IMG/VR virus record: IMGVR_UViG_3300035180_001778
Coordinates: 124,001 to 188,000 of that record
Length of the DNA stretch: 64,000 bases
Strand: one strand, 5' to 3'
This document shows positions 1-64,000 of the stretch, one piece after another. Within the stretch, counting starts at the first letter, position 1. Each line of letters opens with the position of its first letter. Made by a program: the position numbers and the translations under genes. The notes under the pieces were generated by a model. The model did not search any database. It worked only from the letters and a program-made list of their open reading frames with translations, and was not told the origin of the DNA.

Positions 1-590
1 GCAAGGGCCGTCGGGGGCGTCGTGAAGATTTTGGAGGTCGCCAGAATGGGGTCTCCCTTCGCGCCCACAGGGAGGACCCTCACGTTCGACGGAGCTGCGT
101 AATGGGGGTTCAGGAACTCCTGTCCGAAGAGACGAAGAAGAACCTGGATCCGCGTCAACAACTGAACCGGCCCGTCCACGTCAACGAGGAGGACGACGTA
201 GCCTCCCGTCAAGAAGCCCGAGATGGGCTGAGGGCGGTTGGGGTCCTTGCTGTCGACGAGGGAAGACTTGAAGCGCTGGGCGAACCCGCGGTAGCCTCCG
301 ACCTGCCTCTTGAAGCTCGGGTCCTTCGAGGGGTCCGGGATGTCCAGGTAGAGGTAGAAGCCCGACCGTTGCAGCGTCTTGAAGAGCTTCGTGACGAGGT
401 CGATCAGGGCTTGAACAATGGCCTTGATGGGGTTCCCGAAGTCGATCAGGAAGACCTTGACTGTCTCCAGAATGGCCTTGAGGACGTCCAAGAGGGTGAC
501 GAGCGTCTCCAGCGCCGTACTGATTTTCTTCAGTAGGGGCTCGCCGGGCACCTGTAGCTTGTACGACTTCCAGTTGGCCTGAGCAGCCAT
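1..590 (-). CDS. Hypothetical virion/baseplate-region protein (partial, runs off window start)
   Basis: Read manually: ATG at 590, MAAQANWKSYKLQVPGEPLLKKISTALETLVTLLDVLKAILE..., open to position 1; continues the minus-strand structural operon. Confidence 0.75.
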   Translation of the reverse strand, partial: MAAQANWKSYKLQVPGEPLLKKISTALETLVTLLDVLKAILETVKVFLIDFGNPIKAIVQALIDLVTKLFKTLQRSGFYLYLDIPDPSKDPSFKRQVGGYRGFAQRFKSSLVDSKDPNRPQPISGFLTGGYVVLLVDVDGPVQLLTRIQVLLRLFGQEFLNPHYAAPSNVRVLPVGAKGDPILATSKIFTTPPTAL

Positions 591-591
591 A

Positions 592-768
592 TCAGCTCCC
601 GTACGTCAGGCGTCGAACCTTACGTTGCAGAGCAGACAGCTCCTTCTCGGAAGCCTCGATGGTCAACTTGATGACCTCTCGCATGTGCTTCTGGATCCCA
701 AGCTCCTGACGGTGCTCCCAGCCGGGAGCCGGGGCGGGAGTTTCTTCCGGTGCTTTTTCGTCAGACAT
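592..768 (-). CDS. Small hypothetical protein (58 aa)
   Basis: MSDEKAPEETPAPAPGWEHRQELGIQKHMREVIKLTIEASEKELSALQRKVRRLTYGS; ATG overlaps the TGA of the upstream gene (TGATG). Confidence 0.7.
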   Translation of the reverse strand: MSDEKAPEETPAPAPGWEHRQELGIQKHMREVIKLTIEASEKELSALQRKVRRLTYGS

Positions 769-3700
769 CAGCCGCCTCCTTGCGTTGCCAGGATCTTGTA
801 GAGCTGTTTCACAAGCTCTAGTTGCGTCTTTTGGCGATCGGACACGGCTCGGGCCTTCTTCGGGAGGTAGCCCTTCGTGAGGTTGAGACGAGCATCGAGC
901 CAGGCGTACCTCTTGTCGTAGAGCTTCTCGATGCTCTTGAGGATGTTCTGGATCGTGTTGATGGGGCCCGAGGGGTCCGTCAGCCCCGTGAGTCGAGCGT
1001 CGACCACAGCTCCCCGAGCGAGCACGTCGGAAGGTAGGATGCTGTTGGCGTACATGTTGTGGTCGACGACAGGACCAGGGACAACGACAGAAACCGTTGC
1101 CTGCACGAGCGCGTTGAAAGTGTCGAACCCCGCTGCATAGGCCACCGAGTTCTTGAGGATGGTGAAGAGATCCGAGAAGCTCTTCTTGATCGTCACCCCA
1201 AAAGGCCTCGTGACGCGGAAAGTGACCGCGGCATTGACAGCAAACGCCACATCGACGTTGAGGGTGGTGGTCGTCGGAGGGGGATTCACGACCTTGTAGA
1301 ACCCGTCGTTCCCATTGCCATCCGTCGGGATGTAGACGAGGTCTCCAGCTTGAACCCCGGCTGCAACGAAGTCCGTGGTCCCCGTCAACACCGTGCCCGC
1401 GGCCGTCCCAACCTGGGTTGCAGGGGAAAGGAGGTCGGTCAACACGTATTCGAAGAAGGCCTCGATCGCGACCTTCTCCGAATTGACGGGGGTGATTGCA
1501 GGGAGAGCCGGCGCCACATTGGTGAGAATGAGGGCCTTTGCTGCCGTCAAGGACGACGTGAGATGCGCGAGGTCACTGAAGGTGTTGAGGGCATCGTCGA
1601 TACGATACTGGAGGATGATCCCATCCGTTGTGAAGGGGTGGTCCACAGTCAAGTCATTTGCTGTGAAGGTGACGATCTGCCTTCGATCCCCGACAGAAAC
1701 TCCTGACGCGATCACGACAGTATACCCCGCTCGAACGCCACCTGTGGTGAAGTCTGCGGACGGATCCGTCATGACATTTCCCACGCTGCTCACCAGAATA
1801 CCCCCTGTGGTGGTCCGATTGCTCACCGTGATGGTGAACGGGAAGCCGGCATCCTGGGTGGTGAACGCCGTGTCCACCGTCACCGTGTTGGCTGTGACGG
1901 CTGTGATTCGTCGGTAGCTGGTCGCGCCATTGAGCCCACCCGTGATACGCACGAGGTCATACACCTGGGGGACAGGGCTCGGGAAGTTGACGGCCGCCGT
2001 GATGATGGTCTTGGCGACGTTCAAGCTCCCCGTCCCCACATAGGGCGGCGTGGTGAGGGGGTTCTGAAGGATCCCACCCGCAGAGGGACTCCCCGTCCCC
2101 ACATAGTCTTGCTCGAAGCCGATCAACCCCAGCTCGCTCTCGAACGAAGGACTCACGAGCGGGATCGACTCGTCGCCGTCATCGTCCAGAGCAATACCGT
2201 CCAGAGCCGGGAAGCGCAGAGGCTCCGTCAACGAGTTGCTCAGGGTGATCGCCGCCTGGATCCTCTCATTGGCGTTGGGGGGAGTCGAGGAGAACCCGAA
2301 AAGAGACATGTCGAAGGGATAGAGCAACGTCCCCTTCTCGAAGTTGACGAGGAACTCAATCCCAATCGTGTAAATCTTCCCCACAGGCGTATAGGGAGGA
2401 TTCGGATAGCCAGGCTCCAGGAGGGGTGCCGTGATCGTTGCTCCCGCCGGGATGTCAACCGTGGTCGGGAAACCAACGGTGATCGAATCGGGGCTCGACC
2501 CAATGCTCGTGATCACGATGAGCGGAGGGATCAGGCCGTTCGGCGGAATGTTGACGTGCAGAGGAGTCCCATCTTCTGCAATGATATCAACAGCTTGGCC
2601 GACAACGAACGCGGGCCTCAACAACGTGTCGGTCGCGTTCGGGTCTGTCGTGTAGAACGTCGAGGAGCCAGCTTGAGCCGGCTTGAGGATCCGGGCTCTC
2701 GGGCTCCTTCGCCGAATCTGTTGGATCCCCGTCAGGTTTCTGGCCCCCAAATCCAGGATCTCATCTTGGACCTGAGCGTTCGTGTCCTTCCCCGAGATCG
2801 TGATCCCGAAGGTGTACTTCACGGTGGGGTAGAAGCGACTGAGGGGCCCGGGGTTGAAGACGGGCACCCACGTCCCGGTGAAGGTGAACGGGATGAGCCC
2901 CCCAGACAGGTCGAGGGGAAACGGCGTGAGAAGAACCTGGTCGTCAATCTGGTTCGTCGAGGCCGAGAGAGTCTTGGGAGGCTGAGGCAACGGGCCCGGG
3001 GGAACTTGAGCCAACGGCGGCAATGGCACCAAAGGGTTGTCAAGCTTGCCGTCGAAGATGAAGCGCCCGTCAGCGCAGCCAATGACCCGACCATCAAGAT
3101 CCCGAAGGACGTCCTCCAGGTAGTTGGTCGCGTCGTTGTAGTGCTTGAGCATGACCTGAGCGACGAGGTCTTCGTTGGCGATGTGCCCCTCGGAGAAGAA
3201 GACAGACTCTCGCCCTTGGTCGTAGAGCTTCGACGCGGCCGTGTTCGAGAGGTTGGGACCTCCGGAAGGAGAGGCGGCCTTCGCATCATCTGAGATCGAT
3301 TTCGCCACTTCGATTCGGAAGTTCGTCCTCGTCTCAACCCGGTAGTAGAATGAGTCCGCCGAGTAGATCGAGTAATCCATCTGGAGGCTCTGGTTCACGA
3401 GCCCATTCACCACGTCATCCGGAGCGATGACGGTCGTGTAGGATGCCTGGAGCCGGAGCCCAGCCGGCACGAGACGGTATCCCGTGTAGAGCAGGGTGAT
3501 CTCTTCCCGAGGCTGCAACGGAGGGGAGAAGGTGATCTGCCCCGATTCGTTGAGGGTGTAGTCCACCAATTGCGTGAGAAGGTGCCCCACTTGCCCTTCA
3601 ATGCGACGGTAGACCGAGTAGGGCTGCGTCAACACAGGGGACCGACCCGTCAGGGCCTTCTTTGCAGAAGCCTCCAGGATGGGCCTTGCAGAGACCTTGA

Positions 3701-6700
3701 GGGCATGAATCCCCGGCGTGTACTGGCGGAGGACGTTCGAGGAGAGCGTAATCTCCGTCTTCCCGAACTCGTTCAGAAGTGCCCCCGTCACCTGGTAGAA
3801 GTCGAGGAAGCTGTTCAGGCCATCCGTGAAGAACAGGACCGATCCCGTTCGATAGGATCCTGCACGATCCCCAGGGATGTAGACCTTGTTCATCCCCCGC
3901 GCGATCGGCTCGTAGGGAGTCAGCTCCGTAACGAAATACGAGCTGAAGAGGACCGCGGGTTGGACACGGATAGGGCCAGAGGAGACGTAGAGCTTGGGCC
4001 CCGTCAACGTCTCTTGGAAGTCCGAGCCCGTCGACAGGGTGACCGTCGTGAGGTTGGTCGGAGCATCGTAGGTGGAACTCTCAAGGAGGAAGACCCGCTC
4101 GGTCTCGACACGAAGGAGATAGCCCGCAGGGAAGACCGTCGTCTGATCGCCGATGACATCGAAGGAGGTGGCCCCATCTTCCAACGACACCTGAACCACG
4201 AACATCGGCGGCTGGAGGACCGTGACAGACTTCTCGCCTCCAATGGCCTCGTAGACGTAATAGTCGACGTAGACCCGCTCGTCGGGCTCCAACACAGAGC
4301 CATGCGGAAGAGCTTCGGTCACCTGGTCATCTGCCAAGAAGGTGACCGAAGAAGCCGCTTCATCGACAAGGACCTGTGTCCCGATCTTCTGAGGGCGACC
4401 ACCTCGATAGACGCCAGGCACAGGATTCGAGGCAACAGAGCGCCCGAGAGGGTTGAAGAAGACGGTCGACACCGGGGTAGGGTGGTCCTGTGCGATCTCC
4501 TTCCGAACGAGGAACGTCGCCCTCTCCATGATCGAAGAAGGGGCAGGGCCATCTCCAGTGAGTGGCACGTACGTGATGAGGGCCTCTTCGAGAGCCAGGA
4601 AGCGATCCGTGAACTCGACGAGCCCGAAGCCCGATTGGATCTTGTAGTCTCGCCCTTGGGTCAAGAGATTGACCCAGTAGACATCTTGACCGGCGGTGAT
4701 GTCCACATCGCTGAAGTTCAGGTTGCCTGTCTCCTGGGAGACTTCCACCTGTCCTTGAGGGATCAACGACGGGCTCGTGAAGTTGCTGTCCTTCGGCACC
4801 AAGACAACCGAGGTCGAGAACGTGTTGGCGCCGAATCGGAAACGAGCGTTCTGAACAGCCGCGAGCGGAATGTGCAGCCGTCGCCCAATACCGTAGGAAG
4901 CTGCCGTGACCGAGATGAAGTCCACCTCAACCGTGAGCTGGAACTGGGAAACAGCTCGAATGATGCGTCTGCTCCCCATGTCAGGACCAGAGCCCAAAGT
5001 GATGGTATCCCCGGGCTGGATCCCGAAGACAAGGAAGTCTTCGGTCAGATCCTCAAGAGTCCCGAGGTCATGGAAACTGGCCGGCGACACCCCAGGGAGG
5101 TTGAAGGAGAGGAGGTTCTGGATCGGCCCGAGAGACCGCACCCGCTCGACCTTGGTGTTGGGGTCGATGAGCACCGCCTCTTTGAAGAACCGATCGGCGA
5201 GAATCTCCTGGCTCCTGTGGATCTCGTAGCTCAGACCCGAACCAGTACCAGGAAGGTCCGTCGTGAAGGAGGTCCCCGAGATCAAAGCGGCGACCGTGTA
5301 GACGGTGTTGGCACCCGAGAGAATCGAGAGGGTGTCTCCCACATGGACAGCAGAGAAGTCTCCCGCAGAGTCCGTGAACGTGGTTCCCGTGAACGACGCT
5401 GTTGAGCCCGACGTGATGCTTGTCCCCTGTGTGGTGGTGAAGTTGACGACCCCGCTGGTTGCTTCGAGGATGGCATCAAGGCCGAGATTCAAAGGGGTAT
5501 AGATGCCCGTCCCCACACCCGTCTCCAGGGAGACCTGGAAGTTCGTCGTCAAGACGAGGGGGTCAGGAAGAGCAATAGCCCCAGCAAGCTGAGGAATGGG
5601 GATGAGAACGTTGTTCTTCCGCTGCGCGTACTGGAAGATCCGCTTCGGGAGATCGAGGATGTACCCGTATGTCGGCCCCGGGCCTGTGGGGAGAGGGAGA
5701 ACATCGAGGCGCGGAAGTACCCCCGGGGGAAAGAGACCCGTTCCCTGCTCCACATGCACAGTGATGGGGTAGGCAGGGTCATCAATGGGGATCGCCGGGA
5801 GGAATACCTGGGGGGATCCAATGATAGGATCGGCCAGTGTGGCATTCGCCGTCGTGTAGACGTTGGTGATGTCCTTGATCGTCGGGTCGGCACCGTTGAG
5901 ATTCACAGGCGTCCGGAAGAAGCGCATCGAGACTCCGCGCTCGATGAGGAGGTCCCCGAAGATCACCTCGACGGACTGCCCTGCGTACAGAATCTTGTCG
6001 ATGAAAGAGAACTCGACAAGACCCATGTTGCCGACGGGTTGAACCTGGACAACACCAAACTTCCCATTTGGGTTGAACTGAGAGACGCGCTCCTGTTGCG
6101 GAAACTGGACGACGCCAGGAACGCGGAAGATGATGTCACCCCCATCAACGGGGAGCCCAACGATGGGGGACGGGACCGTGACGGTCCCGATGGTCTGACG
6201 GGGCAACTGTAGCCCCGTCTTCATCAGCACCCCGTCGTAGTAAATCGAGTTGAGCGGTAGAGTCGAGTGGAACTTGAGGCGGCCCGTCGTCAGAGCCCAC
6301 TCGACATGCCCCGCCGGAGGGTTGCTCGAAAAGGACCCCTCGTTCGGGACTTCGTCGGCAATGAGATGCAGGCTGAACCCTACTCGAATGAGGGGCACTT
6401 GTCCCGTTGCCGGGAGAGGGTTCAGCAACAGGACATCGGAGGACAGCCCGAGAAGCCCACTCGATTCAGCAAACCCGTAGAACCCCTGGCGCTGGAAGCG
6501 AACATGCTGCCCAACGTAGGTCACAAGATCGGCGGGATTCCAGTTGAGCTGCCCCGTCGTCTTGAGGATCTCGACGGTCCCCACAGAAGGAGACCCGAAC
6601 GCCGACACCAACGAGGTTGCGAGCTGAGTCCCCGAACCCGTCCCCACCGATAGTCGGTAGGGTGCGGCAGCCGCGGGGGAAGCAACCACAATCGGCGGGG

Positions 6701-7043
6701 GGACTTTGAGCCGGGTAGCGAGGGTGTTGATCGTCGAATCAACAAGACCAACATCGATCAAAGCACCCCCCGGTAGGGGTTTGAAAGCCTGATCTCGACC
6801 ATCGTAATCGAATCGACGGAGGACCTCGTTCTTGGTCCACCCGAAGGTGCCGTCTGCAAGAGGACCATCCCCAAGCACGAGAACCAGGTACTCCGCTCGG
6901 GGAGAAGGCTCCGACCCCAAAGGGTAGATCGTAGCGAACGCCACATCATCCGAAACGAAGTTGTTCGGAGACGACGTGAAAGACGAGTTCGCCTGTCCAA
7001 CACGCGGGGGTTCGAGAACGTATCCTTTGAATGAAAAGCCCAT
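768..7043 (-). CDS. Very large virion structural protein (baseplate wedge/tail fibre-like, 2091 aa)
   Basis: Long ORF rich in G/T/V/S beta-type segments with repeated 'D...F...GV..GD.V.I..G' modules; downstream of the spike and hub genes. Confidence 0.65.
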   Translation of the reverse strand: MGFSFKGYVLEPPRVGQANSSFTSSPNNFVSDDVAFATIYPLGSEPSPRAEYLVLVLGDGPLADGTFGWTKNEVLRRFDYDGRDQAFKPLPGGALIDVGLVDSTINTLATRLKVPPPIVVASPAAAAPYRLSVGTGSGTQLATSLVSAFGSPSVGTVEILKTTGQLNWNPADLVTYVGQHVRFQRQGFYGFAESSGLLGLSSDVLLLNPLPATGQVPLIRVGFSLHLIADEVPNEGSFSSNPPAGHVEWALTTGRLKFHSTLPLNSIYYDGVLMKTGLQLPRQTIGTVTVPSPIVGLPVDGGDIIFRVPGVVQFPQQERVSQFNPNGKFGVVQVQPVGNMGLVEFSFIDKILYAGQSVEVIFGDLLIERGVSMRFFRTPVNLNGADPTIKDITNVYTTANATLADPIIGSPQVFLPAIPIDDPAYPITVHVEQGTGLFPPGVLPRLDVLPLPTGPGPTYGYILDLPKRIFQYAQRKNNVLIPIPQLAGAIALPDPLVLTTNFQVSLETGVGTGIYTPLNLGLDAILEATSGVVNFTTTQGTSITSGSTASFTGTTFTDSAGDFSAVHVGDTLSILSGANTVYTVAALISGTSFTTDLPGTGSGLSYEIHRSQEILADRFFKEAVLIDPNTKVERVRSLGPIQNLLSFNLPGVSPASFHDLGTLEDLTEDFLVFGIQPGDTITLGSGPDMGSRRIIRAVSQFQLTVEVDFISVTAASYGIGRRLHIPLAAVQNARFRFGANTFSTSVVLVPKDSNFTSPSLIPQGQVEVSQETGNLNFSDVDITAGQDVYWVNLLTQGRDYKIQSGFGLVEFTDRFLALEEALITYVPLTGDGPAPSSIMERATFLVRKEIAQDHPTPVSTVFFNPLGRSVASNPVPGVYRGGRPQKIGTQVLVDEAASSVTFLADDQVTEALPHGSVLEPDERVYVDYYVYEAIGGEKSVTVLQPPMFVVQVSLEDGATSFDVIGDQTTVFPAGYLLRVETERVFLLESSTYDAPTNLTTVTLSTGSDFQETLTGPKLYVSSGPIRVQPAVLFSSYFVTELTPYEPIARGMNKVYIPGDRAGSYRTGSVLFFTDGLNSFLDFYQVTGALLNEFGKTEITLSSNVLRQYTPGIHALKVSARPILEASAKKALTGRSPVLTQPYSVYRRIEGQVGHLLTQLVDYTLNESGQITFSPPLQPREEITLLYTGYRLVPAGLRLQASYTTVIAPDDVVNGLVNQSLQMDYSIYSADSFYYRVETRTNFRIEVAKSISDDAKAASPSGGPNLSNTAASKLYDQGRESVFFSEGHIANEDLVAQVMLKHYNDATNYLEDVLRDLDGRVIGCADGRFIFDGKLDNPLVPLPPLAQVPPGPLPQPPKTLSASTNQIDDQVLLTPFPLDLSGGLIPFTFTGTWVPVFNPGPLSRFYPTVKYTFGITISGKDTNAQVQDEILDLGARNLTGIQQIRRRSPRARILKPAQAGSSTFYTTDPNATDTLLRPAFVVGQAVDIIAEDGTPLHVNIPPNGLIPPLIVITSIGSSPDSITVGFPTTVDIPAGATITAPLLEPGYPNPPYTPVGKIYTIGIEFLVNFEKGTLLYPFDMSLFGFSSTPPNANERIQAAITLSNSLTEPLRFPALDGIALDDDGDESIPLVSPSFESELGLIGFEQDYVGTGSPSAGGILQNPLTTPPYVGTGSLNVAKTIITAAVNFPSPVPQVYDLVRITGGLNGATSYRRITAVTANTVTVDTAFTTQDAGFPFTITVSNRTTTGGILVSSVGNVMTDPSADFTTGGVRAGYTVVIASGVSVGDRRQIVTFTANDLTVDHPFTTDGIILQYRIDDALNTFSDLAHLTSSLTAAKALILTNVAPALPAITPVNSEKVAIEAFFEYVLTDLLSPATQVGTAAGTVLTGTTDFVAAGVQAGDLVYIPTDGNGNDGFYKVVNPPPTTTTLNVDVAFAVNAAVTFRVTRPFGVTIKKSFSDLFTILKNSVAYAAGFDTFNALVQATVSVVVPGPVVDHNMYANSILPSDVLARGAVVDARLTGLTDPSGPINTIQNILKSIEKLYDKRYAWLDARLNLTKGYLPKKARAVSDRQKTQLELVKQLYKILATQGGG

Positions 7044-7049
7044 TTGTAC

Positions 7050-7619
7050 CTAGATGATCTTGCCAATCCCAGAACCAGACCCCGCCGTCGGAGCTGAGGG
7101 ACCTACAATCGGGATTGCAACAGAGAAGACATTGAATGAAATCAGGATCGCGTCGGAGATGGCCTTTGCCTTCTTCACCGCCGTGTCCCCCTTCATACCT
7201 GAAGATTTGAAGGCTGAAACCAGAAAAGGGAACGCCGGAGGCGCAATGAGGCGAACCACACCCGTCCCGGACCCTACACCAGAATGGGTCGTCTTCAGAA
7301 TCCCGAGCGAAAGAGCCCCCGACACACCCTTGGCCAGAGCCATGGCTTCAAGGGGGGCCATCGGTCCGAGCATCTGGTTCACGGCGAAGCTGGCCAACAT
7401 CCCGGCCATCATCGGCCCCAAAGGAACGATGAAGGGCATGAACCCGGAACCTACCCCCGCCGACCCTGAATCCGTGGTGATGACCACCACGGTGGGCAAC
7501 CAGTTGATGAGTCCCGTGCCGACCCCGTTGGCCAACAAGGGGATCGCCGGCCCAGCGATCCCCCCCGAGATGAGATTTGCCGTCACCAAGCCAACCACCA
7601 CAGGCATCGGCAGAGGCAT
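7050..7619 (-). CDS. Gly-rich baseplate/spike-associated protein
   Basis: Start overlaps the spike gene stop; two internal GxGxG repeats. Confidence 0.55.
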   Translation of the reverse strand: MPLPMPVVVGLVTANLISGGIAGPAIPLLANGVGTGLINWLPTVVVITTDSGSAGVGSGFMPFIVPLGPMMAGMLASFAVNQMLGPMAPLEAMALAKGVSGALSLGILKTTHSGVGSGTGVVRLIAPPAFPFLVSAFKSSGMKGDTAVKKAKAISDAILISFNVFSVAIPIVGPSAPTAGSGSGIGKII

Positions 7620-9802
7620 CAGATAGACCTGACCATGGCGCTACCCTGAAGAGGGATTCCTGTAATCCAGTCGAGGGACGGAACCCCAGGCGGCATCATC
7701 GGAAGCCCTCGGGAGACCCCCAAGACCGCGGGCGGACCCCCAAGGAGAATCTGAGGCGCGATCAGAGAGATGATGGTGGCAGTCAGGTTGATGGCCAGCC
7801 CGGCAGTGATAGCGATGGCTCCAGCTCCCGCGGTGAGGGCGATGGCCCCAGCTCCCGTCGACAAGGTGACCGCCCCGCTCGCCGTGGTGATGGCCACAGC
7901 ACCCGTTCCCACGGTGATGCTGAAAGCTCCCGCGGGGTTGTTGAAGAGGGTAGCCCCAGCCAGGGTGTTGTAGGTGACGGCACCCGCAGCCACGTTCTGA
8001 ATCATGGCTCCCGCCAAGATGGTCTTGACATACCCCCCAAGGACAACGGTCTCCAGCACCGCGAGGGCGTAGTTGTACTGCGTCTTCCCCGAGACGAGGA
8101 CGTTGTAGCCCCCGCAGTTCAAGGTTGCCCCGTTGATGCCGTTGATGTTGACCTGGTCGGCCTGAATAGCCCAAGCCCCGTTCGAGGTCGCGTTGATCGA
8201 CCCCTTCGTGCTCAGGATGTAGTCCCCCGAGCAGACGATCGAGGCGTTGCCTTGAATGTCTTGCTGGGTGGCGAGGTTGTCCTCGTTCTGAGACCCCAAG
8301 AACGTCTGGTTCACGCCACAGTGGTAGGTGACGTCGATCGCGTTCCCCGAGTCGCTGTTGTGCCCAAGGTCTGCCTTGATGCCCCCTTGAGCGGAGAGGT
8401 AGAACGAGACGTTGTCGGGAGCCGAGGAGCCCAAGAACATCTTGAGGGCCCCACCCATGTTGACCTCCGCCGAGATGTTCTTCTCTCGGGGGTAGCGGTC
8501 GACGCGGCTCCCTGGGATGTTGAGCAGCACCTTCCCCTGCTTCTGGATCGCAAGGGCAAAGGGGTCGTTCTCGGTATCCGAGATCGGCGGTTGGATCTTG
8601 AATAGGTAGGCTCCCGCGGTCGTCAGCGACTCGACATCCGGCTCCAAAGGAGAACGCGGGATAGCCTCCATGGCAAACGTCCCGGGCCCGGTCTGCCCGA
8701 AGTCATCGAAGAGCTTGGGACGAAGGATCCTCGCGTACTGACGCATCCCCATCCCGTCGGAGGGGTCGTTGCCCACCGTCGTCCCCAAGACCTGCTCGAT
8801 GTAGATCCGACGAGGATTCATCGCGAACCCGTCGATCTCCCCGAGAACGTCTTGGGTGAGGTCCGACGTGTGAGCCATCTCGACGCGGTACTCCGTGAAG
8901 GCTTCGGGAGCACCTTCTTCAGGGTCCTCGACGCTCGTCGCAGGGACGGTGGCCGCGTAGTGGACCTGGCGGCCGTTCGTGTACATGACCGGAGGGAACT
9001 CGGCCGTGTTGTTGAAGACGTCGAGGACCTGCCCGCTGGCGTTGGAGTACTTCGTCGGGAAGCCAGCCGTCCCGGGCCCCGCAGCTTGCAGCTCATCCCG
9101 CCCAAAGTAGCGATCCGTCTCGCTCTTGAGGATGTTGCCCCCCGATTGGAAGATGTCCGGAGGCAAGAAGAAGGCGCCCCTTCGAATGGGACCCGAGAGC
9201 CTCTTGACCCCCGCTTCGCTCTCAACCCTGTGGATCGACTGAGCCACGATAGAACGCTCTGCATCCCGCAGCTCAAAGAGGTCCCCCGCCCGGTTGGACA
9301 TCCGGATGTCCCGAGAGAGAACCAGCTCCGCGCCCTCAGAACTCATGCCTCCCACATCGCCGGGGCTCATCTTCAGCCGCTTGTGCCGGATGGTGTTCCC
9401 GATGACTTTCTTGTAGAGAGCCGCATACTCCGGAGCGATGTTGCTGGGGTCTTCGGGGGCGAACGGGTCGAACCTCATCCCGCTACGATTCCCCACCGGG
9501 ATGTAGCCGAGGATCATCGCTTCGGTGAGCTGCTTGTGCTTCTGACGGTAGCCAATGACCACCAGGGAGTTCAGCTCGGGTATGCCTCCCCAGAAGCTCC
9601 GCGGGCCCGCCATGGCCTGGGTAAGGTCCACCTCGAAGCGGTCTCCTCCCCCCGTGAGGATCTTCACGTCGGCCTTCATGTTCAACTCGTCGACACGAGT
9701 GATGATGCCCACCTTGAGGCCGAGAGGGTTCGCCTTGTCCGCGAACCCCATACCAGGGGTCGAGCCGATAGGCCGCTTGGGGTTGTAGTCGCCGTTTCCC
9801 AT
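7619..9802 (-). CDS. Baseplate central spike (gp5/gpV/VgrG-like)
   Basis: N-terminal OB-fold-like motif (VGIITRVD...GGIPELNSLVVIGY) and C-terminal ~9-aa beta-helix repeats (AGAIALTAGAGAIAIT). Confidence 0.75.
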   Translation of the reverse strand: MGNGDYNPKRPIGSTPGMGFADKANPLGLKVGIITRVDELNMKADVKILTGGGDRFEVDLTQAMAGPRSFWGGIPELNSLVVIGYRQKHKQLTEAMILGYIPVGNRSGMRFDPFAPEDPSNIAPEYAALYKKVIGNTIRHKRLKMSPGDVGGMSSEGAELVLSRDIRMSNRAGDLFELRDAERSIVAQSIHRVESEAGVKRLSGPIRRGAFFLPPDIFQSGGNILKSETDRYFGRDELQAAGPGTAGFPTKYSNASGQVLDVFNNTAEFPPVMYTNGRQVHYAATVPATSVEDPEEGAPEAFTEYRVEMAHTSDLTQDVLGEIDGFAMNPRRIYIEQVLGTTVGNDPSDGMGMRQYARILRPKLFDDFGQTGPGTFAMEAIPRSPLEPDVESLTTAGAYLFKIQPPISDTENDPFALAIQKQGKVLLNIPGSRVDRYPREKNISAEVNMGGALKMFLGSSAPDNVSFYLSAQGGIKADLGHNSDSGNAIDVTYHCGVNQTFLGSQNEDNLATQQDIQGNASIVCSGDYILSTKGSINATSNGAWAIQADQVNINGINGATLNCGGYNVLVSGKTQYNYALAVLETVVLGGYVKTILAGAMIQNVAAGAVTYNTLAGATLFNNPAGAFSITVGTGAVAITTASGAVTLSTGAGAIALTAGAGAIAITAGLAINLTATIISLIAPQILLGGPPAVLGVSRGLPMMPPGVPSLDWITGIPLQGSAMVRSI

Positions 9803-9805
9803 GGA

Positions 9806-12800
9806 TCACACCGAAGCGAGAGAAGCGATCTTGAGCTGAGCCTGCATGATTTCTTGCTGGAGCTTCCCGATCTGGTTCTGAACTTGTTGGATCAAGACCT
9901 GAGCACTCGGGGGCAGAGCCAAAAGCTCTGCCTTCAGATCGGCGATCTCGCCCTTGAGCTTCTGAATATCGCCCTGAAGCTGCGCCTTCTCAGCCCCCGC
10001 TCGAAGCTTGTCCCCGAAGTTCTGCCAGTTCGTGGCAAGGCTTGCCGAAGAGGAGTTGACCTGGTTGGCGATAGCTTCCGGGTCTCCCAGCTCCGCACGA
10101 TTCGGACTGGAGAAGGGCGGGTTGAAGTCCGAGATGGTGTTGGGCCCGAAAGGTCCTGAGCCGGAGTCTTGCTGTTCGGTGAGAATGTCTCCCCGGATGG
10201 CCTTCTCGTACTCTTGATGAGGCGCATCGAGAGCCTGGTAGAGAGTGTACAGGAACGTGTCGACCTTCGTTGCCACTTCAGCAGGACTCGGGACGGCCAA
10301 GTTGTCAGACACAGGGTCTCCGAGATTCGTGAGACCCTGGTTCCCGAAGAGAGACACCCCATCCGTCCCCGGCTGGAGAAGGCTGTTGTTGTCAGGTGCC
10401 GTCCCATTCAGGATCTTGACCTGGTAGCCCACGTTGATGAATGCGAGATCGGAGCGCCCGAGAGTGCAAGCGCACTTTTCGTCCGGGAGCGTCACATCCT
10501 TTGAGAGCGTCAGCTCCGCCAAGGTGAGCGCTCGGGAGAGCTGTCCTGCCTCGACGCTGGCCGGCACACCAACCTGCTCGGGAGACCCCAAGGGAGCGGA
10601 GTCCACAAAGTTGGTCCCCGTGTTCGTGAACTCCGCCTGCTTGGTGTCCGGGTTCATGATGCCGGCGGTCTGAAGGTCCTCCGGCTGAAGTCTTGCGACC
10701 GCATCAGCCGGACTGGCGTAGACCGAAACGACCGAAGTGAGCCCCTGGGATTGGGCATTCAAGGACGCGAATAGGTCCCCCGAGAGGGCGAGCTGAAGAT
10801 CCACGTTGGCCTTCTCGTTCACACCCCCAGACGCGACCAAGCTCCCATCTCGAAGAGACACCCCACGCCCATACCGGAAGTGCCCAATGACCTCGAAGCC
10901 GCGCTCATCCGACACAGGACGAATCATCGCCGTCGAGCCCGGGAAGGTCTTCGTCTTGGACTCGGGGGAGACCGTCAAGTTCTTCGTAGGAAGAAGGACA
11001 ATCTCCCCGATCACCTTGCTCTTGTCGTGGGCGTAGACGTAGACACCGGCCGAGTTGAGCCCGTACTGGTATCGGTTCGTCAGGTGCTTCTCTCGAAGCC
11101 GGTCCTCGTCGCCATTCACCAAGGCCTTGTCGAGGTAGTCCGAGAGAGCTTTCGCCGTCTGCTCGATCTTCGGCTTGACGCTCTTGTCCGTGTAGGGGTT
11201 GTACCCAGCCTTCTTCTGCCCCTTGTTCTTCGTCAAGTCGTCAGGCGACGGAGAGAACGGGCGCGTGTAAGCCATGACCACGTTGGGGTAGCCGACGAAT
11301 CGCCCCGTCTTCGGGTGACGTAGAATGAGAGGAGCGTAGGGATTGTCCTTCGTGACCCCCTGTGCTGAGGCGACATTGGGAGGAAGCTGAGCTGCTTCCC
11401 CGATCTTGAGGTTGAAGGCCCCTCCCTTCGAGAGCTGCTTCGAGGTGTAGGGCAGGGTCGTCTTCCCCACAGCAGGGGTACTCTGCCCCCCACTGGAGTC
11501 CTTCCAACCCGTCATCTCAATCGAGCCGATGCCCTTCGGAGCGAAGAACTTCTGCCGTTTCGCCGTCAACGTGAGCGTAGTTGTGGCCCGACCCCCAAAT
11601 TGGATATTGTGGGAGATGCCCGTGATATACCACACCTGGTCTTTGGGGGCGAGATAGATAGGGAACCCCAAACGCAGCTCAGGGCGCATAGGGATAGTCA
11701 CGGATGCTCGATGCCTCTTTGAATTAAGGCGGTCAAGGATATCGAGCCCATGGTAGAACATGAGCTGAGGATCCCCCAAAAACTCAGAGTTGTACGTGTG
11801 CGTACGCCAACCGTACTTCCGGAGAAGATGGTAGTCTGTGACAGAGGTGAAAGGAGTCACCTCTTGAGGCATCCCGTAATCGACAGAACCCCCAAAAGCA
11901 CCCTGCATCTGAACCTGGGTGATCACCTCAGCTTCAGAGTCAGATAGGTCCCAATCGATGATGTCAATGTCCTGGATCCAGGATAGAGGCTTGTTGCTCA
12001 AGACATCAAGGTTGTAGAAGGGGGGTTTGAACACGATGGATCCATCCGAGTCCATGTAGAACTCGAAGCCAATCGCTTCTTTCGCCGCGGTCGCCAGCTC
12101 CAGCTTCGTCTGATACTCGGACTGCCAGAAGTTGACCTGACCCGCGTTCTGGAACTGCGTCCGAAAGGCCACGACGCTGGGGTCCGTCGGGTCGAAGACC
12201 ATCTGCCCGCCGTCAGCCCCACCGTTGGCTGTCCGGACAGCCTGGGAAGCGAAGGGCTTGCCCACCGTCCCCTTCTTGCCAGCCCGGTATGCCTCATAGA
12301 GGGAGTCCCCTCGAACAGCGACTCCGTTGACTCCGTAGAGAACCAGCTTCGAGCGGATCCGGGAGAAGCGTTCTTCCCAGTAGAGCATGATGTCCGAGAG
12401 GGCTGAATCGAAGACTTGCTTCTGACCCCCCTGCTCCTTGTAGAGGCTGATCAGAGACCCTGTCCCAATGACGACGTCCCCAAAGGAGGACTGCGCCAAC
12501 GTCCAGATGACGTCGTAGGGATTCATCCCGAAGAAGACGTTGCCGAAAAGAGACCGGCCCGACTGCCCGGCAGCGGCCGTGAACGCCGGGTTGATGTTCA
12601 TCTTGCACAGCTCCCACCACTTGAGGATGTCGGAGCAGTGCAGACTCACGGTGTGCTCGCCACCGGCGTACGAATCGGAGACCTCCGTGATGATCCCCCA
12701 GAAGGTCGGGTAGTACTGAGGGACGCCCTCAACGAGATAGAACCCCTTCTTGTAAATCTCGACCTCCATCATTTCCGTGATGATGGGGTTGCCGTCAAAG

Positions 12801-13042
12801 TAGAAGTCGTCGACCGAGTGCCGAGGAATCGAGAGGGAGATCGTCGCCGACCCCGGAGCGCCGTCAACACTCAAGTCGGTCTGAATCGACGTGATGTACT
12901 TGTTCCAGTCGAAGCGCTTCCGACAACTCGGGCAGCCGACGATATCCGTCTCCCCGTTGATGTAGACGACCGCATCGGGCCCCATCACAACAGTGGGTCG
13001 AACTCCCCCCTGGTACGTACCCTGAAAAGGACCTCGCGGCAT
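9806..13042 (-). CDS. Baseplate hub protein (gp27/gp44-like)
   Basis: Hub-type motifs 'GFEFYMDSDGSIVFKPPFY' and 'RPELRLGFPI...WYITGISHNI'; between the tube initiators and the spike; C-terminal coiled coil. Confidence 0.7.
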   Translation of the reverse strand: MPRGPFQGTYQGGVRPTVVMGPDAVVYINGETDIVGCPSCRKRFDWNKYITSIQTDLSVDGAPGSATISLSIPRHSVDDFYFDGNPIITEMMEVEIYKKGFYLVEGVPQYYPTFWGIITEVSDSYAGGEHTVSLHCSDILKWWELCKMNINPAFTAAAGQSGRSLFGNVFFGMNPYDVIWTLAQSSFGDVVIGTGSLISLYKEQGGQKQVFDSALSDIMLYWEERFSRIRSKLVLYGVNGVAVRGDSLYEAYRAGKKGTVGKPFASQAVRTANGGADGGQMVFDPTDPSVVAFRTQFQNAGQVNFWQSEYQTKLELATAAKEAIGFEFYMDSDGSIVFKPPFYNLDVLSNKPLSWIQDIDIIDWDLSDSEAEVITQVQMQGAFGGSVDYGMPQEVTPFTSVTDYHLLRKYGWRTHTYNSEFLGDPQLMFYHGLDILDRLNSKRHRASVTIPMRPELRLGFPIYLAPKDQVWYITGISHNIQFGGRATTTLTLTAKRQKFFAPKGIGSIEMTGWKDSSGGQSTPAVGKTTLPYTSKQLSKGGAFNLKIGEAAQLPPNVASAQGVTKDNPYAPLILRHPKTGRFVGYPNVVMAYTRPFSPSPDDLTKNKGQKKAGYNPYTDKSVKPKIEQTAKALSDYLDKALVNGDEDRLREKHLTNRYQYGLNSAGVYVYAHDKSKVIGEIVLLPTKNLTVSPESKTKTFPGSTAMIRPVSDERGFEVIGHFRYGRGVSLRDGSLVASGGVNEKANVDLQLALSGDLFASLNAQSQGLTSVVSVYASPADAVARLQPEDLQTAGIMNPDTKQAEFTNTGTNFVDSAPLGSPEQVGVPASVEAGQLSRALTLAELTLSKDVTLPDEKCACTLGRSDLAFINVGYQVKILNGTAPDNNSLLQPGTDGVSLFGNQGLTNLGDPVSDNLAVPSPAEVATKVDTFLYTLYQALDAPHQEYEKAIRGDILTEQQDSGSGPFGPNTISDFNPPFSSPNRAELGDPEAIANQVNSSSASLATNWQNFGDKLRAGAEKAQLQGDIQKLKGEIADLKAELLALPPSAQVLIQQVQNQIGKLQQEIMQAQLKIASLASV

Positions 13043-13051
13043 TTATTCTTC

Positions 13052-14719
13052 CTACACCGAAGGTGTCCCCAAGGGAAATGACTTCGGGGCACCGTACGTG
13101 AAGTGGGGATCGGTTTGATCGAGGAGATAGGTGGCCCGCACACTGAACGAGAAGCTGTACTCCAGCGTGAACGGGCTCAGGTCGGATTCGGTGACGTTGA
13201 AGGAGTCGAAGGACCCGATGTAGATGATGTTGTCGTAGAAGATGTAGATCGACCCCACAAGGGCGAGATTGGTAGTCTTCTGCGTCTGGGTGGACGTGGC
13301 ATCCGGGAGCCACACGCCCCCGTTGTTGCGGTACAAGAGCCAGAGCGATAGGAAGTTCTGGTAGGAGAGGGAGAAGTTCCGAGCCATGCGAGTGAGCCCG
13401 GGGCTGTTGCCCACGCTCCCAAGGGATCCCCCGTTCGCATCGATCGCGTAGAACCCCGCGAGCTTCCCGGAGCCTTCGACCTTGTCTTGCTGCTCCCCCC
13501 AATGCTCGACGATGGGTCCGTTCCGACCCCAGTTCCCATCGGAGACGACCTTCTCCGAGGAGACCTTGAAGGACGCAGGGTTGACCAACATCCGTAGGGG
13601 AGGCGTGTTGGCCATCTGGTCGATGGCCAGCTTGACTGCTTTGGCAGCGGCTCTCTGCACGTCTTGGAACTTCTGCCCCAAGCCCGACGTATCGAGAGAC
13701 GTGTTCGCAGTCTTCGAGTTCTCCTTGGACGCCACCTGTGCGGAGGCACTACCCGACCCCTGCCACCCCGCAGTGGAGTCCGCGTTGACGGGGTGGGTGT
13801 TTGCATCAATGTCCACCCCTGAGAGCATCTTGTCGAGGTCTACCAAGGCGTACAGATGGAGGCCGTCGCCCCCGACTAGGTCCTTGCCTCCCGCTCGATG
13901 CACCTCCCACGAGCCATCTTCCTGTCGAGTCCACACCCGATCGGATCTGGAGATGCCCCTGTACCCAGCAACATTCTGCCCGCCGCTGATATCCCGTTCT
14001 GTGAAGTACCCAGCTTCGGCAGACCCCGAGGTGATGGTCTCGATGATCGCCATGTGTTGCTGCCCACCCGTGATGTAGAAGATATCCCCGGGTTTGGGGG
14101 TCACTGAGAACTTGCCGAACTTGTCGAGGCGAGCCCCCTTTCGGGCGGCAATCGCCAGGACATCAGCGTTCGCCATGCTCCACTTGTAGGGGTTCGTCAG
14201 CTCCGGCTCATTGAGCCCCAGTTCGCGTAGCCAGCCTCGTACGGTGATCGCACACGAGGCCTGTTCCGAAAGAGCGACTGCCGTTGAAAGAGGATCGATC
14301 GCCGGGTCCGCGAGGAGATTCAGGTAGCGTTCATTTGTCGAGGCATTCGTGCTGAGACCCACATAACTCTGGGCAAGTGCCAGAGCCTTGTCCCGGGCAT
14401 CCTGGTTGAAGCCAGCGTTGGAGCCCCCCGAGGTGCCAGAGCTTGTCCCCGCTGCGGGCGTCCCGAGAATCGACGAAAGAGAGGCCGACCGATCCAGGTT
14501 GCGCCCCGTCACGTTCGCCGAAGGAGGGAGAACCCCGATGATGAAGGGCTTCACATTCTTCGCAGAAAAAGGGATCTGCGAAAGAGGGATGTACTCCGCG
14601 GACAGGTAGTCAGACGTGGTGCTGAGCGAGGAGAAGAACGAGAGCAGGTTGTAGATGTTCGGCGGGTGATAGTCCGCCGTCTGCTCAATCTGCTTCGCGA
14701 TACTGTTCTCGTTTGCCAT
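13052..14719 (-). CDS. Tail tube-initiator-like protein with internal CHAP/NlpC-P60-like domain
   Basis: Likely start MANENS; 'SCAITVRGWL...PKPGDIFYI...HMAIIE' resembles a Cys/His amidase; C-terminus (VNPASF...EHWGEQ...YIGSFDSFNVTESD.SPF) is paralogous to 15321-15968. Confidence 0.6.
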   Translation of the reverse strand: MANENSIAKQIEQTADYHPPNIYNLLSFFSSLSTTSDYLSAEYIPLSQIPFSAKNVKPFIIGVLPPSANVTGRNLDRSASLSSILGTPAAGTSSGTSGGSNAGFNQDARDKALALAQSYVGLSTNASTNERYLNLLADPAIDPLSTAVALSEQASCAITVRGWLRELGLNEPELTNPYKWSMANADVLAIAARKGARLDKFGKFSVTPKPGDIFYITGGQQHMAIIETITSGSAEAGYFTERDISGGQNVAGYRGISRSDRVWTRQEDGSWEVHRAGGKDLVGGDGLHLYALVDLDKMLSGVDIDANTHPVNADSTAGWQGSGSASAQVASKENSKTANTSLDTSGLGQKFQDVQRAAAKAVKLAIDQMANTPPLRMLVNPASFKVSSEKVVSDGNWGRNGPIVEHWGEQQDKVEGSGKLAGFYAIDANGGSLGSVGNSPGLTRMARNFSLSYQNFLSLWLLYRNNGGVWLPDATSTQTQKTTNLALVGSIYIFYDNIIYIGSFDSFNVTESDLSPFTLEYSFSFSVRATYLLDQTDPHFTYGAPKSFPLGTPSV

Positions 14720-14721
14720 GG

Positions 14722-15324
14722 TCAGAACCGTACTGCTTCGAGTACACGACACGCAACAGAAGGAAGAGTCAAAACCTCTCCCTCATAGACTTCGCCACTA
14801 AACATCTCAATTGAATCAGAGCGAACAGCAATTTCAGCGAATGCCTGCTTGTGTCTCCCACACAAGATGCTGAAGGCATCTATATCAACGATGATTTCAT
14901 CACTAGACGCGTGCGCAGAGCACAAGGCACCCCCATTCCAATCCTGCCGAGACTCTGTTGCAAATCCGATCCCAGAAAACCATCGAGCTGTTCTTTCGAC
15001 AGTGCTCCATTGAAGTACCTTGTTCGGCCGACTCAAGACAGAACCCACTTCAGGAAGTGGGTCTTGATGTGTCAACCTACGCCCATAAAACAAGGACACA
15101 GAGGAAGGATTGACGAATGTTTTCAACCATTTGCGGAACTTGACGTCCGCCTTCCAAGCCTTGTAAACCCAGTCCAAAGCAGTTGGACGGCTATTCCCCA
15201 TACAACTGGCAAGACCCACACTGAAATTACGTAGAGAGTCTTTCTCTCGGTCCCCCAAAATGGCAAAGGGGTCCTCCGAGGACCAGAATCTCTTCGCGAC
15301 GCGATCCGTGATTGCCATGGTCAT
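14722..15324 (-). CDS. Putative ADP-ribosyltransferase-fold protein
   Basis: Motifs LFYGRR / QWSTVERTARWF / YEGEVL in ART-like order; lower GC than flanks; N-terminal DRVAKRF tag. Confidence 0.4.
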   Translation of the reverse strand: MTMAITDRVAKRFWSSEDPFAILGDREKDSLRNFSVGLASCMGNSRPTALDWVYKAWKADVKFRKWLKTFVNPSSVSLFYGRRLTHQDPLPEVGSVLSRPNKVLQWSTVERTARWFSGIGFATESRQDWNGGALCSAHASSDEIIVDIDAFSILCGRHKQAFAEIAVRSDSIEMFSGEVYEGEVLTLPSVACRVLEAVRF

Positions 15325-15968
15325 TGCCCCCGAGCAGAGTTTTGACTCTGGAAGAAGGGTCCTCCCATTCGAGGTGCTTGGCCTGTAGGAATCTGGAGCA
15401 AGGTCTCTTCCACCTTGAAAGTCCAGTTCAAGGCGAAGGAGAATGGCGCTGCATCGGTCTCCTCGACGTCGAAGGATCGGAAGGTGCCAATATAGACGCC
15501 TCTATCGAAGAGGAGCATGATGTTGCCCTGGAGAACGATGTTGCCCGCCGGGTCATAGACCGACCCGTTGTTGTGGTAGAGGTCGTAGAGATCCCGGTAG
15601 CGATCCCAGGCAATGGTCTGTTGCCGGACGACGCTGGAGAGCCCCGTGTAGAGATTCATGAAGGCGCCCGTCGAGCCGTCACAGGAGATTTCCTCCAGCT
15701 CGTCTCCCCAGTGTTGCTCGATGTACCCCCCTCGCGTCTGGATCTTCTCGACCTTCTTGTTGTGGGTGAAGGCCATGTTCGCGGGGTTGACGTGGAGAAC
15801 CAGCGCATGGGGGAGCAGCGCCAGGTGACGGTTGAACGGGCTCGTCACCTGGAAGGCCATGGGGATCGACCCCTTGCGCTTCTCCGCTGGATGGCTGTAG
15901 CCAACGTTCTCGCTCGGAGCGTCGAGAATCGGGAGGTCAGTGATGTTGGCGGACGGGATCCGAGGCAT
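15321..15968 (-). CDS. Tail tube initiator / baseplate-tube junction protein (gp48/gp54-like)
   Basis: VNPANM...KIQTRGGYIEQHWGDELEEISCDGST motif; first minus-strand gene after the tape measure. Confidence 0.65.
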   Translation of the reverse strand: MPRIPSANITDLPILDAPSENVGYSHPAEKRKGSIPMAFQVTSPFNRHLALLPHALVLHVNPANMAFTHNKKVEKIQTRGGYIEQHWGDELEEISCDGSTGAFMNLYTGLSSVVRQQTIAWDRYRDLYDLYHNNGSVYDPAGNIVLQGNIMLLFDRGVYIGTFRSFDVEETDAAPFSFALNWTFKVEETLLQIPTGQAPRMGGPFFQSQNSARGQ

Positions 15969-15996
15969 CTACCCCTAGCTGGTGTATAGGTGCCCC

Positions 15997-16194
15997 ATGA
16001 GCGAACGCCTTACACTGTGCCCGGAATGTAAATCTCGTCGGGTGTCAACCGTGAAGGTTTTGAACCCCGAAACCAGCGACATGAATTGCAACGCGGATCT
16101 GAAGTGTGAAGAACCCGCGTGCGGACATCTCTGGGTTGGCCGAGTCACGAGCCCGCATTACAAGAAGCTCCGCGACTCCGGGCGAATCATCTGA
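15997..16194 (+). CDS. Small zinc-ribbon protein
   Basis: CPEC...CEEPACGH; ATG 10 nt after GGTGTA. Confidence 0.65.
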   Translation: MSERLTLCPECKSRRVSTVKVLNPETSDMNCNADLKCEEPACGHLWVGRVTSPHYKKLRDSGRII

Positions 16195-16200
16195 GGACCC

Positions 16201-16440
16201 ATGGATGACGACCTGTATTCCTACTGGTCTCTTTGGGTCTTCCCCCCGCGGCCCAAAGAGACCCCCCACGAGATAATCAGGCGTGCAATCGCAAACTTCG
16301 CGCTGCCCTTGCCTCTGATACGGAGCCGAGAGGCCCCGACCTATGGACGGCGTGGTCCCATAGGTCCTTATGCGGGGGCTCGAAGGACTTTCCTCGTCGA
16401 GGATCTGCCTGACTTCCCGATCATTGATCGAGATCCCTGA
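16201..16440 (+). CDS. Small protein with capsid-like C-terminal peptide
   Basis: GAGGA RBS; ends RRTFLVEDLPDFPIIDRDP. Confidence 0.55.
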   Translation: MDDDLYSYWSLWVFPPRPKETPHEIIRRAIANFALPLPLIRSREAPTYGRRGPIGPYAGARRTFLVEDLPDFPIIDRDP

Positions 16441-19400
16441 TCAGCGGTTCTTCTTCGCGCCTTCGTTCTCGTAGAAGGTGTTCGAGGCCTCTGCTCGAAC
16501 CAACCGTTTGAGATCGCCGCGCAGCTCCAGGACGATCTTCTGCGTCCCCGAACCCCCACCCGCGGGGACGATCTTCTCCCCAACCCCAATCGAAGCCAGG
16601 CCTTCCCCCGGAGCGGGGCGAAGTTGAGCCATGCCGTTGGCCACGGCTGAGACAACGCCTCCTGTGGCGTTCGCCGAGAGCTGGGTGATGGCGGTGTCCG
16701 CTGTGATGCCCTGTCCGAGCTTGTCGGCGAGTGCAGCCCCAAGGCCCCGTCCGGAGATGCCCCCCTGGACAGCCTTGCTCACGGATTCCTGCTTCAGATC
16801 CTTGTAGAGGTAGTACTCGTAGAGCCCCTGACGGAGCGCTTCGAGGAACGAGTCCTCCATCTGCTGTCCCATCTTGTTCTTCAAGAAGGCCTTGTCGATG
16901 ACAATGCCCTGCTTGCGCAGCGTGTCCTGAGCCCCATCGAGACCCTTGATCACATGGTCTTGCTGGCCAGCCGTGGGGGCATCCTTCGGCAGCGGGGGAG
17001 CCCCAGGAGCAGCTCCTCCAGCCGCTCCCGGAGGAAGCGGAGGACCTGACACCCCAGGGGGCATAGCTTGAGGGGGTGCCTCTTGCGGGGCCGGACTGTC
17101 AGGGCTACTCGAAGGAGACGTAGAACCACCCGTCATGGCCTTGAGGTCGGGGAATATCTTGGCCAACTTGGTGGGGTCCATCTCCCAGCCGAGCTTGGCC
17201 ATGATCTTGTCCATGTCATCCTTGCTGAATTTGGACGTATCGATCGACCCGTCGAACCCCACGATACCTGCCTTGCCCTTCTTCTGGTTCATGAACTCTT
17301 GACGAGTGCCGGGGTCCAACTTCAGACGGTCTGCCTCCTTGTTGGCTGCATCGAGCTTGTCCTGTCCTCCGTAGAGTCCGCCTTCCCCCAAAGCATCAAT
17401 GACAGCCCGACGCATCTCTTGAGGGCTTGCGTTTTCCTGCATCTTCCGCTGGGCAGCCTGCCCGCTTTGACCTCCCTTGGTCATCGCGTCCACAATCTGC
17501 TTCATCCCCTGCGACTGCATCAGCTCGCCACGGAACTTGAACTCATCCCCACCAGAAGCTCCCAACGCCTTTTGGGTATCGGAATCCTTGCCCTCGCGGA
17601 CGGTTTTCGAGAGGTCCCGCTGCTTCCTCTTCTCGTCGTTGCCGAAGATTTTGGAGTCGACCAAGGCGTCCCAAATTCCGGTCAACACCGTGTAGATTTG
17701 ATTCATGATGAACTCGGCGACGTTGCCGATCTTGTCCATCAAGCTCGTCTGGAACTTGCCGGTCTCCTTGGCGTAATCGATCTGCTTCGCGCCATCCTTG
17801 AGGGCGTCCTGCTCCGACTGATCCAGGGTCGCCAAGATGTCGTCATAGCCCGCCGTGTCGATATCGGCCGCTGCCACTCCGGCCTTGTCGAGGCGCTTCA
17901 TTGCAGCGGCTTGCTTGTCCCCGCCAGCCTTGAGGTCCGCCTTCAGCTCGTCCCGCTGCTCGTCGATGGCCTCCTCGAACTTGGCCATCTGGGCGAGCTG
18001 GTCCTCACTGATCCCGTTCGCATCCGCAAGCATCTCGGTCCCGAGATCCCCACGCCGGTCCCGGAGCTTCCCCGACCCTCCGATGTTGAGCGCAGACTTC
18101 ATCGACTGAAGGGCTGCGCCAGGGCCGAGGTTGCGTCCCGCCACAGAGGATCCGAAGACCCCCTTCTTGTTGGCTTTGGCGTCCATCCGCATCTCGGAGA
18201 TGGCCTCATGAAGCGTCCCCTGAGCTTCCTTGGAGACCCCCTGCATGAGTTCCTTGATGGGCTTCGACATGAGGTCTTCGCGAGAATACCCAGCCTTCCC
18301 GCCGGCTTCCGCGATCTTCCCACTGACGTCCTTGGACTTACGGTCAAGGTCCTTCTCGACCATGCCGCCCATCTTGCCGCCTCCGAGGAGGTTCGTCTTG
18401 AGACGCTCGACGCGACCCATCCCCTTGAGGGCCTGCGTCGCCGTCTGCATGAACTTCTGGGCGTTCCTTGGGCTCATCACCTTGCCCAAGAGGCCGAGGA
18501 TCTTGACGGCGTCTTCCATCCGAGTGTTGTAGAGAGCCAGGTCCGCGGAGACTCCTCGGATGATCCCGAAGAACTTGTTGCTCGCGATCCCTCCGTCCTC
18601 CGCTGCCCTGCTCATCTGCGTGAAGTTCAGCTCGACGCTCTTGAGCCCCATCCCCATGTCCGTCATCATCTCCGCTTGGAGATTGCCGATGTCAGAGAGG
18701 CTCACGCCAAGATTCCGTGAGTAAGCCACTGCCATCTGGACAGTCGAGCCAAAGCTCTTCGCGTAGCCGGCTGCTTCTTTCGATGACTTCGACGTCGCCT
18801 CGAAGTCATCGTTGAGGCGGCGCAAAGAGACACCCTCGGCTGTGAGGGAGCTGAGGACAGCCTTGTGGGTATCCTTGTTGATACCCCACGACATGTTGTC
18901 GAGACTCGTCGCCTGGTCACGGATCTTCTTGAGGGTGTCCCCGAGTTCTCCTGCTCCGGCATTGACGTTGTTGAAGTTCGAGTAGAGGAAAGAAGCGGAT
19001 CCCGACGTGGCTAGGATTTCCTTGTTGAAGTCTTTCGCCGCTGCCTCTGCGTCCACGAAGAGCTTGACGAGACCCACCATGACGGTGCTCACGACGCCGA
19101 GAAGGGGCCCGAGCTTCGAGACGATGTCGAGGATGGGTGCGAGCCCACCGGCCAGCTTCCCGACCCCCTGCATGGCCCCGCCGCCAGCCACCTGAGCCGC
19201 GCCCCCGAGCTTGCCCATGATGCCGCCACGGGCCATGGACATCTTGCCCTTGGACATCATGGATGCGCCAGCTCGCTCGCCAAACTTGCCGCCGACCTTG
19301 GCAAGCCAAGACCCGCCCTTGAAGACGCCCTCGACGCCCTTCCCCAAGAGCTTCCCGCCAGACTCGAAAGCTCCGGGAAGGTCCTTCGAGATAAGGCGAT

Positions 19401-19878
19401 CGATGGGTTCGTACAGCTCTTGACCAGCTTCCTTCATCGCACCGACGAATTCATCCTTGTCAAAAACGATGCGCGTCTCCAGGTCCTCCTTGACCCGAGT
19501 CATGGTGTCGAGAGCCTTCTCCCGAGCATCCCGCAGCTTCTCCCAGTCCTTGATCTCCTTCTCGACGTTCTTGCGGCTATCCCCAGAAGCGGATGCCAAT
19601 TTACCCCGGCTCCGTTCAAGCTCGTGGTTGATGTCCGCGATCGAACGCTCCAGCTTGTTGTAGGACTTCGTGACGTCCTTGAGCATCGGGATGGCAGTAC
19701 GTCGAACGGTGACGTACTGGTGTGCGAACTTCTCGATGCCCTTGTTGAGCTTCTTCGCGCCCTTGTCGAGGTCGGTAGTTCGCGCCGAGATCGCCTTCTC
19801 CAGGCGGTCCATGTCGCGTTTTGCGTCTTTGGTATCGAGGTCTACTCGAAGCCCAAGAACTTCCAAGCTCGTTGCCAT
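16441..19878 (-). CDS. Tape measure protein
   Basis: 1145 aa, helical and A/G/K/M-rich with a hydrophobic segment; downstream of the tube and chaperones. Confidence 0.8.
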   Translation of the reverse strand: MATSLEVLGLRVDLDTKDAKRDMDRLEKAISARTTDLDKGAKKLNKGIEKFAHQYVTVRRTAIPMLKDVTKSYNKLERSIADINHELERSRGKLASASGDSRKNVEKEIKDWEKLRDAREKALDTMTRVKEDLETRIVFDKDEFVGAMKEAGQELYEPIDRLISKDLPGAFESGGKLLGKGVEGVFKGGSWLAKVGGKFGERAGASMMSKGKMSMARGGIMGKLGGAAQVAGGGAMQGVGKLAGGLAPILDIVSKLGPLLGVVSTVMVGLVKLFVDAEAAAKDFNKEILATSGSASFLYSNFNNVNAGAGELGDTLKKIRDQATSLDNMSWGINKDTHKAVLSSLTAEGVSLRRLNDDFEATSKSSKEAAGYAKSFGSTVQMAVAYSRNLGVSLSDIGNLQAEMMTDMGMGLKSVELNFTQMSRAAEDGGIASNKFFGIIRGVSADLALYNTRMEDAVKILGLLGKVMSPRNAQKFMQTATQALKGMGRVERLKTNLLGGGKMGGMVEKDLDRKSKDVSGKIAEAGGKAGYSREDLMSKPIKELMQGVSKEAQGTLHEAISEMRMDAKANKKGVFGSSVAGRNLGPGAALQSMKSALNIGGSGKLRDRRGDLGTEMLADANGISEDQLAQMAKFEEAIDEQRDELKADLKAGGDKQAAAMKRLDKAGVAAADIDTAGYDDILATLDQSEQDALKDGAKQIDYAKETGKFQTSLMDKIGNVAEFIMNQIYTVLTGIWDALVDSKIFGNDEKRKQRDLSKTVREGKDSDTQKALGASGGDEFKFRGELMQSQGMKQIVDAMTKGGQSGQAAQRKMQENASPQEMRRAVIDALGEGGLYGGQDKLDAANKEADRLKLDPGTRQEFMNQKKGKAGIVGFDGSIDTSKFSKDDMDKIMAKLGWEMDPTKLAKIFPDLKAMTGGSTSPSSSPDSPAPQEAPPQAMPPGVSGPPLPPGAAGGAAPGAPPLPKDAPTAGQQDHVIKGLDGAQDTLRKQGIVIDKAFLKNKMGQQMEDSFLEALRQGLYEYYLYKDLKQESVSKAVQGGISGRGLGAALADKLGQGITADTAITQLSANATGGVVSAVANGMAQLRPAPGEGLASIGVGEKIVPAGGGSGTQKIVLELRGDLKRLVRAEASNTFYENEGAKKNR

Positions 19879-21122
19879 CAGCCACTCCTGAACGGCTTCC
19901 CGTCACGCATCTTCGGTAGAGGTAGGGCAGTTGAGGTGTCCTGATCGGACGTCTCCTCCCCAAGCATGCCCCACTTCTGAGCGTGAGCGGCATACTTCTC
20001 ATCATGCAATTCCGGATGAAGGATCCTCGATGCAGCGCTCTGAGCTTCGATCTGGCGATTCCGTAGAATCCGCTGACGGACATCCTCCGGGGAGAGGCCT
20101 GCGAAGTCCGTGCTTCCCTGGACGCCACGACCGCTGAACTCGGCCTCATTCGTGGCCACCAGAGCCTCGATGTCGTCCTTCCGCTTCTTCGCCTCTGCGC
20201 GTGTACGTTCCTCGAAGGCGGCCACAACCTGATCGTGCCAGTCCTTCTCGCCCCCAAGGTCGTTCTTGAGCTGAGCTGCCAGCTCCTCGACACTGCGGGC
20301 CACATTCATCACACCCTTGGCCCCAGACCCCTTCTCGTCCAGGGGCTCCCCAAGGATGACGTGCTTGAGCAAGCGATCCTTCCGAGTCGCAGATGTCTCC
20401 CGCTCGGTCTTCCGTCTACGCTCATCCTGAGCGTAGACTTTCTGGATCCCCTTGCCGGCTGAACAGGAGCCGATGAACTTGGCGTTCTCCCAGTCACGCT
20501 CGATCTGCGTGTGCATGTCCTCGTAGTAGTTGAGGGCTCGCCACAAGAGCTGAGCCCAATTCAACCCAATACGTTCGGTCCCCGGCACTCCCGTTGAAGC
20601 GGGGAACGTAGGGTCGATAGAACGAAGCTGCGCCCATCGGAACCTGGAGTAGTTCTCCGAGGCATAGGCCTCTGTGAGGATCACCGCGTTTGCACTTCGC
20701 CGATTCAGCTCGGAGAGGTGTCGGATGATGTTGTTCTTGGTCTTGAGGGGCAAAGCTCCGAACAGCTTGGCGATGTCGGGGATCCAGCGCTCCCTCTCCG
20801 GCAAGACGTTCTGCCCGTCGACCATGAAGACGCCGTACGCCAAGAAGAGATCCCAGAATTTCTGAGGCGGGGACACCCCTTCACGGATATTGCCCATCAT
20901 CCGCACGAGCCCGAACTCATGATGGTTCAGACTCTTGAAGACGATGTGGGTCTCGTTGATCTCCGCACTGACGGTCAAGAACCCGCGGAAGATCAACGGC
21001 TCGACGTCCCGATAGACCTCCGGATTGACTTCGGGGTCTTTGGGGATCGGGATGTCCTCGCGGGACCCCTCTTGTTGCTTCTGGAGGCGTTCCTGTTCTT
21101 GCCCGTAGTCACGGCCCGCCAT
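19878..21122 (-). CDS. Tail assembly chaperone-like protein
   Basis: Between tube and tape measure; stop overlaps the TMP start. Confidence 0.55.
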   Translation of the reverse strand: MAGRDYGQEQERLQKQQEGSREDIPIPKDPEVNPEVYRDVEPLIFRGFLTVSAEINETHIVFKSLNHHEFGLVRMMGNIREGVSPPQKFWDLFLAYGVFMVDGQNVLPERERWIPDIAKLFGALPLKTKNNIIRHLSELNRRSANAVILTEAYASENYSRFRWAQLRSIDPTFPASTGVPGTERIGLNWAQLLWRALNYYEDMHTQIERDWENAKFIGSCSAGKGIQKVYAQDERRRKTERETSATRKDRLLKHVILGEPLDEKGSGAKGVMNVARSVEELAAQLKNDLGGEKDWHDQVVAAFEERTRAEAKKRKDDIEALVATNEAEFSGRGVQGSTDFAGLSPEDVRQRILRNRQIEAQSAASRILHPELHDEKYAAHAQKWGMLGEETSDQDTSTALPLPKMRDGKPFRSG

Positions 21123-21125
21123 GAG

Positions 21126-22124
21126 CTACCTCGGCTGAGGACGAAACTTCGGATTCAACCCCACGGTCGGGGGACGCTCCAGGATCTCGCCAGCCTTGCC
21201 CGGGTCGATCCCCTGTTGCCGGCCCTCCAGAATCGCGACCTCGGTAGGCATCTCGACGCCAAGAGGCCCCTGCCCCAGAGCCCCGATCTGGTCCGCGTCG
21301 GCCTCCATGGCAGCGTACTTCTCCGCCTTGGTGGGGACCCGAGAAGCGGGCACCGTCTCTGTCCGCTGGGCCACAGGCGGAGGAGGCACAACCACAGCCA
21401 CCTGGTTGAGAGGCACTCGCCCAACCGGGACAACGGGCGGAGCAGGCTCCGGGCGAGCTGCAACCTCAGCGGCTTCGGCGAGCTTCTTCCGTCGCTCGAT
21501 CTCGGCGAACGCGATCTCGCCTTCCCGCTCCATGGCGAGCTTGATCTCTTCGGCGGTCGACTTCCGCATGAGACCCGCATCGGCGAGAATCGAATCGACG
21601 AGAGCGTTGGGGACCTCGTCCTCAATCTCCTTCAGATCCCCAAGAACCCGCCGGAAGCGCTCTTCGGGAGTCTCTTCGGGGATGAGGAACTTGACAGAGG
21701 AATTGGTCTCGGTCTCCGCCCGCGAGATGGCATCCCCCACCTTGCGCCAGACGGTATAGACCGCTTCCTTCCCCCACGTCGAGATGAGGTTCTTCAGGAG
21801 GTAGCTGTGCAGCTCCAGCTTGACCGTCTGAACATTGCCCTTGGCATCCGTCTCTTCATCCTCGATGAATTGGACGCCCCGGAGGTCAACCCCGTTGACC
21901 TCGACGATGGCCCGGGACACCTGACCACGTTGCCAGGTATTGAGGTACTCGACCTCGTCCGTGATCCCCGCGAGGGACTTGTTGATGTCCTCGTACTCGC
22001 TGTGACGAAGGCTCCGGACCACGAGAAGGGAACCTCCAATGGTCACTTCCTCCTCGACGATGCTGATGTTCTTGGCCTTCTCTAGGGCCGACGTGAGCTT
22101 CTTGGCGGAAATGCTGCTTCCCAT
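21126..22124 (-). CDS. Tail assembly chaperone-like protein
   Basis: After the tube; 'VVRSLRHSEY...AIVEVNGVDL' chaperone-like pattern. Confidence 0.55.
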   Translation of the reverse strand: MGSSISAKKLTSALEKAKNISIVEEEVTIGGSLLVVRSLRHSEYEDINKSLAGITDEVEYLNTWQRGQVSRAIVEVNGVDLRGVQFIEDEETDAKGNVQTVKLELHSYLLKNLISTWGKEAVYTVWRKVGDAISRAETETNSSVKFLIPEETPEERFRRVLGDLKEIEDEVPNALVDSILADAGLMRKSTAEEIKLAMEREGEIAFAEIERRKKLAEAAEVAARPEPAPPVVPVGRVPLNQVAVVVPPPPVAQRTETVPASRVPTKAEKYAAMEADADQIGALGQGPLGVEMPTEVAILEGRQQGIDPGKAGEILERPPTVGLNPKFRPQPR

Positions 22125-22150
22125 AATCCCATCCGGTGTATATTCGGGGC

Positions 22151-22387
22151 ATGTCTGAACCCCTGATGCTTCAAGTGATCGACTACAACGAAACCCGGGA
22201 AATCCGGGAAATCCGGCCCACCTACGAAATGGATGGAAGGGTCAGTAACCTCGAACCCGTCAAGAACTCGGAACGGGCATTTCTCAGTCTGCAAATCCCG
22301 GACGGCCCTGTCGTGAAGGTGGAAGTCCGGCATGAGGACTTCGAAAAGCACCTCATGCCGGACCTTCAGAAGACCGCTACAGGGTGA
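22151..22387 (+). CDS. Hypothetical protein
   Basis: MSEPLMLQVIDY...; ATG 10 nt after GGTGTA. Confidence 0.6.
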   Translation: MSEPLMLQVIDYNETREIREIRPTYEMDGRVSNLEPVKNSERAFLSLQIPDGPVVKVEVRHEDFEKHLMPDLQKTATG

Positions 22388-23087
22388 CCTGGGGAGCCTG
22401 GCTCCCACCCGCGAAGCGGAGCGAGTAGCCCTTGCCGGCCGCACCGTTCTCGGAGATGGGGGCCAGACCCGTATCGATGAACTCGCCGTACTGGCTGATC
22501 CCGTCGAGGATGTCCGTCACCGTCACCGAGGAGTTCTCAGCCACGAGGGCCGCGTCCGAGGTGAACGAAGCGCTGTAGCTGTTGAACCAGCATCCCTCGT
22601 AGTACGTGAAGAGCGCCTGAATGGCCCCCGGGACGATCCCCGATACAGCCGGACCCACGTTCACGTCCGCCGGCTGAGGCGTGTTCACGCCGTCGAGGTT
22701 CGCGATCTCGCTGAAGACGATCTCTTGCTTGATGTCGAACGGCCAGCGGTGGTGCCGTAGGCTCCGAACCATACCATCGATCCCGCCCTTGTACCCGACC
22801 GCCTGGAAGACGTTCTGAATGTACAGGAGCGTACGATTGATGGTGAGGGTCATCGGCTCCGTCACGGAAGGGACCAGCTCAGCGACCATGTCGCCAAAGC
22901 CGACTCCGCGCACAGGCTCGATGGTCCGCGACTCATCAAAGCCGAACTCCGAGACGGCTCCGATCTGGGTGAATCCCTGAGACGCTCCAACGGAGTATCC
23001 AAAAACTTTGTTTTTTTGGCTAGATACTGCTCTTGTATTCGGAGCCGTACCCGTGCGGTAAATATAATTTGTGGAAGGGTTGGGCAT
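22377..23087 (-). CDS. Tail tube protein
   Basis: IGAVSEF...ESRTIEPVRGVGFGD..AELVP, YEGCWFNSYS: contractile-tail tube pattern. Confidence 0.8.
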   Translation of the reverse strand: MPNPSTNYIYRTGTAPNTRAVSSQKNKVFGYSVGASQGFTQIGAVSEFGFDESRTIEPVRGVGFGDMVAELVPSVTEPMTLTINRTLLYIQNVFQAVGYKGGIDGMVRSLRHHRWPFDIKQEIVFSEIANLDGVNTPQPADVNVGPAVSGIVPGAIQALFTYYEGCWFNSYSASFTSDAALVAENSSVTVTDILDGISQYGEFIDTGLAPISENGAAGKGYSLRFAGGSQAPQVTL

Positions 23088-23090
23088 GAC

Positions 23091-23762
23091 TCACCTTTGG
23101 GTGTTGAGCATGTAGAAAATCGTTCGGTCCCTTTTCCGGGAATTACACGACCTACATGAAGGAATGATGTTCTCTGCCGTGTGAGGACCCCCGCGAGAAA
23201 TGGGGATCATGTGGTCCATCGTCAGAGAATCACACTCGACAAGGCAGTAACCGCACTTCTGATCGAATACATATAGAATCTCAAGCCACTCCTCATATTG
23301 AAAGGGAGAGCTTGCATAGATGCTTCTTCGCCGAAGACTTGAAGTCCGAAGGAGATCCTGATTTTCAACGTACCAACGCTGGTAATATGCGCGCACCTTT
23401 TCAGGGTGCGCCTTCATCCAAGACTTGATCCAGCCTTTGGCTTTGGCTTGGTTCTCGGGCTGCTCCAACCAACGTGCATGGTAAAAACGCATCTTTTCAG
23501 GATGTGCCTGTTTCCATTTCTTGCTGTAAGCGAGAATCTTCTCTGGTTCTCGCTTGTACTGGGCTAGCGCACGAACCCTAGCTTGGGGAAGCTCCCGTTC
23601 TCGTTGTAGAGCGAGCTTTTCAGGGTTACGACCACGCCAAGCTGTTGTACGCTGAACGATCACAGCCTTTTTGCAGGATTCGCAACGCAAACGCTTGGGA
23701 GACGATCCGCTTGGCAGATCACCCCCACAACCGATGCATGTACGAACTGCTTCGAGCACCAT
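23091..23762 (-). CDS. HNH homing endonuclease
   Basis: CGYC...TMDHMIPISRGGPHTAENIIPSCRSCNSRK; lower GC. Confidence 0.9.
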   Translation of the reverse strand: MVLEAVRTCIGCGGDLPSGSSPKRLRCESCKKAVIVQRTTAWRGRNPEKLALQRERELPQARVRALAQYKREPEKILAYSKKWKQAHPEKMRFYHARWLEQPENQAKAKGWIKSWMKAHPEKVRAYYQRWYVENQDLLRTSSLRRRSIYASSPFQYEEWLEILYVFDQKCGYCLVECDSLTMDHMIPISRGGPHTAENIIPSCRSCNSRKRDRTIFYMLNTQR

Positions 23763-23909
23763 TTACATCTTCATCCGTGCTTCACTGATCGACGTACGAG
23801 CCTTCTGGAGATGATCCATCGCCTCACGGAGAAGGGACACGATCTCAGGACGCGACGACTTCATGTCCCCCATCAGCTCTTGGAGAGGTCGGTCAGGGTC
23901 CAACATCAT
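23763..23909 (-). CDS. Small helical protein (48 aa); possibly the -1 frame continuation of 23906-23998
   Basis: MMLDPDRPLQELMGDMKSSRPEIVSLLREAMDHLQKARTSISEARMKM; TAA abuts the HNH start. Confidence 0.5.
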   Translation of the reverse strand: MMLDPDRPLQELMGDMKSSRPEIVSLLREAMDHLQKARTSISEARMKM

Positions 23910-23998
23910 CCCCCCCAAATCTTGTTCAAACGATCCAACTGCTCTTTCGGGTCAGTTGTACGTCGAGCCGCCGTCCGCCGATCGTAGGAGTTACTCAT
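23906..23998 (-). CDS. 30-aa peptide with SYDRRTA tag
   Basis: MSNSYDRRTAARRTTDPKEQLDRLNKIWGG*, ending in a G7 tract. Confidence 0.5.
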   Translation of the reverse strand: MSNSYDRRTAARRTTDPKEQLDRLNKIWGG

Positions 23999-24009
23999 GA
24001 CTCATTCCC

Positions 24010-24870
24010 TCAGATCTTGGCCGTTGCGAAGAGGTCGTGAATCTTCGACGCCTGCTTCGAGAGCGCGTACAGATCCTTCTTCACCCAGGTGTGGGCCAGA
24101 TCCACCTCCTGAAGAAGAGAGCCGATCTTCGAGGTGACCGTGAGGAGATCGCCCTTGGCCTTGGCCGCATTGAACTTGCGTCCAGCCGCCACCAGACGAT
24201 CGATGCGGTCCTCCGTCACCATGACCGTCTGAAGGATCTCTCCCGCCAGCTTGGAGTTCTCCACGAGGGTTTCGTGAGAGGCGACCTTGGGGTGCGTGAT
24301 GTCCGTCGGAAGCTTCTGAGGAGCTTCCGGATTGACCGTGTCGACCTTGGGAGCCCCCATGGAGTTGAAGGCCGAGTTGCTCGACTGGTCGCCGAAGTTG
24401 GGAAGGCTGATGGCCGCAACCATCGCCCGAAGGCCTTTGAGAGCCTCCGAGGGGACCTTGCCGGCCGCAGCAAGATGGGTGATCGCAGCCACTTGGTGCT
24501 CGATCTGATCCAAGTGTTGCGGAAGGGTATTGGGGTTGAGAGTTTCGTCCGCCATGGGGCTGCTCGCGTCCTTTCCCGGCATGGGATGATGATCGTGTGC
24601 CGGAATAAGAGGACTAGCGGCCCACCTCGCTCGTCGAGGTACAAAGAGCGCCTCCATGGCGGCCAGGTCGATGGGGATCATCGCCTGCCCTTCTGCGTTG
24701 AACCGATCGAGCGCCTGCCTTGCGAGCCCACGGCCCGAGACAAGAGCTGCAACGAATTTCAAAACAGAAAGGGTCCCGAGGTTGTATCGGGACCCATCGG
24801 GGATTTGGACGTAGTTCGTGGGACCGTCAGTCCCAATCGTCACCGTCGTGAGCTGTCGTCGTACCGGCAC
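24010..24870 (-). CDS. Hypothetical protein, candidate internal virion protein
   Basis: 286-aa ORF with KVAS and RWAAS-type sites; possible internal start near 24555-24582. Confidence 0.65.
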   Translation of the reverse strand: MPVRRQLTTVTIGTDGPTNYVQIPDGSRYNLGTLSVLKFVAALVSGRGLARQALDRFNAEGQAMIPIDLAAMEALFVPRRARWAASPLIPAHDHHPMPGKDASSPMADETLNPNTLPQHLDQIEHQVAAITHLAAAGKVPSEALKGLRAMVAAISLPNFGDQSSNSAFNSMGAPKVDTVNPEAPQKLPTDITHPKVASHETLVENSKLAGEILQTVMVTEDRIDRLVAAGRKFNAAKAKGDLLTVTSKIGSLLQEVDLAHTWVKKDLYALSKQASKIHDLFATAKI

Positions 24871-24904
24871 ATACTAGCCAGGGTACGAAAGGAATCTCAT
24901 GACC

Positions 24905-25192
24905 CTACCTGCATTTGCACATGACCAGCCAAGCGGCTGGATTCGTGTTTTGCTGCTCGAAGGACAAAACTTGGTTCGGGTGCGCGCATGCTATCGACCC
25001 GGTATCCGACCACTTCACCTGACCCTGGTCCAGGCAAACGCCTCGCCGAACGTTCCAGTAGTGCTTCAACCCGAAGTAGAAAATGGACACCAAAAGCAAC
25101 ACCCAGATCAGGATGTTGTACTTCCTGTGGGTCCAGAACTCGCCGGAGGAGATTGAAGGCTTCGTCGGGGACGGTTCACGGTAGGGATCCAT
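24905..25192 (-). CDS. Small single-TM membrane protein
   Basis: ILIWVLLLVSIFYFGL hydrophobic helix; GGTGTA-N10-ATG start. Confidence 0.7.
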   Translation of the reverse strand: MDPYREPSPTKPSISSGEFWTHRKYNILIWVLLLVSIFYFGLKHYWNVRRGVCLDQGQVKWSDTGSIACAHPNQVLSFEQQNTNPAAWLVMCKCR

Positions 25193-25201
25193 GTCCCTCC
25201 T

Positions 25202-25525
25202 CTACACCAAAAGGAGGGACCGACCCCAAGAAGACATGAAGGCCTTGATGTTTTCCCGCCCAATGCAGTTCTCAGAATGGATCTCGAACTCCGGCGGATT
25301 GACGCAGCCGAACTCGTAAAAGAGCCAGTTCAAGAACCGCATCGCGGTATCATCACCCCCAAGATCGTGGTCGAGATCCATGAACATGGGAGGCCCATGC
25401 GCTTCGACCAAGAGACGAGCCTCATCAGATGATGTCGCGCCAAGGAACCCCTCGGGAGTCCACCGAGCCCGAAGATCCGGGTCGGGATCCGCGAGCTGGT
25501 CGTCAAGCCAAAGTCTCCAGGTCAT
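25202..25525 (-). CDS. Cyclic-phosphate-processing receiver-like domain protein
   Basis: LWLDD...R..PEGF...DLDHDLG..D...IHSEN..G pattern. Confidence 0.75.
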   Translation of the reverse strand: MTWRLWLDDQLADPDPDLRARWTPEGFLGATSSDEARLLVEAHGPPMFMDLDHDLGGDDTAMRFLNWLFYEFGCVNPPEFEIHSENCIGRENIKAFMSSWGRSLLLV

Positions 25526-25530
25526 AGGGC

Positions 25531-25692
25531 TCAGAAGGGAAGCTGCGTTTCGGGGCGCATGTAACGCTCTCGCGGATGTACTGGGACCTTGGGGTACTCC
25601 AAGTCGACGAAGACAGGAGGTTCATCATACATGGGAGCCTCCCTCTGCCAAACCTTGAGGTTCTCACGGGCAATCTGACCGGGCGTTTTCAT
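25531..25692 (-). CDS. Small hypothetical protein (53 aa)
   Basis: MKTPGQIARENLKVWQREAPMYDEPPVFVDLEYPKVPVHPRERYMRPETQLPF; GAAGGAG RBS. Confidence 0.6.
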   Translation of the reverse strand: MKTPGQIARENLKVWQREAPMYDEPPVFVDLEYPKVPVHPRERYMRPETQLPF

Positions 25693-25705
25693 GACGCTCC
25701 TTCAG

Positions 25706-25948
25706 TCAGTAGGGGAATTCGCCAAGCTGGTCCAGGATGGACTTTCGGATCACCGCACCATCTTTCCTGGTGACAGGTTCGATCTCCAGCTCGACGATCT
25801 GAAGCTGACGATCACGGTCATCGTAGATCGTCTCCTCGATCGAAGGCTTGTCGTAGAATCGGTCCGAGGTGGCGTCCGGGTCCTTGTGTAAGGGTGCGTA
25901 CATGCGGTCGCAGGTTTCGTCGGTCCCCAAAATATCGTAGATCGGCAT
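25706..25948 (-). CDS. Hypothetical acidic protein
   Basis: ORF with AGGA RBS in the minus-strand run. Confidence 0.6.
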   Translation of the reverse strand: MPIYDILGTDETCDRMYAPLHKDPDATSDRFYDKPSIEETIYDDRDRQLQIVELEIEPVTRKDGAVIRKSILDQLGEFPY

Positions 25949-25983
25949 GGTTGTCCTACAGGGTCCTGGCGAGCCCGATCAAC

Positions 25984-26841
25984 TCAGACGCGCCGGAGAA
26001 GCTCGATCATGTGCGTGACGAGGATCAGCGTACCCTGTTCTGGCCCCCAGAGCCATAGCCCATCCGTGTGCCACTCCGGAAGCTCCCCCATGGCTCTTTC
26101 CATGTCGTTGAAGACGCTGGCGGCCGTGAAGAGGTTGAACTCCAGGTAGGCGCTCTTGCGAGACACCAAGACCTTGCGCCGGCTGTCGGTCTCCTCGCTG
26201 ACGAGAAGCCCCCTCAAGTGCCCCATCCGGAACAGCTCGACCCAACCCCCAAGGAGCTGGTCATGGGTCTCCGCGAGCACGAACCCGTTGGACCCGACGT
26301 CGAGAACCTTCACCTTGGGCCACGACCCGACCACAGGGCCCCCGCCGTCAAGATGGTCCCGAATCCACCCCACGGCGGTGGTGAGCCGCTCCCCCAGCTC
26401 GCGCTTCGAGAGACCCTCTTCGGGGAAGAACGACCGGAGAAGCCGGAAGAAGCGCCCACGCTCGGGTTCGATGTGCCCCAACATCGAAAAGCCCCGCCGA
26501 TGTATGAGGTCCACCGACGCCACCACCCCAGGCATCGCCGGGTGAATCGCCAGGGTCCGATCAAAGAAGAGAGCCATCGCGAAGATGGTGTCGAGGTCGC
26601 GGATTCGGTGCGTAGCGAACAAAAGCGGGAAAGGCCTCCCAAGGATGAGATCCTCGAAGAAGCTCGTCAGGGCGCCAGGGTCCGCTTGTCCGAACCCTGC
26701 CCCATGGTGCTCGTAGACGAAAAGGCCCGGGTCGCCCGCTTGCTCACGACTTGCCCCTGTCTCGAACGCGACAGCATCAGGAACGATGACGGGGAGCGTC
26801 GGATCTACGCGGGCGTTGAAAGTGATTGGTGTAGGCATCAC
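25984..26841 (-). CDS. DHH-like phosphoesterase
   Basis: YEHHG, HRIRDLD and VDLIH metal-binding-like motifs. Confidence 0.5.
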   Translation of the reverse strand: MMPTPITFNARVDPTLPVIVPDAVAFETGASREQAGDPGLFVYEHHGAGFGQADPGALTSFFEDLILGRPFPLLFATHRIRDLDTIFAMALFFDRTLAIHPAMPGVVASVDLIHRRGFSMLGHIEPERGRFFRLLRSFFPEEGLSKRELGERLTTAVGWIRDHLDGGGPVVGSWPKVKVLDVGSNGFVLAETHDQLLGGWVELFRMGHLRGLLVSEETDSRRKVLVSRKSAYLEFNLFTAASVFNDMERAMGELPEWHTDGLWLWGPEQGTLILVTHMIELLRRV

Positions 26842-26864
26842 CTAGATGCCTACACCAATCACTT
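26820..26864. repeat. Perfect 20-bp inverted repeat with 5-nt loop over a start codon
   Basis: AAGTGATTGGTGTAGGCATC-accta-GATGCCTACACCAATCACTT. Confidence 0.95.
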
Positions 26865-27041
26865 CAGGACGAAGGTCTCTCGGATCCAGTAGGAGGGGGG
26901 ATCTCCCATAAGAGCATCCAAAGCGATCATCTCGAACCGCTTTACGATCCAGTTCGCGGCCAGTTCACGCGACGCAAAAGGCCTCACACCGTGGACTTCT
27001 TGGTTACGCTCGACGCTCATGACCGTGTATACGATTCGCAT
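26859..27041 (-). CDS. Small hypothetical protein (60 aa)
   Basis: MRIVYTVMSVERNQEVHGVRPFASRELAANWI... Confidence 0.5.
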   Translation of the reverse strand: MRIVYTVMSVERNQEVHGVRPFASRELAANWIVKRFEMIALDALMGDPPSYWIRETFVLK

Positions 27042-27381
27042 AATCTCTACGTACTCCGCAGTGTCCGTAGTTGAACCCGTACAGGAACGTCGCCCCTGAA
27101 GGGGGCCGGAACTCGAAGTCTGCCTGCCCGCAACACGAGTGCGAAAGCTCGAAGGCAAGACGATCCGCCGGGTTGGACACATCGGCAAACCGGAAGGAAT
27201 CCGAGCACTCGTACGCCTCGTGATCCTCCCAAATCGTGAGGATCTCAGCGTCCACGTAGGCAGCGATATCCTCGTCGTATAGGGTGGGGAGTACCTCCGC
27301 GAGTGCCGTGCGGCCACCCTTGTAGTAAGCGAAGGCCGCGGGGGAGAGGTCCAGGACGAGGAAACGGGGATCGATGCTCAT
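27004..27381 (-). CDS. Hypothetical protein
   Basis: ORF with AGGA RBS; CCG...FLYGFNYGH motif. Confidence 0.6.
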   Translation of the reverse strand: MSIDPRFLVLDLSPAAFAYYKGGRTALAEVLPTLYDEDIAAYVDAEILTIWEDHEAYECSDSFRFADVSNPADRLAFELSHSCCGQADFEFRPPSGATFLYGFNYGHCGVRRDYANRIHGHERRA

Positions 27382-27417
27382 GGGAGTCCTACAGCTAGGA
27401 CCCCCATCCGATCAACC

Positions 27418-27789
27418 TCAGACGCGGCTTTCCCAGTACTCGTCCTTCGACTCGTACAGCTCCATGTAATCCTCGATGCGATCCTTCAGGTTGTCCCGCC
27501 AGTTCTGGGTCCGCTTCACGATAGGCGCCTTGTCGGGCACCATCGGCCGGTCCTTGCCGAAGTTGTAGAACTGGACGCGGATCGCATCCTCCCCTTGGCC
27601 GGCTCCCATCCCCGAGTTGGGATGGATCGAAGTCCAGATCCGGATCCCGATGGTCTTCGCCTCGTTCAGGAAGAGGTTGATGACGACCTCCCCCCGGCTG
27701 GCCCCATGCTGAGGCCTGAGCGCCCGGAAGGCTCGCTTGAGGTACGTCTCCATCTCGGGCAACGTGATCTGCGTGAATTGAGCGGCCAT
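27418..27789 (-). CDS. Conserved phage hypothetical protein
   Basis: IRIWTSI...GEDAIRV...VKRTQNWRDNL; start overlaps the helicase stop. Confidence 0.7.
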   Translation of the reverse strand: MAAQFTQITLPEMETYLKRAFRALRPQHGASRGEVVINLFLNEAKTIGIRIWTSIHPNSGMGAGQGEDAIRVQFYNFGKDRPMVPDKAPIVKRTQNWRDNLKDRIEDYMELYESKDEYWESRV

Positions 27790-30700
27790 CACGCCCTCCG
27801 ATCGTACGAGGTGTCAACCCCGCCGGCTGTCATGAAGTAAGAAGCCATGTCCTCGAAGGGCGGGGGCCCATGATCCCCGAAGTCCCCCTCATCCTCAGCC
27901 GTCTTCGGAGTACCCACTTCCGCGGGCAGAGGAACGTCCTTCTCGACGTTCTCCCCCGGCTTGAGGCCTGCCTCGAAGACGAACCGTGAAGGTGCTTTGG
28001 CACAAACCACGGTGAGGTTCTTCGCGGCCCGGGTGAGAGCGACGTAGGCGAGATTCCGCTCCGCTTCGAGCTTCCTCAGCTCCTCTTCCGGATCCGGCGG
28101 GGGCTCATCCTTCTTGGGCTTCTTCTCGACCGGGAAGATACCCGCCGGCATGCACACGAAGACGTTCGGCCACTCGGCCCCCTTCACGCTGTGGACCGTG
28201 GAAAGGACCATGCACCGCGGACGCTCTTCCCGCTGCTCCGGCGGGAGCTTCTTCTGATCCAGAGCCCACTTCTTGAGGTCGACTCGAAGTGTCTTCGAGG
28301 CATCCGAGTAGCGCTCCAGCTTCTTGATGAAGCCCAGAGCCGTCGTCGGGTCGTGACCCAAGTCGTGGTCCTGCGCGTTCGGCTGTGCGATCTGGTAGAG
28401 GAACTGCACAGCTCCAAGCCCCTTGGCAGGGTTCTCCGGAGCGGGAGGTGCCGAAGGATCCCCAGGCTCTCCCTCCGTCTTGGGGAGCATGAGGTTGCCT
28501 TCGTCATCGACGACAGGCTTGACCGAGTCCGGCTCTTCCTCTTCCTCGGCGTCTTCGCTCCCATCCGAGTAGAGGGACATGTCATTCGAGATATGCTCTC
28601 GAAGAGTGACGGTCTTTCGGGTGTCCTCCCCCGTCCGGTTGTTGCGGTAGCCCGTCGTCGCCTTGACGTCGTCGAGGATGATCTTGAAAACATCCTCGAC
28701 GGGCATCGACGTGTCGTTGATGGTCTTCTTGAGCTTCGCGACCTGAGCCCCCATTTCGAGGAGGGTCTCCGTCATCTCGTCGACAGACTTCCGCCAGAGC
28801 CAATCCCCCGTGGCCATCAGCTTGTTCTTGTACGGCTGCTTGAGGGCTTCGGCGAGCTGGCGAGCGTAAACCCTCTTGGTGATCACCTCGAAGGGGTTGA
28901 GCGACTTCACGTCCATCCCGTCCCCACGAGCGATGTCCTGGAGAGCCTCCTTGACGATCTCGGCCACCTTGTCAGTCGAGAGGTAGAGACCACGATCCGG
29001 CTTCGTCAGGCTCGACGCCAACGAGAGCTGCATCTTCTCGAAGTTGGTCCCGCCCGCGAGGTCGAGGTAGCCAAGCACAGCCTTGGACTCAGGGGCTTCC
29101 AGGAAGCTCGACCCACCCACACGGGTGTACGGGATGCCCTCGATGATACAGGCCGTCTCGTAGTCGTTCAGCTCGTTGTTTGTACGAGCGAGAACAGCGT
29201 AGTCCTTCTCCTCGCTCGTCGGATTCGCACGAAGCTCCTTCGTGATCCGCTGAAGGGTATAGATGGCCCCAGAGGCGTTGTCCCCCGGCACCGTGACCTC
29301 GATCGAAGCTTCCTTGCGAGCCTTCTTCGGGTTCGCGCGAGCCTCCATCGGGATCTGGTTCGTGTTGTGGGCGACGAGCTTGTTGGCGCACTCGACGATC
29401 TCCGGAGCGCAACGGTAGTTCGTCTTGATCATCCGAGTCTTCCAGCCCTCCTTGCCGTTGAGGGCGGTGAAGAGATCCGGGCGAGCCCCGCGGAACTGGT
29501 AGATGGCCTGCTTGTCGTCACCGACCATCCAGAGGGACTTGCCGTCCTTGCCATCCGTGATGTGCTGAGACATCAGGTCGAAGACTTGGTGCTGAACCGT
29601 GTTGAGGTCCTGGCACTCGTCCACGAGGATGTGGTCGAACATGTTCTGAACCAAGGTGCGAGCCTTGGGGTCACGAACGAGGATGTCCCGGTAGACCTTG
29701 ACCATGTCGTCGAGATCCCCGAGTCGCTCCTTGCCCGGACGGAATGTGTCCATCCACTTGTCGGCGGTCTTGCTCTGCGAGCACGGCGGACGCCAGCCCG
29801 GGATGTCCCCCTTGAGACCCGAGCCGATGTGATACCAGATCGCCGCCTTGATCTCCTCTTTCGAGGTGGCATTGGCGAGCGCTTGCTCCGGAGAGACGTC
29901 GTTGCCCTTCCAGACGTTGATGAGCAAGCCAGCCTTCTTGGCGCTGGGAATGTCTTCCAACGCCTTCGGTTGGACCTTGTAGTAGGACGCCAGAGCCACA
30001 GGCCCACATTCCGTCCAGACACCCTTGATGGCCAGCGTGTGGTTGATGGGCTTCGGGCCACGCTTGAACTTCTGCCCCGGCTCCGGGTTGGCGATGAGCC
30101 GCTCCTCAGAGAAGAGCTTCTGCTCCTCTGGAGTACCGAAGGCCGGGATGTTGGACCCTCGATCGCCCACGATGAATCGCATGAAGAGCGAGTGCATCGT
30201 CCCCACGGACATCTGCTTCATCTCGTTCTCGCCGCACTTCTTGGCGATCTTGTCCCGCAGCTCGTTCGCCGCCTTCCGGTTGAACGAGCACGCCAGGATG
30301 CGGCCGGGCTTGACCCCGCGATCCTTGATGAGGTACTGAATTCGAGCGACCAGAGTCGTCGACTTCCCAGCCCCAGCTCCCGCGGCAATGAGAACCTTGC
30401 CGTCCGTGAGAGCTGCTCCCCGTTGCTCCGGGTCGAGGGAACGGAGGGGCTCCGGGACATTCTTCAGGTCTTCGGGGTCTGCCATGGCCGCTGCTACAGT
30501 TGCAGCCGCGATGCCAACAACCTGAGATTTCGTGACGGGAGCATCAGGCTCGTTTTTGGCGTCCAGAGACTTCAAGGCCGTCGCCTGAGCTTCCTCCTGA
30601 ACCCGCGAGATGATCTTGTCCTGGCGGTCTGTGGTGCCCTTCGTCTCCTCGGACGCAGGGTCGGCAGCTTCCGCCTTCATACGCTCGACGGCCAGCTCCT

Positions 30701-31301
30701 TGGACGCGTCGACCCGCCCGCCAGTTTGGCTAACCGCTGTCACAGGTGTCGGAGGAACCCCCGACCCTGCCAATTTGGCAGCCTCGTCGATCCAGTTCCG
30801 GATCCGGATGTTCTTGACGGGGATGACCGCGAACTTGTCGAGGGCGGCATCTGCATCGTCCACCATCGAGGCCGCGATAGCCGCTCGAACCTCTTGGAGG
30901 GCCTTGTTCGTGGAGAACACCGCCCGCATTGTCGAGGCACCACCCCGAGAGAGCAGGGTACGAATCTGGAGAGCCCGGCGAGCGGCCCCGTCCGGGGTCG
31001 GCCTCAGCCGAAGAGCCTTCTCCAGCATCTTCTTGTGGGTGTCCGACGGGAGGTTGGCTTTCATGAAGCCAGCGATGACCTCGCCGTGGAGCATGTCCGC
31101 CATTCGGAGCAGCTTCAGCCCGTTGGCCGTCATCTCGTCATGGGGGAGCCCAACCTCCTCCATGTACCGCATGTAGGTATCGAGGGCGAGAAGGAAGACC
31201 ACGTATTCGGCGATCTGGAGTTCGCCGAACGTCTTGTCGACCTCGACAACCTCTTCATCAGCGGCCTGACGACGGTCGTAGATCATCTGGGTGTCGTGCA
31301 T
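27789..31301 (-). CDS. UvrD/PcrA/Rep-family SF1 helicase with ~285-aa N-terminal extension
   Basis: Walker A AGAGAGKS, VDECQD, VGDDKQAIYQFRGA, NYRC, STVHSVKGAEW, ERNLAYVALTRA. Confidence 0.95.
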   Translation of the reverse strand: MHDTQMIYDRRQAADEEVVEVDKTFGELQIAEYVVFLLALDTYMRYMEEVGLPHDEMTANGLKLLRMADMLHGEVIAGFMKANLPSDTHKKMLEKALRLRPTPDGAARRALQIRTLLSRGGASTMRAVFSTNKALQEVRAAIAASMVDDADAALDKFAVIPVKNIRIRNWIDEAAKLAGSGVPPTPVTAVSQTGGRVDASKELAVERMKAEAADPASEETKGTTDRQDKIISRVQEEAQATALKSLDAKNEPDAPVTKSQVVGIAAATVAAAMADPEDLKNVPEPLRSLDPEQRGAALTDGKVLIAAGAGAGKSTTLVARIQYLIKDRGVKPGRILACSFNRKAANELRDKIAKKCGENEMKQMSVGTMHSLFMRFIVGDRGSNIPAFGTPEEQKLFSEERLIANPEPGQKFKRGPKPINHTLAIKGVWTECGPVALASYYKVQPKALEDIPSAKKAGLLINVWKGNDVSPEQALANATSKEEIKAAIWYHIGSGLKGDIPGWRPPCSQSKTADKWMDTFRPGKERLGDLDDMVKVYRDILVRDPKARTLVQNMFDHILVDECQDLNTVQHQVFDLMSQHITDGKDGKSLWMVGDDKQAIYQFRGARPDLFTALNGKEGWKTRMIKTNYRCAPEIVECANKLVAHNTNQIPMEARANPKKARKEASIEVTVPGDNASGAIYTLQRITKELRANPTSEEKDYAVLARTNNELNDYETACIIEGIPYTRVGGSSFLEAPESKAVLGYLDLAGGTNFEKMQLSLASSLTKPDRGLYLSTDKVAEIVKEALQDIARGDGMDVKSLNPFEVITKRVYARQLAEALKQPYKNKLMATGDWLWRKSVDEMTETLLEMGAQVAKLKKTINDTSMPVEDVFKIILDDVKATTGYRNNRTGEDTRKTVTLREHISNDMSLYSDGSEDAEEEEEPDSVKPVVDDEGNLMLPKTEGEPGDPSAPPAPENPAKGLGAVQFLYQIAQPNAQDHDLGHDPTTALGFIKKLERYSDASKTLRVDLKKWALDQKKLPPEQREERPRCMVLSTVHSVKGAEWPNVFVCMPAGIFPVEKKPKKDEPPPDPEEELRKLEAERNLAYVALTRAAKNLTVVCAKAPSRFVFEAGLKPGENVEKDVPLPAEVGTPKTAEDEGDFGDHGPPPFEDMASYFMTAGGVDTSYDRRA

Positions 31302-31329
31302 ACATCCTGCTCAGGGGATAGAAACTACA

Positions 31330-32172
31330 TCAAGGATCAGCTTGATGTACCAACCATGCGCCCTGGGTGGGAGCGCGATCTGTGAAGTTGGCGAGCCTCA
31401 AGAACTCACCCACGTTCTTTTCCAGGAGAAGCTTCTGTCCGAGCATCTGGTCGTAGATAGGCATCGACTCCTTCGAGATAATGCAATACCTCCGCGTGGG
31501 CTCCCCATTCTCAATGAGGTCCACGTTGTGGGCGTACCCCTTCCGAACCCGATAGATTCTACGGTCTTCCCCACGAACGTGGAATGCTCCCGTCGTCATC
31601 AACTCCTCTTGCTGGTCATCTGTGAGGAACTGCTCCAGGAGAACCCGAGATTTGGCGAGAGCTTCGGTCTCCTGTTGTCTCTCCAGCTCCAGAGCTTCGC
31701 GGTTGGCGATCCTCGCCGCGAACATGGCTCGAATCACAGGGTGCAAGCCCTCAAAGTTCTCCCCCCGAGGTTCCCTGCACACTTGGAGGATCAGGTCCTC
31801 AGCCCTCGCGCCATCAAGGGCATAGGCGTTTCGGCAGCTATTCCCAGGCAAAAAACCCAAACCGCAACAAGTCCACAACCCGAGAGGGGGCAAGTCGCAG
31901 ATAGTTCGGATTGAGAAAATAAGGCTCCCATCCACCCCCAAAGCATCAAGGGTGAGAAGCCAGTCAGGCAGAAGTCCGGCGAGATATCGCACGGTGAGGT
32001 CTACGCCGAGGGGAATGATGACGCGAGCTGTGTGGGCTCTTCGAGGCTCCCACCAAGATGTGGGAGGATCCGCTTCGTTGAAGTTGAGGGTGTGGTATCG
32101 CCCTCCAATCTCTGTGTCGTAGATCGGAATCTCACCATCCCCCAAGTGATGTATCAAGAGGGAGGTGATCAT
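31330..32172 (-). CDS. Hypothetical protein, candidate partner of the GG-ending protein
   Basis: Likely start MITSLL; C-terminal 'LLEQFLT..Q...G.FHVRG...YRV...YC...MP.YDQML.QKLLLE..F...AN' domain. Confidence 0.65.
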   Translation of the reverse strand: MITSLLIHHLGDGEIPIYDTEIGGRYHTLNFNEADPPTSWWEPRRAHTARVIIPLGVDLTVRYLAGLLPDWLLTLDALGVDGSLIFSIRTICDLPPLGLWTCCGLGFLPGNSCRNAYALDGARAEDLILQVCREPRGENFEGLHPVIRAMFAARIANREALELERQQETEALAKSRVLLEQFLTDDQQEELMTTGAFHVRGEDRRIYRVRKGYAHNVDLIENGEPTRRYCIISKESMPIYDQMLGQKLLLEKNVGEFLRLANFTDRAPTQGAWLVHQADP

Positions 32173-32173
32173 C

Positions 32174-32662
32174 TCACCCCCCGGTCGCGTGAGGGCACAC
32201 GCCCCCATTCAAATGGGACCCCAGGTTACAAGAATGACAAGCCACCCGGAAAATGGCAGGCCATCCTTGGCTCTTGGCCCAGTGGTGAACGTGGCCCCCA
32301 ATCTCCCGACGATGTTCGTTACCCTTCCCATGAAGGTGATCCAGACCCAAGAGCATTGTCACGTTCTCCCCACAGCAATAGCAAGCCGGATTTTCGCCTC
32401 CGTAGACGTGGAGAGCCTCCAGAAAAACCTCACGACGTCTACGGTTCGTGTTCTCTCGTTTTTGTTGGAGATGTGCCTCTCTATTTCGAGCCTGCCAATC
32501 AGAACCATCCGAGGGGCTGAAGGGTCCGATCGTCCCTTCACGCCTACCTTTCATGTAATTCTGGGCATAGTCCGAGTTTGCTTCTCGCCAATCCTTGCCA
32601 GCTTTGAGAAGCTGGTCTTTGTGTGCCTGGTAGTATGCCTGATTGTCAGCTCGTTTCGCCAT
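32174..32662 (-). CDS. HNH-type endonuclease
   Basis: Start MAKRAD; CYCCGE...LDHLHG.G..H...RVACHSCN. Confidence 0.8.
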   Translation of the reverse strand: MAKRADNQAYYQAHKDQLLKAGKDWREANSDYAQNYMKGRREGTIGPFSPSDGSDWQARNREAHLQQKRENTNRRRREVFLEALHVYGGENPACYCCGENVTMLLGLDHLHGKGNEHRREIGGHVHHWAKSQGWPAIFRVACHSCNLGSHLNGGVCPHATGG

Positions 32663-32688
32663 ACCCAGGCAGGCGTATCGATTCCTTA

Positions 32689-33042
32689 TTAACCCCCCGT
32701 CATCGGCGGAACAAGGAGAACCTGGGGAGCCGTGGCATCGAACTCCTTGATCTGCTCGCCCTCGGTCGCCGGAACCTCTTCGGCGTTCTTGGGCTTGACG
32801 AACCGCATCCGACCCGCGTCCGCGTCGAAGTTCTCCAGCTCTTCCCCCTTGCGGACCATCTTCTTCTCGTCCTTCGTGAAGCTCACGAGACGGAAGGCGA
32901 GGTAGCCCTTGCTTGTCAGGTCGACGAAGAGCGCCCGAGCGGTCTCGACCTCTTCCGGGTTGGTCGGGTCCCACGAATGCTTGGTGTCGCCCGCCTTGCC
33001 CATGATGGCAAATTGGTGCGTCGAGGTTGCGAGATCAGTCAT
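32689..33042 (-). CDS. Small protein ending in di-Gly (PPMTGG)
   Basis: GDTKHSWDP...ARALF..L..KGY.AF...EFD....LLVPPMTGG; GGTGTA-N10-ATG start. Confidence 0.75.
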   Translation of the reverse strand: MTDLATSTHQFAIMGKAGDTKHSWDPTNPEEVETARALFVDLTSKGYLAFRLVSFTKDEKKMVRKGEELENFDADAGRMRFVKPKNAEEVPATEGEQIKEFDATAPQVLLVPPMTGG

Positions 33043-33052
33043 GGTCTTCCCT

Positions 33053-33058
33053 TACACC
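33053..33058 (-). promoter_or_regulatory. GGTGTA promoter-like motif (representative copy)
   Basis: GGTGTA exactly 10 nt before ATG at 7 genes (starts 13042, 15997, 22151, 25192, 33042, 33560, 51687). Confidence 0.75.
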
Positions 33059-33062
33059 AAGA

Positions 33063-33560
33063 TCACTCGTAGCCCTCGATGACCCACTTCTGGTATTCCT
33101 TTTCCAACCAGGAATCCAGAGGCCCCGAGTGTCGGAAGAGATACTCCCTGTAGGTCGTCCCCGTCCGATAGTCCCGAGTCCCCGGCGGAGCCACTCGACC
33201 CGTTGCATCGTACTCGACGCCGACGTTGAAGAAGTCCGCCAGCTCTTCCTCGATGCGACCTTGAGCCCAGCGGGCAAAGGGACCGATCGGCCCATGGCGG
33301 AAAGCCACCCGGCTCGGCTGGAGTGCCACCACGAACCCCACAGCCTCATCCTGGCAGAAGAAGGGAAGCTTGCGAGTCTCTTCCGTGGAGACCGCTGTGC
33401 CCGGGAGGAAGACCATCCAGACGGGACCCCCATCCTCGAAGGACGTGAGGACGATTTTCCAGTCTGTATTCAACGTCCGAGCAACCGCAGCCGTGAGGGT
33501 TGCCTCGAAGGCCTCTTCAGTCAGCTCGCCAGGGAGGTCGATGTAGCCGTAGTTCGCCAT
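33063..33560 (-). CDS. Hypothetical protein
   Basis: 165 aa; GGTGTA-N10-ATG start. Confidence 0.7.
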   Translation of the reverse strand: MANYGYIDLPGELTEEAFEATLTAAVARTLNTDWKIVLTSFEDGGPVWMVFLPGTAVSTEETRKLPFFCQDEAVGFVVALQPSRVAFRHGPIGPFARWAQGRIEEELADFFNVGVEYDATGRVAPPGTRDYRTGTTYREYLFRHSGPLDSWLEKEYQKWVIEGYE

Positions 33561-33605
33561 TGAGGGATCTTACACCGACCCCAAAATCCCGCACCCCAAA
33601 TAGGC

Positions 33606-33639
33606 GAAGACCCCCAAGATAGCCTTCCGGGGGGTCCTC
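33606..33639 (-). terminator. Stem-loop, probable 3' end of the ncRNA
   Basis: GAGGACCCCCCGGA-aggcta-TCTTGGGGGTCTTC GC-rich hairpin; the U-tract is weak. Confidence 0.6.
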
Positions 33640-33690
33640 TAGTGCCGCTTTTTACACGACGTCACAGCGTTGGATCAGATTCAAGCTTAG

Positions 33691-33788
33691 ACACCACGTC
33701 CTACCGCTAGACCACCTCCCTGCGAGAAGCTCGACCCATGTACGAGCGCCTTGCAGGGAGGGCGGGATTTGAACCCGCGTTTTGGCGT
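33691..33788 (-). ncRNA. Permuted tRNA-like domain 2
   Basis: ACGCCA-AAAC-[GCGGGTTCAAATCCCGC]-CCTCCCTGC...GCAGGGAGG-TG-[GTCTAGCGGTAGGAC]-G-TGGTGT; 9-bp acceptor stem and 6-bp closing stem. Confidence 0.85.
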
Positions 33789-33854
33789 ATTGACCTGACC
33801 CTTAGATTGATGTCGTATCGGTTCTGCTGAGTCTGGAGTGAGAAGAAGAATCGT

Positions 33855-34001
33855 TTCCCCTCGCCTTTGCCTCTGCCGTCTGGGCTATCCCCCTACTCAA
33901 CCACCCAATGCGCTTTGCTAAACCCCAGTGAAGGAGCCCACACACTGACTGGCTGAATAGGGGGAGCAGGAATCGAACCTGCCCTTTTGGGGAGAGAGGG
34001 T
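33855..34001 (-). ncRNA. Permuted tRNA-like domain 1
   Basis: [GCAGGTTCGATTCCTGC]-TCCCCCTATTCAGCCA...TGGTTGAGTAGGGGGA-TA-[GCCCAGACGGCAGAGGC]; 16-bp extended acceptor stem. Confidence 0.85.
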
Positions 34002-34062
34002 TACTGAAGCTGACTCTTACTCTGAGACTGCACTCAAATCTTTAGTACACCATATCTCGACG

Positions 34063-34797
34063 CTAGGCGAAGAGATTGTGGAGAATCGTCGCCCCGATGT
34101 GGCGGTTCTCGACCTCGATGGTGTTGGCCTCCTCACGCGCGAACTTCACGGCGATCCGGAGCTTCGAGACGCGGTCCTTCAGCACGTTGACCCGAGTCGC
34201 CGTGAGGGCCCCCGAGCGCTTGACGACCGTGTACTGTCCGACCGCCTTGTCCTCGTGGAAAATCTCGGTCTGCGCCGGATGGTACTGGGTGGGCTCCGCC
34301 TTCGTGATGACGGTGGGCGTCTTCCGCGTCCGCTGCGTGATGGCCGGAGCCGTGGCGAAGCAGGCCTGGTTCTCGTCGTAGGTCCACGACTCGGCCGGGT
34401 CGAGCGTCGGGAGCGAGCCGATGAACGTGGTGAGGTCGTCGAGCTGGTGCTCCAGGAAGAGCAGCACGCCGACGGGGACATCCGCGAGGATGACCTTCCC
34501 ATCCACGACGATGTTCGCTCGCGCGATGGTGTTCCCCCACTCCTTCGTGGCCGTGATGTCGAAGGCCTCCGTGAGGACCTTCACCGTGTGCTCGATGGCA
34601 TCCGCGGCCTTGAGCTGGACGTGCTTCAGCTCCGGCGGGAGCCGCTCTTCCTGCGTGTCTGAGAAGGGCGCGTAGGTCCGCGAGAACCCTTCGAGCTGCG
34701 CCGGCTTCTTCAGCTCCTTGTGGTAGGTCTTCAGCTCGTCGTACGCCTTCGACTTGAGACCCTTTTCGACCGCGATGATCTGGCAAAGCTTGCCCAT
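34063..34797 (-). CDS. Conserved protein of unknown function (244 aa), adjacent to the tRNA-mimic RNA
   Basis: MGKLCQIIAVEKG...SRTY.P...LPPE...DVPV..LLFLE.QL...LPTLDP...HPAQ...SGA...AVKFAREEAN; recalled as a family seen in Actinobacteria and other bacteria; very GC3-rich. Confidence 0.85.
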   Translation of the reverse strand: MGKLCQIIAVEKGLKSKAYDELKTYHKELKKPAQLEGFSRTYAPFSDTQEERLPPELKHVQLKAADAIEHTVKVLTEAFDITATKEWGNTIARANIVVDGKVILADVPVGVLLFLEHQLDDLTTFIGSLPTLDPAESWTYDENQACFATAPAITQRTRKTPTVITKAEPTQYHPAQTEIFHEDKAVGQYTVVKRSGALTATRVNVLKDRVSKLRIAVKFAREEANTIEVENRHIGATILHNLFA

Positions 34798-34936
34798 GAT
34801 GAAAACCTCTTCTGATTCGATTTGCTGATGCTGATGACCCGAGCCCTCTACACCACGTCCCCGACGTAGCATCGATTTTATGGAGAGGTTGATCGGGGCC
34901 CCCTCTTGGGTGTAGGCTTTTCACGAGGCACACCCC

Positions 34937-35179
34937 ATGATCAAACCCAACGCCAAAGAAGTCGCTCGCGCCGATGGAGGCTTCGCTTGCGTCAGCCGTC
35001 CTGCGGCTGGCGGGGGCTTCAACGTCGCGGTTGTCCACCTGGACGGCACCCCCGTCTTCAAGATCCAGCACGTCGAGACCAAGGACCAGATCGGCAAGGC
35101 CATCGCCTGCGACCTGCGCATGATCGACAAGTGCGGCTTCAACTGCCCCATGGCCGATGCTTCGAGGCATCGCCGATGA
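34937..35179 (+). CDS. Hypothetical protein
   Basis: 80 aa, GAGG RBS, divergent from 34797. Confidence 0.65.
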   Translation: MIKPNAKEVARADGGFACVSRPAAGGGFNVAVVHLDGTPVFKIQHVETKDQIGKAIACDLRMIDKCGFNCPMADASRHRR

Positions 35180-35433
35180 GCATTCCTGTCTCTCCTCGAA
35201 AGGGGATCGGTGGACGTCGACACAGACGCCGCCGATCCCCTCGTCCTGTTCCTGGATTCCGGGCCCTTTGCGCCCGGGAGCACGCCATGATCAACAACGG
35301 GCTCAGGTTCGACCACCACCGACGCCTGAGACTGTCCGAACAAATAGCAGCCTCGATGGGGTTGAAGCCGCTCCCTCCGCTCACCCCCGAGGGCCTGGAG
35401 TTCTTGAAGCAATTCCTGAAGAAGAAGCTCTGA
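35176..35433 (+). CDS. Small basic protein
   Basis: ATGA overlap with the previous gene; Arg-rich. Confidence 0.5.
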   Translation: MSIPVSPRKGIGGRRHRRRRSPRPVPGFRALCAREHAMINNGLRFDHHRRLRLSEQIAASMGLKPLPPLTPEGLEFLKQFLKKKL

Positions 35434-35435
35434 CC

Positions 35436-35729
35436 ATGTCGATGATCCTCCACTGCTTCGTCAAGGTCGGCTCCCTCACTGTGTGGGAAGTCGGCCTTGT
35501 GCATACCCCCAGCACCGTCACGTATGAGCTTCTCGGCTACCCTGGACGCCCGTGGCAGGACATCGCCAAGGACTACCTCGCGTGGGTGGCCGACCAGGCG
35601 GCTCAGATGAAGAGACGCGACCCCAGTTGGGATGCGAAGGAGTGGGTGAAGGGCGAGCGTCGGAGATTGGGACAGGCTTGGAGGATGGCTCAAGAACGAG
35701 ACGGTCGTCTCGAATTCTACGCCATGTGA
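35436..35729 (+). CDS. Hypothetical protein
   Basis: MSMILHCFVKVGSLTVWEVGLVHTPSTVTY... Confidence 0.6.
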   Translation: MSMILHCFVKVGSLTVWEVGLVHTPSTVTYELLGYPGRPWQDIAKDYLAWVADQAAQMKRRDPSWDAKEWVKGERRRLGQAWRMAQERDGRLEFYAM

Positions 35730-35735
35730 GATCGC

Positions 35736-36368
35736 TCAGTGCAGATGGGTCGCGACCTCACCCCACTGCTTGAGGTCATCCGTCATCCGACCGACGTCTT
35801 CCTCAGTGTTGACGACCTTCTCCCCATTCATCGTCATGAAACGCTTCCCCGAGATCATCTCTTCGAGGTGATGAAGCTTGGCCTTCGTCCACCTCTTGAG
35901 GATCGACAGGTCTGCTTGGGGGTATTTCTTGACGAAGTCGAGAGCTTCGTTCGCCCCCGAGTATTCGGTGAGAGCGTCCGAGTGGACGTGTTGCTTCTCG
36001 TCCAGGAACAGGGCTTCGGCAATCGCCGAGTACGTTGAAGCCTTTGGGGCATTCCAGCGCTGCGTCTTGGGGTTCATCGTCTGGCTCACGAATCGAAACC
36101 CCTTGCCCGGCTTCATCTCGATCCAGTATCGGATTTTGGTCCGAAGCTTGAACCCGTACGGGTAGTCGTCCACCACGTAGGCGGTCGCTTCGCTGTCGTG
36201 CCCGTAGAGAGGGGTGTGGCTCGCGACGAGCACTCGACCAGCCACGCGGTTTGCGAGGGCTGCGAGTCGAGCTGCCATGACTTCGCGAGAAGGGCCCGCG
36301 GAGTGTGCATAGTCGAGGAGACCTTGCACTGCGGCGATGAACTGTCGGGGGGAAGCGATCTTATACAT
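35736..36368 (-). CDS. Hypothetical protein with virion-type N-terminal tag
   Basis: KIASP...LANRVAGRV leader, then AYVVDDYPYGFKLR...W...K.STY domain. Confidence 0.75.
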   Translation of the reverse strand: MYKIASPRQFIAAVQGLLDYAHSAGPSREVMAARLAALANRVAGRVLVASHTPLYGHDSEATAYVVDDYPYGFKLRTKIRYWIEMKPGKGFRFVSQTMNPKTQRWNAPKASTYSAIAEALFLDEKQHVHSDALTEYSGANEALDFVKKYPQADLSILKRWTKAKLHHLEEMISGKRFMTMNGEKVVNTEEDVGRMTDDLKQWGEVATHLH

Positions 36369-36427
36369 TCTTGCCTCAGATACGGGCAGGAATAGAAACT
36401 ACACCGAGGGGGAGGGAGTACCTCGGC

Positions 36428-36625
36428 TTACATACCCTTCTTCTTGACCAGCTTCAATGCCATGACCGCGAAATGGTCGTGTTTGAAATTGGCCAGAGGA
36501 TGCGTTTGCCATGCGCAGTATGCGTGAGGCACATCGTGATCCTCAACGTTGATCGACTCCACTGTCATGTGGTGACCCCCAGACTCCAATTCCACCACGT
36601 CTCCAGCAGCAATTTGATCTTGCAT
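36428..36625 (-). CDS. YodC/DUF2158-like small protein
   Basis: GDVVELESGGHHMTVE...YCAW...F....LK pattern. Confidence 0.7.
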   Translation of the reverse strand: MQDQIAAGDVVELESGGHHMTVESINVEDHDVPHAYCAWQTHPLANFKHDHFAVMALKLVKKKGM

Positions 36626-36638
36626 CACACTGCTCCTT

Positions 36639-36830
36639 TCACCGTGTACGAATCCTGGGGGATCCAACCACATTGACGACCCGGGGCGGGATGAAGTGTT
36701 CGCCAGGCTCAGGAGTAGGAGGTAGAGTATCCCCCTTTTCAACCTCCACAACCCTTCCCGTATTCTCCCCCTTGGGCCCAACGATCTTATAGACCCCTGA
36801 ATAGGGGGCTTCATTCCCAGACTTCAACAT
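36639..36830 (-). CDS. YjzC-like small protein
   Basis: KSGNEAPYSGVYKIVGPKG...GDTLPPTP pattern; AAGGAG RBS. Confidence 0.75.
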   Translation of the reverse strand: MLKSGNEAPYSGVYKIVGPKGENTGRVVEVEKGDTLPPTPEPGEHFIPPRVVNVVGSPRIRTR

Positions 36831-36939
36831 GATTGACTCCTTTGTGAGCACGCGCCCACAGAGTCTCTACTACCATACGCAGGATCCCAACGGAGGGAAA
36901 ATCGACGGAGGTATCCTACAAAGATACCTCACAAATAGA

Positions 36940-38187
36940 TTACTGAGTTTTCAGAAGATCAGATTTCTGAAAACTCAGCACTTCTGAAGAGATACGATTT
37001 CTCAAAAAAGATTCGTCGGCGTACGGTTCGTCCTCTCGGACAGAGAAGAGCTGCATCCCCGACGCTTTCGCCAGCTCAACCTTAGCCTTGTCTCGCGCCT
37101 GAAGGGCGTCGAACTCCTCTCGTTCCGTGACGTAAGTGCTCGGGAACAGCCAGTGCTGAACACCATGGAACTCGACGAGGAGCTGATGGCTGGGGAAGTA
37201 GCCGTCGAAGCGGAACCGACGCCCCGTCTTCGGGTTGGTAAAGCGAGGGTCGGACCACTCGACTTCGTAGGACGCCCCACCCAGGATCCGTGAGACCATC
37301 TCCAGGCAGATTGCCTGCTGTATGGCCGTGTGAGAGATGGGCATCCCGTGCTTCTCGCACTCCCTCCGAATCGTCACGAAGGCGTGCCCAAGAGCCGCGA
37401 TGGCCTTCCCCACCGAGACCTTCCCGTTCTTGAGCCGGAAAGGAAGGAGCTGCTCCCTGGTCAAGGAGACCTCAGTTCCGTTCGTCCAGTGTTGCACCTT
37501 TCGAGTTTCAGAAAGAGCGGCACCTCGTTGACGAACCACATCTGAGGTCTCTTTGGTGAGCCCCTTAAAATGGGAAACGAAGTCATCAGGCCGAGCGCCC
37601 ATACGCGCTACTCGGGGATCGGTCTCCTTCGTCAGACCTGCATTCCACCGGCCGGCATTGGCGGACATCTTCGCTCGGGTATCCTGCGAGAGAGCTTGCC
37701 CCTTGAGGTAGGACTTGTCTCGGGTGCCGCACCGTTGAGACATGACCTCCCCCTCGTACGCCATGTCTGGATGCGCGTTCTGAAGATGGCTCACCAGGCT
37801 CTCAGCCCGATACCCACAAATCTGGCAGATGACGTAGTCAAGCCCCTCCTCTTTCAAAGCCCAGAACTCTTCCACGTCCCGACCTCGGCACTCAGGACAT
37901 CGCGTGTCATGCACCGAAGCGGCGAAGGTGTACCCCACCTCCCGCGGAGCATCGCAGGAAGAGCAAAGGATGGTCTTCTTCAGACCCGCCCGCGGCTTGG
38001 TCGCATGAGATTGAGCCGCCGCAGCCTGACGCTTCTCGGTCAGGGCTTCAGCTCGAATGAGGGCTTGGGGGTGTTTGGCTCGGTAGGCATCCGCCGTCAG
38101 CCCATGCTTCTTCAGATGGGTGGCCAGCGTCGATGCCTGAAACCCGCACTCACGGCACTGAACGAAATCACGATTCTCAACAAGCAT
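36940..38187 (-). CDS. Putative homing endonuclease (C2H2 Zn fingers, NUMOD3-like repeats, Vsr/DUF559-like nuclease)
   Basis: CREC..HLKKH, CQIC..HLQNAH, WNAGLTKETD repeats, RFDGYF...VEFHGVQH...D..K. Confidence 0.75.
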   Translation of the reverse strand: MLVENRDFVQCRECGFQASTLATHLKKHGLTADAYRAKHPQALIRAEALTEKRQAAAAQSHATKPRAGLKKTILCSSCDAPREVGYTFAASVHDTRCPECRGRDVEEFWALKEEGLDYVICQICGYRAESLVSHLQNAHPDMAYEGEVMSQRCGTRDKSYLKGQALSQDTRAKMSANAGRWNAGLTKETDPRVARMGARPDDFVSHFKGLTKETSDVVRQRGAALSETRKVQHWTNGTEVSLTREQLLPFRLKNGKVSVGKAIAALGHAFVTIRRECEKHGMPISHTAIQQAICLEMVSRILGGASYEVEWSDPRFTNPKTGRRFRFDGYFPSHQLLVEFHGVQHWLFPSTYVTEREEFDALQARDKAKVELAKASGMQLFSVREDEPYADESFLRNRISSEVLSFQKSDLLKTQ

Positions 38188-38194
38188 GAGTCCG

Positions 38195-38224
38195 ATTGTG
38201 TCCCAACCGAACCCATGCTGTCAA
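38195..38224 (-). promoter_or_regulatory. Possible sigma70-like promoter of the endonuclease gene
   Basis: TTGACA-N18-CACAAT, 7 nt before the ATG at 38187. Confidence 0.35.
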
Positions 38225-38297
38225 GTCTATCAGGCGATTCTTACTATTAACCGCCTAACCCACTGCACCTAGCTACCTAAGTGCCCGTAATCATTCA

Positions 38298-41200
38298 CTA
38301 AATGCGTGCGCGAAGGTTAAATGAGAGGACCAAGAAGAGCAGCGGGAAGACCGGCTGGTAGAACGCCTGGAACCGAAGGATGGTCGGGTCGTTCGGATCG
38401 ATGGCCGATGCGATGCCCGAGAAGGCGCCCACGATCTCCGCCTGGACGAGCTGCTTGAAGAGGCCCGTCATCGAGACGTTGACCTCGTTGGTCCGGCTCG
38501 CGAGGAACTTGGAACCGACGAAGGAATCGAGGACGATGCGGCTCTGCTGTTGCACATAGTCGGCGATCTGAGTGACCGTCGGGAGGCGCGTCAGCGGAGA
38601 CGACATGTTGGTGGTGAGCCCCTGCCGGATGCGAACAAGCGGCTGGAGGTCCTCCAAGAGCGTGATCCCCGCGGCGGCCGTCTGGTTGGCCTCGACGGGA
38701 TCCATGATGCGCGGGATGCGCGTGAAGTTGACGATGCGACGCCGAGTCCAGGGCGTCGCCACATCGACCGAGGGAGACACGACAGCTCCAGCGACGGCCG
38801 CTGCAAAGAACGTCCCATCCACGAGGGAGTCGAACGTCTGCCCCAGAGCATCCGAGAGCGTGATGACAGCCGAGTCCGGGTAGAACATGGCCATCCGGTT
38901 CGAGTTCAGGCTCCGAGCGATGGTCTGCGCGTTGGTCGGGCTCGTCCCCGAAGCAAAGCCGCAGAAGCCCATCCGCTCCGCCTGGTTGCGGATGTGAGAC
39001 TGTGTCTCGACGTGCTGGGTGAGCCGCGAGTAGACCGCCGTCGAGGTCGCCAGAGGCACGAGGATGTCGGGCTTGACGTTGCCGGGCAGAGGCGTCTTCA
39101 GCTCATCGATCGCGTCGAGGAAGGAGACGTCCGTTGCCTGAGCGGTGTTCGCCGCCTTCATGACCTGCTTGATCCCGACGAGGAGAGCCCCGTTGGTGAT
39201 CGCAAGATAAGCCGCGAGGCTCACCCGGTTCTCCGCACTGACCAACCCGAAGTTCTGCTCGATCGTCTTGATCGTGCGGAAGATGCGGGTCGAGAAGTCC
39301 TGCTTGAGGAAATTGTAGGTGATGTAGTAGAAGTCACCCACCTTCGGCTCGACCCCACCCGGGTTGAACGTCTGGACGGTGGCCGTGTCGTTCACCGCGA
39401 CGCCGACCGTGTTGGCGACCCCCAGCTCCAACCCAGCGATTGCCAGGAAGGGGCGTGAGGGGTCGACCGCGAACGTCGGGGTGACGAGGAGCGTGAAAGT
39501 CCCCGCCGCATCGTACCCACCCGTCGTTGCGGGAAGGACCGTGAAGCGAAGCCCCGTCTGCGCGTCCGTGTACGTCTGGCCGGGGATGCCCGTACCAGCC
39601 GAACCAGAGGCGTTGTTCGAGGAGACCACGAAGTTGTCCTGCGCGTCTTCGCCGTTGTCCCCGTCCACCCCAGCCGTGAGCCCGATGCCCGTCGTCGCGT
39701 TGAACGCGGAGTTGGCCACCGTGTTGAAGACGATGCTGCTCGAAGCCGCTCCGACCGTCAGGGACTCGAAGGTGATGTAGTTCGAGCCGTTGATGGTATC
39801 GACGTACGCAACCCCATCGGTGAGGAAGCCCGCGGTGGCGAGGAGCGCGTCCACAACCTCCTGAGCCGACACGAGGGTCTGTGAGCCCTGCGCGTTCTGT
39901 GCGAACCCGAGAACCACATTGGCCGTCCCATCGAGGATGAGAACCGACGACTGCGGGTCGTTCGTCGAGGAGGTGAGGCGGAGCTTGTCGAGGTTGATCC
40001 CCGTACCCGCCGAAGCACGTCCCGTGGCCACAGCGTTGATGGCCGAGACCACCGCAGAGGTCGCAACCGTGGCACCCGCGGGGAGCGTCACCAAGTACTG
40101 CGCCCCGTTGACGCGGAACTTGAAGGTGTCGTTCACGCCAGCGGTGATGTTGAACGGACCGACCAGAGACCCGAGGAGCGTTGCGGGCTTGTTGATGGCC
40201 CCCGTCGTCCCATGCGAAGACTGGAAGGTCGTGAAGCCGAGGAGCGTCTCTGCCGTCCCCTGGGAAACCATGACCGTCGAGATGTCATCGAACCCGCCAG
40301 GAAGAGCCCCGGGGGTCGTGTCGCTCTTGACCACGAAGAAGACGTCACCCGTCGAGCCACCGATCTGGTGGAAGCTCGCGAGCGTGTTGGGAGCCGTTCC
40401 CGAGAACGGAGCGGTCGCATCGATGACAGCGTTGATGTCCGCGACGAGCTGCGTCGGAGTCCGGTAACCGACCGTGAGGGGGACGTTGATGAGGCCGTTG
40501 CCGCCCGTCATCCCCACCACAACGAAGCCAGCGTTGGCCACCGTCTCGGTGATGGCAGCATTGCCCACCGTTCCAGTTGCCCCGTTGACGAGAGCGACCT
40601 TGGTCGAACCTCCGATGGAGGCCGTGATGGCAAGCCCAGCTCCGACACCGTTGATCGCAGAGATCATCGCGTCGCGAACCGTGCCCACCGAATCGAGCGA
40701 GGTGAAGGCGACCGCAACATTCCCAGAGGCAACGCCACCCCCAGAATCGAACTCGAAGATCGACGGAGGGTTCACCCCATCGTCAAGAGTGAACGTCTCC
40801 CCATCGACGAGGAGGGAGCCCGCCACCGTCGTGATGAGTCCGCTCGCCGCCAGAACCCCCGCGTTGATCGAGAGGTTGAGGACGTTGGCCGGGGAAGCCG
40901 GGATGAGGATCTTGCCCGAGTTGCCGCCCGACTGAACCGGCACGACATGGCCCGAGACCAGGAAGGCCGGAGCTGCCGACGCAAGGTTCGTCGCCTGGGT
41001 GTTCCCGTTGATCCCCATCGACCAGGTGGCCGAGGAAGGAGCGTAGAACGAGTAGGGCTCCGCGAGGTTGTTCGTGAAGGCCGCGTTCGTTGCCGCAGCG
41101 GATCCGAAGGTCACGGTGACCGTCTCGACAACGGGAGTACCCGTTCCCGAGTGGAAGGCATCCGGAACCGTCTCGACCCCACGGGGCCACTGAACCGTCT

Positions 41201-42956
41201 CGCTGAGAGACGACTTCGAGCCGAAGCGGACCTGAAAGAGGTTCGTGTTCTGCTGAACCGAGAAGACCTCGTACTGCCCCATCCCAACGGCTCCAGGAAC
41301 CGTGCAAGTGAGGATGTAGGTGTCGTCCACGATCCGGTTGTAGTTGAACGTCGCGTAGGCGTTCCAGTCCGGGGGGACAGCATCCCGAAGACGAAGCAGA
41401 CGCGAGGCACCGTCCACCGTGAGAACCTTCACGGCTGCTCGACCCAAGGCATCCCGGAGAGTCCGGCCCACGAAGACCTGGATCAGATCCGGGCGGTTCG
41501 TGATGAGGTCCTGGCGGTTGTTGGTGATCGAGGCGTAGAGCGAGTTGCCGAGAGGCGTCGACCGACCGTTCCCCGTGGTGGGGATCTCAGGGAGACGGAA
41601 GTCCGTCGTCGAGACCTTCGCCGGGAGAACGGACGTGTCAGTCACCCTCGCGCAAGTCGCGAGGTAGAGCTTCTCATCGACGAGCGACCCGACGATCTGA
41701 GACTCGTTGAACGGCGTGGACCCGGGGGACGTCTTCGTGGAAGCGACCACGAAGCTCGTTCCCCAGTGTATGATCGAGACATCCGCCGAAGGATTCGAGA
41801 CAACGAAGTCCTGCCCCTGAATGAAGTCCGAACGACCGTTCGAGATACCGCAGCGGGCAACCGTGGTGACGAACGTGTTGGGGAGGTAGTCGAACGTGTC
41901 CTGCCAGGTGTTGGCCCAGTATTGAACCGTGACCACAGCTCCGCGAGCGGGAGGCGTGGCAAGGGTCACAACACCGTTGGTCCCATCGACAGACGTCGGG
42001 ATGACCTGAGCACCGTTGACCTTGACGACCACCTTGGAGGGGTCCGTCGTGGTGATTCCACCGCTCGTCCCATCGACGATGGGACGCTGGAAGACACGGA
42101 AGCTCAGGTTCCTCGACGTCTTCGTGTTCGCCAGGAAGCCGAGGGGACCGTTGGCCGAACCAGACCCGATCTCCAGCGAGACAGGAGAGGTGAGCGCGAC
42201 GTGCTTGAGCCCCTGGTTGTCCGTCGACACCGCTGTCTGAAGGTTGGGGATGATCGCTGCATCGATCTGGCTCTTGACGTTGGACGCCGTGAGGGAGCCC
42301 GCGGTGAGCGTAACCGTGTACGACGTGCCGCCGACCTTGACGACGAAGCTGTCATTGGAGCCGGTCGTGACGAGGAAGGGCTCGAACCCAGGGGACGTCA
42401 GAATGGCGTCCAGGTTCGTCACCTGATCCGAGACGTCGTCCGTGAATGCCGTGTCTCCCCGGTGGAAGAAGTAGGTCACTCGAACGACGTCCGTCGGCTG
42501 AGGCGGAATCTGAAGCGTGATGAGGCCCTTGGCACCCTGGACTGCCCCGAGAGCAACAGGCAGCCCGTTGACCGTGATCGAGGAGATGTCCTTGGTGGCG
42601 TTCGAGACCCGACCAAGGCCGCTGCCATCGACGATGGGGAAGTTGCGGACGCGGAACTGAGTCCGGGTCCCATCCTGCGCCCCGAGGATGAGGTTCTGGG
42701 GGTTCGTCGCATCGGCGACCCATGCCAGGCTCGGGTCCTCATTGACGATCTGCTGATCGATGGAAGCGCTGCTCCCTCGGACCAGTTCCAGGTCGTCTTG
42801 CACCAGTTCTTCTTGACCCACCCCGATGATCGCGGGGATCCGCAACCCACCCAGGATGTTGGTCACGTTCGCGTCTGCGAACGTCTGGGTGTAGACACCG
42901 GGGTTCATTTCCGGCGTGGGGGTGAACGTTTGGAACGGTCCGTTTCCAGTGGCCAT
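38298..42956 (-). CDS. Tail sheath protein with large inserted domains (1552 aa)
   Basis: N-terminal PGVYTQT..PAIIGVG; C-terminal sheath core (AAAVAG...AGITLLE...RIRQGLTT...ADYV...YQPVFPL). Confidence 0.9.
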   Translation of the reverse strand: MATGNGPFQTFTPTPEMNPGVYTQTFADANVTNILGGLRIPAIIGVGQEELVQDDLELVRGSSASIDQQIVNEDPSLAWVADATNPQNLILGAQDGTRTQFRVRNFPIVDGSGLGRVSNATKDISSITVNGLPVALGAVQGAKGLITLQIPPQPTDVVRVTYFFHRGDTAFTDDVSDQVTNLDAILTSPGFEPFLVTTGSNDSFVVKVGGTSYTVTLTAGSLTASNVKSQIDAAIIPNLQTAVSTDNQGLKHVALTSPVSLEIGSGSANGPLGFLANTKTSRNLSFRVFQRPIVDGTSGGITTTDPSKVVVKVNGAQVIPTSVDGTNGVVTLATPPARGAVVTVQYWANTWQDTFDYLPNTFVTTVARCGISNGRSDFIQGQDFVVSNPSADVSIIHWGTSFVVASTKTSPGSTPFNESQIVGSLVDEKLYLATCARVTDTSVLPAKVSTTDFRLPEIPTTGNGRSTPLGNSLYASITNNRQDLITNRPDLIQVFVGRTLRDALGRAAVKVLTVDGASRLLRLRDAVPPDWNAYATFNYNRIVDDTYILTCTVPGAVGMGQYEVFSVQQNTNLFQVRFGSKSSLSETVQWPRGVETVPDAFHSGTGTPVVETVTVTFGSAAATNAAFTNNLAEPYSFYAPSSATWSMGINGNTQATNLASAAPAFLVSGHVVPVQSGGNSGKILIPASPANVLNLSINAGVLAASGLITTVAGSLLVDGETFTLDDGVNPPSIFEFDSGGGVASGNVAVAFTSLDSVGTVRDAMISAINGVGAGLAITASIGGSTKVALVNGATGTVGNAAITETVANAGFVVVGMTGGNGLINVPLTVGYRTPTQLVADINAVIDATAPFSGTAPNTLASFHQIGGSTGDVFFVVKSDTTPGALPGGFDDISTVMVSQGTAETLLGFTTFQSSHGTTGAINKPATLLGSLVGPFNITAGVNDTFKFRVNGAQYLVTLPAGATVATSAVVSAINAVATGRASAGTGINLDKLRLTSSTNDPQSSVLILDGTANVVLGFAQNAQGSQTLVSAQEVVDALLATAGFLTDGVAYVDTINGSNYITFESLTVGAASSSIVFNTVANSAFNATTGIGLTAGVDGDNGEDAQDNFVVSSNNASGSAGTGIPGQTYTDAQTGLRFTVLPATTGGYDAAGTFTLLVTPTFAVDPSRPFLAIAGLELGVANTVGVAVNDTATVQTFNPGGVEPKVGDFYYITYNFLKQDFSTRIFRTIKTIEQNFGLVSAENRVSLAAYLAITNGALLVGIKQVMKAANTAQATDVSFLDAIDELKTPLPGNVKPDILVPLATSTAVYSRLTQHVETQSHIRNQAERMGFCGFASGTSPTNAQTIARSLNSNRMAMFYPDSAVITLSDALGQTFDSLVDGTFFAAAVAGAVVSPSVDVATPWTRRRIVNFTRIPRIMDPVEANQTAAAGITLLEDLQPLVRIRQGLTTNMSSPLTRLPTVTQIADYVQQQSRIVLDSFVGSKFLASRTNEVNVSMTGLFKQLVQAEIVGAFSGIASAIDPNDPTILRFQAFYQPVFPLLFLVLSFNLRARI

Positions 42957-43109
42957 TAGAGTCTCCTCAAAGGGACGTAGAATCCGATTTACATCTTCGG
43001 GGATGGGTGGAACGAACCACCAAATTCTGATCTGATTCGGATTTTAATCTGCCCGAGGAGGGCTCCGACGAAAGGCGACACCCTGGCGAGCGTCACCTTT
43101 CGCGCCGAG

Positions 43110-43124
43110 ATAAGAGGACTAGCG
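43110..43124 (-). promoter_or_regulatory. Candidate late-promoter motif (CGCTAGTCCTCTTAT)
   Basis: Identical 15-mer at 24605-24619; related TA-pyrimidine-TTRT words upstream of other structural genes. Confidence 0.5.
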
Positions 43125-43568
43125 CGAACGCTTCGATTCAGCGGCAGCCCGAAACGTATCGATGGCCTTCTTCGCCAAGTTCCGTCGAGCCACTCGACCC
43201 CCATCGCTCATGGGCTCGTAGTCGATGTGCCCACTCGCCGTGTGTCGAATCAGAGCAGGGGAGCCGCCCTGCTTCCGAGCCCCTTCCTTCACCTTCTCCC
43301 GAGCTTGGACCACCCCCCAACGGGACTCGGCGTCTTTCCCCACAGCATGATCCGCCGTGGGGTAGTCCTCCTTGTGGACCCCCGTGTTGGCCGTTGCTCC
43401 CACAGAAGGCCCCGTGAAGCCGAACGAGAATCCCTCCGCCCGAAGATATCGGGGCGCGGGTTCCTTGCAATTCGGACACGGGTGTGAGGTGGGGTTGGAC
43501 ATGGGGAGGTTCCTCTCGAAACGCACCTCACATTGCTGCTTCTCGCACAGGAAAATGTAGGTAGGCAC
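43119..43568 (-). CDS. FmdB-like zinc-ribbon protein
   Basis: GTG start, PTYIFLCEKQQC...CPNC. Confidence 0.75.
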   Translation of the reverse strand: MPTYIFLCEKQQCEVRFERNLPMSNPTSHPCPNCKEPAPRYLRAEGFSFGFTGPSVGATANTGVHKEDYPTADHAVGKDAESRWGVVQAREKVKEGARKQGGSPALIRHTASGHIDYEPMSDGGRVARRNLAKKAIDTFRAAAESKRSR

Positions 43569-43572
43569 TGAT

Positions 43573-44742
43573 TTATCCGATCTTTTCGTAGTTGCTGTTG
43601 CGGCCCGGTAGAACAGGAGCCGTCGCAAAGAACAGGGAGTTGTTGAGGCCTCCCACGATATCCGATTCCTTGGTCGTGGGGTTCTCAGCCGTGGCCTTGC
43701 TGATGGTCAACGGCAGAGGAAGATGGATCTCCCAATCAGCTCGAAGCTGGATCGAGATGGAGGCGTTGAAGTAGGGCTCCTCCGTCGTTTCATCGTATAT
43801 CTCCTCGGTCTCTCCGCCCATCGAGATGTCGATGATCTCGATGCCCTCGAACTCCAGAGCAGGCTTCTTGTGCCCCCAGAGGTACATGATGACGAGGTCC
43901 GCCATCTCCTCCATCTGGTTCGGGTCCCGAGAGATGACGTCCAGCTCGAAGGTCACCTCGAACTTGCCTCCGTAGGCGTTCGCCGTGTCCACGCGATCCT
44001 TGTAGATGACGATCGCAACCTTGTCTCCCACCTTTGCTCGTTTACCGAACGCGAGCACGACCCCAGGGATGGACTTCGAATCCGAGACATTCCAGAAGAA
44101 CTGGGTGGGCTCTGAGGAAGGAGCTGCAACCCTGTAGTCCGCCACAAGGGTGGACCCGGGGCCCGAGCGAGACAAGATGTTGAGGGCTCCCGTCGCCCAG
44201 TTGATCGTGTAGTCCGTGCCCTCCTCGAAGAGGACTCGGCCGTTCTCCCACAGCCTCAGCGTCCCTCGAACGGGGACCCCCTGGAGCTGTGCCTCATGCT
44301 CGATGCCAGAGCGGAACATGAGCACGGGCTCATCCGACACCGTCACCAAGGGGTCGATGATGAACAGGCCTGGTGTGGTCGCGTTGGTGGGGACCTCCAG
44401 GATCTCCATGTAGTAGATGCCTGGCTGCGTGGGGAAATGATCGCCACTCGCCCGCACCGCGTTCTGGTCCTCTCGGATCCATTCAAGAGGATACGCCGGC
44501 TTGTTCCCGGCGTACGCCAACATCGCGTGGCCCTCGATGACCCCCATGTAGTTGTCGCCAGAGAGCTGTACCTTGTTGGCACTCGACCCCTTGACGACGA
44601 TCCCGTATTGGGGTCTCTCCGTGAAGCCGTACTTGTTCTGAATGGACGGCACGATCTTGTCGTAGATCGGATGGTCCTTGAAGGAGTCCTTCAACTCCTC
44701 GATGACCCGACGCTTGAGCGAAGAGACCAGGTAGTAGTACAT
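43573..44742 (-). CDS. Tail completion/terminator-like structural protein
   Basis: Upstream of the sheath; 'FELDVISRD....EEMADLV' pattern. Confidence 0.5.
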   Translation of the reverse strand: MYYYLVSSLKRRVIEELKDSFKDHPIYDKIVPSIQNKYGFTERPQYGIVVKGSSANKVQLSGDNYMGVIEGHAMLAYAGNKPAYPLEWIREDQNAVRASGDHFPTQPGIYYMEILEVPTNATTPGLFIIDPLVTVSDEPVLMFRSGIEHEAQLQGVPVRGTLRLWENGRVLFEEGTDYTINWATGALNILSRSGPGSTLVADYRVAAPSSEPTQFFWNVSDSKSIPGVVLAFGKRAKVGDKVAIVIYKDRVDTANAYGGKFEVTFELDVISRDPNQMEEMADLVIMYLWGHKKPALEFEGIEIIDISMGGETEEIYDETTEEPYFNASISIQLRADWEIHLPLPLTISKATAENPTTKESDIVGGLNNSLFFATAPVLPGRNSNYEKIG

Positions 44743-45107
44743 CAGATCCCGAATTCGCGGGACACCAACTGGGCCATGACCCGGTCAATGTCCCCATCTT
44801 CGGCCTTGAAGGTGTGCGTCACCTTCTTTGACTTGTCCAATCCCCCGACGATGGTGCAGATGACCGTGTCGTAGGCGTACTCCCAATAGAGATGCAGGAC
44901 ATCTTCCTGATTGGTTTCGATCGTCGTGATGCACTTCATACGAGACGGGTCCTCGATGACCATCGAAGGCGCCCTCGCATCAAGAGCATCCGCAATGTCC
45001 GCCGTGGCATCACGCGCGTAGTGCTTCAGAGCCTTCTGGAAGTACTCGAAAAGGGTCGTGACACTCGCAGCCTTGTTCCACGACGGGTGATTGGGGGGGA
45101 CAGTCAT
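44742..45107 (-). CDS. Hypothetical protein
   Basis: ORF with AGGAG RBS, coupled to the next gene. Confidence 0.7.
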   Translation of the reverse strand: MTVPPNHPSWNKAASVTTLFEYFQKALKHYARDATADIADALDARAPSMVIEDPSRMKCITTIETNQEDVLHLYWEYAYDTVICTIVGGLDKSKKVTHTFKAEDGDIDRVMAQLVSREFGI

Positions 45108-45116
45108 CGGACGCTC

Positions 45117-46154
45117 CTACTGGTCGTTGTGCTCTTCCATCGCCAGAACCAGGAGACCCTCTGCGACGGCCGTCATCGGGTCGACGGCGGACCGGATCTC
45201 GCTGATCTGGATCGGGAAGCCCTTCTTCTTGACGTTCTCGAACTCCTCGCGGAAGATGTCGAGGAAGCCCCCTGCCCGGCTCGTGCCTCCCGAGACCACG
45301 AAGGGAATCGGCTCTTGAAGGCTGAGCGTGTTCTGGACACGGCGGAACTGCACTGCGATGTTCTCCAGGCAGTAGCGAATGAGGGTCCGGATGTAGAGGG
45401 CGAGAGCCTCTTCCTCACGGCCCTTCGGCTTCGAGATGTCGATCCCACGCTCCTTGATCGAGCACATGCGAGACGCCGTCGAGCCCGTGGCCTTTGCCGC
45501 ATGACTGTCGATCCAGTCCCCACCCCGAGCGAGCGCGAAGTCCATCCCCATCACCGTCTGGTAGGCGAGGGCAATGTTGCACATACCCGAGCCGAACGAG
45601 ACAGAGAGCCCCGAGAAGCCCTCCGCAGCGCACTGGCTGTAGATGATGGCCATGGCCTCGTTCATGGGGTGCGGCGTATAGCCGTGCTCCGCGACGATCT
45701 TCCGGAAGATCTCCGTGTGGTAGACGACGTCCTGCTCCTGGTCATCGATCGGAGACGCCGGCACCGAGTAGAAGCAGTGCTCGTCAGGAATCGTGGGGTC
45801 TTCCAAGACATGGTAGATGAGCAGGCTGAGGATCTGCTGTGCGTCCAGCTCCCCCGAGGAGATCACCCCGCGGCTGAGAGGTCGGCGAACTTCCCTCTTG
45901 AAGAGGTTCGCCATGACCATGGCCGAGTCCCCGAGAACGAGCAGGTTGCCGTCCTTCTCGACGTAGTTGACCTTCGAGAGCCGGAGCTGCTTCTTGGCCT
46001 CCAAGTCGAGGTCAATGAAGGCGTCACGCATCCGCTTGGTCTTGATGTCGTTGCCAGCCATCCGGGCGCTGACGATGTTCATCGTGCCGATGTCGAGGCC
46101 GACCCCCGGCTTGTATCCCGTGCGATCCTGTCCCATCTGATCCTTCTTTCTCAT
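45117..46154 (-). CDS. Actin-like ATPase (MreB/MamK/ParM superfamily)
   Basis: Phosphate-1 GLDIGTMN, RRPLSRGVI, connect-1 NEAMA, phosphate-2 SFGSGMCN, GGDWID, adenosine VSGGTS, AVAEG. Confidence 0.85.
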   Translation of the reverse strand: MRKKDQMGQDRTGYKPGVGLDIGTMNIVSARMAGNDIKTKRMRDAFIDLDLEAKKQLRLSKVNYVEKDGNLLVLGDSAMVMANLFKREVRRPLSRGVISSGELDAQQILSLLIYHVLEDPTIPDEHCFYSVPASPIDDQEQDVVYHTEIFRKIVAEHGYTPHPMNEAMAIIYSQCAAEGFSGLSVSFGSGMCNIALAYQTVMGMDFALARGGDWIDSHAAKATGSTASRMCSIKERGIDISKPKGREEEALALYIRTLIRYCLENIAVQFRRVQNTLSLQEPIPFVVSGGTSRAGGFLDIFREEFENVKKKGFPIQISEIRSAVDPMTAVAEGLLVLAMEEHNDQ

Positions 46155-46867
46155 TTGACTGCCATATCCCGACGGTCGTACGACGCTGTTCGGGTCCGTT
46201 GTTTCAGAACGTAGATGTGCTCCTCGTGCTTGTCTGCAATCTCTTGGAGGAGATTGTCGGTCCCGTGGGAGAGCTGGCCACGTTCATCGAGGATGGCGTA
46301 GACCATCTTCTCAAAAGCGAGAAACCGATGCACCATCCTCAAGCTGAGGAGAGCATAGTCGCTCGGGGAAGGGTCAAGAGGGGCCCCCTCGTACATGACT
46401 CGAACCAGGACCGCCGCATGGTAGGAGTGCATCAGAGGGTGAGCAAGGATGTGATGCCCTGCCCCAACGGCACGCTCGGCCACACGATCGATGAGCTTCT
46501 GGACGTCGTCGTAGAGCCGGTCGTAGAGGAGATGATCCCCATAGAACGTCGTCCCTCGGGTCTGCCAGTGGTGAGACTGGTGAACCATGGCCTCTGCTCG
46601 AAGGAACGCGAGAATCGCCGCCAGCTCGGAAAGAGGCGCACCCCCGTAATCGGCTGCGATGCTCTGGAGGATCTGGGACAGAATGATGAGTGGAGCATCC
46701 GCTTCCTTCTGTCCCGCAGTCACAGGCATTCGAGACTTCGACTCAGGGAGATAGGGAGGCCCATGCTGGGAGGGATCGTACATCGTGGGGTCGTGCCACA
46801 TTGCAAAGATCCCCTCGGCATGTTCGCTCTCTTCTCGCTCAGGTAGCTCCGGGTCTCCCTGGCGCAT
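46151..46867 (-). CDS. Ferritin/Dps-like protein
   Basis: HQSHHWQTRGTTFYGDHLLYDRLY...IDRVAER...NLLQEIADKHEEHIY. Confidence 0.8.
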   Translation of the reverse strand: MRQGDPELPEREESEHAEGIFAMWHDPTMYDPSQHGPPYLPESKSRMPVTAGQKEADAPLIILSQILQSIAADYGGAPLSELAAILAFLRAEAMVHQSHHWQTRGTTFYGDHLLYDRLYDDVQKLIDRVAERAVGAGHHILAHPLMHSYHAAVLVRVMYEGAPLDPSPSDYALLSLRMVHRFLAFEKMVYAILDERGQLSHGTDNLLQEIADKHEEHIYVLKQRTRTASYDRRDMAVK

Positions 46868-46870
46868 GAT

Positions 46871-48094
46871 CTACTCCTTGTGGGACTCTTCGAAGAGGTG
46901 CTCCAAGACCGTGAAGTCGTCGAAGGTGTCCTTCCACGTCTTCATTTCCTTCCGGCCCATGTCCTCACACTTCCGAGCGAACTCCTTCACCTTCGGAGGA
47001 GCGTTCTTGTAGTCCTGCACGTCCTCCATCAGGTTCGTGTACTCCTGAATGTCCTGCGAGATCTCGACCGTGAGCTTCTCGTGCTTGGCCTGGAGGGATT
47101 CCCACTTGTCCGTGTGGATCCCCTCGCTCCAGTTCTCTTCCGGGCTCCCATCCGAGACCCAGTCCTCAGCCGTCTTGGCAGCCCAAGGGTCCTTCTTCGC
47201 AACCATGATATGGTTGTTGTTCATCTTGGACCAGTCCGGCTCCTTGCCCTCTTCCTTCTTCATGTGCGTTGCGATGATGGGGAAGTAGCTGGACATGAGG
47301 CCCTTCCAGCGATTGATGTCCTTGTCGGCCGCTGAAGCCGCTTCCTTGGCCGTGGCGACAGCACGAGAAGGCATGCCAGGGAGCCGCTGGATCTGCTCCA
47401 TGATGTGCTGGTAGGTGTCGATGTCCCGCGAGATGGCCAGAGCGAGCTTCGTCCCGTCCTCGCTCAACCGATCGAACTTCGACTCACTGCGCGAGTCGAG
47501 AGCCGTGAAGGTCATCTTCGAAGCGGCGGTGCCACTCTTGACGATTCGCTCCAAGTTCTTGAACTGATCTCGAATAGAGACGTTCCAGGTCCAACGGGCC
47601 CTTCGAATCTTCGATACGAAGTCGTTGAGGTCTTGAAGAGCTTCCTTGGGGGTCACGTCGTTGTCTTGAACCTTTTCCAAGGTCATACCGAGGACAGAAA
47701 GACTGACGTCGACCCCCGTCAAGTCGCTGTAAATCTTCTGAAGATCCCGATCGAACTGCCTCATGTTCGAGTCGAACCCAGACGTCACAGCCCAGTCAGC
47801 GGCGGTCTTCGGCCCCTTGGGGGTCTTGGGGGCCTTCTTGGCTTCCTGCCCCTCCTCGCGCATCTCCTGTCCGACCTGAGCCGGCGTGAATCGCTTCGGC
47901 TTGGCCACGAAGGTCTTGCCGTTGTAGGGCGACTTGATCGAGGTGAGGCGTTCCTCCAGGTAGAAGACACGCCCCTCCGGATCCGTGTACTTCCAGAGGA
48001 GAGCGGGACCCCCGGGCTTGGGATCAGCTTTGGCCGCGAGCTTGTCGCTCAACTCGGTGGCCTCGATCAAAATACTGGCTTGTCGGGGGTGCAT
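46871..48094 (-). CDS. Modular helical protein, candidate processed internal-head protein
   Basis: Modules bounded by RQAS / KTAADW / KTAEDW; two similar helical repeats. Confidence 0.65.
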   Translation of the reverse strand: MHPRQASILIEATELSDKLAAKADPKPGGPALLWKYTDPEGRVFYLEERLTSIKSPYNGKTFVAKPKRFTPAQVGQEMREEGQEAKKAPKTPKGPKTAADWAVTSGFDSNMRQFDRDLQKIYSDLTGVDVSLSVLGMTLEKVQDNDVTPKEALQDLNDFVSKIRRARWTWNVSIRDQFKNLERIVKSGTAASKMTFTALDSRSESKFDRLSEDGTKLALAISRDIDTYQHIMEQIQRLPGMPSRAVATAKEAASAADKDINRWKGLMSSYFPIIATHMKKEEGKEPDWSKMNNNHIMVAKKDPWAAKTAEDWVSDGSPEENWSEGIHTDKWESLQAKHEKLTVEISQDIQEYTNLMEDVQDYKNAPPKVKEFARKCEDMGRKEMKTWKDTFDDFTVLEHLFEESHKE

Positions 48095-48130
48095 GCTAAC
48101 TCCTCACTGTGATGCTTCGAAAGAAGGTTA

Positions 48131-48901
48131 TCAGTTCCCCTGACGCTTCTTCTTGAGAGCGGCCGAGGCGCCCGAGACCGAAGACCCTTCCGAAGTCTCC
48201 GACTGAACCTCGACATGGGCATCCATGTCCTTCGAGGCGATCGTCGAGGGGATGAATGCCGGGGCGTCACCACCCACAACATCCGTCACAGCCTTCAGGA
48301 TCCCGAGCCCACCCGTGTTCTGCATGATCACGACAGGCCGCTCCTTGAGAAGCTTGAGGATCTCATCGAGCTTCTCGCGTCCTCCGATCTGTGCCTCATA
48401 GAGGTCGAGCTGGCCCTGGAGACGAGCGATGTCGTTCGTGAGCTGGACGTTGGCAGCCGTCACGGTCGACAGCTCCGCTTCCACCGTGGCCTTTGCTTCT
48501 CGAAGGATCACACCGTCTTCGAGAGCGTACTTCTTCCCCAGCTCGGACTCGTCCAGCTCACGCGCGAGCTGGACGTTGGCGGATTCAAACGGCAAGAGCC
48601 GCTCGACTTCATCCTGAAGCTGCTTGTACCCATGAGCCAGAGACGTGACTCGCTCCTGGTCATCCGAAGGCGGAGGGCTCACGAGGAGAGGCGCGGGGGA
48701 AGCCGTGAACACCTTGTGGGGGTTGAGGTCACTCGTCAGACGGAAGATCTTCCGCTGCGAGAGCGCCCGCCACAGGTCCTTCGACTTGAGGGCCAGATCC
48801 TCCGGGATCGTGACGGAAGTCGAATGGGGGACATCCATCTGAATGTCCTCCAGCATGACCGTGTCCGGAGAGATCCCAAAAACAACGACGTTACCTGACA
48901 T
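48131..48901 (-). CDS. Coiled-coil protein
   Basis: Start MSGNVV (TAATG overlap); central heptad region. Confidence 0.7.
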   Translation of the reverse strand: MSGNVVVFGISPDTVMLEDIQMDVPHSTSVTIPEDLALKSKDLWRALSQRKIFRLTSDLNPHKVFTASPAPLLVSPPPSDDQERVTSLAHGYKQLQDEVERLLPFESANVQLARELDESELGKKYALEDGVILREAKATVEAELSTVTAANVQLTNDIARLQGQLDLYEAQIGGREKLDEILKLLKERPVVIMQNTGGLGILKAVTDVVGGDAPAFIPSTIASKDMDAHVEVQSETSEGSSVSGASAALKKKRQGN

Positions 48902-49404
48902 TATTTCCTCGACCATGTTGCTTGAATTTGTTTGGTGAGATCCCGAAGAAGCCTTGTACGAACAGCTTCTCGGGCCTCTTTCTTCGCCTTCTCGATGAAG
49001 TTGGTGGGGCCCCTTCCGGGATGAACCCAGGCCCCGTTCTTCATCGTTTTGGCGTTGGCCGACCGGAAAATGACTTCCCCAGTTTCCGTGACAATCGGGA
49101 TAGGGCCCTTGGCCTTCTGTAGCCAAGTCATCGGCCCCTTCTTCTGCCCCTTGACGAGAGGTCCCCAAGCCGGGTGATTTGCGATCACCGTGAGGCTGCT
49201 ATCCCCCACCTTGAGAGACAGTGCTTTTGAAAGAGACTTCCGAGCCCGAAGGGAGAAAGCCGTCTGCATCAGCTTCTCTCGAATCTGCTTCAGGAGCGTC
49301 CTCTGTAGCAGATTCAAAGCTCGATGGGGGTCAATTCCCTTGAAAGGATCCCCCAGCATAGGCTTGAGATTGACCCGCGAGACACGGAAGAAGTCGGTAC
49401 TCAT
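48901..49404 (-). CDS. Neck/virion morphogenesis protein (HK97 gp10-like)
   Basis: Basic protein with WVHPG...FIEKA motif. Confidence 0.55.
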   Translation of the reverse strand: MSTDFFRVSRVNLKPMLGDPFKGIDPHRALNLLQRTLLKQIREKLMQTAFSLRARKSLSKALSLKVGDSSLTVIANHPAWGPLVKGQKKGPMTWLQKAKGPIPIVTETGEVIFRSANAKTMKNGAWVHPGRGPTNFIEKAKKEAREAVRTRLLRDLTKQIQATWSRK

Positions 49405-50744
49405 CAGTATTCCGTGTTCTCCCACGCCAAAGAACGACCTCGAAGCTGTACCTCCGCCGGGACATCAGGATGGTCGGTGGGGATAGCTTCCGCTTCGTCC
49501 TCGGGTCCCGAAGGAATGAAGCCAGCGGCGGGGTATCTCCGGGGGCCGTCCATGGGCACCTTGTACCGGATGTCCTTCTCGTCGAAGTGCCCGATGTTGA
49601 AGTGTTGCTGGAGGATCATGCCTCGGTTCGTCGGCATTCGAACGGCCCCGATGCTGTACCGTTCTCCGTTGACCTTGACCAAGAAGTCACGGTGAGCGAG
49701 CAAGGGTGAAGGCCCCGTCCAGGCTTCGTAGGTGTGCTCAATCGTACGACCAATGTCCTTCTGGGATATCTTCCGTTCCGCATCGTCGGGGGCGATGATG
49801 ATGTCGTAGGGCCCCTCATAGCCATCGACGATCCCCGTCCCGAAGCAGATGATGCAGTCGTTGATGGGCTGGTTGTGGAAGTCATCCTCGATGCAGGGGC
49901 AAGGGAGCCCCACGTTCTTTCGGAGGAAGACCTTCACCCGCTCCCCACCCTGCTCCAGAATCCAACGGTTCCGGTGGACAGCTTCACGCCAGATGTAGTC
50001 GAGCTTCTCGATCTCGAAGCTCGACGTCGAGATCGCGTTCTCCAGGGGTGTCTCGACGACTTTCCCTGTCGAATCGCTCGCCAAGATACCCACCGTCGTG
50101 ACTCGGTAGAACACCCGCTGAGAGAGGTCGGTACGAAGCAGGGACCTCACCCGCCGATAGGAACAGAGGACCTGGCTGTCCTCCTTCGGGTACACAGGAA
50201 GGACAGCCTTCTGGGTCGCCACGTCGGCCTGTACGGAGCCGTCGATCTCGACTTCACCCACGAAGCCTCGGACGGCTTTCACGACCGCCTGAACCCCATC
50301 CACGTAGACGTAGACATCCTCGGGGCTGTCCGCGTTCGTCCCCTGCGAGCCGGACTTCACGATGGGGTAGTGGAGCGTCTTGAAGACGTACCGGCGGAGG
50401 TCGTGGCTCACGCTGGCCTGACCCTTCAAGACGAAATTCGCCGAGACGTCTTCCTCGACAATCAGCTCGATATCTGTGCGATCACGCCAATAGGTCGACC
50501 CCACAGGGAGATTCGTCAGCCGTTGAAAGGGCCCGAATTCACTGTCGAAGCTACGGTAGACGTTCACCCCCAAAAGGATGAAGTCTCCGTTACGGCTGAG
50601 CTGGGAAGGGTCGTCCCATACCAGGTCGAAGATCCACGCTTCGTACCCACTGGTGAGGAAGAGATTCAACGGCGGAGCCGGCCACGGAGCCCTGGAAATC
50701 TCCAGGTTGGTGATCGGTCGGTCTCGTTGAGTTGCGTACGGCAT
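49404..50744 (-). CDS. Head closure/neck protein
   Basis: GERVKVF..K..G..CPC...C..CFGTG.V.GY...WTGPSP...RDF pattern. Confidence 0.6.
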   Translation of the reverse strand: MPYATQRDRPITNLEISRAPWPAPPLNLFLTSGYEAWIFDLVWDDPSQLSRNGDFILLGVNVYRSFDSEFGPFQRLTNLPVGSTYWRDRTDIELIVEEDVSANFVLKGQASVSHDLRRYVFKTLHYPIVKSGSQGTNADSPEDVYVYVDGVQAVVKAVRGFVGEVEIDGSVQADVATQKAVLPVYPKEDSQVLCSYRRVRSLLRTDLSQRVFYRVTTVGILASDSTGKVVETPLENAISTSSFEIEKLDYIWREAVHRNRWILEQGGERVKVFLRKNVGLPCPCIEDDFHNQPINDCIICFGTGIVDGYEGPYDIIIAPDDAERKISQKDIGRTIEHTYEAWTGPSPLLAHRDFLVKVNGERYSIGAVRMPTNRGMILQQHFNIGHFDEKDIRYKVPMDGPRRYPAAGFIPSGPEDEAEAIPTDHPDVPAEVQLRGRSLAWENTEY

Positions 50745-50774
50745 GTGCCTTACAGAGGCCCAGAGACAAAAAGA

Positions 50775-51059
50775 TTACCCTTTCGGGATCGGCTTCAAGG
50801 GGAATAGCTTCCCCGTCTCGTCAATATCCACAGGGAAGTCCGGCGGTAGCCCACGATCCATGAGGATCTTCTGGAAGACCTTGTCCCGCTCATCTCGAAG
50901 AGGCCGCGCTGCCACAAGAAGGCGGATCTTCTCTTCCTCCAAGTCGAGGAGCTGGGCCGCGAGCATCTTCCGGGTCTCGTCCACTTCCGCGAGGTGCTTC
51001 ATGGTGGTCGCATCGACCGGGTCGTTCACGGTGAGCTTCTTCTCGGATTCGTTACTCAT
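50775..51059 (-). CDS. Small coiled-coil protein
   Basis: MSNESEKKL...; helical. Confidence 0.65.
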   Translation of the reverse strand: MSNESEKKLTVNDPVDATTMKHLAEVDETRKMLAAQLLDLEEEKIRLLVAARPLRDERDKVFQKILMDRGLPPDFPVDIDETGKLFPLKPIPKG

Positions 51060-51112
51060 TTTCATCTCGTTGTTGATCGTCGGGGCTCGAAGCTTGTACG
51101 ACGTGTATGTCT

Positions 51113-51364
51113 ATGAACCAAAGTACCGAAGTCCCCCTGTCCATGCCGATGGACGTGGAGATGGCCATCAACCTCGCAACGGATGGGGCCCTTCACGCCC
51201 TTTTCCACATCTGCAAGCAGACCGGGTGGACGCCGCACGTCGTGAACGTCCCCGAAGCCTCCGGCCTCCGCATGATCTTCATGGCCACGGACGCGAAGGA
51301 CAAGACCTGCTACTTCGACAGCGCGGTGCTCAAGCCGCCGGCCGCTCCCCTGTCGCTGAACTGA
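51113..51364 (+). CDS. Hypothetical protein
   Basis: Plausible codon usage; fills the gap between minus-strand genes. Confidence 0.55.
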   Translation: MNQSTEVPLSMPMDVEMAINLATDGALHALFHICKQTGWTPHVVNVPEASGLRMIFMATDAKDKTCYFDSAVLKPPAAPLSLN

Positions 51365-51687
51365 TCCCCGTCCACGTACTTCTTCGCCAGGAGACGAAGA
51401 AACACCTCGAACTGTGCCGGGTTGATCCCGTTGCGGAGAAGCGCATCCTTGCGTGCTTTCTCGGACAACGACTGGGAGCATGTCGAGAGGTGGCAATCAA
51501 CCCGGTGATTGCACTCGGTGCATCTGTGATTGTCGCTCTGAAGAAGCGCTGCCTTCCGACGCTGGATCGACAACCCTCGCGGGTCCGGCCGGTCCTTCCA
51601 CAAGCGACATCGGGCTCGATGTCGCTTCATCGGATTCAGGCCCCGCCCTAGAAAACCGCAAATACAAGGGTGAACGAAGGCGGGCAT
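51310..51687 (-). CDS. Cys/His-rich zinc-binding protein
   Basis: CICG...H...C, CTEC...H...C; GGTGTA-N10-ATG start. Confidence 0.6.
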   Translation of the reverse strand: MPAFVHPCICGFLGRGLNPMKRHRARCRLWKDRPDPRGLSIQRRKAALLQSDNHRCTECNHRVDCHLSTCSQSLSEKARKDALLRNGINPAQFEVFLRLLAKKYVDGDQFSDRGAAGGLSTALSK

Positions 51688-51696
51688 GCTCCGTCC

Positions 51697-52605
51697 CTAC
51701 ACCGCCGCCGACCCCTGCTCCTCGGGGTACATCAGCGTGAAGAACTTCATCTCCGAGACCTGATTGGGGATCACGTCCCCCGTCGCGAAGACGGCCACCT
51801 GTCCGCGAGGAACCTCCCGCGAGACGTGGATCTGAGCGCCGTGGAAGACCCCCATGATCCCCTTGCGGAGGATGACGGCTTGGCTCTCGATGTCCAGGAC
51901 ATCGCGTCCGTACTTGCGGAGGTCCGCATACTCGTATGCGTTCATGTAGATGTGCTCGACCTTCTTGTCCTCAGACCCATGGGGGGCGAAGACCCTCTCC
52001 GCGTAGGCCTTCAGCACAGCCGCTTTTCGGGCCACAGCATCCGGATGGGGGCCCACCGAAACAACCCCCCCATGGTCGCAGAGGTTCACGAGCTTCGTCC
52101 GGATCAGCTCCGGAGTGATCACAAGGGTGGGGAAGTCTACGTCGTCTGCAAACCCACAGGCAAAGCCCGGAGGAACTTCCTTGGAGAGGAAGACCTGAGC
52201 GTTCCACAAGCTCCCCATGATGCCAGCCCGAAGAAGTTCTCCGTTGTGTTGCGCGTCAAAAGACGCGGAGCATTCGCTCCGCAGAGTCATGTATTCTTCC
52301 ATGTTGAGGTAGATCCGAACAACACGGACATCATTCCGCTCGATATGTGCATAGACCTTGCTGGCCAGAGCCTCCAGAAGCGTCTCCCCCTTGGTCAGAA
52401 GGCCCTTGAGAGCGACGGCCGCGTTTGCGGTCATCACCGCATCCCGGATGTGCCGAATTGCCACCGATTGGTCCTCCCCCGCGGGAGTACACGCGAGAAC
52501 GACCGAGGCGAACGTCTTCGCGGCATCCCGGATCATCTCGTACTTCGGGAGCTGGTCTTCGGTGGGGCGGTGGTACGTGAAGATGTGATTTAGATCGAAT
52601 GCCAT
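51697..52605 (-). CDS. Acb2/Tad1-like hairpin domain fused to two tandem capsid-protein-like repeats
   Basis: N-terminal FTYHRP..DQ..KY..IR..A...P...DQSVA...VMTANAAVA; repeats IYLN..EY..LR...GIMG.LWNAQVFLSKEVP.G and IYMN..EYADLR...GIMG.FHGAQIHVSREVP.G. Confidence 0.65.
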   Translation of the reverse strand: MAFDLNHIFTYHRPTEDQLPKYEMIRDAAKTFASVVLACTPAGEDQSVAIRHIRDAVMTANAAVALKGLLTKGETLLEALASKVYAHIERNDVRVVRIYLNMEEYMTLRSECSASFDAQHNGELLRAGIMGSLWNAQVFLSKEVPPGFACGFADDVDFPTLVITPELIRTKLVNLCDHGGVVSVGPHPDAVARKAAVLKAYAERVFAPHGSEDKKVEHIYMNAYEYADLRKYGRDVLDIESQAVILRKGIMGVFHGAQIHVSREVPRGQVAVFATGDVIPNQVSEMKFFTLMYPEEQGSAAV

Positions 52606-52621
52606 GTGATTTCTCCTGGGA

Positions 52622-53521
52622 TCAGAATCCCGTGAACTTTCTGGGGGTCAGGACTCCAGCTCCGGTATAGGGGCCGAAGGCCGACCGGATACCAACCCCG
52701 AACTTGGGTTGCTGGAGACCGCGAACGTAGTTGACCGTGGCCTTGGCCTTTTCGAGCTGCTTGTCGAACTGCTCGGTTGAGGACTGGAGAGCCCCCTCAT
52801 ACTTGCTGGCCTTGTCGAGGTTCAGGGATACACCGCCAATCGAGTAATCGAACTCGTCGGCAATCCAGTTGATGCGGACCGCCTGGAGGGCGTGGATCAT
52901 CCCTCCCGTGAGGAGCAGCGTCCGCCACTCGGGGCGAGCCCGGCACATCTGGTCGATGTTCGCGAACGGTGTCCTCGGAGGTGAGGCGATGACCATGTCC
53001 ATCGATCGCTCGATGAACTCTTGCAGCTCTTCGTCCTCCCAGATGTACCCGAAGACCCTGTTGTACTGCTTCACGGTGGTCTCCCGTGAAGGCGGCCTGA
53101 AGTGGTAGTTCCGGTCCGGGTTGTTGTCCCGAAGGAGCATGCGCAGCCGGCGCATGAGGTCCCTCTCGATGAGGGTGTACGTCGCCGGGCCCCACTCCCC
53201 CACGGTCGTCTTGTCCACCACCTCGAACTCCTGGACGACCTGCTGAATGGGAGCCCCGACCAGCTCCCGAATCGTCCAACGGATCCGGTAGTTGCCGACG
53301 TTGGCATCGAGGGGGATCACGATGCTGGCGTAGTACTCCCCAACCGAGGGGTTCGCAGGGTTCCTTCGAGGAGGCCCCACAACGACCTCCCCTCCCGTCG
53401 TGAAGTCGAGGAGAGCGTACGTGATCTCGGCAGCGTTGGTGGGCGTGCCCGAGGCGTTGACCAAGAAGATGTTGAGGTCGCTACGCCCGAGCTGTTGCCC
53501 TCGGAAGAATGCTGTGCCCAT
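52622..53521 (-). CDS. Head-tail adaptor/neck protein with N-terminal Ig-like domain
   Basis: LRMLLRDNNPD...DEELQEFI...DEFDYSIGGVSL. Confidence 0.65.
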   Translation of the reverse strand: MGTAFFRGQQLGRSDLNIFLVNASGTPTNAAEITYALLDFTTGGEVVVGPPRRNPANPSVGEYYASIVIPLDANVGNYRIRWTIRELVGAPIQQVVQEFEVVDKTTVGEWGPATYTLIERDLMRRLRMLLRDNNPDRNYHFRPPSRETTVKQYNRVFGYIWEDEELQEFIERSMDMVIASPPRTPFANIDQMCRARPEWRTLLLTGGMIHALQAVRINWIADEFDYSIGGVSLNLDKASKYEGALQSSTEQFDKQLEKAKATVNYVRGLQQPKFGVGIRSAFGPYTGAGVLTPRKFTGF

Positions 53522-53522
53522 G

Positions 53523-53972
53523 TCAGTCCTCCAAGGTGGACTCTGACGCCCTTGGCTGAGACCACCCCGACTTGCCTTCGATGCGATCCTTGAGGGCCTC
53601 TGCGAACGCCTGGGGGTCCGTCACATGCCCTTGGACCTTCGCGACGCACCTTGCAACAGACCCTCCAATGCTCTCCCAGAACTTCTTCCGGGAGTCATCA
53701 GTCCACCCTTCAGGAAGGTCTTTCCACTCCGCAGCTTGATGAGCTGTGGCCGCGAGCTTGAGCATGTCCTGCCCATAGATGACCGACGCGCGAATTCGGC
53801 GGATCCCCAGAGAAGCCATACGCTGCCCACAAGGCGGGCAGACCTCGGCGACATCCTCGGGGTTCAACCAGAAATCCTGGTTGAGGGCGACCTTCTTTGA
53901 CCCCGAGTAGCGATGAGCCACCCGAGAGGTCAAGTCAGAACCAGCCGCGTCGTGTTTTTCGGGGAGTGCCAT
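53523..53972 (-). CDS. Hypothetical protein, candidate internal virion protein (start uncertain)
   Basis: TSRVAHRY tag, KVA site, CPPC, LPEGWTDDS.KKFW. Confidence 0.6.
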   Translation of the reverse strand: MALPEKHDAAGSDLTSRVAHRYSGSKKVALNQDFWLNPEDVAEVCPPCGQRMASLGIRRIRASVIYGQDMLKLAATAHQAAEWKDLPEGWTDDSRKKFWESIGGSVARCVAKVQGHVTDPQAFAEALKDRIEGKSGWSQPRASESTLED

Positions 53973-55959
53973 CGTTTGGATCTTTCGCAAGAACAGCATC
54001 GAGGATGCTGAACCTGTAGTCCTCAACAAGAGGTTGAGTAGAAGGACTTAGTTGATACCGCCATCGGATCAACCAGTCCCCAGGCTGGCCCACATCATCA
54101 GACCGGAAGGTTGCGTAGTACTCTCCGACCGTTGCCATGACAGGGTAGCGTTCGGGGGAACCCACAAGCTGTTGAGAGCCTCCGGGATGCACCTGGAACA
54201 AGCTGTATGTCACTCGGTACAGCGAGCTGGGGGCTCCGTCGAGGCGCAGCAAGAAGCTCAAGTCGCCACGGCCGAAGACATGGCCAAGTCGGAACTCCCT
54301 GTACTTCTGGTGGCAACGAACGGGCCTCGGGACATGGACGAGATCCAGGTAGCCCGACAAGAGCCCCATGCCTGCCAGGGCTTCCAGCTCGGAAAGCTGG
54401 AGCCCGCCATACCCAAAAACATCCCCTATGAGCGAACGAATGAGAGCGACATTGCCTTGAAGATCGCCACCCCCAAAAGCATGGGCCGTCGGGTTCATCA
54501 CGATGCTGAGAGAACCCTGAAGCGTCCCCACTCCGAACACAACCCCAATAAAGCCAACGTCAATCAACGCACCAGAGAAGTCGCTCACCCCATCGGAGGT
54601 CCCGGACACGGAATGCACGTTGACGATAACGCCATGGAAGACCCCATCCCCGAAGGGATGCCCAGAGACACCCAAGAATCTCTGCATAGATTCCTGGGGT
54701 GCCCCGACGCCTCCCACGGACTCGGAGAAGGACAGGGTCCGAATGAGGGTGTCCTGAATCAGGCCTGAGCCCCCACTTGCGCCAGCGAGTGAGCCGAGAA
54801 TGAGAAGGGTTCCTTGCAAGCTACTGGAGCCCGCGACCAGCCCTGCAAAGTCGGCCGCTCGTAGAGCCCCTTGAGGCGACCCCTGACCAGAGGCGAGACC
54901 CTGCAACAAATGGGTCAACAGGAGGGCCTCTTGCACATCCCCGGCACCAAGAGGGGAACCTCCCAAAGAGAGACCTCGGATAAGAGGCGCTTGAAGAAGC
55001 CCTGCCCCCAGGATGCTACCCGAGAGGGGCATCGTATCTCGGACACCCCCAGAGAAAGAGGCACCCCCCGAGATTGTTCTCGCGAGCGAGATGGTGTGCA
55101 GCATTGTCCCTTGAAGGATAGCGGCACCCAACGTAGTTGAGGCGAGACGATGAATCAAGCCGACTACAGTCTGTGCAGACCCGGCCCCCACAATGGACCC
55201 TGAGACCAGCTTTGTCTGGATCACAGTCCCTTGTAGGCTCCCTGCCCCCGTCCCTGTTTGAGAGAGAGAGACCGTCCGAATGGGGGAGATTTTGGAAGGT
55301 ACGAAGGGGTAGACGATGGGCGGGTGGGGCTGGACAACCGCAGAAGTGATCGTCGGAGCTGCATTGTAGTAGTCAACGTTGTCCCGCATCATCGGGATGT
55401 AACTGACTGCTTTTGTAGGGGCGAAGAAGGGGGACGTGTTCTTCGACAGATACGAAATCACCGCCTGTGTATAGGTGCCGCTCCAATGGGCATACTCGGC
55501 GAGCTGCCCATCGAAAGCTCGCGACCCCGTCGGTTGATTACCGAGCACATAAATGCCCGTGGACGTGATTGCAGGGAGAGTCGTCCCAAAAGCTACGTTT
55601 GTCGTTACTTGTGCAACGCCATCAACATACAGGGTCGGGACATTCGACAACGAGGACTCGTTGTACACGAGGAGAAGATGGATCCATGTATTGGCGGCCG
55701 TACCCCCCGTGAAGTACCACTGCCCTGTCCCAGCCGTGAAGACACGGAGGAACTCCCACCGAGCATTGATACCATTCCACCGGAACTGAGTGATGAACGC
55801 CCCACCGTTCTGTTTTTGATACACACGTCCGAGGCTCCCACCCCCAGGACCCGTCCGGTATACCCAAATACTGTATGTGGAGTTGGTAGTGTGCGTCGTG
55901 TAAGCAGTGTTGCTTACATCAAGCTGCCCTGTCCCAGACAACCCAAAACCAAGAGACAT
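53935..55959 (-). CDS. LamG/concanavalin-like domain protein with Gly-rich repeats (fibre/decoration)
   Basis: YSIWV...NTWIHLLLVY...LYVDG...LGN...FDGQLAE; ~22-aa G.G.LQG.L repeats; C-terminal Ig-like domain like the N-terminus of 52622. Confidence 0.75.
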   Translation of the reverse strand: MSLGFGLSGTGQLDVSNTAYTTHTTNSTYSIWVYRTGPGGGSLGRVYQKQNGGAFITQFRWNGINARWEFLRVFTAGTGQWYFTGGTAANTWIHLLLVYNESSLSNVPTLYVDGVAQVTTNVAFGTTLPAITSTGIYVLGNQPTGSRAFDGQLAEYAHWSGTYTQAVISYLSKNTSPFFAPTKAVSYIPMMRDNVDYYNAAPTITSAVVQPHPPIVYPFVPSKISPIRTVSLSQTGTGAGSLQGTVIQTKLVSGSIVGAGSAQTVVGLIHRLASTTLGAAILQGTMLHTISLARTISGGASFSGGVRDTMPLSGSILGAGLLQAPLIRGLSLGGSPLGAGDVQEALLLTHLLQGLASGQGSPQGALRAADFAGLVAGSSSLQGTLLILGSLAGASGGSGLIQDTLIRTLSFSESVGGVGAPQESMQRFLGVSGHPFGDGVFHGVIVNVHSVSGTSDGVSDFSGALIDVGFIGVVFGVGTLQGSLSIVMNPTAHAFGGGDLQGNVALIRSLIGDVFGYGGLQLSELEALAGMGLLSGYLDLVHVPRPVRCHQKYREFRLGHVFGRGDLSFLLRLDGAPSSLYRVTYSLFQVHPGGSQQLVGSPERYPVMATVGEYYATFRSDDVGQPGDWLIRWRYQLSPSTQPLVEDYRFSILDAVLAKDPNDGTPRKTRRGWF

Positions 55960-55962
55960 GGT

Positions 55963-56445
55963 TTAGGTCTCCCGGCCTTCAGCTCCTCGGAACTGGAGGT
56001 TACCCGCCATGGTGTCGGTCCCGGCCACATCGCGATCAATCTTGATCCACCCCAAGTCGCCTCCGACCATACCGTTGATTTGAGAGTTGGTGAACGTGAT
56101 AGTCGCAACAACGATCAAACCGACGGTGCCAGGCACAGCCGTAGCCACTGAAGACACAAGCGAAGCAAACACAGGCGGACTTGATTGGGTCCCTGAATTG
56201 AGTCGCGAAAACCCAGCACGGACAACCACATTACCCGATGTGGCCGTCTGAGCGTTGTATTCCAGCTTGAGGGTGATCCCCCCTCCTCCGTAATGCTCTT
56301 CAAAACGGATCGGGTACATCGCGGCGGTATTTTGCGCATAGTTGATAACGAACCCGAAGTTCGTATCAGGAAGCGCAGAAGTGACCGAGGGGGCGATCTG
56401 AAACCCCTGGGGAAATACCTGGAAGACTGTTTGGCCGGAGGCCAT
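55963..56445 (-). CDS. Beta-rich virion protein
   Basis: ORF in the structural run. Confidence 0.65.
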   Translation of the reverse strand: MASGQTVFQVFPQGFQIAPSVTSALPDTNFGFVINYAQNTAAMYPIRFEEHYGGGGITLKLEYNAQTATSGNVVVRAGFSRLNSGTQSSPPVFASLVSSVATAVPGTVGLIVVATITFTNSQINGMVGGDLGWIKIDRDVAGTDTMAGNLQFRGAEGRET

Positions 56446-56448
56446 GGA

Positions 56449-56832
56449 TCAGGACTCGGTGACGATGAGCTGGCCGGAGGGGAACTTCACCTGGTCGTTC
56501 GTGAGAACGGACCGGGAAGCCGTGAGGTTCGCGAAGTAGAGAAGGTTGCCCGCTGTCGAGGCATCGAGGAGAGCGAAGGCCACCACCGTCCCCCAGTCCG
56601 CTGTGGCGATGGGGAACACCACGTCGACAGAGCTGGCTGAGGCACCACCGGAAGGGGCAGCGAACGTGGCCGCCTGACGCACATAGGAGCCGCCAGTCAC
56701 CTCCGTCCCACCGCCACCAATGCCCGGGGCCACCGTGTAGAGAGCGACGTAGGACGTCGCCGGGACGGTGAACGCCGTGTTCCGTAGAACCGAGTTCAGA
56801 ACTTGATTGATGAGGTATGTGCTCTTAGGCAT
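56449..56832 (-). CDS. Phage fibre-associated structural protein
   Basis: STYL.N..LN...YVALYT..P...GTEVTGGSYVRQ...WGTV...DASTAGNLL. Confidence 0.8.
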   Translation of the reverse strand: MPKSTYLINQVLNSVLRNTAFTVPATSYVALYTVAPGIGGGGTEVTGGSYVRQAATFAAPSGGASASSVDVVFPIATADWGTVVAFALLDASTAGNLLYFANLTASRSVLTNDQVKFPSGQLIVTES

Positions 56833-56852
56833 GTCGCGGGCTCCTCCCCTCG

Positions 56853-57236
56853 TTACGGTACAAATGAAACCTTGAGCCCCTGGCTCTCGGGGGAAAACGC
56901 CACGACGTCGTAGTCCAGAGCTGTGACTTGGGGAACCGCGGCATAGGTGATGAGCACCCGCCAGAACCCAACCCCATTCGGCCGCCAGCGGACGCTGTAG
57001 TACCCCGTCCCAGCTCCAACCTCATGCCAGTAGACATGCCCCGCGAGGAGCTGGGCATCCGTGAGCCCAGCCCCATTGAGGGTCGTCCAGGGCTGAGGGA
57101 CGTTGTTGCAGAAGACTGCAATGGCGACATTCGACGCAGAGAGGCCCGTGATCCGGGTGTACCCGTCCACCTGGAAGATATCAGCCAGATCGAGAGCCGG
57201 CTGATTCGTGGGGATGAGCCTCCAGCGAAGATTCAC
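56853..57236 (-). CDS. Ig-like virion protein
   Basis: GYYSVRWRPNGVGFWRV. Confidence 0.6.
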   Translation of the reverse strand: MNLRWRLIPTNQPALDLADIFQVDGYTRITGLSASNVAIAVFCNNVPQPWTTLNGAGLTDAQLLAGHVYWHEVGAGTGYYSVRWRPNGVGFWRVLITYAAVPQVTALDYDVVAFSPESQGLKVSFVP

Positions 57237-57406
57237 GATGAGGGTTCCTCATGAGCCTTCGGAGGGCTCTCGACGGGTTGCTTGGGGCGACCCACCCCAA
57301 GGGCGCTCGAAGTGCGAAGCGACGCAGAGAGGGACATCGCCACCCCCACGCCAGCCCTCACTTCGGACACCCCCAGAACGACGGCATTCAGCTCGATGAC
57401 GGCCAT
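57233..57406 (-). CDS. Small hypothetical protein (57 aa)
   Basis: MAVIELNAVVLGVSEVRAGVGV...; GGAG RBS, GTGA overlap with the next gene. Confidence 0.55.
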   Translation of the reverse strand: MAVIELNAVVLGVSEVRAGVGVAMSLSASLRTSSALGVGRPKQPVESPPKAHEEPSS

Positions 57407-57419
57407 GGTGCTCCGAGCC

Positions 57420-57668
57420 CTACTGCATGTGGCAGATCGATTTCAAGCTCTTGATGTTGAAGGCGTAGGTGTTGGCAGGCACCTTCCCCGAGTTGTTGAC
57501 CCAGCCGGAGGTCAACTCGTCGATGTTCGCGATGCTCGTGTCGAACACGAATTGCACCTTGCCGCTTGTAGAGCGTTCCGCACGCCTCATCTCGACCCCC
57601 GCGGTCTTCAGGTAGGCCGCGAAGTAGAGATCTGACGTACGGAATTCGGGAGCGTTTCCAACAGGCAT
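57420..57668 (-). CDS. DUF5659-like small protein
   Basis: FRTSDLYFAAYLKTAG...VQFVF. Confidence 0.7.
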   Translation of the reverse strand: MPVGNAPEFRTSDLYFAAYLKTAGVEMRRAERSTSGKVQFVFDTSIANIDELTSGWVNNSGKVPANTYAFNIKSLKSICHMQ

Positions 57669-57705
57669 TACCATCCTCATTTCATCTTGATGTAGCGTGG
57701 AGAGA

Positions 57706-58818
57706 TCAGGCGAGAACCGCGATCCCCGATGCGAAGCTGTCATACTTGACCTGCACGCTCGTGGTGGCCGCAGCCGCCCCGGGGATGAGGGAAGCCGGGA
57801 TCACAATCGAGGTCGCAGAGACGGAGCCCTGGGTTCCACCCGTATTGGTCGTCTCCAGGACCTTCTGGACGATCGACTTCTGAACCAGGCCCGTGAACTT
57901 GACGGTCACGAGTTCCTGCTCGGCGTTGCCGAGGTTGGTCCCCGTGATGGTAACGTCACCCGTATTCGGGGTGTTGATGGCCGCGCTGGAGATGACCGGA
58001 AGCCCCGTCGAGAAGACCGTGCTCCCATCATCGTGGACGACCGTGATGGCTGCCCCAGAGGAGATGGCCGGAAGCCGGTACACATCAGGGTTGAAGCTCG
58101 CCGACAGGAACCCCGCCAGGTTGCCCTTCTTGAGGCTCTGAATGGCGACGTTGCTCTCGACGAACTGCGGAGCAATGGCGTCTGCGATGGCCTTGACCTG
58201 AACCAGGGAAAGACCGTACCCGACCGTCGAGAGGATCGTTGCCTGCGAAACATCGAGGGGCCCACCCACCGGGAGGAAAGCCGCGACCATGGATGCCACG
58301 GTGGGAACCGTGACTGCACGGGCAGCGGTGCCGAGTCCGAGAGAGGCGTTGGCGTTCGAACCATTGCCAGTCGAGTCGATTCCGATGGTTGCTGCGGGCC
58401 CGAAGGAAGCCGTCGTGCTGAGAGCAATCCGAAGGGTCGAGCTGAGCCCGATCGACGTCGAGGCATGAGCCGAGATGGTAGCCGTCACCAGAGCCGCATT
58501 GATCGCCGCGAGCAGCGTCGTGATGTTGGCGTAGGTCGCACTGGCAATCGTGACCGTGGTGTACAGACCCGTGCTGAGGATCCGGAGCTTCAGGACGTTG
58601 TTCGACCCGTTCACCGTCAACGGGAACGTGATGTCTCCCGTGCTGGCGATCGTCGCCGGGACCAAGGCCAGAGCTGATGCCCCAACCGTGGAATCCGGGC
58701 GCGAGATGTACCGTGTCGAGCCCGCGGGCTCGATCGGGAAGTCGGTCTGGGACGTGGGCTCCAGATCGGCCAAGAAGATGGGCCCCGAAAGGTCCCCGCG
58801 AATGACACCAATACGCAT
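57706..58818 (-). CDS. Virion structural/decoration protein
   Basis: T/A/S-rich; C-terminal 'NTP..GDVTITGT...IVIPASLIP' shared with 59233-60195. Confidence 0.65.
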   Translation of the reverse strand: MRIGVIRGDLSGPIFLADLEPTSQTDFPIEPAGSTRYISRPDSTVGASALALVPATIASTGDITFPLTVNGSNNVLKLRILSTGLYTTVTIASATYANITTLLAAINAALVTATISAHASTSIGLSSTLRIALSTTASFGPAATIGIDSTGNGSNANASLGLGTAARAVTVPTVASMVAAFLPVGGPLDVSQATILSTVGYGLSLVQVKAIADAIAPQFVESNVAIQSLKKGNLAGFLSASFNPDVYRLPAISSGAAITVVHDDGSTVFSTGLPVISSAAINTPNTGDVTITGTNLGNAEQELVTVKFTGLVQKSIVQKVLETTNTGGTQGSVSATSIVIPASLIPGAAAATTSVQVKYDSFASGIAVLA

Positions 58819-58856
58819 TGTCTCAGACTCCCAATCTACGGAGGTTCGAGGACCCC

Positions 58857-59225
58857 CTACGTTGTGCTATCGGCGAGTCGTCCACTCGCCTGGTCGATTT
58901 TGAGAAGGCGTAGAATGACGCCGTAACTTTCGTAGAACCCAGAGATCGACCGGAGAAAGATGAGCTGGTCCGACTTCCAAGTGAAGTTTGCCGCTCGTGT
59001 GAATAGCCGCATTCTCCGAATGGCACGGATGTAGAGGTCCGACCGATCCAACGTCCGAAGCTCTTCCTCCGCAGACGACATCCGATCGTACCGTGAGCGA
59101 ATGTCGTTGAGGAGAGCACGGACCTGCTGTTGGTAGAACAGGTCCGTGGGCCGCCAACGACGTTCAATCCGCTGAAAGGAAGACCCCTCCAGATCCAGGA
59201 TTTCGCGTAGAAGGCGGTACTGCAC
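58857..59225 (-). CDS. Hypothetical basic helical protein
   Basis: GTG start QYRLLREILDLEG... Confidence 0.55.
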   Translation of the reverse strand: MQYRLLREILDLEGSSFQRIERRWRPTDLFYQQQVRALLNDIRSRYDRMSSAEEELRTLDRSDLYIRAIRRMRLFTRAANFTWKSDQLIFLRSISGFYESYGVILRLLKIDQASGRLADSTT

Positions 59226-59232
59226 GTCACGA

Positions 59233-60195
59233 TCAGACCAGCACGAAGACGTTCGAGAGGTGGTCGTCCGACTTGACCTGTGCCGAGGACAAGGTGGCCG
59301 CCGCCCCGCCACCACCAGACATCCCCGAGACGATGAAGCCGGCGTTGATGACCGTCTCCGTGATCGCCACGTTGCCGACCGTGCCGACCGCGTCGTTCAC
59401 GAGGTTGACAACCCCAGCACCACCGCTCGAAGCCGTGATGGCGAGACCCGCTCCAACCCCGTTGATCGCGGCCAGAACAGCCGCCTTCACAGTGGCAAGA
59501 GAATCACCCGAGGTGAAGGCGACCGCGACATGGGCACCCGTCACACCACCACCGGAGTCGAACTCGAAGACCGTGGCCGCGTTGACGCCGTCGTTGAGGG
59601 TGAACGTCTGGCCGTCCACCAAGCTGGCCCCAGCCACCACCGTGATCGAGCCCGTGGCAGCCACAGCGGCCGGGATGAGAGCGGAGGGGATGACGATCGA
59701 AGTGTTTGAGATGGTCCCGCCACCCGTGAGGATCTGAGCCTGCGTGAGGGTGACCGCACCGCTTCCCGTGAGGATGACCGACGAGAAGTTGGGCGCCGTC
59801 GAGAGGAAGCCCGTCCCCGTGAGGGTCACATCGCCAGCCGACGGGGTGTTCGCCTGAGCATTGGTGATGACGGGCGTCGCGAGACTCGATGCAACCAGCG
59901 AGACCGACGTAATCAGCCCCGCCGTGACGAGCTTGGAGATCTTCCCCTTGCCAGCCGAGAGGACGACACGAGCCGTTTCCTGCAAGTCGATGTAGCCCGG
60001 GAGGGTCGCATCGCCCGGCTTGGTGCGAGGGACGTAGCAAGGCTGCTTCGGCTCATTCGCGTACCCGTCGCGCTTGTAGGCCTTGGGGTCTGCCGTGCTC
60101 CCGAGCCGGTGGACTTGCTTGTTGGGTAGCCCATCGTCGAGGTCATCGACGAGGATGGCACCAGAGACAGTCTGTGCGTGGATGAGTCGAATCAT
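59233..60195 (-). CDS. Virion structural/decoration protein with a domain shared with the sheath
   Basis: AGGAG RBS; paralogous segments to 57706 and to the sheath insertion. Confidence 0.7.
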   Translation of the reverse strand: MIRLIHAQTVSGAILVDDLDDGLPNKQVHRLGSTADPKAYKRDGYANEPKQPCYVPRTKPGDATLPGYIDLQETARVVLSAGKGKISKLVTAGLITSVSLVASSLATPVITNAQANTPSAGDVTLTGTGFLSTAPNFSSVILTGSGAVTLTQAQILTGGGTISNTSIVIPSALIPAAVAATGSITVVAGASLVDGQTFTLNDGVNAATVFEFDSGGGVTGAHVAVAFTSGDSLATVKAAVLAAINGVGAGLAITASSGGAGVVNLVNDAVGTVGNVAITETVINAGFIVSGMSGGGGAAATLSSAQVKSDDHLSNVFVLV

Positions 60196-60256
60196 GGTGC
60201 TCCTACCCCTTCAAAATGGGATCGTCGATCTGAAGTCATAAAAGGAAGCTCGAACG

Positions 60257-60892
60257 CTAACGCGGGAAAGCCGCGGTACAGACGATGGAGAAAGGCACAG
60301 ACCCCCCGCCACCTCGAACCCACAAGCTCCCCTGTGTTGAATTCAAGCCGAATTGCGAAACAGCGTTGGGCAGCACCTTCGATTCTGCTCCGTCCTGTTC
60401 CATAGACACGAACAGAGAGTTGGCCGCATCCTGGTTGTGGACCCTGAAGTCCTGCATCAGCCGAGGGAAGTCGATCTGTAGGGACCCCGTGCTGTCCGAC
60501 GCATTGGGGGCTGTACCCTGAATCGTAACCGCCCCAATCCCATGTTGAGCCGTATCCGCCAGGATGAGTCCAGCGGCCGAGACCTGGACTTCGCTACCCC
60601 CAAAAGGGACCCGCCAGAGCTGGAGCCAGAAGGACTTCCCGTCGGGGATGCTGTAGGTCGTCGGATTGAAGACGATCCTGACTTGCCGTCCCGAGGTCGG
60701 CTGAGCACCCACAACGGCGATGTTGATCGCCGGGTCAAGGAAGCCGACGTTCGTCGAGTCCAAGAACGTGGTGAAGGACCCATCGAAGTTCGCCGCCCAC
60801 TTGAGACGGTAGGTCTGGGTCCCATCGACCAAGGGAGTGACCAGATCGACGATAGGGGCTCGCCGCCTGATGACTGAAAACGTTCTGTTCAT
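60257..60892 (-). CDS. Beta-rich virion protein
   Basis: ORF coupled to the upstream zinc-ribbon gene. Confidence 0.65.
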   Translation of the reverse strand: MNRTFSVIRRRAPIVDLVTPLVDGTQTYRLKWAANFDGSFTTFLDSTNVGFLDPAINIAVVGAQPTSGRQVRIVFNPTTYSIPDGKSFWLQLWRVPFGGSEVQVSAAGLILADTAQHGIGAVTIQGTAPNASDSTGSLQIDFPRLMQDFRVHNQDAANSLFVSMEQDGAESKVLPNAVSQFGLNSTQGSLWVRGGGGSVPFSIVCTAAFPR

Positions 60893-61299
60893 CCTGCCTT
60901 CTCCTTCTGGACAAGAGGATCATACGTTGCAGCGAGATGGTTGCCGTTTTCAGACCGGGCAACCTCCTGTGCTTCCTTCCAAGTTCCGGTGTCCATCCCC
61001 TTGTAGTTCGGGATGAGCCGCGACTTGAAGACGTGATCCCGTTCCTTCTTGGCGAGGATCTCTCGACGCCGGGCCCTCAGCTTGTTCTCGATGAGAGCCT
61101 TCCCCGGCCAACCCCCACTCTCCCCATCCTTCAGAACGAAGCTGATCTCCCCCGGGCTGAAGACGATCTCCACTTTCCCTTGGCAAGAGGAGCACTCCAG
61201 GAGCTTCACTCCGAGCTTCACCACTTCGTAATCCGAGAAGGAAAGACGGAGACTGTTGGTGACCTGGCACCCAAGACAGCGAGACGTGTAGGTAGGCAT
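60889..61299 (-). CDS. FmdB-like zinc-ribbon protein
   Basis: MPTYTSRCLGC...ECSSC...FVLKD..SGGW. Confidence 0.75.
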   Translation of the reverse strand: MPTYTSRCLGCQVTNSLRLSFSDYEVVKLGVKLLECSSCQGKVEIVFSPGEISFVLKDGESGGWPGKALIENKLRARRREILAKKERDHVFKSRLIPNYKGMDTGTWKEAQEVARSENGNHLAATYDPLVQKEKAG

Positions 61300-61312
61300 T
61301 CTGATTCCTTTT

Positions 61313-62116
61313 TCATTTTGGAGGCGGAACCTCCCATTTGCGAACGAAGTCGAGCACGGCTGCAACGTGTTTGCACACGCGGTTTTCGCGCTCCGGATCT
61401 GTGACGTTTGGAGCTGAGGCTGTACCTCTGGGCTTCCCATCAATGTATCCTTCTTGCTTCGCGTGGTATTCGGGTCCCTGCCACTGCCAGGAAGGACACG
61501 AGCAAGCGAAGTGAAGGTCCATCTTGGTCAACTTGACGACCTTCCCAAGACGGGTAGCCTTGAGCCGGACGACCTTGGGACCCTTGCCGGAGTCGACTGC
61601 GAAGATCCAGCGCAGATTGCCGGCGTCCACCCTTTTGAGGGTCACCCGGCACTTCTTGGCTCGATCTCGAATCTGACGGGACAACCCCTGCTCAATGTGC
61701 TCGACCCGAGCGGCCGTCATCACCCGAACGGGAGCCCGCTCCATGAAGAACATGTGGGCAACGAAAGAGGCGGTCAGACCTTCAGGATGGCCTTCTCGGT
61801 AGGGGTACTTCGGTTTCGCAGAGTCATCCTGCTTCCCACCCCCGCTCCAGCCAATCCCATCATGCTTGTCCGCGTTGTCCTCGTTGACGTCGGGATGCGA
61901 TTGGTCCTTGAGGAGATCGTCGGCGTTGTCCACATCATAGATGGACGTGTCCGTACCCCGGTCCGAATCCCTGGAGTCACTCTCGGGCTTGTTGTAGGTG
62001 CTCTGCCCCGGGATGTCCTTGTCAAGAGACAAACCGCGAGGCGAAGGACCCCCACCAGGGAGCTTGGACTCTCCAGTGGGACCCACCCAAGAGGACACAG
62101 AGTATCGACTCACCAT
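61313..62116 (-). CDS. SWIM-type zinc-finger protein
   Basis: CSCPSW...CKHVAAV. Confidence 0.7.
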   Translation of the reverse strand: MVSRYSVSSWVGPTGESKLPGGGPSPRGLSLDKDIPGQSTYNKPESDSRDSDRGTDTSIYDVDNADDLLKDQSHPDVNEDNADKHDGIGWSGGGKQDDSAKPKYPYREGHPEGLTASFVAHMFFMERAPVRVMTAARVEHIEQGLSRQIRDRAKKCRVTLKRVDAGNLRWIFAVDSGKGPKVVRLKATRLGKVVKLTKMDLHFACSCPSWQWQGPEYHAKQEGYIDGKPRGTASAPNVTDPERENRVCKHVAAVLDFVRKWEVPPPK

Positions 62117-62430
62117 GCCGGCGGAGGCTTGAACTTCCGTAGCTTGTCCGCCAGAACTTCAGCGGAGCGAAATGCTTGACCGATTTGATGGTCAAGCTCG
62201 TAGAGAACATCGCGGGTATCCTGAACCTGACGGTCGCCCGGACCAGGGTATCCGCTGACACCCTGAAAGTCCTCCTTCAGAGCTTGAACGTGATCGTTCA
62301 CATCACGAAGAGGGCGACGCAATTCGATGCGTTTCTTCACGAGAGCTTCAAGCTCTCCGGCAAGCTTGTCCGGAGACACAGCATCGGATGCTTGAAGAAA
62401 TCGCGCACTGACACGATCTTCAATAGACAT
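62110..62430 (-). CDS. Helical protein, candidate internal virion protein
   Basis: MSIEDRVSARFLQAS N-terminal tag. Confidence 0.65.
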   Translation of the reverse strand: MSIEDRVSARFLQASDAVSPDKLAGELEALVKKRIELRRPLRDVNDHVQALKEDFQGVSGYPGPGDRQVQDTRDVLYELDHQIGQAFRSAEVLADKLRKFKPPPAW

Positions 62431-62431
62431 C

Positions 62432-63862
62432 TCAGTGCTTGTCCTTGACGACGTTCTTGTTCTTCTCCCACTGGTCGGCGGCCTTCTCGGCATCCTCATC
62501 CGACATGCTGGGGTTGGCCTTCTGGAAGCCCTTCATGACGTCCTCGCGGGAGTTGGCCTGCTGAAAGATGGCGGACTGCATGGTCGCCGCATCCATCTGC
62601 ATCGAGTCGGCGAGCACCTTCCGAAGGACGGACGCGAGCTGCGTCCGGCTCGGGTTCTTCTGCGTCGACAGGGTCGTTGCCGCCTGTTGGAAGAAGCGTG
62701 AAGCCTTCTTCGAGATGTCCCCAGCCTGACGCTGGTTCCCCTCCAGGTGGGCGATGAGAGAGACGAGACGAGCCATCGGGACCTTGCCCGTGGCATCGGC
62801 AATCTCTGCCATCTTGAGGAGTTCCGCAGCCGCTTCTTTCGTGTTCTTCATGATCGTGTGCCTTTCTTGGGGGTGGTAACTTGCTTGTCTCGGTCCTGCA
62901 CAGGCCTCACCAACAGCCCGTGCGAGATCCACCACCTGATCTCCCACGTAACTCAAGATGTTTTCGACAACCGCCTGTTTACCCAGATTGCCTTCAATCT
63001 GGTCAAGCGCGTTCTCAATGTCGCGGATGGCTTTGGGGAGCTTATCTCGACGAGGATTGGGGCTTTCAAGTCCCTGGTTGAAAGCGTTACCCATCTCCCG
63101 GAATGTTGCCGAGCCTGCCTGTTTTGTAGCCATTGTCGTGCTCTCATCTCTTGCGAAAAGCCCCAAAAACTTCGGGGGATTGATAGGCTTCAAGGGTTCA
63201 GGCCCATTGAACGGAGGCGGATCCTTGTTCAAGGCAGCCGTCATGCCCATCATCGACGCCAGGTTGTAACAGGCGTTGGCGAGCTTGTTGAGAAGAGGCT
63301 TGGGCTCTGCCTTCGGAGCGTTCTTCTTGGCGAATGCTTCGACTTCATTCAACACCGAGGTGCCTTCAGAGATCACCCCTCGGATGTCGACGTTGTCGGA
63401 GCCAAACCGACCCCCCGAATGGACCCCGCCCTCGTAAGAGGCGATCAGCTCCCGGAGAATCTTCTCCCCAACTTGAGCTTCCTTGTCTGTGGACCGGCGC
63501 TTCAAATAGGGCAGACGGATGTCCTGAAGAACACCTTCAAGTTCCTCCGCCTTTTCAGGCTTGAGATTCTGCTTGATTTCTTCGTAGTCGAGGCGAGCGG
63601 CAGCCATGGCCGATGCGTCCAAAGCCTTGTCGAGCTTGAACAGCATGTCGGGAATCCCGTGGATCAAATGCCCCGCCACCTCGAAGAGCTGATCCCGATT
63701 TTCGGCCTTGTCGATGAGGTCGACGGCTTCTTGAACGTACTTCTTGAGTTGTGCTGTACGGAGACGGGCGTCTCCCAGCTCTTCAATGAGGTACACGACG
63801 ACGCCGGAAGCGTTCTTTTCGTGTCCTGATCGACTCAGACAACCGCCGCTAGATTCTGTCAT
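62432..63862 (-). CDS. Modular helical protein, candidate internal virion protein
   Basis: 476 aa; KNAS, KEA, KQAG, RQAS and RQAG sites; one lower-GC module at ~62880-63260. Confidence 0.7.
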   Translation of the reverse strand: MTESSGGCLSRSGHEKNASGVVVYLIEELGDARLRTAQLKKYVQEAVDLIDKAENRDQLFEVAGHLIHGIPDMLFKLDKALDASAMAAARLDYEEIKQNLKPEKAEELEGVLQDIRLPYLKRRSTDKEAQVGEKILRELIASYEGGVHSGGRFGSDNVDIRGVISEGTSVLNEVEAFAKKNAPKAEPKPLLNKLANACYNLASMMGMTAALNKDPPPFNGPEPLKPINPPKFLGLFARDESTTMATKQAGSATFREMGNAFNQGLESPNPRRDKLPKAIRDIENALDQIEGNLGKQAVVENILSYVGDQVVDLARAVGEACAGPRQASYHPQERHTIMKNTKEAAAELLKMAEIADATGKVPMARLVSLIAHLEGNQRQAGDISKKASRFFQQAATTLSTQKNPSRTQLASVLRKVLADSMQMDAATMQSAIFQQANSREDVMKGFQKANPSMSDEDAEKAADQWEKNKNVVKDKH

Positions 63863-63908
63863 GAGCCATCTCCATCACCGGGAGACGGCTCACAAGAGAA
63901 CTATGGTT

Positions 63909-64000
63909 TCAGCCCTCGAAAGCCTGGGGGAACTCCGAGAGAAGCATCTGCTTCATGTCGTCGCCCTCGGCTGCGAAGACGGCCTTGAGGACATCGTGAC
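63909..64000 (-). CDS. 3' end of a gene entering from the window end
   Basis: ...HDVLKAVFAAEGDDMKQMLLSEFPQAFEG*. Confidence 0.6.
   Translation of the reverse strand, partial: HDVLKAVFAAEGDDMKQMLLSEFPQAFEG

What the first reader, a model, noticed from the sequence alone, without database searches (positions are those of the whole stretch)
13040..51703. GGTGTA-N10-ATG: phage promoter giving leaderless mRNAs
Seen: GGTGTA lies exactly 10 nt before the ATG of seven genes on both strands (motifs at 13053, 25203, 33053, 33571, 51698 on minus; 15981, 22135 on plus), several without any SD. Further copies precede 26841, 34797, 34937, 36368 and the ncRNA. The geometry equals a -10 hexamer starting at TA plus 6 nt, which places +1 on the A of ATG. 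Inference: an extended -10-type promoter, mostly for accessory genes, read by a host or phage sigma factor; the host would need to tolerate leaderless translation.
Basis: partly seen in the sequence, partly recalled or inferred. Interest (0 to 1): 0.65.

Follow-up and report, generated by a model that had tools for sequence, protein, structure and literature searches.

The report
Huge-phage promoter for leaderless genes
A seven-base signal (YGGTGTA) lies exactly ten bases before the start codon of about 80 genes in this uncultivated 350-kb phage and in its distant relatives; it is most likely a compact promoter whose messenger RNAs begin directly at the AUG, which is a known kind of arrangement carrying a new, clade-wide motif.

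Summary
GGTGTA-N10-ATG occurs 7 times in the window against 0.09 expected. In the 350-kb phage genome, 77 copies have an ATG at N9-11. No other hexamer is enriched to a similar degree at that offset.

The same motif and spacing are enriched in six relatives that share only 51-63% protein identity. Between close relatives the hexamer changes 15 times less often than its flanks.

Motif genes lack Shine-Dalgarno sequences and start almost only with ATG, whereas other genes in the genome have SD sequences and often use GTG or TTG. Four tRNAs begin 10-13 nt after the motif. In 29 divergent gene pairs the 32-69-nt spacer holds little beyond two back-to-back motifs.

The best reading is a -35-independent promoter for host core RNA polymerase that gives leaderless mRNAs. 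No transcription start has been mapped, because no RNA run holds this DNA.

The motif is not a textbook extended -10. It is one of two promoter classes; the other is GGTTGATC-N16-TGTAGGA-N5-ATG, with 94 copies. The phage also carries a conserved pair of very divergent sigma-like genes outside the window. No phage RNA polymerase was found. Which sigma reads GGTGTA is unresolved.

The parts
13040..13058 (-). Class I site: GGTGTA-N10-ATG. The ATG at 13042 opens a 1078-aa gene (9806-13042) that is conserved in 35 IMG/VR loci.
   Evidence: hexamer kept in the 96-100% identical relatives
15981..15999 (+). Class I site: GGTGTA-N10-ATG. The ATG at 15997 opens a 65-aa ORF (15997-16194).
   Evidence: weak PHROG 'transcriptional regulator' hit, E 0.005
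22135..22153 (+). Class I site: GGTGTA-N10-ATG. The ATG at 22151 opens a 78-aa ORF (22151-22387).
25190..25208 (-). Class I site: GGTGTA-N10-ATG. The ATG at 25192 opens a 95-aa ORF (24905-25192).
33040..33058 (-). Class I site: GGTGTA-N10-ATG. The ATG at 33042 opens a 117-aa ORF (32689-33042).
33558..33576 (-). Class I site: GGTGTA-N10-ATG. The ATG at 33560 opens a 165-aa ORF (33063-33560).
51685..51703 (-). Class I site: GGTGTA-N10-ATG. The ATG at 51687 opens a 125-aa ORF (51310-51687).
26839..26856 (-). GGTGTA-N9-GTG at the start of a 285-aa ORF (25984-26841). The hexamer is one arm of a perfect palindrome whose other arm carries the + strand copy at 26828-26833.
34046..34051 (-). GGTGTA ahead of a ~470-nt stretch with no ORF (33576-34040). 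The predicted +1 is at 34035. This is a probable non-coding RNA with two T-arm-like elements.
34849..34854 (-). GGTGTA 51 nt before the ATG at 34797 (DUF7873 protein, 34063-34797). If it is a promoter, the transcript has a leader of ~41 nt containing a GAGG.
34889..34939 (+). Hybrid site: TTGATC-N14-GGTGTA, in the same register as class II, followed 22 nt later by the ATG at 34937 (80-aa ORF).
36400..36405 (-). GGTGTA 31 nt before the ATG at 36368 (210-aa ORF, 35736-36368). If it is a promoter, the leader is ~21 nt.
25946..25982 (-). Class II site: TTGATC-N16-TGTAGGA, then TGTA-N8-ATG at 25948 (80-aa ORF).
27379..27415 (-). Class II site: TTGATC-N16-TGTAGGA, then TGTA-N8-ATG at 27381 (125-aa ORF).
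51073..51109 (+). Class II site: TTGATC-N16-TGTA-N8-ATG at 51107 (85-aa ORF).

Best explanation
YGGTGTA, at -17 to -11 relative to the A of ATG, is the sole conserved recognition element of a -35-independent promoter read by a bacterial-type RNA polymerase: the host core enzyme plus a sigma factor. T-12/A-11 marks the upstream edge of the melted -10 region. Transcription starts 10 nt (+/-1) after the hexamer, at a purine preceded by C (C-1/A+1). In about 80 cases that purine is the A of the start codon. The mRNA therefore has no 5' leader and no Shine-Dalgarno sequence, and the 5'-terminal AUG is used for initiation. The same element also starts some leadered mRNAs, a few tRNAs and a non-coding RNA.

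Shown here: the motif, its spacing, its conservation, its selective constraint, the absence of SD, the ATG exclusivity and the presence of sigma-like genes. Inferred: the start site, the leaderless state, and which sigma reads the motif.

On the sigma, I lean towards the host primary sigma (about 50%) for three reasons. The geometry is that of a primary-sigma -10 element. Two relatives show TAnnnT. The hexamer is invariant across phages, while the second promoter class and the phage sigma-like proteins diverge. One of the two phage sigma-like proteins remains a serious alternative (about 35%).
For: 1. Positional enrichment: 7 versus 0.09 expected in the window; 51/14/12 sites at N10/N9/N11 genome-wide; z = 28 and unique among hexamers.
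2. Logo: T-18, Y-17, GGTGTA, C-1 (33 of 51), A+1, and nothing conserved from -56 to -19, so there is no -35 element.
3. Clade-wide use: GGTGTA-N10-ATG counts versus reversed-pattern controls are 44 vs 1, 43 vs 2, 27 vs 3, 55 vs 3 and 16 vs 4 in five relatives, and 15 on a 205-kb contig of a sixth. It is the top or near-top hexamer at -16 in each genome.
4. In G003 and G004 the motif continues as TAnnnT, with T at -7 in 25 of 27 and 39 of 55 sites.
5. Constraint: in orthologous sites of G000 and G001, hexamer bases changed 2 of 252 times against 162 of 1359 for the other upstream bases (p = 2e-10).
6. SD 4-mers occur at 12% of motif genes, equal to background (14%). The remaining genes show a GGAG/GAGG peak at -12 to -9.
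7. Start codons are 43 ATG: 1 GTG at N10, against 90 ATG: 29 GTG: 13 TTG at SD-linked starts.
8. Transcription rather than translation: four tRNAs in three phages begin 10-13 nt after the hexamer, one of them exactly at N10. My arithmetic from the frequencies expects about 0.2. Of 47 intergenic copies without an ATG, 38 point at the next gene.
9. There are 29 divergent pairs in which CAT-N10-TACACC...GGTGTA-N10-ATG fills a 32-69-nt spacer. That leaves no room for a separate promoter plus leader.
10. Six sites carry the class II upstream element TTGATC in exact register with GGTGTA. This ties the hexamer to a bipartite, sigma-type promoter architecture.
11. Sigma-like genes are present and no phage RNA polymerase was found.
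Against: - No 5' end has been observed. Only DNA runs hold this sequence.
- The motif is not the canonical TGnTAnnnT. TG abuts TA, and in this phage T at -7 is present in only 15 of 51 sites. In G002 position -7 is mostly A. That is awkward for a primary sigma, which normally needs T-7.
- The host is unknown, so its tolerance of leaderless mRNAs and its own promoters could not be examined.
- The one bacterial bin that holds a related phage contig shows no excess of the motif outside the phage-like contigs (about 26 vs 20 control in ~4.6 Mb). If that bin really is the host, this argues against a host housekeeping signal.
- Class II sites place ATG 2 nt closer to TGTA. The two classes therefore cannot share both one register and one start rule.
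Confidence: 0.72

Rival explanations
1. This keeps the same promoter and the same leaderless outcome, but the reader of the motif is a phage-encoded sigma. One of the two adjacent, very divergent sigma-like proteins (302 aa and 285 aa; genome c[280163..281071] and the gene downstream, outside the window) would direct host core polymerase to YGGTGTA without a -35 element, much as T4 gp55 reads a single -10-type element.
For: - The pair is conserved in G000, G002, G003, G004 and G005.
- Orthologues pass or approach the Pfam Sigma70_r2 cut-off: 29.3 bits in G004, and 20.1 bits for the second gene in G002.
- 22 of the top 24 structural matches of the folded G000 protein are sigma domain-2 structures, with Z 5.4-7.6. 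They include ECF sigmas and entries for a T4 late-transcription (gp45-dependent) complex and the AR9 holoenzyme.
- Positions -10 to -7 differ from phage to phage, as expected if specificity co-evolves with a phage factor.
- T-7 is missing in this phage.
- There is no motif excess in the non-phage contigs of the only bacterial bin that carries a relative.
Against: - GGTGTA is invariant while the sigma-like proteins are only 30-39% identical between phages.
- The phage-specific class II motifs covary with phage identity and look like the better partners for these sigmas. Class II-type elements also precede the sigma-like gene in G000, G004 and G003, which suggests autoregulation.
- A phage without a virion polymerase needs some promoter that the unmodified host enzyme can read. 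Canonical sigma-70 promoters are not enriched.
- The Z-scores are middling and the focal protein itself scores only 14 bits on Sigma70_r2.
Confidence: 0.3
2. GGUGUA is an RNA-level signal inside longer transcripts. It would be either a non-SD ribosome-recruitment element or an endonuclease processing site that creates or marks the start codon 10 nt downstream. On this reading it is not a promoter.
For: - The strict spacing to ATG and the absence of SD would also fit a translation signal.
- 17% of motif genes lie within 15 nt of the upstream gene.
- GGTG is complementary to part of the 16S 3' tail (my knowledge).
Against: - The motif precedes tRNAs and a non-coding stretch at the same 10-13-nt spacing.
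- It occurs in register with a -35-like element 14 nt upstream.
- Back-to-back divergent pairs would require both promoters to lie inside the neighbouring genes.
- A GGTG 12 nt from the ATG is too far for SD pairing (inference).
- C-1/A+1 is the polymerase start preference (PMC7776599).
Confidence: 0.08
3. The motif is the promoter of a phage-encoded, non-canonical RNA polymerase that sequence models miss. Precedents are the phiKZ/AR9 non-virion polymerases and the two-barrel enzymes of P23-45 and crAss-like phages, which use short promoters close to the start site.
For: - Short start-proximal promoters are typical of such enzymes, for example AR9 AACA-N6-TA/G (PMC5312081).
- P23-45 hides polymerases in proteins that have only a DxDxD signature (PMC10770324).
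- The genome has many large proteins without any family match.
Against: - Pfam Rpb2_6, Rpb1_2 and the T7-type RNA_pol family are absent from six genomes, including one complete genome.
- The only DxDxD conserved across relatives lies in a 1435-aa protein whose model is all-beta. It matches phage tail-tip and baseplate proteins and an annotated tail fibre.
- The DDDGD in the 2091-aa window protein is DDDGN in relatives.
- The presence of sigma-like genes implies use of host core enzyme.
Confidence: 0.06
4. GGTGTA is the binding site of a phage regulator (repressor or activator), or a DNA-level signal unrelated to initiation. It would sit near start codons only because intergenic regions are short.
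For: One window copy is part of a perfect palindrome (26823-26861), and several copies face each other, as operators often do.
Against: - Most copies are single, asymmetric and strictly oriented with the gene.
- Spacing to the ATG is fixed to +/-1 nt, which no operator requires.
- The C-1/A+1 start dinucleotide is conserved together with the motif.
Confidence: 0.04

Closest known systems
-10 motif adjacent to ORFs in Deinococcus-Thermus (TANNNT a fixed distance before the start codon; leaderless genes), PMC12340547. The same logic holds for the mycobacterial leaderless transcriptome (PMC3898074, PMC4633059).
   Same: A -10-type element lies at a fixed short distance upstream of the start codon. 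There is no SD. Other genes in the same genome carry GGAG-type SD sequences. A -35 element is optional.
   Different: There the element is the generic TANNNT of the host primary sigma. Here the conserved part is the upstream half plus an extension (YGGTGTA), and T-7 is dispensable in this phage. The motif is phage-specific and shared by a clade of huge phages.
Thermus phage phiYS40 middle/late genes (leaderless transcripts; shift in host IF2/IF3). This is summarised in PMC3594737. The primary paper, Sevostyanova et al. 2007, is not held in the library.
   Same: A large phage without its own polymerase expresses many genes as leaderless mRNAs from -35-less promoters read by host polymerase.
   Different: The host, the motif and the scale are different. 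No IF1 or IF3 genes were found in these phages, and no experimental data exist for them.
Extended -10 promoters of Thermus phage P23-45 middle/late genes and T4 middle genes (PMC3950348, PMC4124052).
   Same: These are -35-independent promoters that depend on sigma domain 2 contacts with an enlarged -10 element. Phages use them to escape their own shut-off of -10/-35 promoters.
   Different: The canonical form is TG, one spacer base, then TATAAT. Here TG abuts TA, two further G's are invariant and the 3' half of the hexamer is free. No gp39- or AsiA-like factor was sought.
T4 late promoters read by gp55 (TATAAATA at -10, no -35). The promoter details are from my own knowledge; a T4 late-transcription (gp45-dependent activation) complex, entry 7d7d, was among the structural matches.
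   Same: A single 7-8-bp element at -10 is read by a minimal, highly divergent phage sigma on host core enzyme.
   Different: There is no evidence here for a clamp-dependent activator. The sequences are unrelated. Assignment of the sigma-like proteins to this motif is unproven.
ECF sigma promoters (-35 and -10 blocks, 16-18-bp spacer, pyrimidine-purine at the start; PMC7776599).
   Same: Class II sites (GGTTGATC-N16-TGTAGGA) have this bipartite, rigidly spaced layout. Their -10 block is YGTA, and the phage sigma-like protein is structurally closest to ECF sigma domain 2.
   Different: Class I, the finding itself, has no -35 block, and ECF sigmas normally require one.
AR9/phiKZ non-virion RNA polymerase late promoters (AACA-N6-TA/G; TATG), PMC5312081.
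   Same: Jumbo phages with a very short conserved block about 10 nt upstream of a conserved start dinucleotide.
   Different: Those phages encode split beta/beta' polymerases and their transcripts have 26-491-nt leaders. Here no polymerase genes were found and the start falls on the ATG.

Membership tests
Sigma-70-type extended -10 promoter | TG at -15/-14, separated by one base from the -10 hexamer (TGnTATAAT) | tested here: not met
   With +1 on the A of ATG, TG is at -14/-13 and abuts T-12/A-11. G-16 and G-15 are also invariant.
Sigma-70-type extended -10 promoter | -10 hexamer with A at -11 and T at -7 | tested here: inconclusive
   A-11 is invariant. T-7 is present in 15 of 51 sites in this phage and 7 of 38 in G002, but in 39 of 55 in G004 and 25 of 27 in G003.
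Sigma-70-type extended -10 promoter | No requirement for a -35 element | tested here: met
   No information content from -56 to -19 in 51 aligned sites. Only 6 sites carry TTGATC upstream.
Sigma-70-type extended -10 promoter | Recognition by sigma domains 2/3 of the host holoenzyme; open complex from -12 to +1 | not testable with these tools
   The host is unknown and no biochemistry is available.
Leaderless mRNA genes | The transcription start coincides with the first base of the start codon | not testable with these tools
   No RNA run holds the sequence. Support comes only from geometry, from tRNA 5' ends at N10-13 and from 32-38-nt divergent spacers.
Leaderless mRNA genes | No Shine-Dalgarno sequence upstream of the start codon | tested here: met
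   SD 4-mers occur at 12% of motif genes against 14% background. Other genes show a clear GGAG/GAGG peak.
Leaderless mRNA genes | Strong preference for AUG as the 5'-terminal start codon | tested here: met
   43 ATG: 1 GTG at N10, against 90: 29: 13 (ATG:GTG:TTG) at SD-linked starts.
ECF-sigma-type bipartite promoter | -35 block and -10 block at a fixed 16-18-bp spacing | tested here: not met
   Not met for GGTGTA sites. Met for the separate class II: TTGATC-N16-TGTA in 90 of 94 sites.
Promoter of a phage-encoded RNA polymerase (T7-like, phiKZ/AR9-like, two-barrel) | The phage encodes such a polymerase | tested here: not met
   Pfam RNA_pol (PF00940), Rpb2_6 and Rpb1_2 are absent in six genomes; the control genomes also gave no hit for PF00940, so that single negative carries little weight. 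The only conserved DxDxD protein folds as an all-beta tail-like protein. Very divergent enzymes cannot be excluded.
Sigma-70 family (for the phage sigma-like protein, genome c[280163..281071]) | Region 2 (core binding and -10 recognition) | tested here: inconclusive
   Pfam Sigma70_r2 scores 14.3 bits for the focal protein (cut-off 24) and 29.3 bits for the G004 orthologue. 22 of the top 24 structural matches are sigma domain 2, with Z 5.4-7.6, which is in the range the tool calls middling. PDB sequence-profile and Foldseek searches were not significant.
Sigma-70 family (for the phage sigma-like protein) | Region 4 helix-turn-helix (-35 recognition) | tested here: inconclusive
   Residues 241-302 form a small helical domain with no specific match. 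A separate G002 protein has clear r2 + r4, but no counterpart was found in G000.

The most novel reading that the evidence does not exclude
A clade of uncultivated 300-450-kb phages runs close to a third of its genes as leaderless mRNAs from two dedicated promoter classes. Each class would be read by one of two adjacent, extremely divergent phage sigma factors; one of them has a ~100-residue insertion inside domain 2. On this reading the invariant YGGTGTA is a complete promoter for a -35-independent phage sigma that starts transcription exactly on the AUG. The phage would then couple its own transcription specificity to a translation mode (5'-terminal AUG) that bypasses competition with host SD-led mRNAs.
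Probability: 0.3. Interest if true: 0.75.

Novelty: new variant of a known kind. Interest (0 to 1): 0.55.

Why it matters
Huge phages are known almost only from metagenomes, and how they run their gene expression is largely unknown. This finding gives a concrete regulatory map that can be read from sequence: about 170 promoters of two classes in one genome. One motif is conserved across phages that share only about 55% protein identity. That helps gene-start annotation in this clade, because many starts can be fixed to the base. It gives short elements that can be tested directly in vitro with the two sigma-like proteins. It also adds a large viral example to the debate on how widespread leaderless translation is outside Actinobacteria, Deinococcus-Thermus and archaea. 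The kind of arrangement is already known, so the result extends existing knowledge and does not overturn it.

Tried and rejected
- Megablast of 20 kb against GenBank phages found no match.
- The sequencing-run search returned four DNA runs (sediment and microbial-mat metagenomes) and no RNA run, so read laying was not used because contigs cannot show 5' ends.
- Pfam Sigma70_r2 gave no hit on the focal genome directly. The sigma-like gene was found only through orthologues.
- The PDB profile search and Foldseek for the sigma-like protein were not significant. A protein search of GenBank phages found nothing.
- Cryptic polymerase hunt: the DDDGD in the 2091-aa window protein is not conserved. 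The conserved DADGD lies in a 1435-aa protein that looks like an all-beta tail or baseplate protein. This lead is rejected.
- Host identification failed. No relatives are drawn for virus records. The genome-contig scan with the 1078-aa protein was empty. The second scan found only a contig in a bin labelled Lysinibacter and a small contig in a bin labelled Parcubacteria group bacterium, which are weak hints.
- Tunturiibacter phage Tunturi_5, a cultured jumbo phage sharing a tail-fibre domain, shows no motif excess, at 4 vs 2.
- IF1 and IF3 genes were not found in the phages.
- The canonical sigma-70 promoter scan showed no excess.
- TGTA alone is not enriched before ATG. It needs either GG or TTGATC-N16.
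- TTGGGG/CCCCAA upstream of motifs is mildly enriched at variable positions, most likely from terminator hairpins of upstream units.
- GGGTACGA near four tRNAs occurs in too few copies to judge.
- A literature search for the hexamer as a promoter returned only unrelated papers.
- Not used: the search of protein representatives (the word search was sufficient), complex prediction, and alternative genetic codes.

Full report
**What the sequence is.** The window is bases 124001-188000 of a 350,469-bp IMG/VR virus record. The record is linear and CheckV rates it 73% complete. It has 59.7% G+C, most genes lie on the minus strand, and third-codon-position G+C is about 0.78. It carries 40 tRNA genes and a tmRNA, so it is a 'huge phage'. 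It has no close relative among GenBank phages. Only DNA runs from sediment and microbial-mat metagenomes hold it. My self-trained codon-usage gene caller gives 406 genes covering 83% of the genome.

**The observation.** The hexamer occurs 25 times in the window against 9.2 expected. Genome-wide there are 210 hexamers. An ATG follows at N10 in 51, at N9 in 14 and at N11 in 12, while other spacings stay at background. Nearly all of these ATGs open ORFs. Among all hexamers at offset -16 from any ATG, GGTGTA has z = 28 and the next has z = 7. Single-mismatch variants are hardly enriched.

The logo of the 51 N10 sites is T-18, Y-17, GGTGTA at -16 to -11, C at -1 (33 of 51) and A+1. Nothing is conserved from -56 to -19 or from -10 to -7.

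**Conservation.** A 1078-aa protein whose gene carries the motif retrieved 35 related IMG/VR loci. Over whole records, the pattern count against its reversed control was:
- G001 (96% identity): 44 vs 1
- G002 (452 kb): 43 vs 2
- G003 (437 kb, terminal repeats, complete): 27 vs 3
- G004: 55 vs 3
- G005: 16 vs 4

A 205-kb contig in a bacterial bin, 51% identical in another protein, has 15. In each fully retrieved genome GGTGTA at -16 is the top or near-top signal. In G004 and G003 the motif continues as TAnnnT, with T-7 in 39 of 55 and 25 of 27 sites. In G002 it reads GGTGTATATAC. Between G000 and G001, hexamer bases at orthologous sites changed 2 of 252 times against 162 of 1359 for the other upstream bases (p = 2e-10).

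**Promoter or translation signal.** Six lines of evidence point to transcription initiation on the ATG.
- Motif genes carry SD-like 4-mers at the background rate (12% vs 14%). The other genes show a GGAG/GAGG peak at -12 to -9, and 46% of them lie within 15 nt of the upstream gene, so they are operon-internal.
- Start codons at N10 are 43 ATG to 1 GTG. SD-linked starts are 90 ATG, 29 GTG and 13 TTG.
- Four tRNAs in three phages begin 10-13 nt after a GGTGTA. One is a tRNA-Ile whose first base is exactly N10+1. Two are suppressor-type tRNAs. From the hexamer frequency I estimate about 0.2 such cases by chance.
- Of 47 intergenic copies without an ATG at N9-11, 38 are co-oriented with the next gene. 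One precedes a 470-nt non-coding stretch in the window.
- Across five phages, 29 divergent gene pairs have start codons 32-69 nt apart. In the tightest pairs the two motifs abut or lie within a few bases of each other and fill the spacer.
- Promoter strand always follows gene strand along the genome.

**A second class.** Intergenic k-mer enrichment revealed GGTTGATC and CTGTAGGA. They form a rigid bipartite element. TTGATC-N16-TGTA has exactly N16 in 90 of 94 cases. An ATG follows TGTA at N8 in 49, N9 in 8 and N11 in 14, again with C-1/A+1. Four such sites are in the window.

TGTA alone is not enriched. It needs GG, which gives N10, or TTGATC-N16, which gives N8. Six hybrids carry both elements in one register. 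Orthologous class II motif bases are also constrained, at 5 of 290 vs 145 of 957.

Unlike GGTGTA, this class differs in every phage:
- G004: CTCAAAGGT + CGTAGTAC
- G003: GGGTTAAGATC + TGTAAT
- G002: CCTTAAC/G + CGTACTAT

By strict definitions, 59 genes are class I and 57 are class II out of 406. Both classes are dense in regions of small genes and rare in the 100-235-kb block of large, partly structural genes.

**Who reads it.** Pfam domains of multisubunit polymerases and of T7-type polymerase are absent from all six genomes, although the T7-type family also failed to hit any control genome, so that negative is weak. Because P23-45 hides polymerases behind a bare DxDxD signature (PMC10770324), I screened all proteins of 350 aa or more. 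The only DxDxD conserved in relatives lies in a 1435-aa protein belonging to a family of more than 390 huge-phage proteins. Its model is all-beta and matches tail-tip and baseplate proteins. Its N-terminus matches an annotated tail fibre. I reject it as a polymerase.

Sigma70_r2 hits in relatives led to an orthologue in this genome at c[280163..281071], 302 aa, outside the window. Pfam support is weak for the focal protein (14 bits) and passes the cut-off in G004 (29 bits). Its model has mean pLDDT 71.5. In an exhaustive structural search, 22 of the top 24 matches were sigma domain 2, mostly ECF sigmas, at Z 5.4-7.6, a range the tool itself calls middling. The next gene (285 aa) is orthologous to a G002 protein with a 20-bit Sigma70_r2 match. 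So a conserved pair of divergent sigma-like genes exists.

In G000 the first of these genes has a class II promoter at N8 and a GGTGTA 32 nt upstream of the ATG. In G004 and G003 it is preceded by their own class II-type elements. That pattern resembles ECF-style autoregulation.

**Interpretation.** I conclude that GGTGTA is a -35-independent promoter element for host core polymerase, and that most of its transcripts are leaderless (confidence 0.72). The geometry (TA at -12/-11, start at the seventh base after a hexamer, C-1/A+1), the TAnnnT in two relatives, and the invariance of the hexamer against the divergence of class II and of the sigma-like proteins make the host primary sigma my first choice (about 50%). 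The missing T-7 in this phage, the non-canonical TG-TA junction, and the lack of motif excess in the non-phage contigs of the one bacterial bin with a relative keep a phage sigma in play (about 35%). RNA-level, regulator-site and cryptic-polymerase readings are less likely, for the reasons given under rivals.

**Comparison with known systems.** The arrangement works like the -10-adjacent leaderless genes of Deinococcus-Thermus (PMC12340547) and of mycobacteria (PMC3898074). It also resembles the leaderless middle/late genes of Thermus phage phiYS40 (as summarised in PMC3594737) and the -35-less extended -10 promoters of P23-45 (PMC3950348, PMC4124052). It differs in the motif itself, in the dispensable 3' half of the hexamer, in being shared by a clade of huge phages, and in coexisting with a second, phage-specific bipartite class and two sigma-like genes. 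AR9 and phiKZ use similarly short start-proximal promoters, but with their own polymerases and long leaders (PMC5312081). I therefore rate it a new variant of a known kind.

**Limits.** No start site has been seen. The host is unknown. Gene starts outside the motif classes come from a simple caller. The structural matches are of moderate strength.

Noticed in passing
window 25946-25982(-), 27379-27415(-), 51073-51109(+); 94 sites genome-wide: A second, rigid bipartite promoter-like class: GGTTGATC-N16-TGTAG(G/A)A, with ATG 8 nt after TGTA. It is as abundant as the GGTGTA class, and its sequence differs in every related phage.
   Followed up: yes
genome c[280163..281071] and c[279337..280194] (L103:895-1803:- and L103:69-926:-), outside the window: A conserved pair of adjacent, very divergent sigma-like genes. 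The first has a ~100-residue insertion between regions 2.2 and 2.3 and sits behind both promoter types.
   Followed up: partly
genome 302161-302233(+); also G004:1355-1430(+): tRNAs with stop-codon anticodons: tca in this phage (called 'SeC' by ARAGORN but only 73 nt long) and tta in a relative. Each has GGTGTA 11-12 nt upstream. ORFs read normally under table 11, so the role of these tRNAs is unclear.
   Followed up: no
window 33576-34040(-): A ~470-nt stretch without an ORF, downstream of a GGTGTA. It holds two T-arm-like elements (GGTTCGATTCC and GGTTCAAATCC; weak matches to the tmRNA 3' end, E 6e-5 and 0.06). No Rfam family reaches its threshold.
   Followed up: partly
window 26823-26861: A perfect palindrome, TGATTGGTGTAGGCATC...GATGCCTACACCAATCA, carrying two facing GGTGTA copies at the junction of two minus-strand genes. 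It could be a terminator hairpin, an operator, or both.
   Followed up: no
genome c[100402..104709] (L001:402-4709:-): A 1435-aa protein belonging to a family of more than 390 huge-phage proteins, 50-70% identical over 600 residues. It has an invariant W-x-E-x-D-x-D-G-D. The fold is all-beta and tail- or baseplate-like, so the acidic motif may be a metal site of a structural protein.
   Followed up: yes
genome 250229, 254015, 263596, 265715 (- strand): tttGGGTACGA lies 3-7 nt upstream of four tRNA genes in the tRNA cluster. It could be a processing signal or another start signal, but there are too few copies to test.
   Followed up: partly
genome 322632(-)/322670(+); 28 further pairs in G001-G004: Divergent genes whose start codons are 32-69 nt apart, with two back-to-back GGTGTA motifs; in the tightest pairs (32-38 nt) little else fits in the spacer.
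   Followed up: yes
L123 (contig JBBAQX010000001.1, 205 kb): A related huge-phage contig sits in a bacterial bin labelled Lysinibacter (Actinomycetota), a phylum rich in leaderless mRNAs. This may be a binning artefact or a hint at the host.
   Followed up: partly
window 34063-34797(-): A full-length match to Pfam DUF7873 (E 1e-90). This is the only motif-associated window gene with any family assignment.
   Followed up: no

What the first reader, a model, noticed from the sequence alone, without database searches (positions are those of the whole stretch)
16201..16440. Mini-protein carrying a capsid N-terminal-like peptide
Seen: an opposite-strand two-gene insert in the tail operon whose second ORF ends ARRTFLVEDLPDFPIIDRDP. 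From memory this resembles the 'RKTFLVEQLPDGALPIYDKDP' segment of capsid proteins of related phages. With 51697-52605 and 32110-32160, the phage may carry several stand-alone capsid fragments acting as decoys or assembly modulators (inference).
Basis: inference. Interest (0 to 1): 0.6.

Follow-up and report, generated by a model that had tools for sequence, protein, structure and literature searches.

The report
Mini-protein ending in a capsid-protein peptide
A small, unannotated but conserved gene in a huge phage ends in a diverged copy of a short stretch near the start of the phage's own major capsid protein, and related huge phages hold several other small proteins built the same way; what they do is still unknown.

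Summary
Window 16201-16440 (+) is a 79-codon ORF ending ARRTFLVEDLPDFPIIDRDP. It lies with a 65-70 aa zinc-ribbon-like ORF on the opposite strand, in the 472-bp gap between two minus-strand virion genes.

The window belongs to a 350-kb phage record. Its major capsid protein (MCP, 293 aa, related to phage G gp27) lies outside the window and holds GRKTFLVEQLPDGALPIYDKDP at residues 45-66. The match between ORF2 residues 47-79 and MCP 32-66 is beyond chance in pairwise, shuffle and profile tests in both directions.

ORF2 behaves as a real gene. A sister phage holds an orthologue at the same site (70% nt, 61% aa identity). Only this frame is open in both, and dN/dS is 0.37, with both ends under purifying selection.

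ORF2 is modular: a 20-aa leader shared with two small fibre-like proteins, a variable linker, and the MCP-like tail. An independent family of 77-158 aa zinc-knuckle proteins in related phages also ends in this peptide. Larger proteins carry it internally.

32110-32160 is not supported.

The function is untested. I favour mimicry of the MCP N-arm, either as an immune decoy or as a capsid tag.

The parts
16201..16440 (+). ORF2: 79-aa mini-protein gene. Gene callers did not record it.
   Evidence: ORF listing and translation. Orthologue at L004:3733-3972:-, 61% aa and 70% nt identity, with only this frame open in both; dN/dS 0.37. The exact sequence is absent from the 15-billion-protein collection.
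16201..16266 (+). Leader module, codons 1-22 (MDDDLYSYWSLWVFPPRPKETP).
   Evidence: pN 0.08 against pS 0.49. The same N-terminal motif heads two other small proteins of sister phage G002: L108:1024-1449 (PF23140 Gp80-like fibre monomer) and L109:936-1325. It occurs only in G000, G001 and G002.
16267..16338 (+). Variable linker, codons 23-46. It includes a predicted helix (residues 22-33) that aligns weakly with the MCP N-terminal helix.
   Evidence: Over codons 23-56, pN is 0.41 against pS 0.48, close to neutral. AF2 predicts helices 5-11 and 22-33 and coil elsewhere, at pLDDT 57. The BLASTP alignment reaches back to residue 19.
16339..16437 (+). MCP-like tail, codons 47-79. It is a diverged copy of MCP residues 32-66 (end of the N-arm, first P-domain strand, start of the E-loop).
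   Evidence: Similarity tests. Codons 57-78 show pN 0.16 against pS 0.50. DNA identity to the MCP segment is 45 of 66 nt, so this is not a recent copy.
15997..16194 (+). ORF1: 65-aa zinc-ribbon-like protein (CPEC...C...C), or 70 aa from the GTG at 15982. It is a 204-nt cassette absent from the sister phage.
   Evidence: In L004, ORF2 begins at the very ATG that begins ORF1 here, and CCCATG flanks the cassette on both sides. PHROG hits are weak only.
16193..16197 (+). GAGGA Shine-Dalgarno-like site. It overlaps the ORF1 stop and lies 3 nt before the ORF2 ATG, so translational coupling is likely.
   Evidence: Read from the sequence.
15969..15996 (+). 28-nt divergent spacer shared by the start of the tube-initiator-like gene and the first cassette ORF. 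The ATG at 15997 is the conserved entry point of the cassette site.
   Evidence: The spacer is conserved between the window and L004. Metagenome contigs continue behind this ATG with ORF2 directly (X6) or with a different sequence (X7).
15321..15968 (-). Flanking virion gene, tail-tube-initiator-like.
   Evidence: PF23980 E 0.005 (below the cut-off) and phrog_1011 'virion structural protein' E 3e-4. 98% aa identity to the sister phage, pS 0.20, pN 0.010.
16441..19878 (-). Flanking 1145-aa gene. It is called tape-measure-like from its size, composition and position only.
   Evidence: No family hit. C-terminus pS 0.30, pN 0.02-0.04 against the sister phage. In more distant relatives it abuts the next gene with no gap.
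51697..52605 (-). P0001: Acb2/Tad1 hairpin domain (aa 10-65) followed by two tandem copies of MCP residues about 166-254 (aa 79-167 and 187-274).
   Evidence: It is present only in G000, G001 and G002, with a shorter relative in G005.

Best explanation
ORF2 is a genuine, lineage-restricted accessory gene, probably translated in tandem with ORF1. It encodes a largely unstructured, modular mini-protein: a 20-aa leader, a variable linker, and a C-terminal tail that is a diverged copy of MCP residues about 33-66. That MCP stretch is the most invariant part of the protein and covers the end of the N-arm, the first P-domain strand and the start of the E-loop.

I propose that it works by molecular mimicry. 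The tail presents, in soluble form, the segment that newly made, unassembled MCP exposes. It thereby occupies a factor that recognises this segment.

Because the gene is an accessory, fast-evolving gene in a cassette hot spot, I take that factor to be most likely a host immune sensor of the conserved MCP. The mini-protein would then be a non-activating decoy or antagonist.

Shown: the gene is conserved and under selection, the tail is homologous to the MCP segment, the protein is modular, and the same design recurs in related phages. Inferred: translation, binding, the identity of the partner, and the direction of the effect.
For: Gene reality:
- The orthologue at the same site keeps one open frame through 30% nucleotide divergence.
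- Third-position changes outnumber first- and second-position changes (34 against 19 and 18).
- dN/dS is 0.37. The leader and the tail are under purifying selection (pN 0.08 and 0.16 against pS 0.5).

Homology to the MCP.

Recurrence of the design:
- The P0129-P0136 family and G008 L119:672-956:- (77-158 aa) carry a CCCH knuckle, then APPLRRGIDYQAVGRKTFLVxDLPD, then a stop within 2-8 residues.
- G008 L118:416-1024 carries a stretch 84% identical to MCP 41-71.
- Proteins of 250-373 aa with an internal copy of MCP 1-70 occur in 7 records, including G000.

Accessory or conflict-type character:
- Relatives whose MCP is >=90% identical lack the insert, so capsid building does not need it.
- The site has at least four states among relatives.
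- pN is 0.24, against 0.01-0.04 in the flanks.
- GC3 is 0.62 and the codon score -0.03, like the HNH gene and unlike core genes at 0.75-0.85.
- The P0131 homologue lies among TnpB, resolvase and GIY-YIG genes.
- The same lineage fuses MCP pieces to an Acb2/Tad1 hairpin domain.

From established knowledge: MCPs are known triggers of CapRel, CBASS and Pycsar escape loci, and of Lit through the Gol peptide of T4 gp23.
Against: - There is no evidence of transcription or translation; no RNA run holds the locus.
- Gene callers did not record ORF2.
- No anti-defence domain is found in ORF2.
- An MCP-derived peptide would be expected to activate a sensor, as Gol activates Lit, rather than block it.
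- The leader is shared with small fibre-monomer-like proteins, which points to the virion.
- The copied strand is intramolecular in the HK97 fold, so it is unclear what would bind it in isolation.
- The complex prediction with the MCP gave no answer.
- Only two or three orthologues exist, so the selection statistics rest on one pair.
Confidence: 0.3

Rival explanations
1. Capsid tag or assembly partner. The MCP-derived peptide, at the extreme C-terminus of several unrelated small proteins, is a capsid-targeting or co-assembly signal. It would bind what the MCP N-arm binds (a neighbouring MCP, the scaffold or the prohead protease). The small proteins would then be carried into, or act on, the procapsid, possibly as injected accessory cargo.
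For: - Three independent architectures all stop a few residues after the peptide.
- Larger paralogues keep the whole N-helix plus strand.
- The ORF2 leader is shared with Gp80-like fibre monomers.
- ORF2 lies in a virion gene block.
- Known precedents, from established knowledge, are encapsulin C-terminal cargo peptides, the T4 capsid targeting sequence (IPI* is both packaged and anti-restriction), and the C-terminal tail of the HK97 protease.
Against: - Most relatives with a near-identical MCP lack ORF2.
- ORF2 is on the opposite strand to the late genes and has atypical codon usage.
- The mini-protein relatives sit in accessory regions with mobile genes.
- The best-conserved part (MCP 33-56) is an intramolecular strand, not the N-helix expected to meet the scaffold.
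- The complex prediction was uninformative.
Confidence: 0.27
2. Young or decaying chimeric ORF without a function of its own. Recombination at a cassette hot spot joined a leader fragment to a piece of an MCP-peptide gene. The ORF persists in one narrow lineage by chance or under weak constraint.
For: - Only G000, G001 and G002 carry it.
- There are no homologues in 1.8 billion representative proteins or in the word search.
- The linker evolves neutrally.
- Gene callers did not record it.
- The fold confidence is low.
- The site turns over quickly.
Against: - Both ends are under purifying selection. Observed synonymous against non-synonymous differences are 28.5 and 42.5, against about 18 and 53 expected if neutral.
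- The frame stays open with no internal indel through 30% divergence, while the other five frames carry stops.
- The same peptide-at-the-end design recurs independently.
Confidence: 0.2
3. Leader-driven function. The conserved N-terminal leader, shared with fibre-monomer-like proteins, docks the protein to a virion or tail site. The MCP-like tail is incidental baggage.
For: The leader is the most constrained part (pN 0.08). It heads two Gp80-like small proteins in G002.
Against: The tail is also constrained (pN 0.16). The tail recurs without the leader in other families. The leader-bearing genes of G002 lie in a mixed accessory region, not in a fibre module.
Confidence: 0.1
4. Chance resemblance in a non-coding gap.
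For: ORFs of about 80 codons are not rare at 60% G+C, at roughly 7% per frame by my estimate.
Against: All the similarity and selection tests above.
Confidence: 0.03

Closest known systems
Phage G gp27-type HK97-fold major capsid protein (PDB 6wkk; phrog_2522; PF05065)
   Same: The last ~33 residues of ORF2 are homologous to residues 32-66 of this genome's MCP. That MCP matches gp27 at E 1.5e-62 and phrog_2522 at E 6e-52.
   Different: ORF2 has no E-loop, spine helix, A-domain or the rest of the P-domain. It is 79 aa against 293 and cannot form the fold.
Megaphage CCCH mini-proteins ending in the MCP peptide (P0129-P0136; G006 L122:381-707:+; G008 L119:672-956:-); unnamed 'hypothetical proteins'
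   Same: Small size, and the ...APP.RRG..(D)Y....R(K/R)TFLV..LPD motif followed by a stop within a few residues. They occur in accessory positions of phages with the same MCP.
   Different: ORF2 lacks the CMRExCG...CxxH knuckle and has the leader and linker instead. Similarity is confined to the peptide (E 0.002-0.03). Common descent against independent capture is unresolved.
Gol peptide of T4 gp23, sensed by the Lit protease (established knowledge)
   Same: A short stretch near the N-terminus of an HK97-fold MCP acts on its own as a recognisable unit.
   Different: Gol is part of the MCP, not a separate gene, and it activates the defence. No sequence relation was tested or is claimed.
C-terminal or N-terminal capsid-loading peptides: encapsulin cargo-loading peptides, the T4 capsid targeting sequence, the HK97 protease tail (established knowledge)
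   Same: A short terminal peptide on otherwise unrelated small proteins, associated with an HK97-fold shell.
   Different: Those peptides are not copies of the shell protein itself. Binding could not be tested here.
Acb2/Tad1 sponge proteins (PF24729), relevant to companion P0001 only
   Same: P0001 holds the hairpin domain above Pfam's cut-off.
   Different: ORF2 has no such domain. P0001 adds two MCP A/P-domain segments not described for Acb2 or Tad1 in the papers I searched.

Membership tests
HK97-fold major capsid protein (PF05065 / phrog_2522) | Match to the family profile over the full fold (about 280 aa: E-loop, P-domain, A-domain) | tested here: not met
   No Pfam or PHROG hit for ORF2. 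Similarity covers MCP residues 7/32-66 only.
HK97-fold major capsid protein (PF05065 / phrog_2522) | Significant sequence homology to the N-arm and first P-domain strand | tested here: met
Megaphage CCCH mini-proteins with a C-terminal MCP peptide (P0129 family) | C-terminal ...R(K/R)TFLV..LPD peptide followed within a few residues by the stop; length under about 160 aa | tested here: met
   Alignment A6. ORF2 ends 8 residues after LPD.
Megaphage CCCH mini-proteins with a C-terminal MCP peptide (P0129 family) | CMRExCG...SVLCxxHTEEV zinc-knuckle motif upstream of the peptide | tested here: not met
   ORF2 has no Cys or His motif. The neighbouring ORF1 has a Cys motif but no significant similarity to the family.
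Capsid-loading or cargo peptides (encapsulin CLP-like) | The peptide binds the shell protein | tested here: inconclusive
   Complex prediction of MCP with ORF2 returned no answer.
Known anti-defence families (Acb2/Tad1 and others in Pfam and PHROGs) | Profile match | tested here: not met
   No hit for ORF2. The companion P0001 does match PF24729.
Expressed protein-coding gene | Transcript or peptide evidence | not testable with these tools
   No RNA run holds the locus. Only comparative evidence is available.

The most novel reading that the evidence does not exclude
Huge phages with the phage-G-type capsid protein have repeatedly copied the most invariant 25-35 residues of that protein onto the C-termini of small accessory proteins: ORF2, the CCCH mini-proteins and others. 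They have also fused other MCP pieces to an Acb2/Tad1-type domain. Together these would form a new class of counter-defence proteins that mimic the phage's own capsid 'pattern' to blind host receptors that sense it. Alternatively, they would be a self-derived address tag that loads accessory cargo into the capsid.
Probability: 0.25. Interest if true: 0.85.

Novelty: new variant of a known kind. Interest (0 to 1): 0.6.

Why it matters
This MCP is extraordinarily conserved. The 120 best of 2076 relatives are 84-95% identical, on contigs up to 620 kb. That makes it an obvious target for host sensing and a fixed point in assembly.

Finding that its most invariant segment has been copied onto several unrelated small proteins gives a concrete and testable handle. 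Either it marks an immune epitope and its decoys, or it marks a self-derived capsid address tag.

It also shows that an ORF missed by gene callers in a 'tail operon' gap is a selected gene, and that this gap is a cassette hot spot.

Tried and rejected
- Word search for ORF2 homologues found none.
- The full-library profile search with the two ORF2 orthologues gave three hits. All were tandem-repeat proteins that score by summed repeats, so I rejected them as spurious.
- ESM Atlas gave no usable hit.
- Pfam and PHROGs gave nothing for ORF2.
- blastn of the locus against GenBank phages found no match.
- tblastn of MCP 1-75 against GenBank phages found one place each in phage G, Tunturi_5 and one uncultured phage. 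No extra copies exist there at E <= 1e-3.
- Complex prediction of MCP with ORF2 gave a score of 0.00 and a verdict of 'no answer'. This is no evidence either way.
- The AF2 model of the MCP from a shallow alignment was poor (pLDDT 41) and could not be used to map the segment. The mapping to HK97 elements therefore rests on family knowledge.
- The AF2 model of ORF2 has low confidence.
- Synteny of the G008 mini-protein with the ORF2 site is rejected.
- Literature searches for MCP decoys or fragments, Acb2-capsid fusions and phage G found no description of such proteins.
- No alternative genetic code was used.

Full report
**Where the window lies.** The window is bases 124001-188000 of a 350,469-bp IMG/VR virus record (G000, about 60% G+C, judged 73% complete). 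It is a jumbo phage from sediment and microbial-mat metagenomes. Nearly all genes in the window are on the minus strand.

**The locus.**
- Minus-strand gene 16441-19878 encodes 1145 aa. It has no family hit and is called tape-measure-like only from size, composition and position.
- Minus-strand gene 15321-15968 encodes 215 aa. It gives weak hits to PF23980 'tail tube initiator' (E 0.005, below the cut-off) and phrog_1011 'virion structural protein' (E 3e-4).
- These two genes are separated by 472 bp.
- Two plus-strand ORFs fill the gap exactly. ORF1 (15997-16194, or from the GTG at 15982) has a CPEC...C...C zinc-ribbon-like pattern.
- A GAGGA overlaps the ORF1 stop, 3 nt before the ORF2 ATG.
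- The ORF2 stop abuts the stop of the 1145-aa gene.

**The capsid protein.**
- The MCP is not in the window. A six-frame search of the whole record with ORF2 found one hit, the frame at G000 190472-191368 (-), which holds AVGRKTFLVEQLPDGALPIYDKDP.
- That ORF (L002:4469-5350:-, P0003, 293 aa) is the major capsid protein. It matches phrog_2522 'major head protein' at E 6e-52 and PDB 6wkk (phage G gp27) at E 1.5e-62. Its PF05065 hit is weak.
- It sits next to a protease-like gene, a Gln-rich putative scaffold and a possible decoration gene.
- The protein is extremely conserved. The search returned 2076 relatives, and the 120 best are 84-95% identical.

**Is the resemblance real?**
- BLASTP aligns ORF2 19-79 with MCP 7-66 (40% identity, E 3e-6). 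The sister orthologue aligns at 49-78 against 34-65 (53% identity, E 6e-8).
- None of 5000 composition-preserving shuffles reached the observed scores. Gumbel p is 7e-6 and 1e-7, which survives correction for my rough estimate of 450 genes in this genome.
- A two-row ORF2 profile finds the MCP N-terminus in all 20 related jumbo-phage records, E 1e-5 to 1e-7 per genome.
- A profile of MCP 1-75 plus paralogues finds ORF2 at E 2.3e-5 and its orthologue at 2.3e-7.
- hhalign gives 91.6% probability, E 8e-7, for ORF2 47-78 against MCP 32-65.
- At the DNA level the segment is 45 of 66 nt identical, so this is an old or selected similarity, not a fresh duplication.
- By analogy with HK97 gp5 (family knowledge, not tested here), the copied stretch is the end of the N-arm, the first P-domain strand and the first residues of the E-loop. 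It is also the most invariant part of the MCP alignment.

**Is ORF2 a gene?**
- IMGVR_UViG_3300035181_001045 carries an identical copy. IMGVR_UViG_3300020122_000238 (L004) carries an orthologue at the same site and in the same orientation.
- Identity to the L004 copy is 70% nt and 61% aa, while the flanks are 89-94% nt identical.
- Only this frame is open in both phages. Differences fall 19, 18 and 34 on codon positions 1, 2 and 3, and Nei-Gojobori dN/dS is 0.37.
- By segment, codons 1-22 show pN 0.08 against pS 0.49, codons 23-56 show 0.41 against 0.48, and codons 57-78 show 0.16 against 0.50.
- In the flanks, the tube-initiator-like gene shows pS 0.20 and pN 0.010, and the C-terminus of the 1145-aa gene shows pS 0.30 and pN 0.02-0.04.
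- ORF2 is therefore coding and constrained at both ends, yet it evolves far faster than its neighbours.
- Its GC3 (0.62) and codon score (-0.03) resemble those of the HNH gene and other accessory genes, not core genes at 0.75-0.85.
- Neither ORF1 nor ORF2 is on record as a called protein.
- No RNA run holds the locus, so translation remains inferred.

**A cassette hot spot.**
- More distant relatives (61-67% identical neighbour gene) have no gap, because the long gene abuts the next one. One relative, L005, has an opposite-strand DNA methyltransferase at the site.
- In L004, ORF2 starts at the very ATG that starts ORF1 in the window. ORF1 is therefore a 204-nt cassette, flanked by CCCATG on both sides.
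- One metagenome (X6) shows both forms in its contigs. Another (X7) shows a different sequence behind the same ATG.
- The adjacent 200-aa gene 14722-15324, which has low GC3, is also missing from L004.

**ORF2 is modular.**
- The N-terminal motif MDDDLxxYWxLxV(F/L)PPRP also heads two small proteins of the sister phage G002. L108:1024-1449 (141 aa) matches the PF23140 Gp80-like small fibre monomer at E 4e-13. L109:936-1325 (129 aa) is weakly related to it.
- The motif is confined to G000, G001 and G002.
- Those two genes lie in a mixed accessory region.
- Gp80-type proteins are tail-fibre monomers (PMC13730344).
- The window's own Gp80-like gene (56449-56832) lacks the leader.
- AF2 predicts only two short helices (5-11 and 22-33) and coil elsewhere, at low confidence.

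**The same peptide elsewhere.**
- Profile searches of 21 related records found extra, non-MCP copies of the MCP N-terminal segment in 10 of them.
- Proteins of 250-373 aa carry an internal copy of MCP about 1-70. In G000 this is L106:4066-4764:-, outside the window.
- A 202-aa Cys-rich protein in G008 carries a stretch 84% identical to MCP 41-71.
- A family of called genes of 77-158 aa (P0129-P0136, G006, G008) carries a CMRExCG...SVLCxxHTEEV knuckle, then RGEAKAPPLRRGIDYQAVGRKTFLVxDLPD, then a stop 2-8 residues later in all but two members.
- One member of that family lies among TnpB, resolvase and GIY-YIG genes.
- ORF2 shares with this family only the peptide and the habit of ending just after it.
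- Phage G and Tunturiibacter phage Tunturi_5, the cultured relatives of this MCP type, show no extra copy.

- 51697-52605 (P0001) is confirmed and striking. It has an Acb2/Tad1 hairpin domain (PF24729, E 7e-13, 49 bits against a cut-off of 27) followed by two tandem copies of MCP residues about 166-254 (E 2e-21 and 3e-15). It is restricted to the same sub-lineage.
- 32110-32160 is not supported.

**Mechanism.** What is shown:
- A selected small gene carries a diverged MCP segment at its C-terminus.
- That design recurs in related phages.

The rest is inference. The common denominator is mimicry of the MCP N-arm segment. Two readings are about equally likely.

Evidence for an immune decoy or antagonist (my slight preference, 0.30):
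- ORF2 and the mini-proteins behave like accessory, conflict-type genes: patchy, fast-evolving, in hot spots, with atypical codons.
- Relatives with the same MCP lack them.
- The same lineage links MCP pieces to a sponge-type domain.

Evidence for a capsid-targeting or assembly tag (0.27):
- The peptide sits at the extreme C-terminus in several unrelated families.
- The leader is shared with fibre-like proteins.
- The larger paralogues keep the whole N-terminal segment.
- Encapsulin and T4 targeting peptides are precedents.

A functionless young chimera (0.20) is weakened by the selection pattern. The one complex prediction allowed gave no answer and counts for nothing.

**Novelty and verdict.** I found no description of MCP-peptide mini-proteins in the papers searched. 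I rate this as a new variant of a known kind, namely co-option of a gene fragment for molecular mimicry.

Noticed in passing
window 51697-52605 (-): A 302-aa protein with an Acb2/Tad1 hairpin domain (PF24729, above the cut-off) fused to two tandem copies of MCP residues about 166-254. It occurs only in G000, G001 and G002, with a 174-aa one-repeat relative in G005. It is a possible link between cyclic-nucleotide sponge proteins and capsid sensing.
   Followed up: partly
L106:4066-4764:- (G000 296066-296764, outside the window); also L096:1177-1932:-, L103:1195-2070:-, L123:553-1674:+: A patchy family of 250-373 aa proteins with an internal copy of the MCP N-terminal 60-70 residues, between unrelated N- and C-terminal regions. 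They match phrog_2522 only over profile positions 37-108.
   Followed up: partly
L002:4066-4413:- (G000 190066-190413, just downstream of the MCP gene): A 115-aa ORF whose first 80 residues weakly resemble the MCP N-terminal helix region (BLASTP E 6e-6; profile E 4e-4).
   Followed up: no
window 14722-15324 (-): A 200-aa gene with low GC3 (0.50) and a poor codon score. It is absent from the sister phage L004, so it is a second indel beside the ORF1/ORF2 site.
   Followed up: partly
window 23091-23762 (-): An HNH endonuclease (PF01844, E 2e-13) with atypical codon usage, inside the virion gene block.
   Followed up: no
L005:43-1656 (-), the relative IMGVR_UViG_3300015607_005107: At the equivalent position upstream of the tube-initiator-like gene, this relative has an opposite-strand DNA methyltransferase (DPPF motif). 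It appears split into two ORFs.
   Followed up: no
window 15997-16000, in metagenome run X7: A contig continues behind the conserved ATG with a sequence unlike ORF1 or ORF2 (CGATCGAAATTCTCGCCC...). This is a further cassette state at the site.
   Followed up: no
window 56449-56832 (-): A full-length Gp80-like small fibre monomer (PF23140, E 1e-42) without the ORF2-type leader. The sister phage G002 has two divergent leader-bearing copies in an accessory region.
   Followed up: partly
L002:4469-5350:- (the MCP): The MCP is 84-95% identical across the 120 best of 2076 relatives, on contigs up to 620 kb. The neighbouring tail-module protein drops to 61-75% identity in more distant relatives. This is unusually strong conservation for a phage capsid protein.
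   Followed up: no
window 13052-14752 (-): A 566-aa protein with a weak CHAP-domain hit (E 1e-3, below the cut-off). It may be a virion-associated peptidoglycan hydrolase.
   Followed up: no

What the first reader, a model, noticed from the sequence alone, without database searches (positions are those of the whole stretch)
23906..63862. Shared peptide tags (YDRR, RVAxRF/Y, K/R-x-A) across unrelated proteins
Seen: YDRR in MSNSYDRRTAA (23998), at both ends of the helicase (MIYDRRQAA; TSYDRRA*) and at the ferritin C-terminus (RTASYDRRD). RV.xR(F/Y) near N-termini: DRVAKRF (15324), DRVSARF (62430), SRVAHRY (53523 gene), NRVAGRV (36368). K/R-x-A sites (KTAA, KTAE, RQAS, RQAG, KQAG, KVAS) fall at module boundaries. 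Known: T4 and phiKZ target internal proteins to the head with propeptides cut by the prohead protease. Inference: a capsid-targeting and processing code that loads enzymes into the virion for co-ejection.
Basis: partly seen in the sequence, partly recalled or inferred. Interest (0 to 1): 0.7.

Follow-up and report, generated by a model that had tools for sequence, protein, structure and literature searches.

The report
Terminal peptide tags in a huge phage
Unrelated proteins of this uncultivated 350-kb phage and its relatives carry short, selected peptide tags at their very ends, a lineage-specific address code whose reader is unknown, with the phage's own ClpX unfoldase at least as good a candidate as the capsid.

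Summary
The YDRR observation is real and far beyond chance. The genome has 10 six-frame YDRR hits, and 8 lie within 10 residues of an ORF end. Codons vary synonymously, and the tagged proteins share nothing else. Helicase orthologues at 35-76% identity keep a [S/T]-Y-D-R-R-like motif, often at both ends (57 of 120 at the C-terminus; about 5% expected).

K/R-x-A is at chance level.

The tags are part of something larger. A third, C-terminal aromatic-acidic-basic tag sits on about 25 proteins here and on 73 of 538 (13%) in a complete relative. Those 73 fall into 70 unrelated clusters. Across helicase orthologues the tag classes replace one another, so they are lineage-specific versions of one kind of label.

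The destination is not shown. Capsid loading remains possible. Three things weigh against it: no cleavage code exists, the major capsid protein is 90% identical while the tags diverge, and many tagged genes sit behind an accessory-gene promoter. All 8 related records encode a full ClpX (zinc-binding N-domain, GYVG pore loop, LGF ClpP-docking loop). ClpX is a machine that reads short tags at either terminus. I rank ClpX recognition first (about 0.35) and capsid targeting second (about 0.25).

The parts
27789..31301 (-). UvrD/PcrA-type SF1 helicase, 1170 aa. It carries a class A tag at both ends: N-terminal IYDRR (codons 31280-31269) and C-terminal SYDRRA* (27806-27795).
   Evidence: Pfam UvrD-helicase 2e-45 and UvrD_C 1e-29. 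Tags seen. Orthologues keep terminal tags.
46151..46867 (-). Ferritin/Dps-like protein, 238 aa, with a C-terminal extension ...ASYDRRDMAVK* (tag codons 46180-46169).
   Evidence: Pfam Ferritin 3e-05 and PHROG 3636/858. The orthologue in G004 ends YSYDRS*. The orthologues in G001 and G005 stop just before the extension.
23906..23998 (-). 30-aa ORF MSNSYDRRTAA...IWGG with a class A tag (23986-23975). Its stop overlaps, as ATGA, the start (23909) of a second small ORF that ends at 23763.
   Evidence: The G7 run at 23910-23916 is identical in contigs of three runs.
23772..24009 (-). 238-bp segment holding both small ORFs. It is absent from the 97%-identical relative G006, so this is an accessory cassette (an indel).
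62110..62430 (-). 106-aa protein with the N-terminal class C tag MSIEDRVSARFLQASD (motif 62415-62398).
   Evidence: Helicase orthologues of other lineages start with ...SERVIERSLQASDP.
14722..15324 (-). 200-aa ORF with the N-terminal class C tag MTMAITDRVAKRFW (motif 15303-15286). Its coding status is uncertain: the codon score is low and it has no homologue in G001 or G005.
53523..53933 (-). 136-aa ORF (TTG start) with the N-terminal class C tag (M)TSRVAHRY (motif 53924-53907). It fills a 413-nt gap between called genes.
35736..36368 (-). 210-aa protein.
   Evidence: the G005 homologue aligns from residue 1.
45117..46154 (-). Actin-like protein (Volactin family), translationally coupled to the ferritin gene. 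It is context only and not shown to be part of the tag system.
   Evidence: Pfam Volactin 2e-75. It is 69% identical and syntenic in G005.

Best explanation
What is shown. YDRR is the local form of a short linear motif (class A, consensus Y-x-Y-D-[R/Y/F]-[R/T]). It is selected at the peptide level. It sits within about 10 residues of the N- or C-terminus of otherwise unrelated proteins of a clade of uncultivated huge phages. It is one of at least three such terminal tag families. Class B is a C-terminal [S/T]-x-[W/F/Y]-[D/E]-[R/K/x]-[L/I/M] motif followed by an acidic tail. Class C is an N-terminal [D/E/R]-R-V-x-x-R-[F/Y]. The families replace one another on orthologous proteins in different lineages.

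What is inferred. The tags are address labels read by a receptor that co-evolves with them. The most likely reader is the phage's own ClpX AAA+ unfoldase, a core gene of the clade. ClpX would read them through its axial pore or its zinc-binding N-domain.

On this reading, tagged proteins are selectively engaged, unfolded or tethered. Examples are the helicase with two tags, the oligomeric Dps-like protein with one tag per subunit, and many small accessory proteins. They are probably handed to ClpP, either the host's or, in one relative, the phage's own. This would give timed turnover or remodelling, or the small tagged proteins would serve as adaptors.

Capsid loading is a live alternative, not excluded.
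For: The tags are real and peptide-level. They are enriched at termini. Codons vary synonymously, including a CGN/AGR mix for Arg, with 3-periodic information content. Tagged proteins show no similarity outside the tag.

The tags are conserved. Sixteen IMG/VR loci and 120 database orthologues of the helicase keep terminal tags: C-terminal 57/120 against about 5% expected, N-terminal 36/120 against about 9%, both ends 29. The logo is [S/D/T]-Y-D-R-R. Other lineages carry SERVxER at the N-terminus or W.P...EE[Y/L/F]* at the C-terminus instead.

The scale is large. 73 of 538 genes in the complete relative G001 carry class B, about 25 do here, and about 10 do in G005, where the form shifts to SRFDLIG. 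An unbiased k-mer screen finds the same motifs.

A candidate reader exists. The phage ClpX (G000:C1:71326-72576, 416 aa) has zf-C4_ClpX + AAA_2 + D2-small domains. It aligns over its full length to E. coli ClpX (1e-107), with the GYVG pore loop and LGF at the IGF loop. It is present in all 8 related records, including fragments. It lies directly downstream of the YDRR-tagged 110-aa gene and among class C genes at 67-76 kb.

Known ClpX biology fits. ClpX reads short degrons at or a few residues from either terminus, and adaptors dock on the zinc-binding domain (PMC10782952). The SspB tail RGGRPALRVVK binds that domain, C-motif 2 is basic, and multiple sites or multimerisation enhance engagement (PMC3983244). 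Class C ([L/R]-R-V-V-x-R-F) resembles LRVVK.
Against: There is no direct evidence that ClpX binds any tag. Classes A and B do not match the five E. coli ClpX motif classes.

ClpP is absent from this record and from two complete relatives, and present only in G001. Proteolysis would therefore need the host's ClpP.

The clpX/tagged-gene adjacency is not conserved in G001 or G005.

It is not obvious why a helicase should carry conserved degrons at both ends.

The helicase and ferritin genes sit inside the structural gene block. One class B protein is ArdC-like, an anti-restriction family. Both facts suit virion delivery.
Confidence: 0.35

Rival explanations
1. Capsid-targeting tags. The tags dock cargo on the scaffold, protease or inner capsid during prohead assembly. 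Enzymes and small anti-defence proteins are then packaged and co-ejected, as with the T4 CTS or encapsulin cargo-loading peptides.
For: T4 internal proteins are a diverse set that shares only a capsid targeting sequence (PMC3012670). The helicase and ferritin genes lie in the structural block, and a head module with protease, portal and MCP is nearby. One YDRR mini-gene is a strain-variable cassette, like the T4 ip loci. Two tags on a monomeric enzyme against one per subunit on an oligomer fits avidity for a multivalent surface. An ArdC-like anti-restriction protein carries the related class B tag. A ferritin-like protein with a C-terminal tag parallels encapsulin cargo.
Against: There is no cleavage code: K/R-x-A is at chance and several tags are the very last residues. 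The MCP is 90-91% identical and the portal 64-67% identical in genomes whose tags differ. Class B genes sit mostly behind the accessory-gene promoter, which is rare in structural operons. 13% of a proteome as cargo is unprecedented. The protein directly upstream of TerL, possibly TerS, carries class C.
Confidence: 0.25
2. Docking motifs for another hub. Candidates are the phage's beta-clamp, SSB or polymerase (a replisome toolbelt), the actin-like filament, or an import gate of an infection compartment.
For: Annotated clients act on DNA: a UvrD helicase, a Dps-like protein, ArdC-N, Zn-ribbon proteins and an NTase. The phage encodes its own DnaN-like clamp and clamp loader. Replication-module proteins and PolA carry aromatic-acidic tails or heads. 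From memory, class B in G005 (SRFDLMFDDDLF*) recalls the RB69 polymerase clamp-binding tail. The ferritin gene is coupled to the actin-like gene.
Against: The tags do not match QL[S/D]LF. Most class B clients are small unknown proteins. The PolA N-terminal acidic motif does not follow the lineage-specific change of class B. No shell or chimallin-like gene was identified, though this was not searched exhaustively.
Confidence: 0.2
3. There is no peptide function. The motifs are by-products of nucleotide-level signals at gene boundaries (promoters, Shine-Dalgarno sites, stop-start overlaps), of nascent-peptide effects on termination and reinitiation, or of chance.
For: The last residues of class B are partly dictated by the next gene's SD: EV[L/I]* equals GAGGTG(ATC)TGA, and LED equals CTGGAGGAC. 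The two LLSYDRR* copies at 268 kb share a 35-nt DNA repeat that overlaps a GTTGATC promoter box, and one is out of frame. The distance from the aromatic residue to the stop is mostly 7 or 4.
Against: The core residues show synonymous codon turnover, with Arg split between CGN (40) and AGR (33) and third positions free. The same motifs occur at N-termini and on both ends of one protein. They are conserved on orthologues at 35-50% identity. Enrichment is 10-fold or more.
Confidence: 0.04

Closest known systems
ClpX recognition signals and adaptor tethering tails (five E. coli motif classes; SspB XB peptide RGGRPALRVVK; phage substrates lambda O, MuA, Mu repressor)
   Same: They are short peptides at or a few residues from either terminus. 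They are shared by unrelated proteins, several classes are read by one machine, and multiple sites or oligomers enhance engagement. A cognate ClpX with a zinc-binding domain is encoded by the phage. Class C resembles LRVVK.
   Different: The sequences of classes A and B match no described ClpX class. The ClpX here is phage-encoded and core to a clade, and up to 13% of the phage proteome is tagged. No binding or degradation has been shown.
T4 capsid targeting sequence of internal proteins (with gp21 processing)
   Same: A roughly 10-residue tag is the only thing shared by a diverse, fast-turning set of proteins. One tagged mini-gene here is a strain-specific cassette. A prohead protease gene is present.
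   Different: The T4 CTS is strictly N-terminal and is followed by a protease site. Here the tags occur at either end, sometimes as the last residues. No cleavage consensus exists, and there are three interchangeable classes.
Encapsulin cargo-loading peptides on ferritin-like cargo
   Same: A terminal short peptide is appended to a ferritin-like protein and to other enzymes. The shell would be HK97-fold.
   Different: There is no GSL-type consensus and no dedicated shell gene next to the cargo. The only HK97-fold protein found is the phage MCP, which is almost invariant while the tags vary.
PIP-box / clamp-binding and SSB-tail type replisome SLiMs
   Same: They are terminal, short, aromatic plus acidic, and carried by many DNA enzymes. 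A phage clamp is present.
   Different: The consensus differs, and the clients are mostly small unknown accessory proteins.

Membership tests
T4-type capsid targeting sequence / prohead-processed internal proteins | A short conserved peptide is the only similarity among otherwise unrelated proteins. | tested here: met
   blastp finds nothing outside the tags.
T4-type capsid targeting sequence / prohead-processed internal proteins | The tag is N-terminal and followed by a conserved prohead-protease cleavage site. | tested here: not met
   Tags occur at C-termini, some as the last residues. K/R-x-A is at chance. No conserved residue follows the tags in orthologues.
T4-type capsid targeting sequence / prohead-processed internal proteins | Tagged proteins are present inside virions. 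| not testable with these tools
   No cultured relative was found, and no proteome is available.
ClpX recognition / tethering signals | A cognate ClpX with a zinc-binding N-domain, a GYVG pore loop and an IGF-type ClpP-docking loop. | tested here: met
   It is present in 8 of 8 related records.
ClpX recognition / tethering signals | The signal is short and lies at or within a few residues of the N- or C-terminus. | tested here: met
   The criterion is taken from PMC10782952.
ClpX recognition / tethering signals | The sequence matches a described ClpX motif class. | tested here: inconclusive
   Classes A and B match none. Class C (RVVxRF) resembles the XB tail LRVVK, by eye only.
ClpX recognition / tethering signals | ClpX-dependent binding, unfolding or degradation of tagged proteins. 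| not testable with these tools
   This needs biochemistry.
ClpX recognition / tethering signals | A ClpP partner is available. | tested here: inconclusive
   ClpP is absent from this record and from complete G005 and G007, and present in G001. The host's ClpP is unknown.
Encapsulin cargo-loading peptide | A GSL-type consensus and a cargo gene adjacent to a dedicated shell gene. | tested here: not met
   The tag is SYDRR. The nearest HK97-fold gene is the phage MCP, about 20 kb away.
Tat signal peptide | A twin arginine followed by a hydrophobic h-region, N-terminal only. | tested here: not met
   RR is followed by polar or charged residues, and the tags also occur at C-termini.
Beta-clamp binding motif | A QL[S/D]LF-like motif that docks in the clamp cleft. 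| tested here: inconclusive
   The consensus is not matched. The complex prediction gave no answer.

The most novel reading that the evidence does not exclude
A clade of huge phages runs a lineage-specific 'terminal address code'. Interchangeable N- and C-terminal peptides sit on up to 13% of the proteome and are read by a phage-encoded ClpX. Dozens of unrelated small accessory proteins would then be substrates or adaptors of a virus-owned unfolding and proteolysis hub. Alternatively, ClpX would feed them into the virion.
Probability: 0.25. Interest if true: 0.85.

Novelty: new variant of a known kind. Interest (0 to 1): 0.72.

Why it matters
Short linear motifs that organise a whole viral proteome are familiar from eukaryotic viruses but hardly described in phages. 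Here the evidence is sequence-only but strong. Several tag families, conserved and co-evolving across a clade of 350-450 kb phages, mark a helicase, a Dps-like protein, an ArdC-like anti-restriction protein and scores of unknown small proteins.

That fate could be turnover, adaptor function or virion delivery. It would also give portable 6-10 residue tags for directing proteins in these systems.

Tried and rejected
1. DNA-level repeat as the cause of YDRR. Rejected for the set because the codons differ. Accepted only for the out-of-frame copy at 268748.

2. Paralogy of tagged proteins. Rejected.

3. A frameshift at the G7 run in the 30-aa ORF. The run is identical in contigs of three runs, and the two ORFs overlap as ATGA, so no frameshift is needed.

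4. The K/R-x-A cleavage code is at chance.

5. A Tat signal. There is no hydrophobic region.

6. The coiled-coil protein next to the clamp gene (...GYDKK*...SYDKR*...EFYRK*). It is probably a family-specific C-terminus and was left out of class A.

7. Complex prediction of clamp dimer + class B protein + helicase C-tail returned 'no answer'. It is no evidence either way.

8. Function of the tagged unknowns. Pfam, PHROG and Atlas searches gave nothing usable beyond GNAT, ArdC-N, M78, RlaP and Zn-ribbon.

9. No close cultured phage was found.

10. Literature searches found no description of these tags.

11. The MCP as co-evolving receptor was judged unlikely, because it is 90% identical across genomes with different tags.


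Full report
**Context.** The window is bases 124,001-188,000 of a single 350,469-bp contig with 60% G+C. IMG/VR classes the contig as a linear virus record of about 73% completeness. It carries a head module just beyond the window: MCP (phrog_2522, 6e-52), a head maturation protease, portal and TerL. It also carries tail-like genes, PolA, a DnaN-like clamp, a clamp loader and more. No cultured phage is close. Relatives are 230-450 kb contigs from metagenomes. The sequence recurs in sediment and microbial-mat runs.

**The YDRR observation.** In the whole genome there are ten, and eight lie within 10 residues of an ORF end:
- N-terminal: MSYSYDRRAS, MSNSYDRRTA, MHDTQMIYDRRQA and (M)MYSYDRRAN, plus the variant MAYSYDCRAT.
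- C-terminal: TSYDRRA*, ASYDRRDMAVK* and LLSYDRR* (twice).

In my gene set YDRR occurs 7 times against 0.6 +/- 0.7 in shuffled proteins. Six of those 7 lie in the 11% of residues near termini (P about 1e-5). The looser pattern Y[DE][RK][RK] is terminal 7 times against 0.3 expected. The codons differ between copies at synonymous positions (TAC GAY CGN CGN/AGG). The tagged proteins have no other similarity. The conservation is therefore at the peptide level.

Two caveats apply. First, the second LLSYDRR* (268748) is part of a 35-nt DNA repeat that overlaps a promoter-like box, and it is out of frame with the gene it follows. Second, the window's MSNSYDRR ORF is only 30 codons long. Its stop overlaps, as ATGA, the start of a second mini-ORF. 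The whole 238-bp cassette is absent from a 97%-identical relative. The G7 run inside it is the same in three assemblies.

**Conservation.** Helicase orthologues in 16 IMG/VR loci (35-46% identity) keep a related motif at both ends, with lineage-specific spelling:
- MMTYDRRP / LSYDRRSAR*
- DYDFR / DYERS*
- LSYDYG / DYDYQGN*
- RYERP / YTYDRTRN*
- MTYSRR / YGYDRRPL*
- MMISYDRS / YSYQRSAK*

Among 120 database orthologues, 57 have an aromatic-[DESQN]-[RKYF] motif in the last 14 residues (about 5% expected). 36 have it in the first 22 residues (about 9% expected), and 29 have both. The logo is [S/D/T]-Y-D-R-R. The ferritin orthologue of G004 ends YSYDRS*. Those of G001 and G005 end just before the extension, so the tag is an appended, gained-and-lost module.

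**The other two motifs.** RV..R[F/Y] is a genuine N-terminal motif: 9 genes against about 1 expected here, and 5 against 0.9 in G001. Several of these genes lie in or next to the head module, and several lie at 67-76 kb. The fourth, near 36368, is internal. K/R-x-A is at chance.

**A larger system.** I fetched two complete relatives: G001 (435 kb) and G005 (448 kb). An unbiased screen of terminal k-mers found the same motifs and one more. In G001, 73 of 538 called genes end with P-[S/T]-R-[F/Y]-[D/E]-R, followed by x-E-V-L* or a single hydrophobic residue. A few genes start with TR[F/Y][D/E]R, and one has the motif at both ends. The Arg codons split between CGN (40) and AGR (33), and third positions are free. 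Without the tag, the 73 proteins fall into 70 blastp clusters.

This genome has the cognate form P-T-x-W-[D/E]-x-L-L-E-D-D-[L/I/F]* on about 25 proteins. G005 has [S/T]-R-F-D-[L/M]-[I/M].... Part of the extreme tail (EVL*, LED) is dictated by the next gene's Shine-Dalgarno sequence, but the aromatic-acidic-basic core is not.

Annotated clients are few:
- the UvrD-type helicase
- the Dps-like protein
- a GNAT
- an ArdC-N/M78 protein
- an RlaP nucleotidyltransferase
- Zn-ribbon proteins

Helicase orthologues of other lineages carry SERVxER... (class C-like) at the N-terminus, or W.P...EE[Y/L/F]* (class B-like) at the C-terminus, in place of YDRR. The three classes are therefore interchangeable labels on the same client.

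**What reads the tags?** Nothing here shows it directly.

For the capsid model:
- T4 provides the precedent of diverse internal proteins that share only a CTS (PMC3012670).
- The helicase and ferritin genes lie in the structural block.
- One tagged mini-gene is a cassette.
- One client is ArdC-like.

Against the capsid model:
- There is no cleavage code, and some tags are the final residues of the protein.
- The MCP is 90-91% identical and the portal about 65% identical between genomes whose tags differ. Other proteins are 36-57% identical.
- Class B genes sit mostly behind a GTTGATC-N13-15-TGTAGGA motif a few bases before the ATG. This motif has about 100 copies, mostly before small accessory genes, and is rare in structural operons.

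**ClpX.** Scanning the genes shared by the three genomes revealed an AAA_2 protein. It is a full ClpX of 416 aa at G000:C1:71326-72576, with a C4 zinc-binding N-domain, an AAA+ module and a D2-small domain. It aligns end to end with E. coli ClpX (1e-107). The alignment includes the GYVG pore loop, and LGF sits where the ClpP-docking IGF loop lies.

The gene lies directly downstream of the YDRR-tagged 110-aa gene and among class C genes. It is present in all eight related records, even in fragments. ClpP is absent here and in two complete relatives, but present in G001.

ClpX is the textbook reader of short tags at or near either terminus of unrelated proteins. Adaptors dock on its N-domain through tails such as ...ALRVVK, which class C resembles. 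Multiple sites or oligomers enhance engagement (PMC10782952; PMC3983244).

This fit is circumstantial. I rank ClpX recognition first (about 0.35), capsid loading second (about 0.25), another hub third (about 0.2; clamp, SSB, actin-like filament or compartment import), and a nucleotide-level artefact last (about 0.04).

**Verdict.** The destination is open. As far as my literature searches reach, such a clade-wide code has not been described. I file it as a new variant of a known kind: terminal targeting or recognition tags.

Noticed in passing
window 25977, 27410 (minus strand), 34888, 51072 (plus strand); about 100 copies genome-wide: A promoter-like bipartite motif, GTTGATC-N13-15-TGTAGGA/TGTAGA, ends 3-8 nt before the ATG, which implies near-leaderless transcripts. 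It lies mostly in front of small accessory genes and is rare in the structural block. Related words (CGGTGTAGA, GGTATAGA) are enriched upstream of genes in G001 and G005.
   Followed up: partly
G000:C1:190469-191350, just beyond the window end: The major capsid protein (293 aa) is 90-91% identical between genomes whose helicase, PolA, clamp and ClpX are only 36-57% identical. This is unusually strong conservation.
   Followed up: partly
window 45117-46154 (minus strand): An actin-like protein of the Volactin family (Pfam 2e-75) is translationally coupled to the ferritin/Dps-like gene. It is syntenic and 69% identical in G005.
   Followed up: partly
window 23772-24009: A 238-bp cassette with two overlapping mini-ORFs is present here but absent from a 97%-identical relative. 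It sits between a 286-aa gene and a Cys-rich 223-aa gene.
   Followed up: yes
window 36940-38187 (minus strand): A 415-aa protein combines a ROS/MucR-type zinc finger with a C-terminal HNH/homing-endonuclease-like region.
   Followed up: no
L016 and database orthologues P0003, P0016, P0118 and others: Several helicase orthologues are 1.4-2.4 kaa long and carry intein domains (PF14890, PF14528) inserted in the helicase.
   Followed up: no
G000:C1:87319-90183 and orthologues: PolA starts with a conserved acidic-aromatic head (MMADEFDDDDIDFL; MPDFDDDDALNDLL in G001). Two replication-module proteins end in aromatic-acidic-LL tails. These may form a separate replisome docking system.
   Followed up: partly
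G000:C1:240297-242015 and 258227-259789: There is a GroEL-like chaperonin gene. From N-terminal sequence alone, there is also a ThiF/E1-like gene followed by several small genes.
   Followed up: no
G001:C1:274091-274564: Of three complete relatives, only G001 encodes a ClpP homologue. G001 is also the genome with the largest expansion of C-terminal tags.
   Followed up: partly
G001:C1:56415-57572: One protein may carry a class A tag near its N-terminus (TFSYDRRT, if it starts at an upstream TTG) and a class B tag at its C-terminus (PSRFDRLGEDL*).
   Followed up: no
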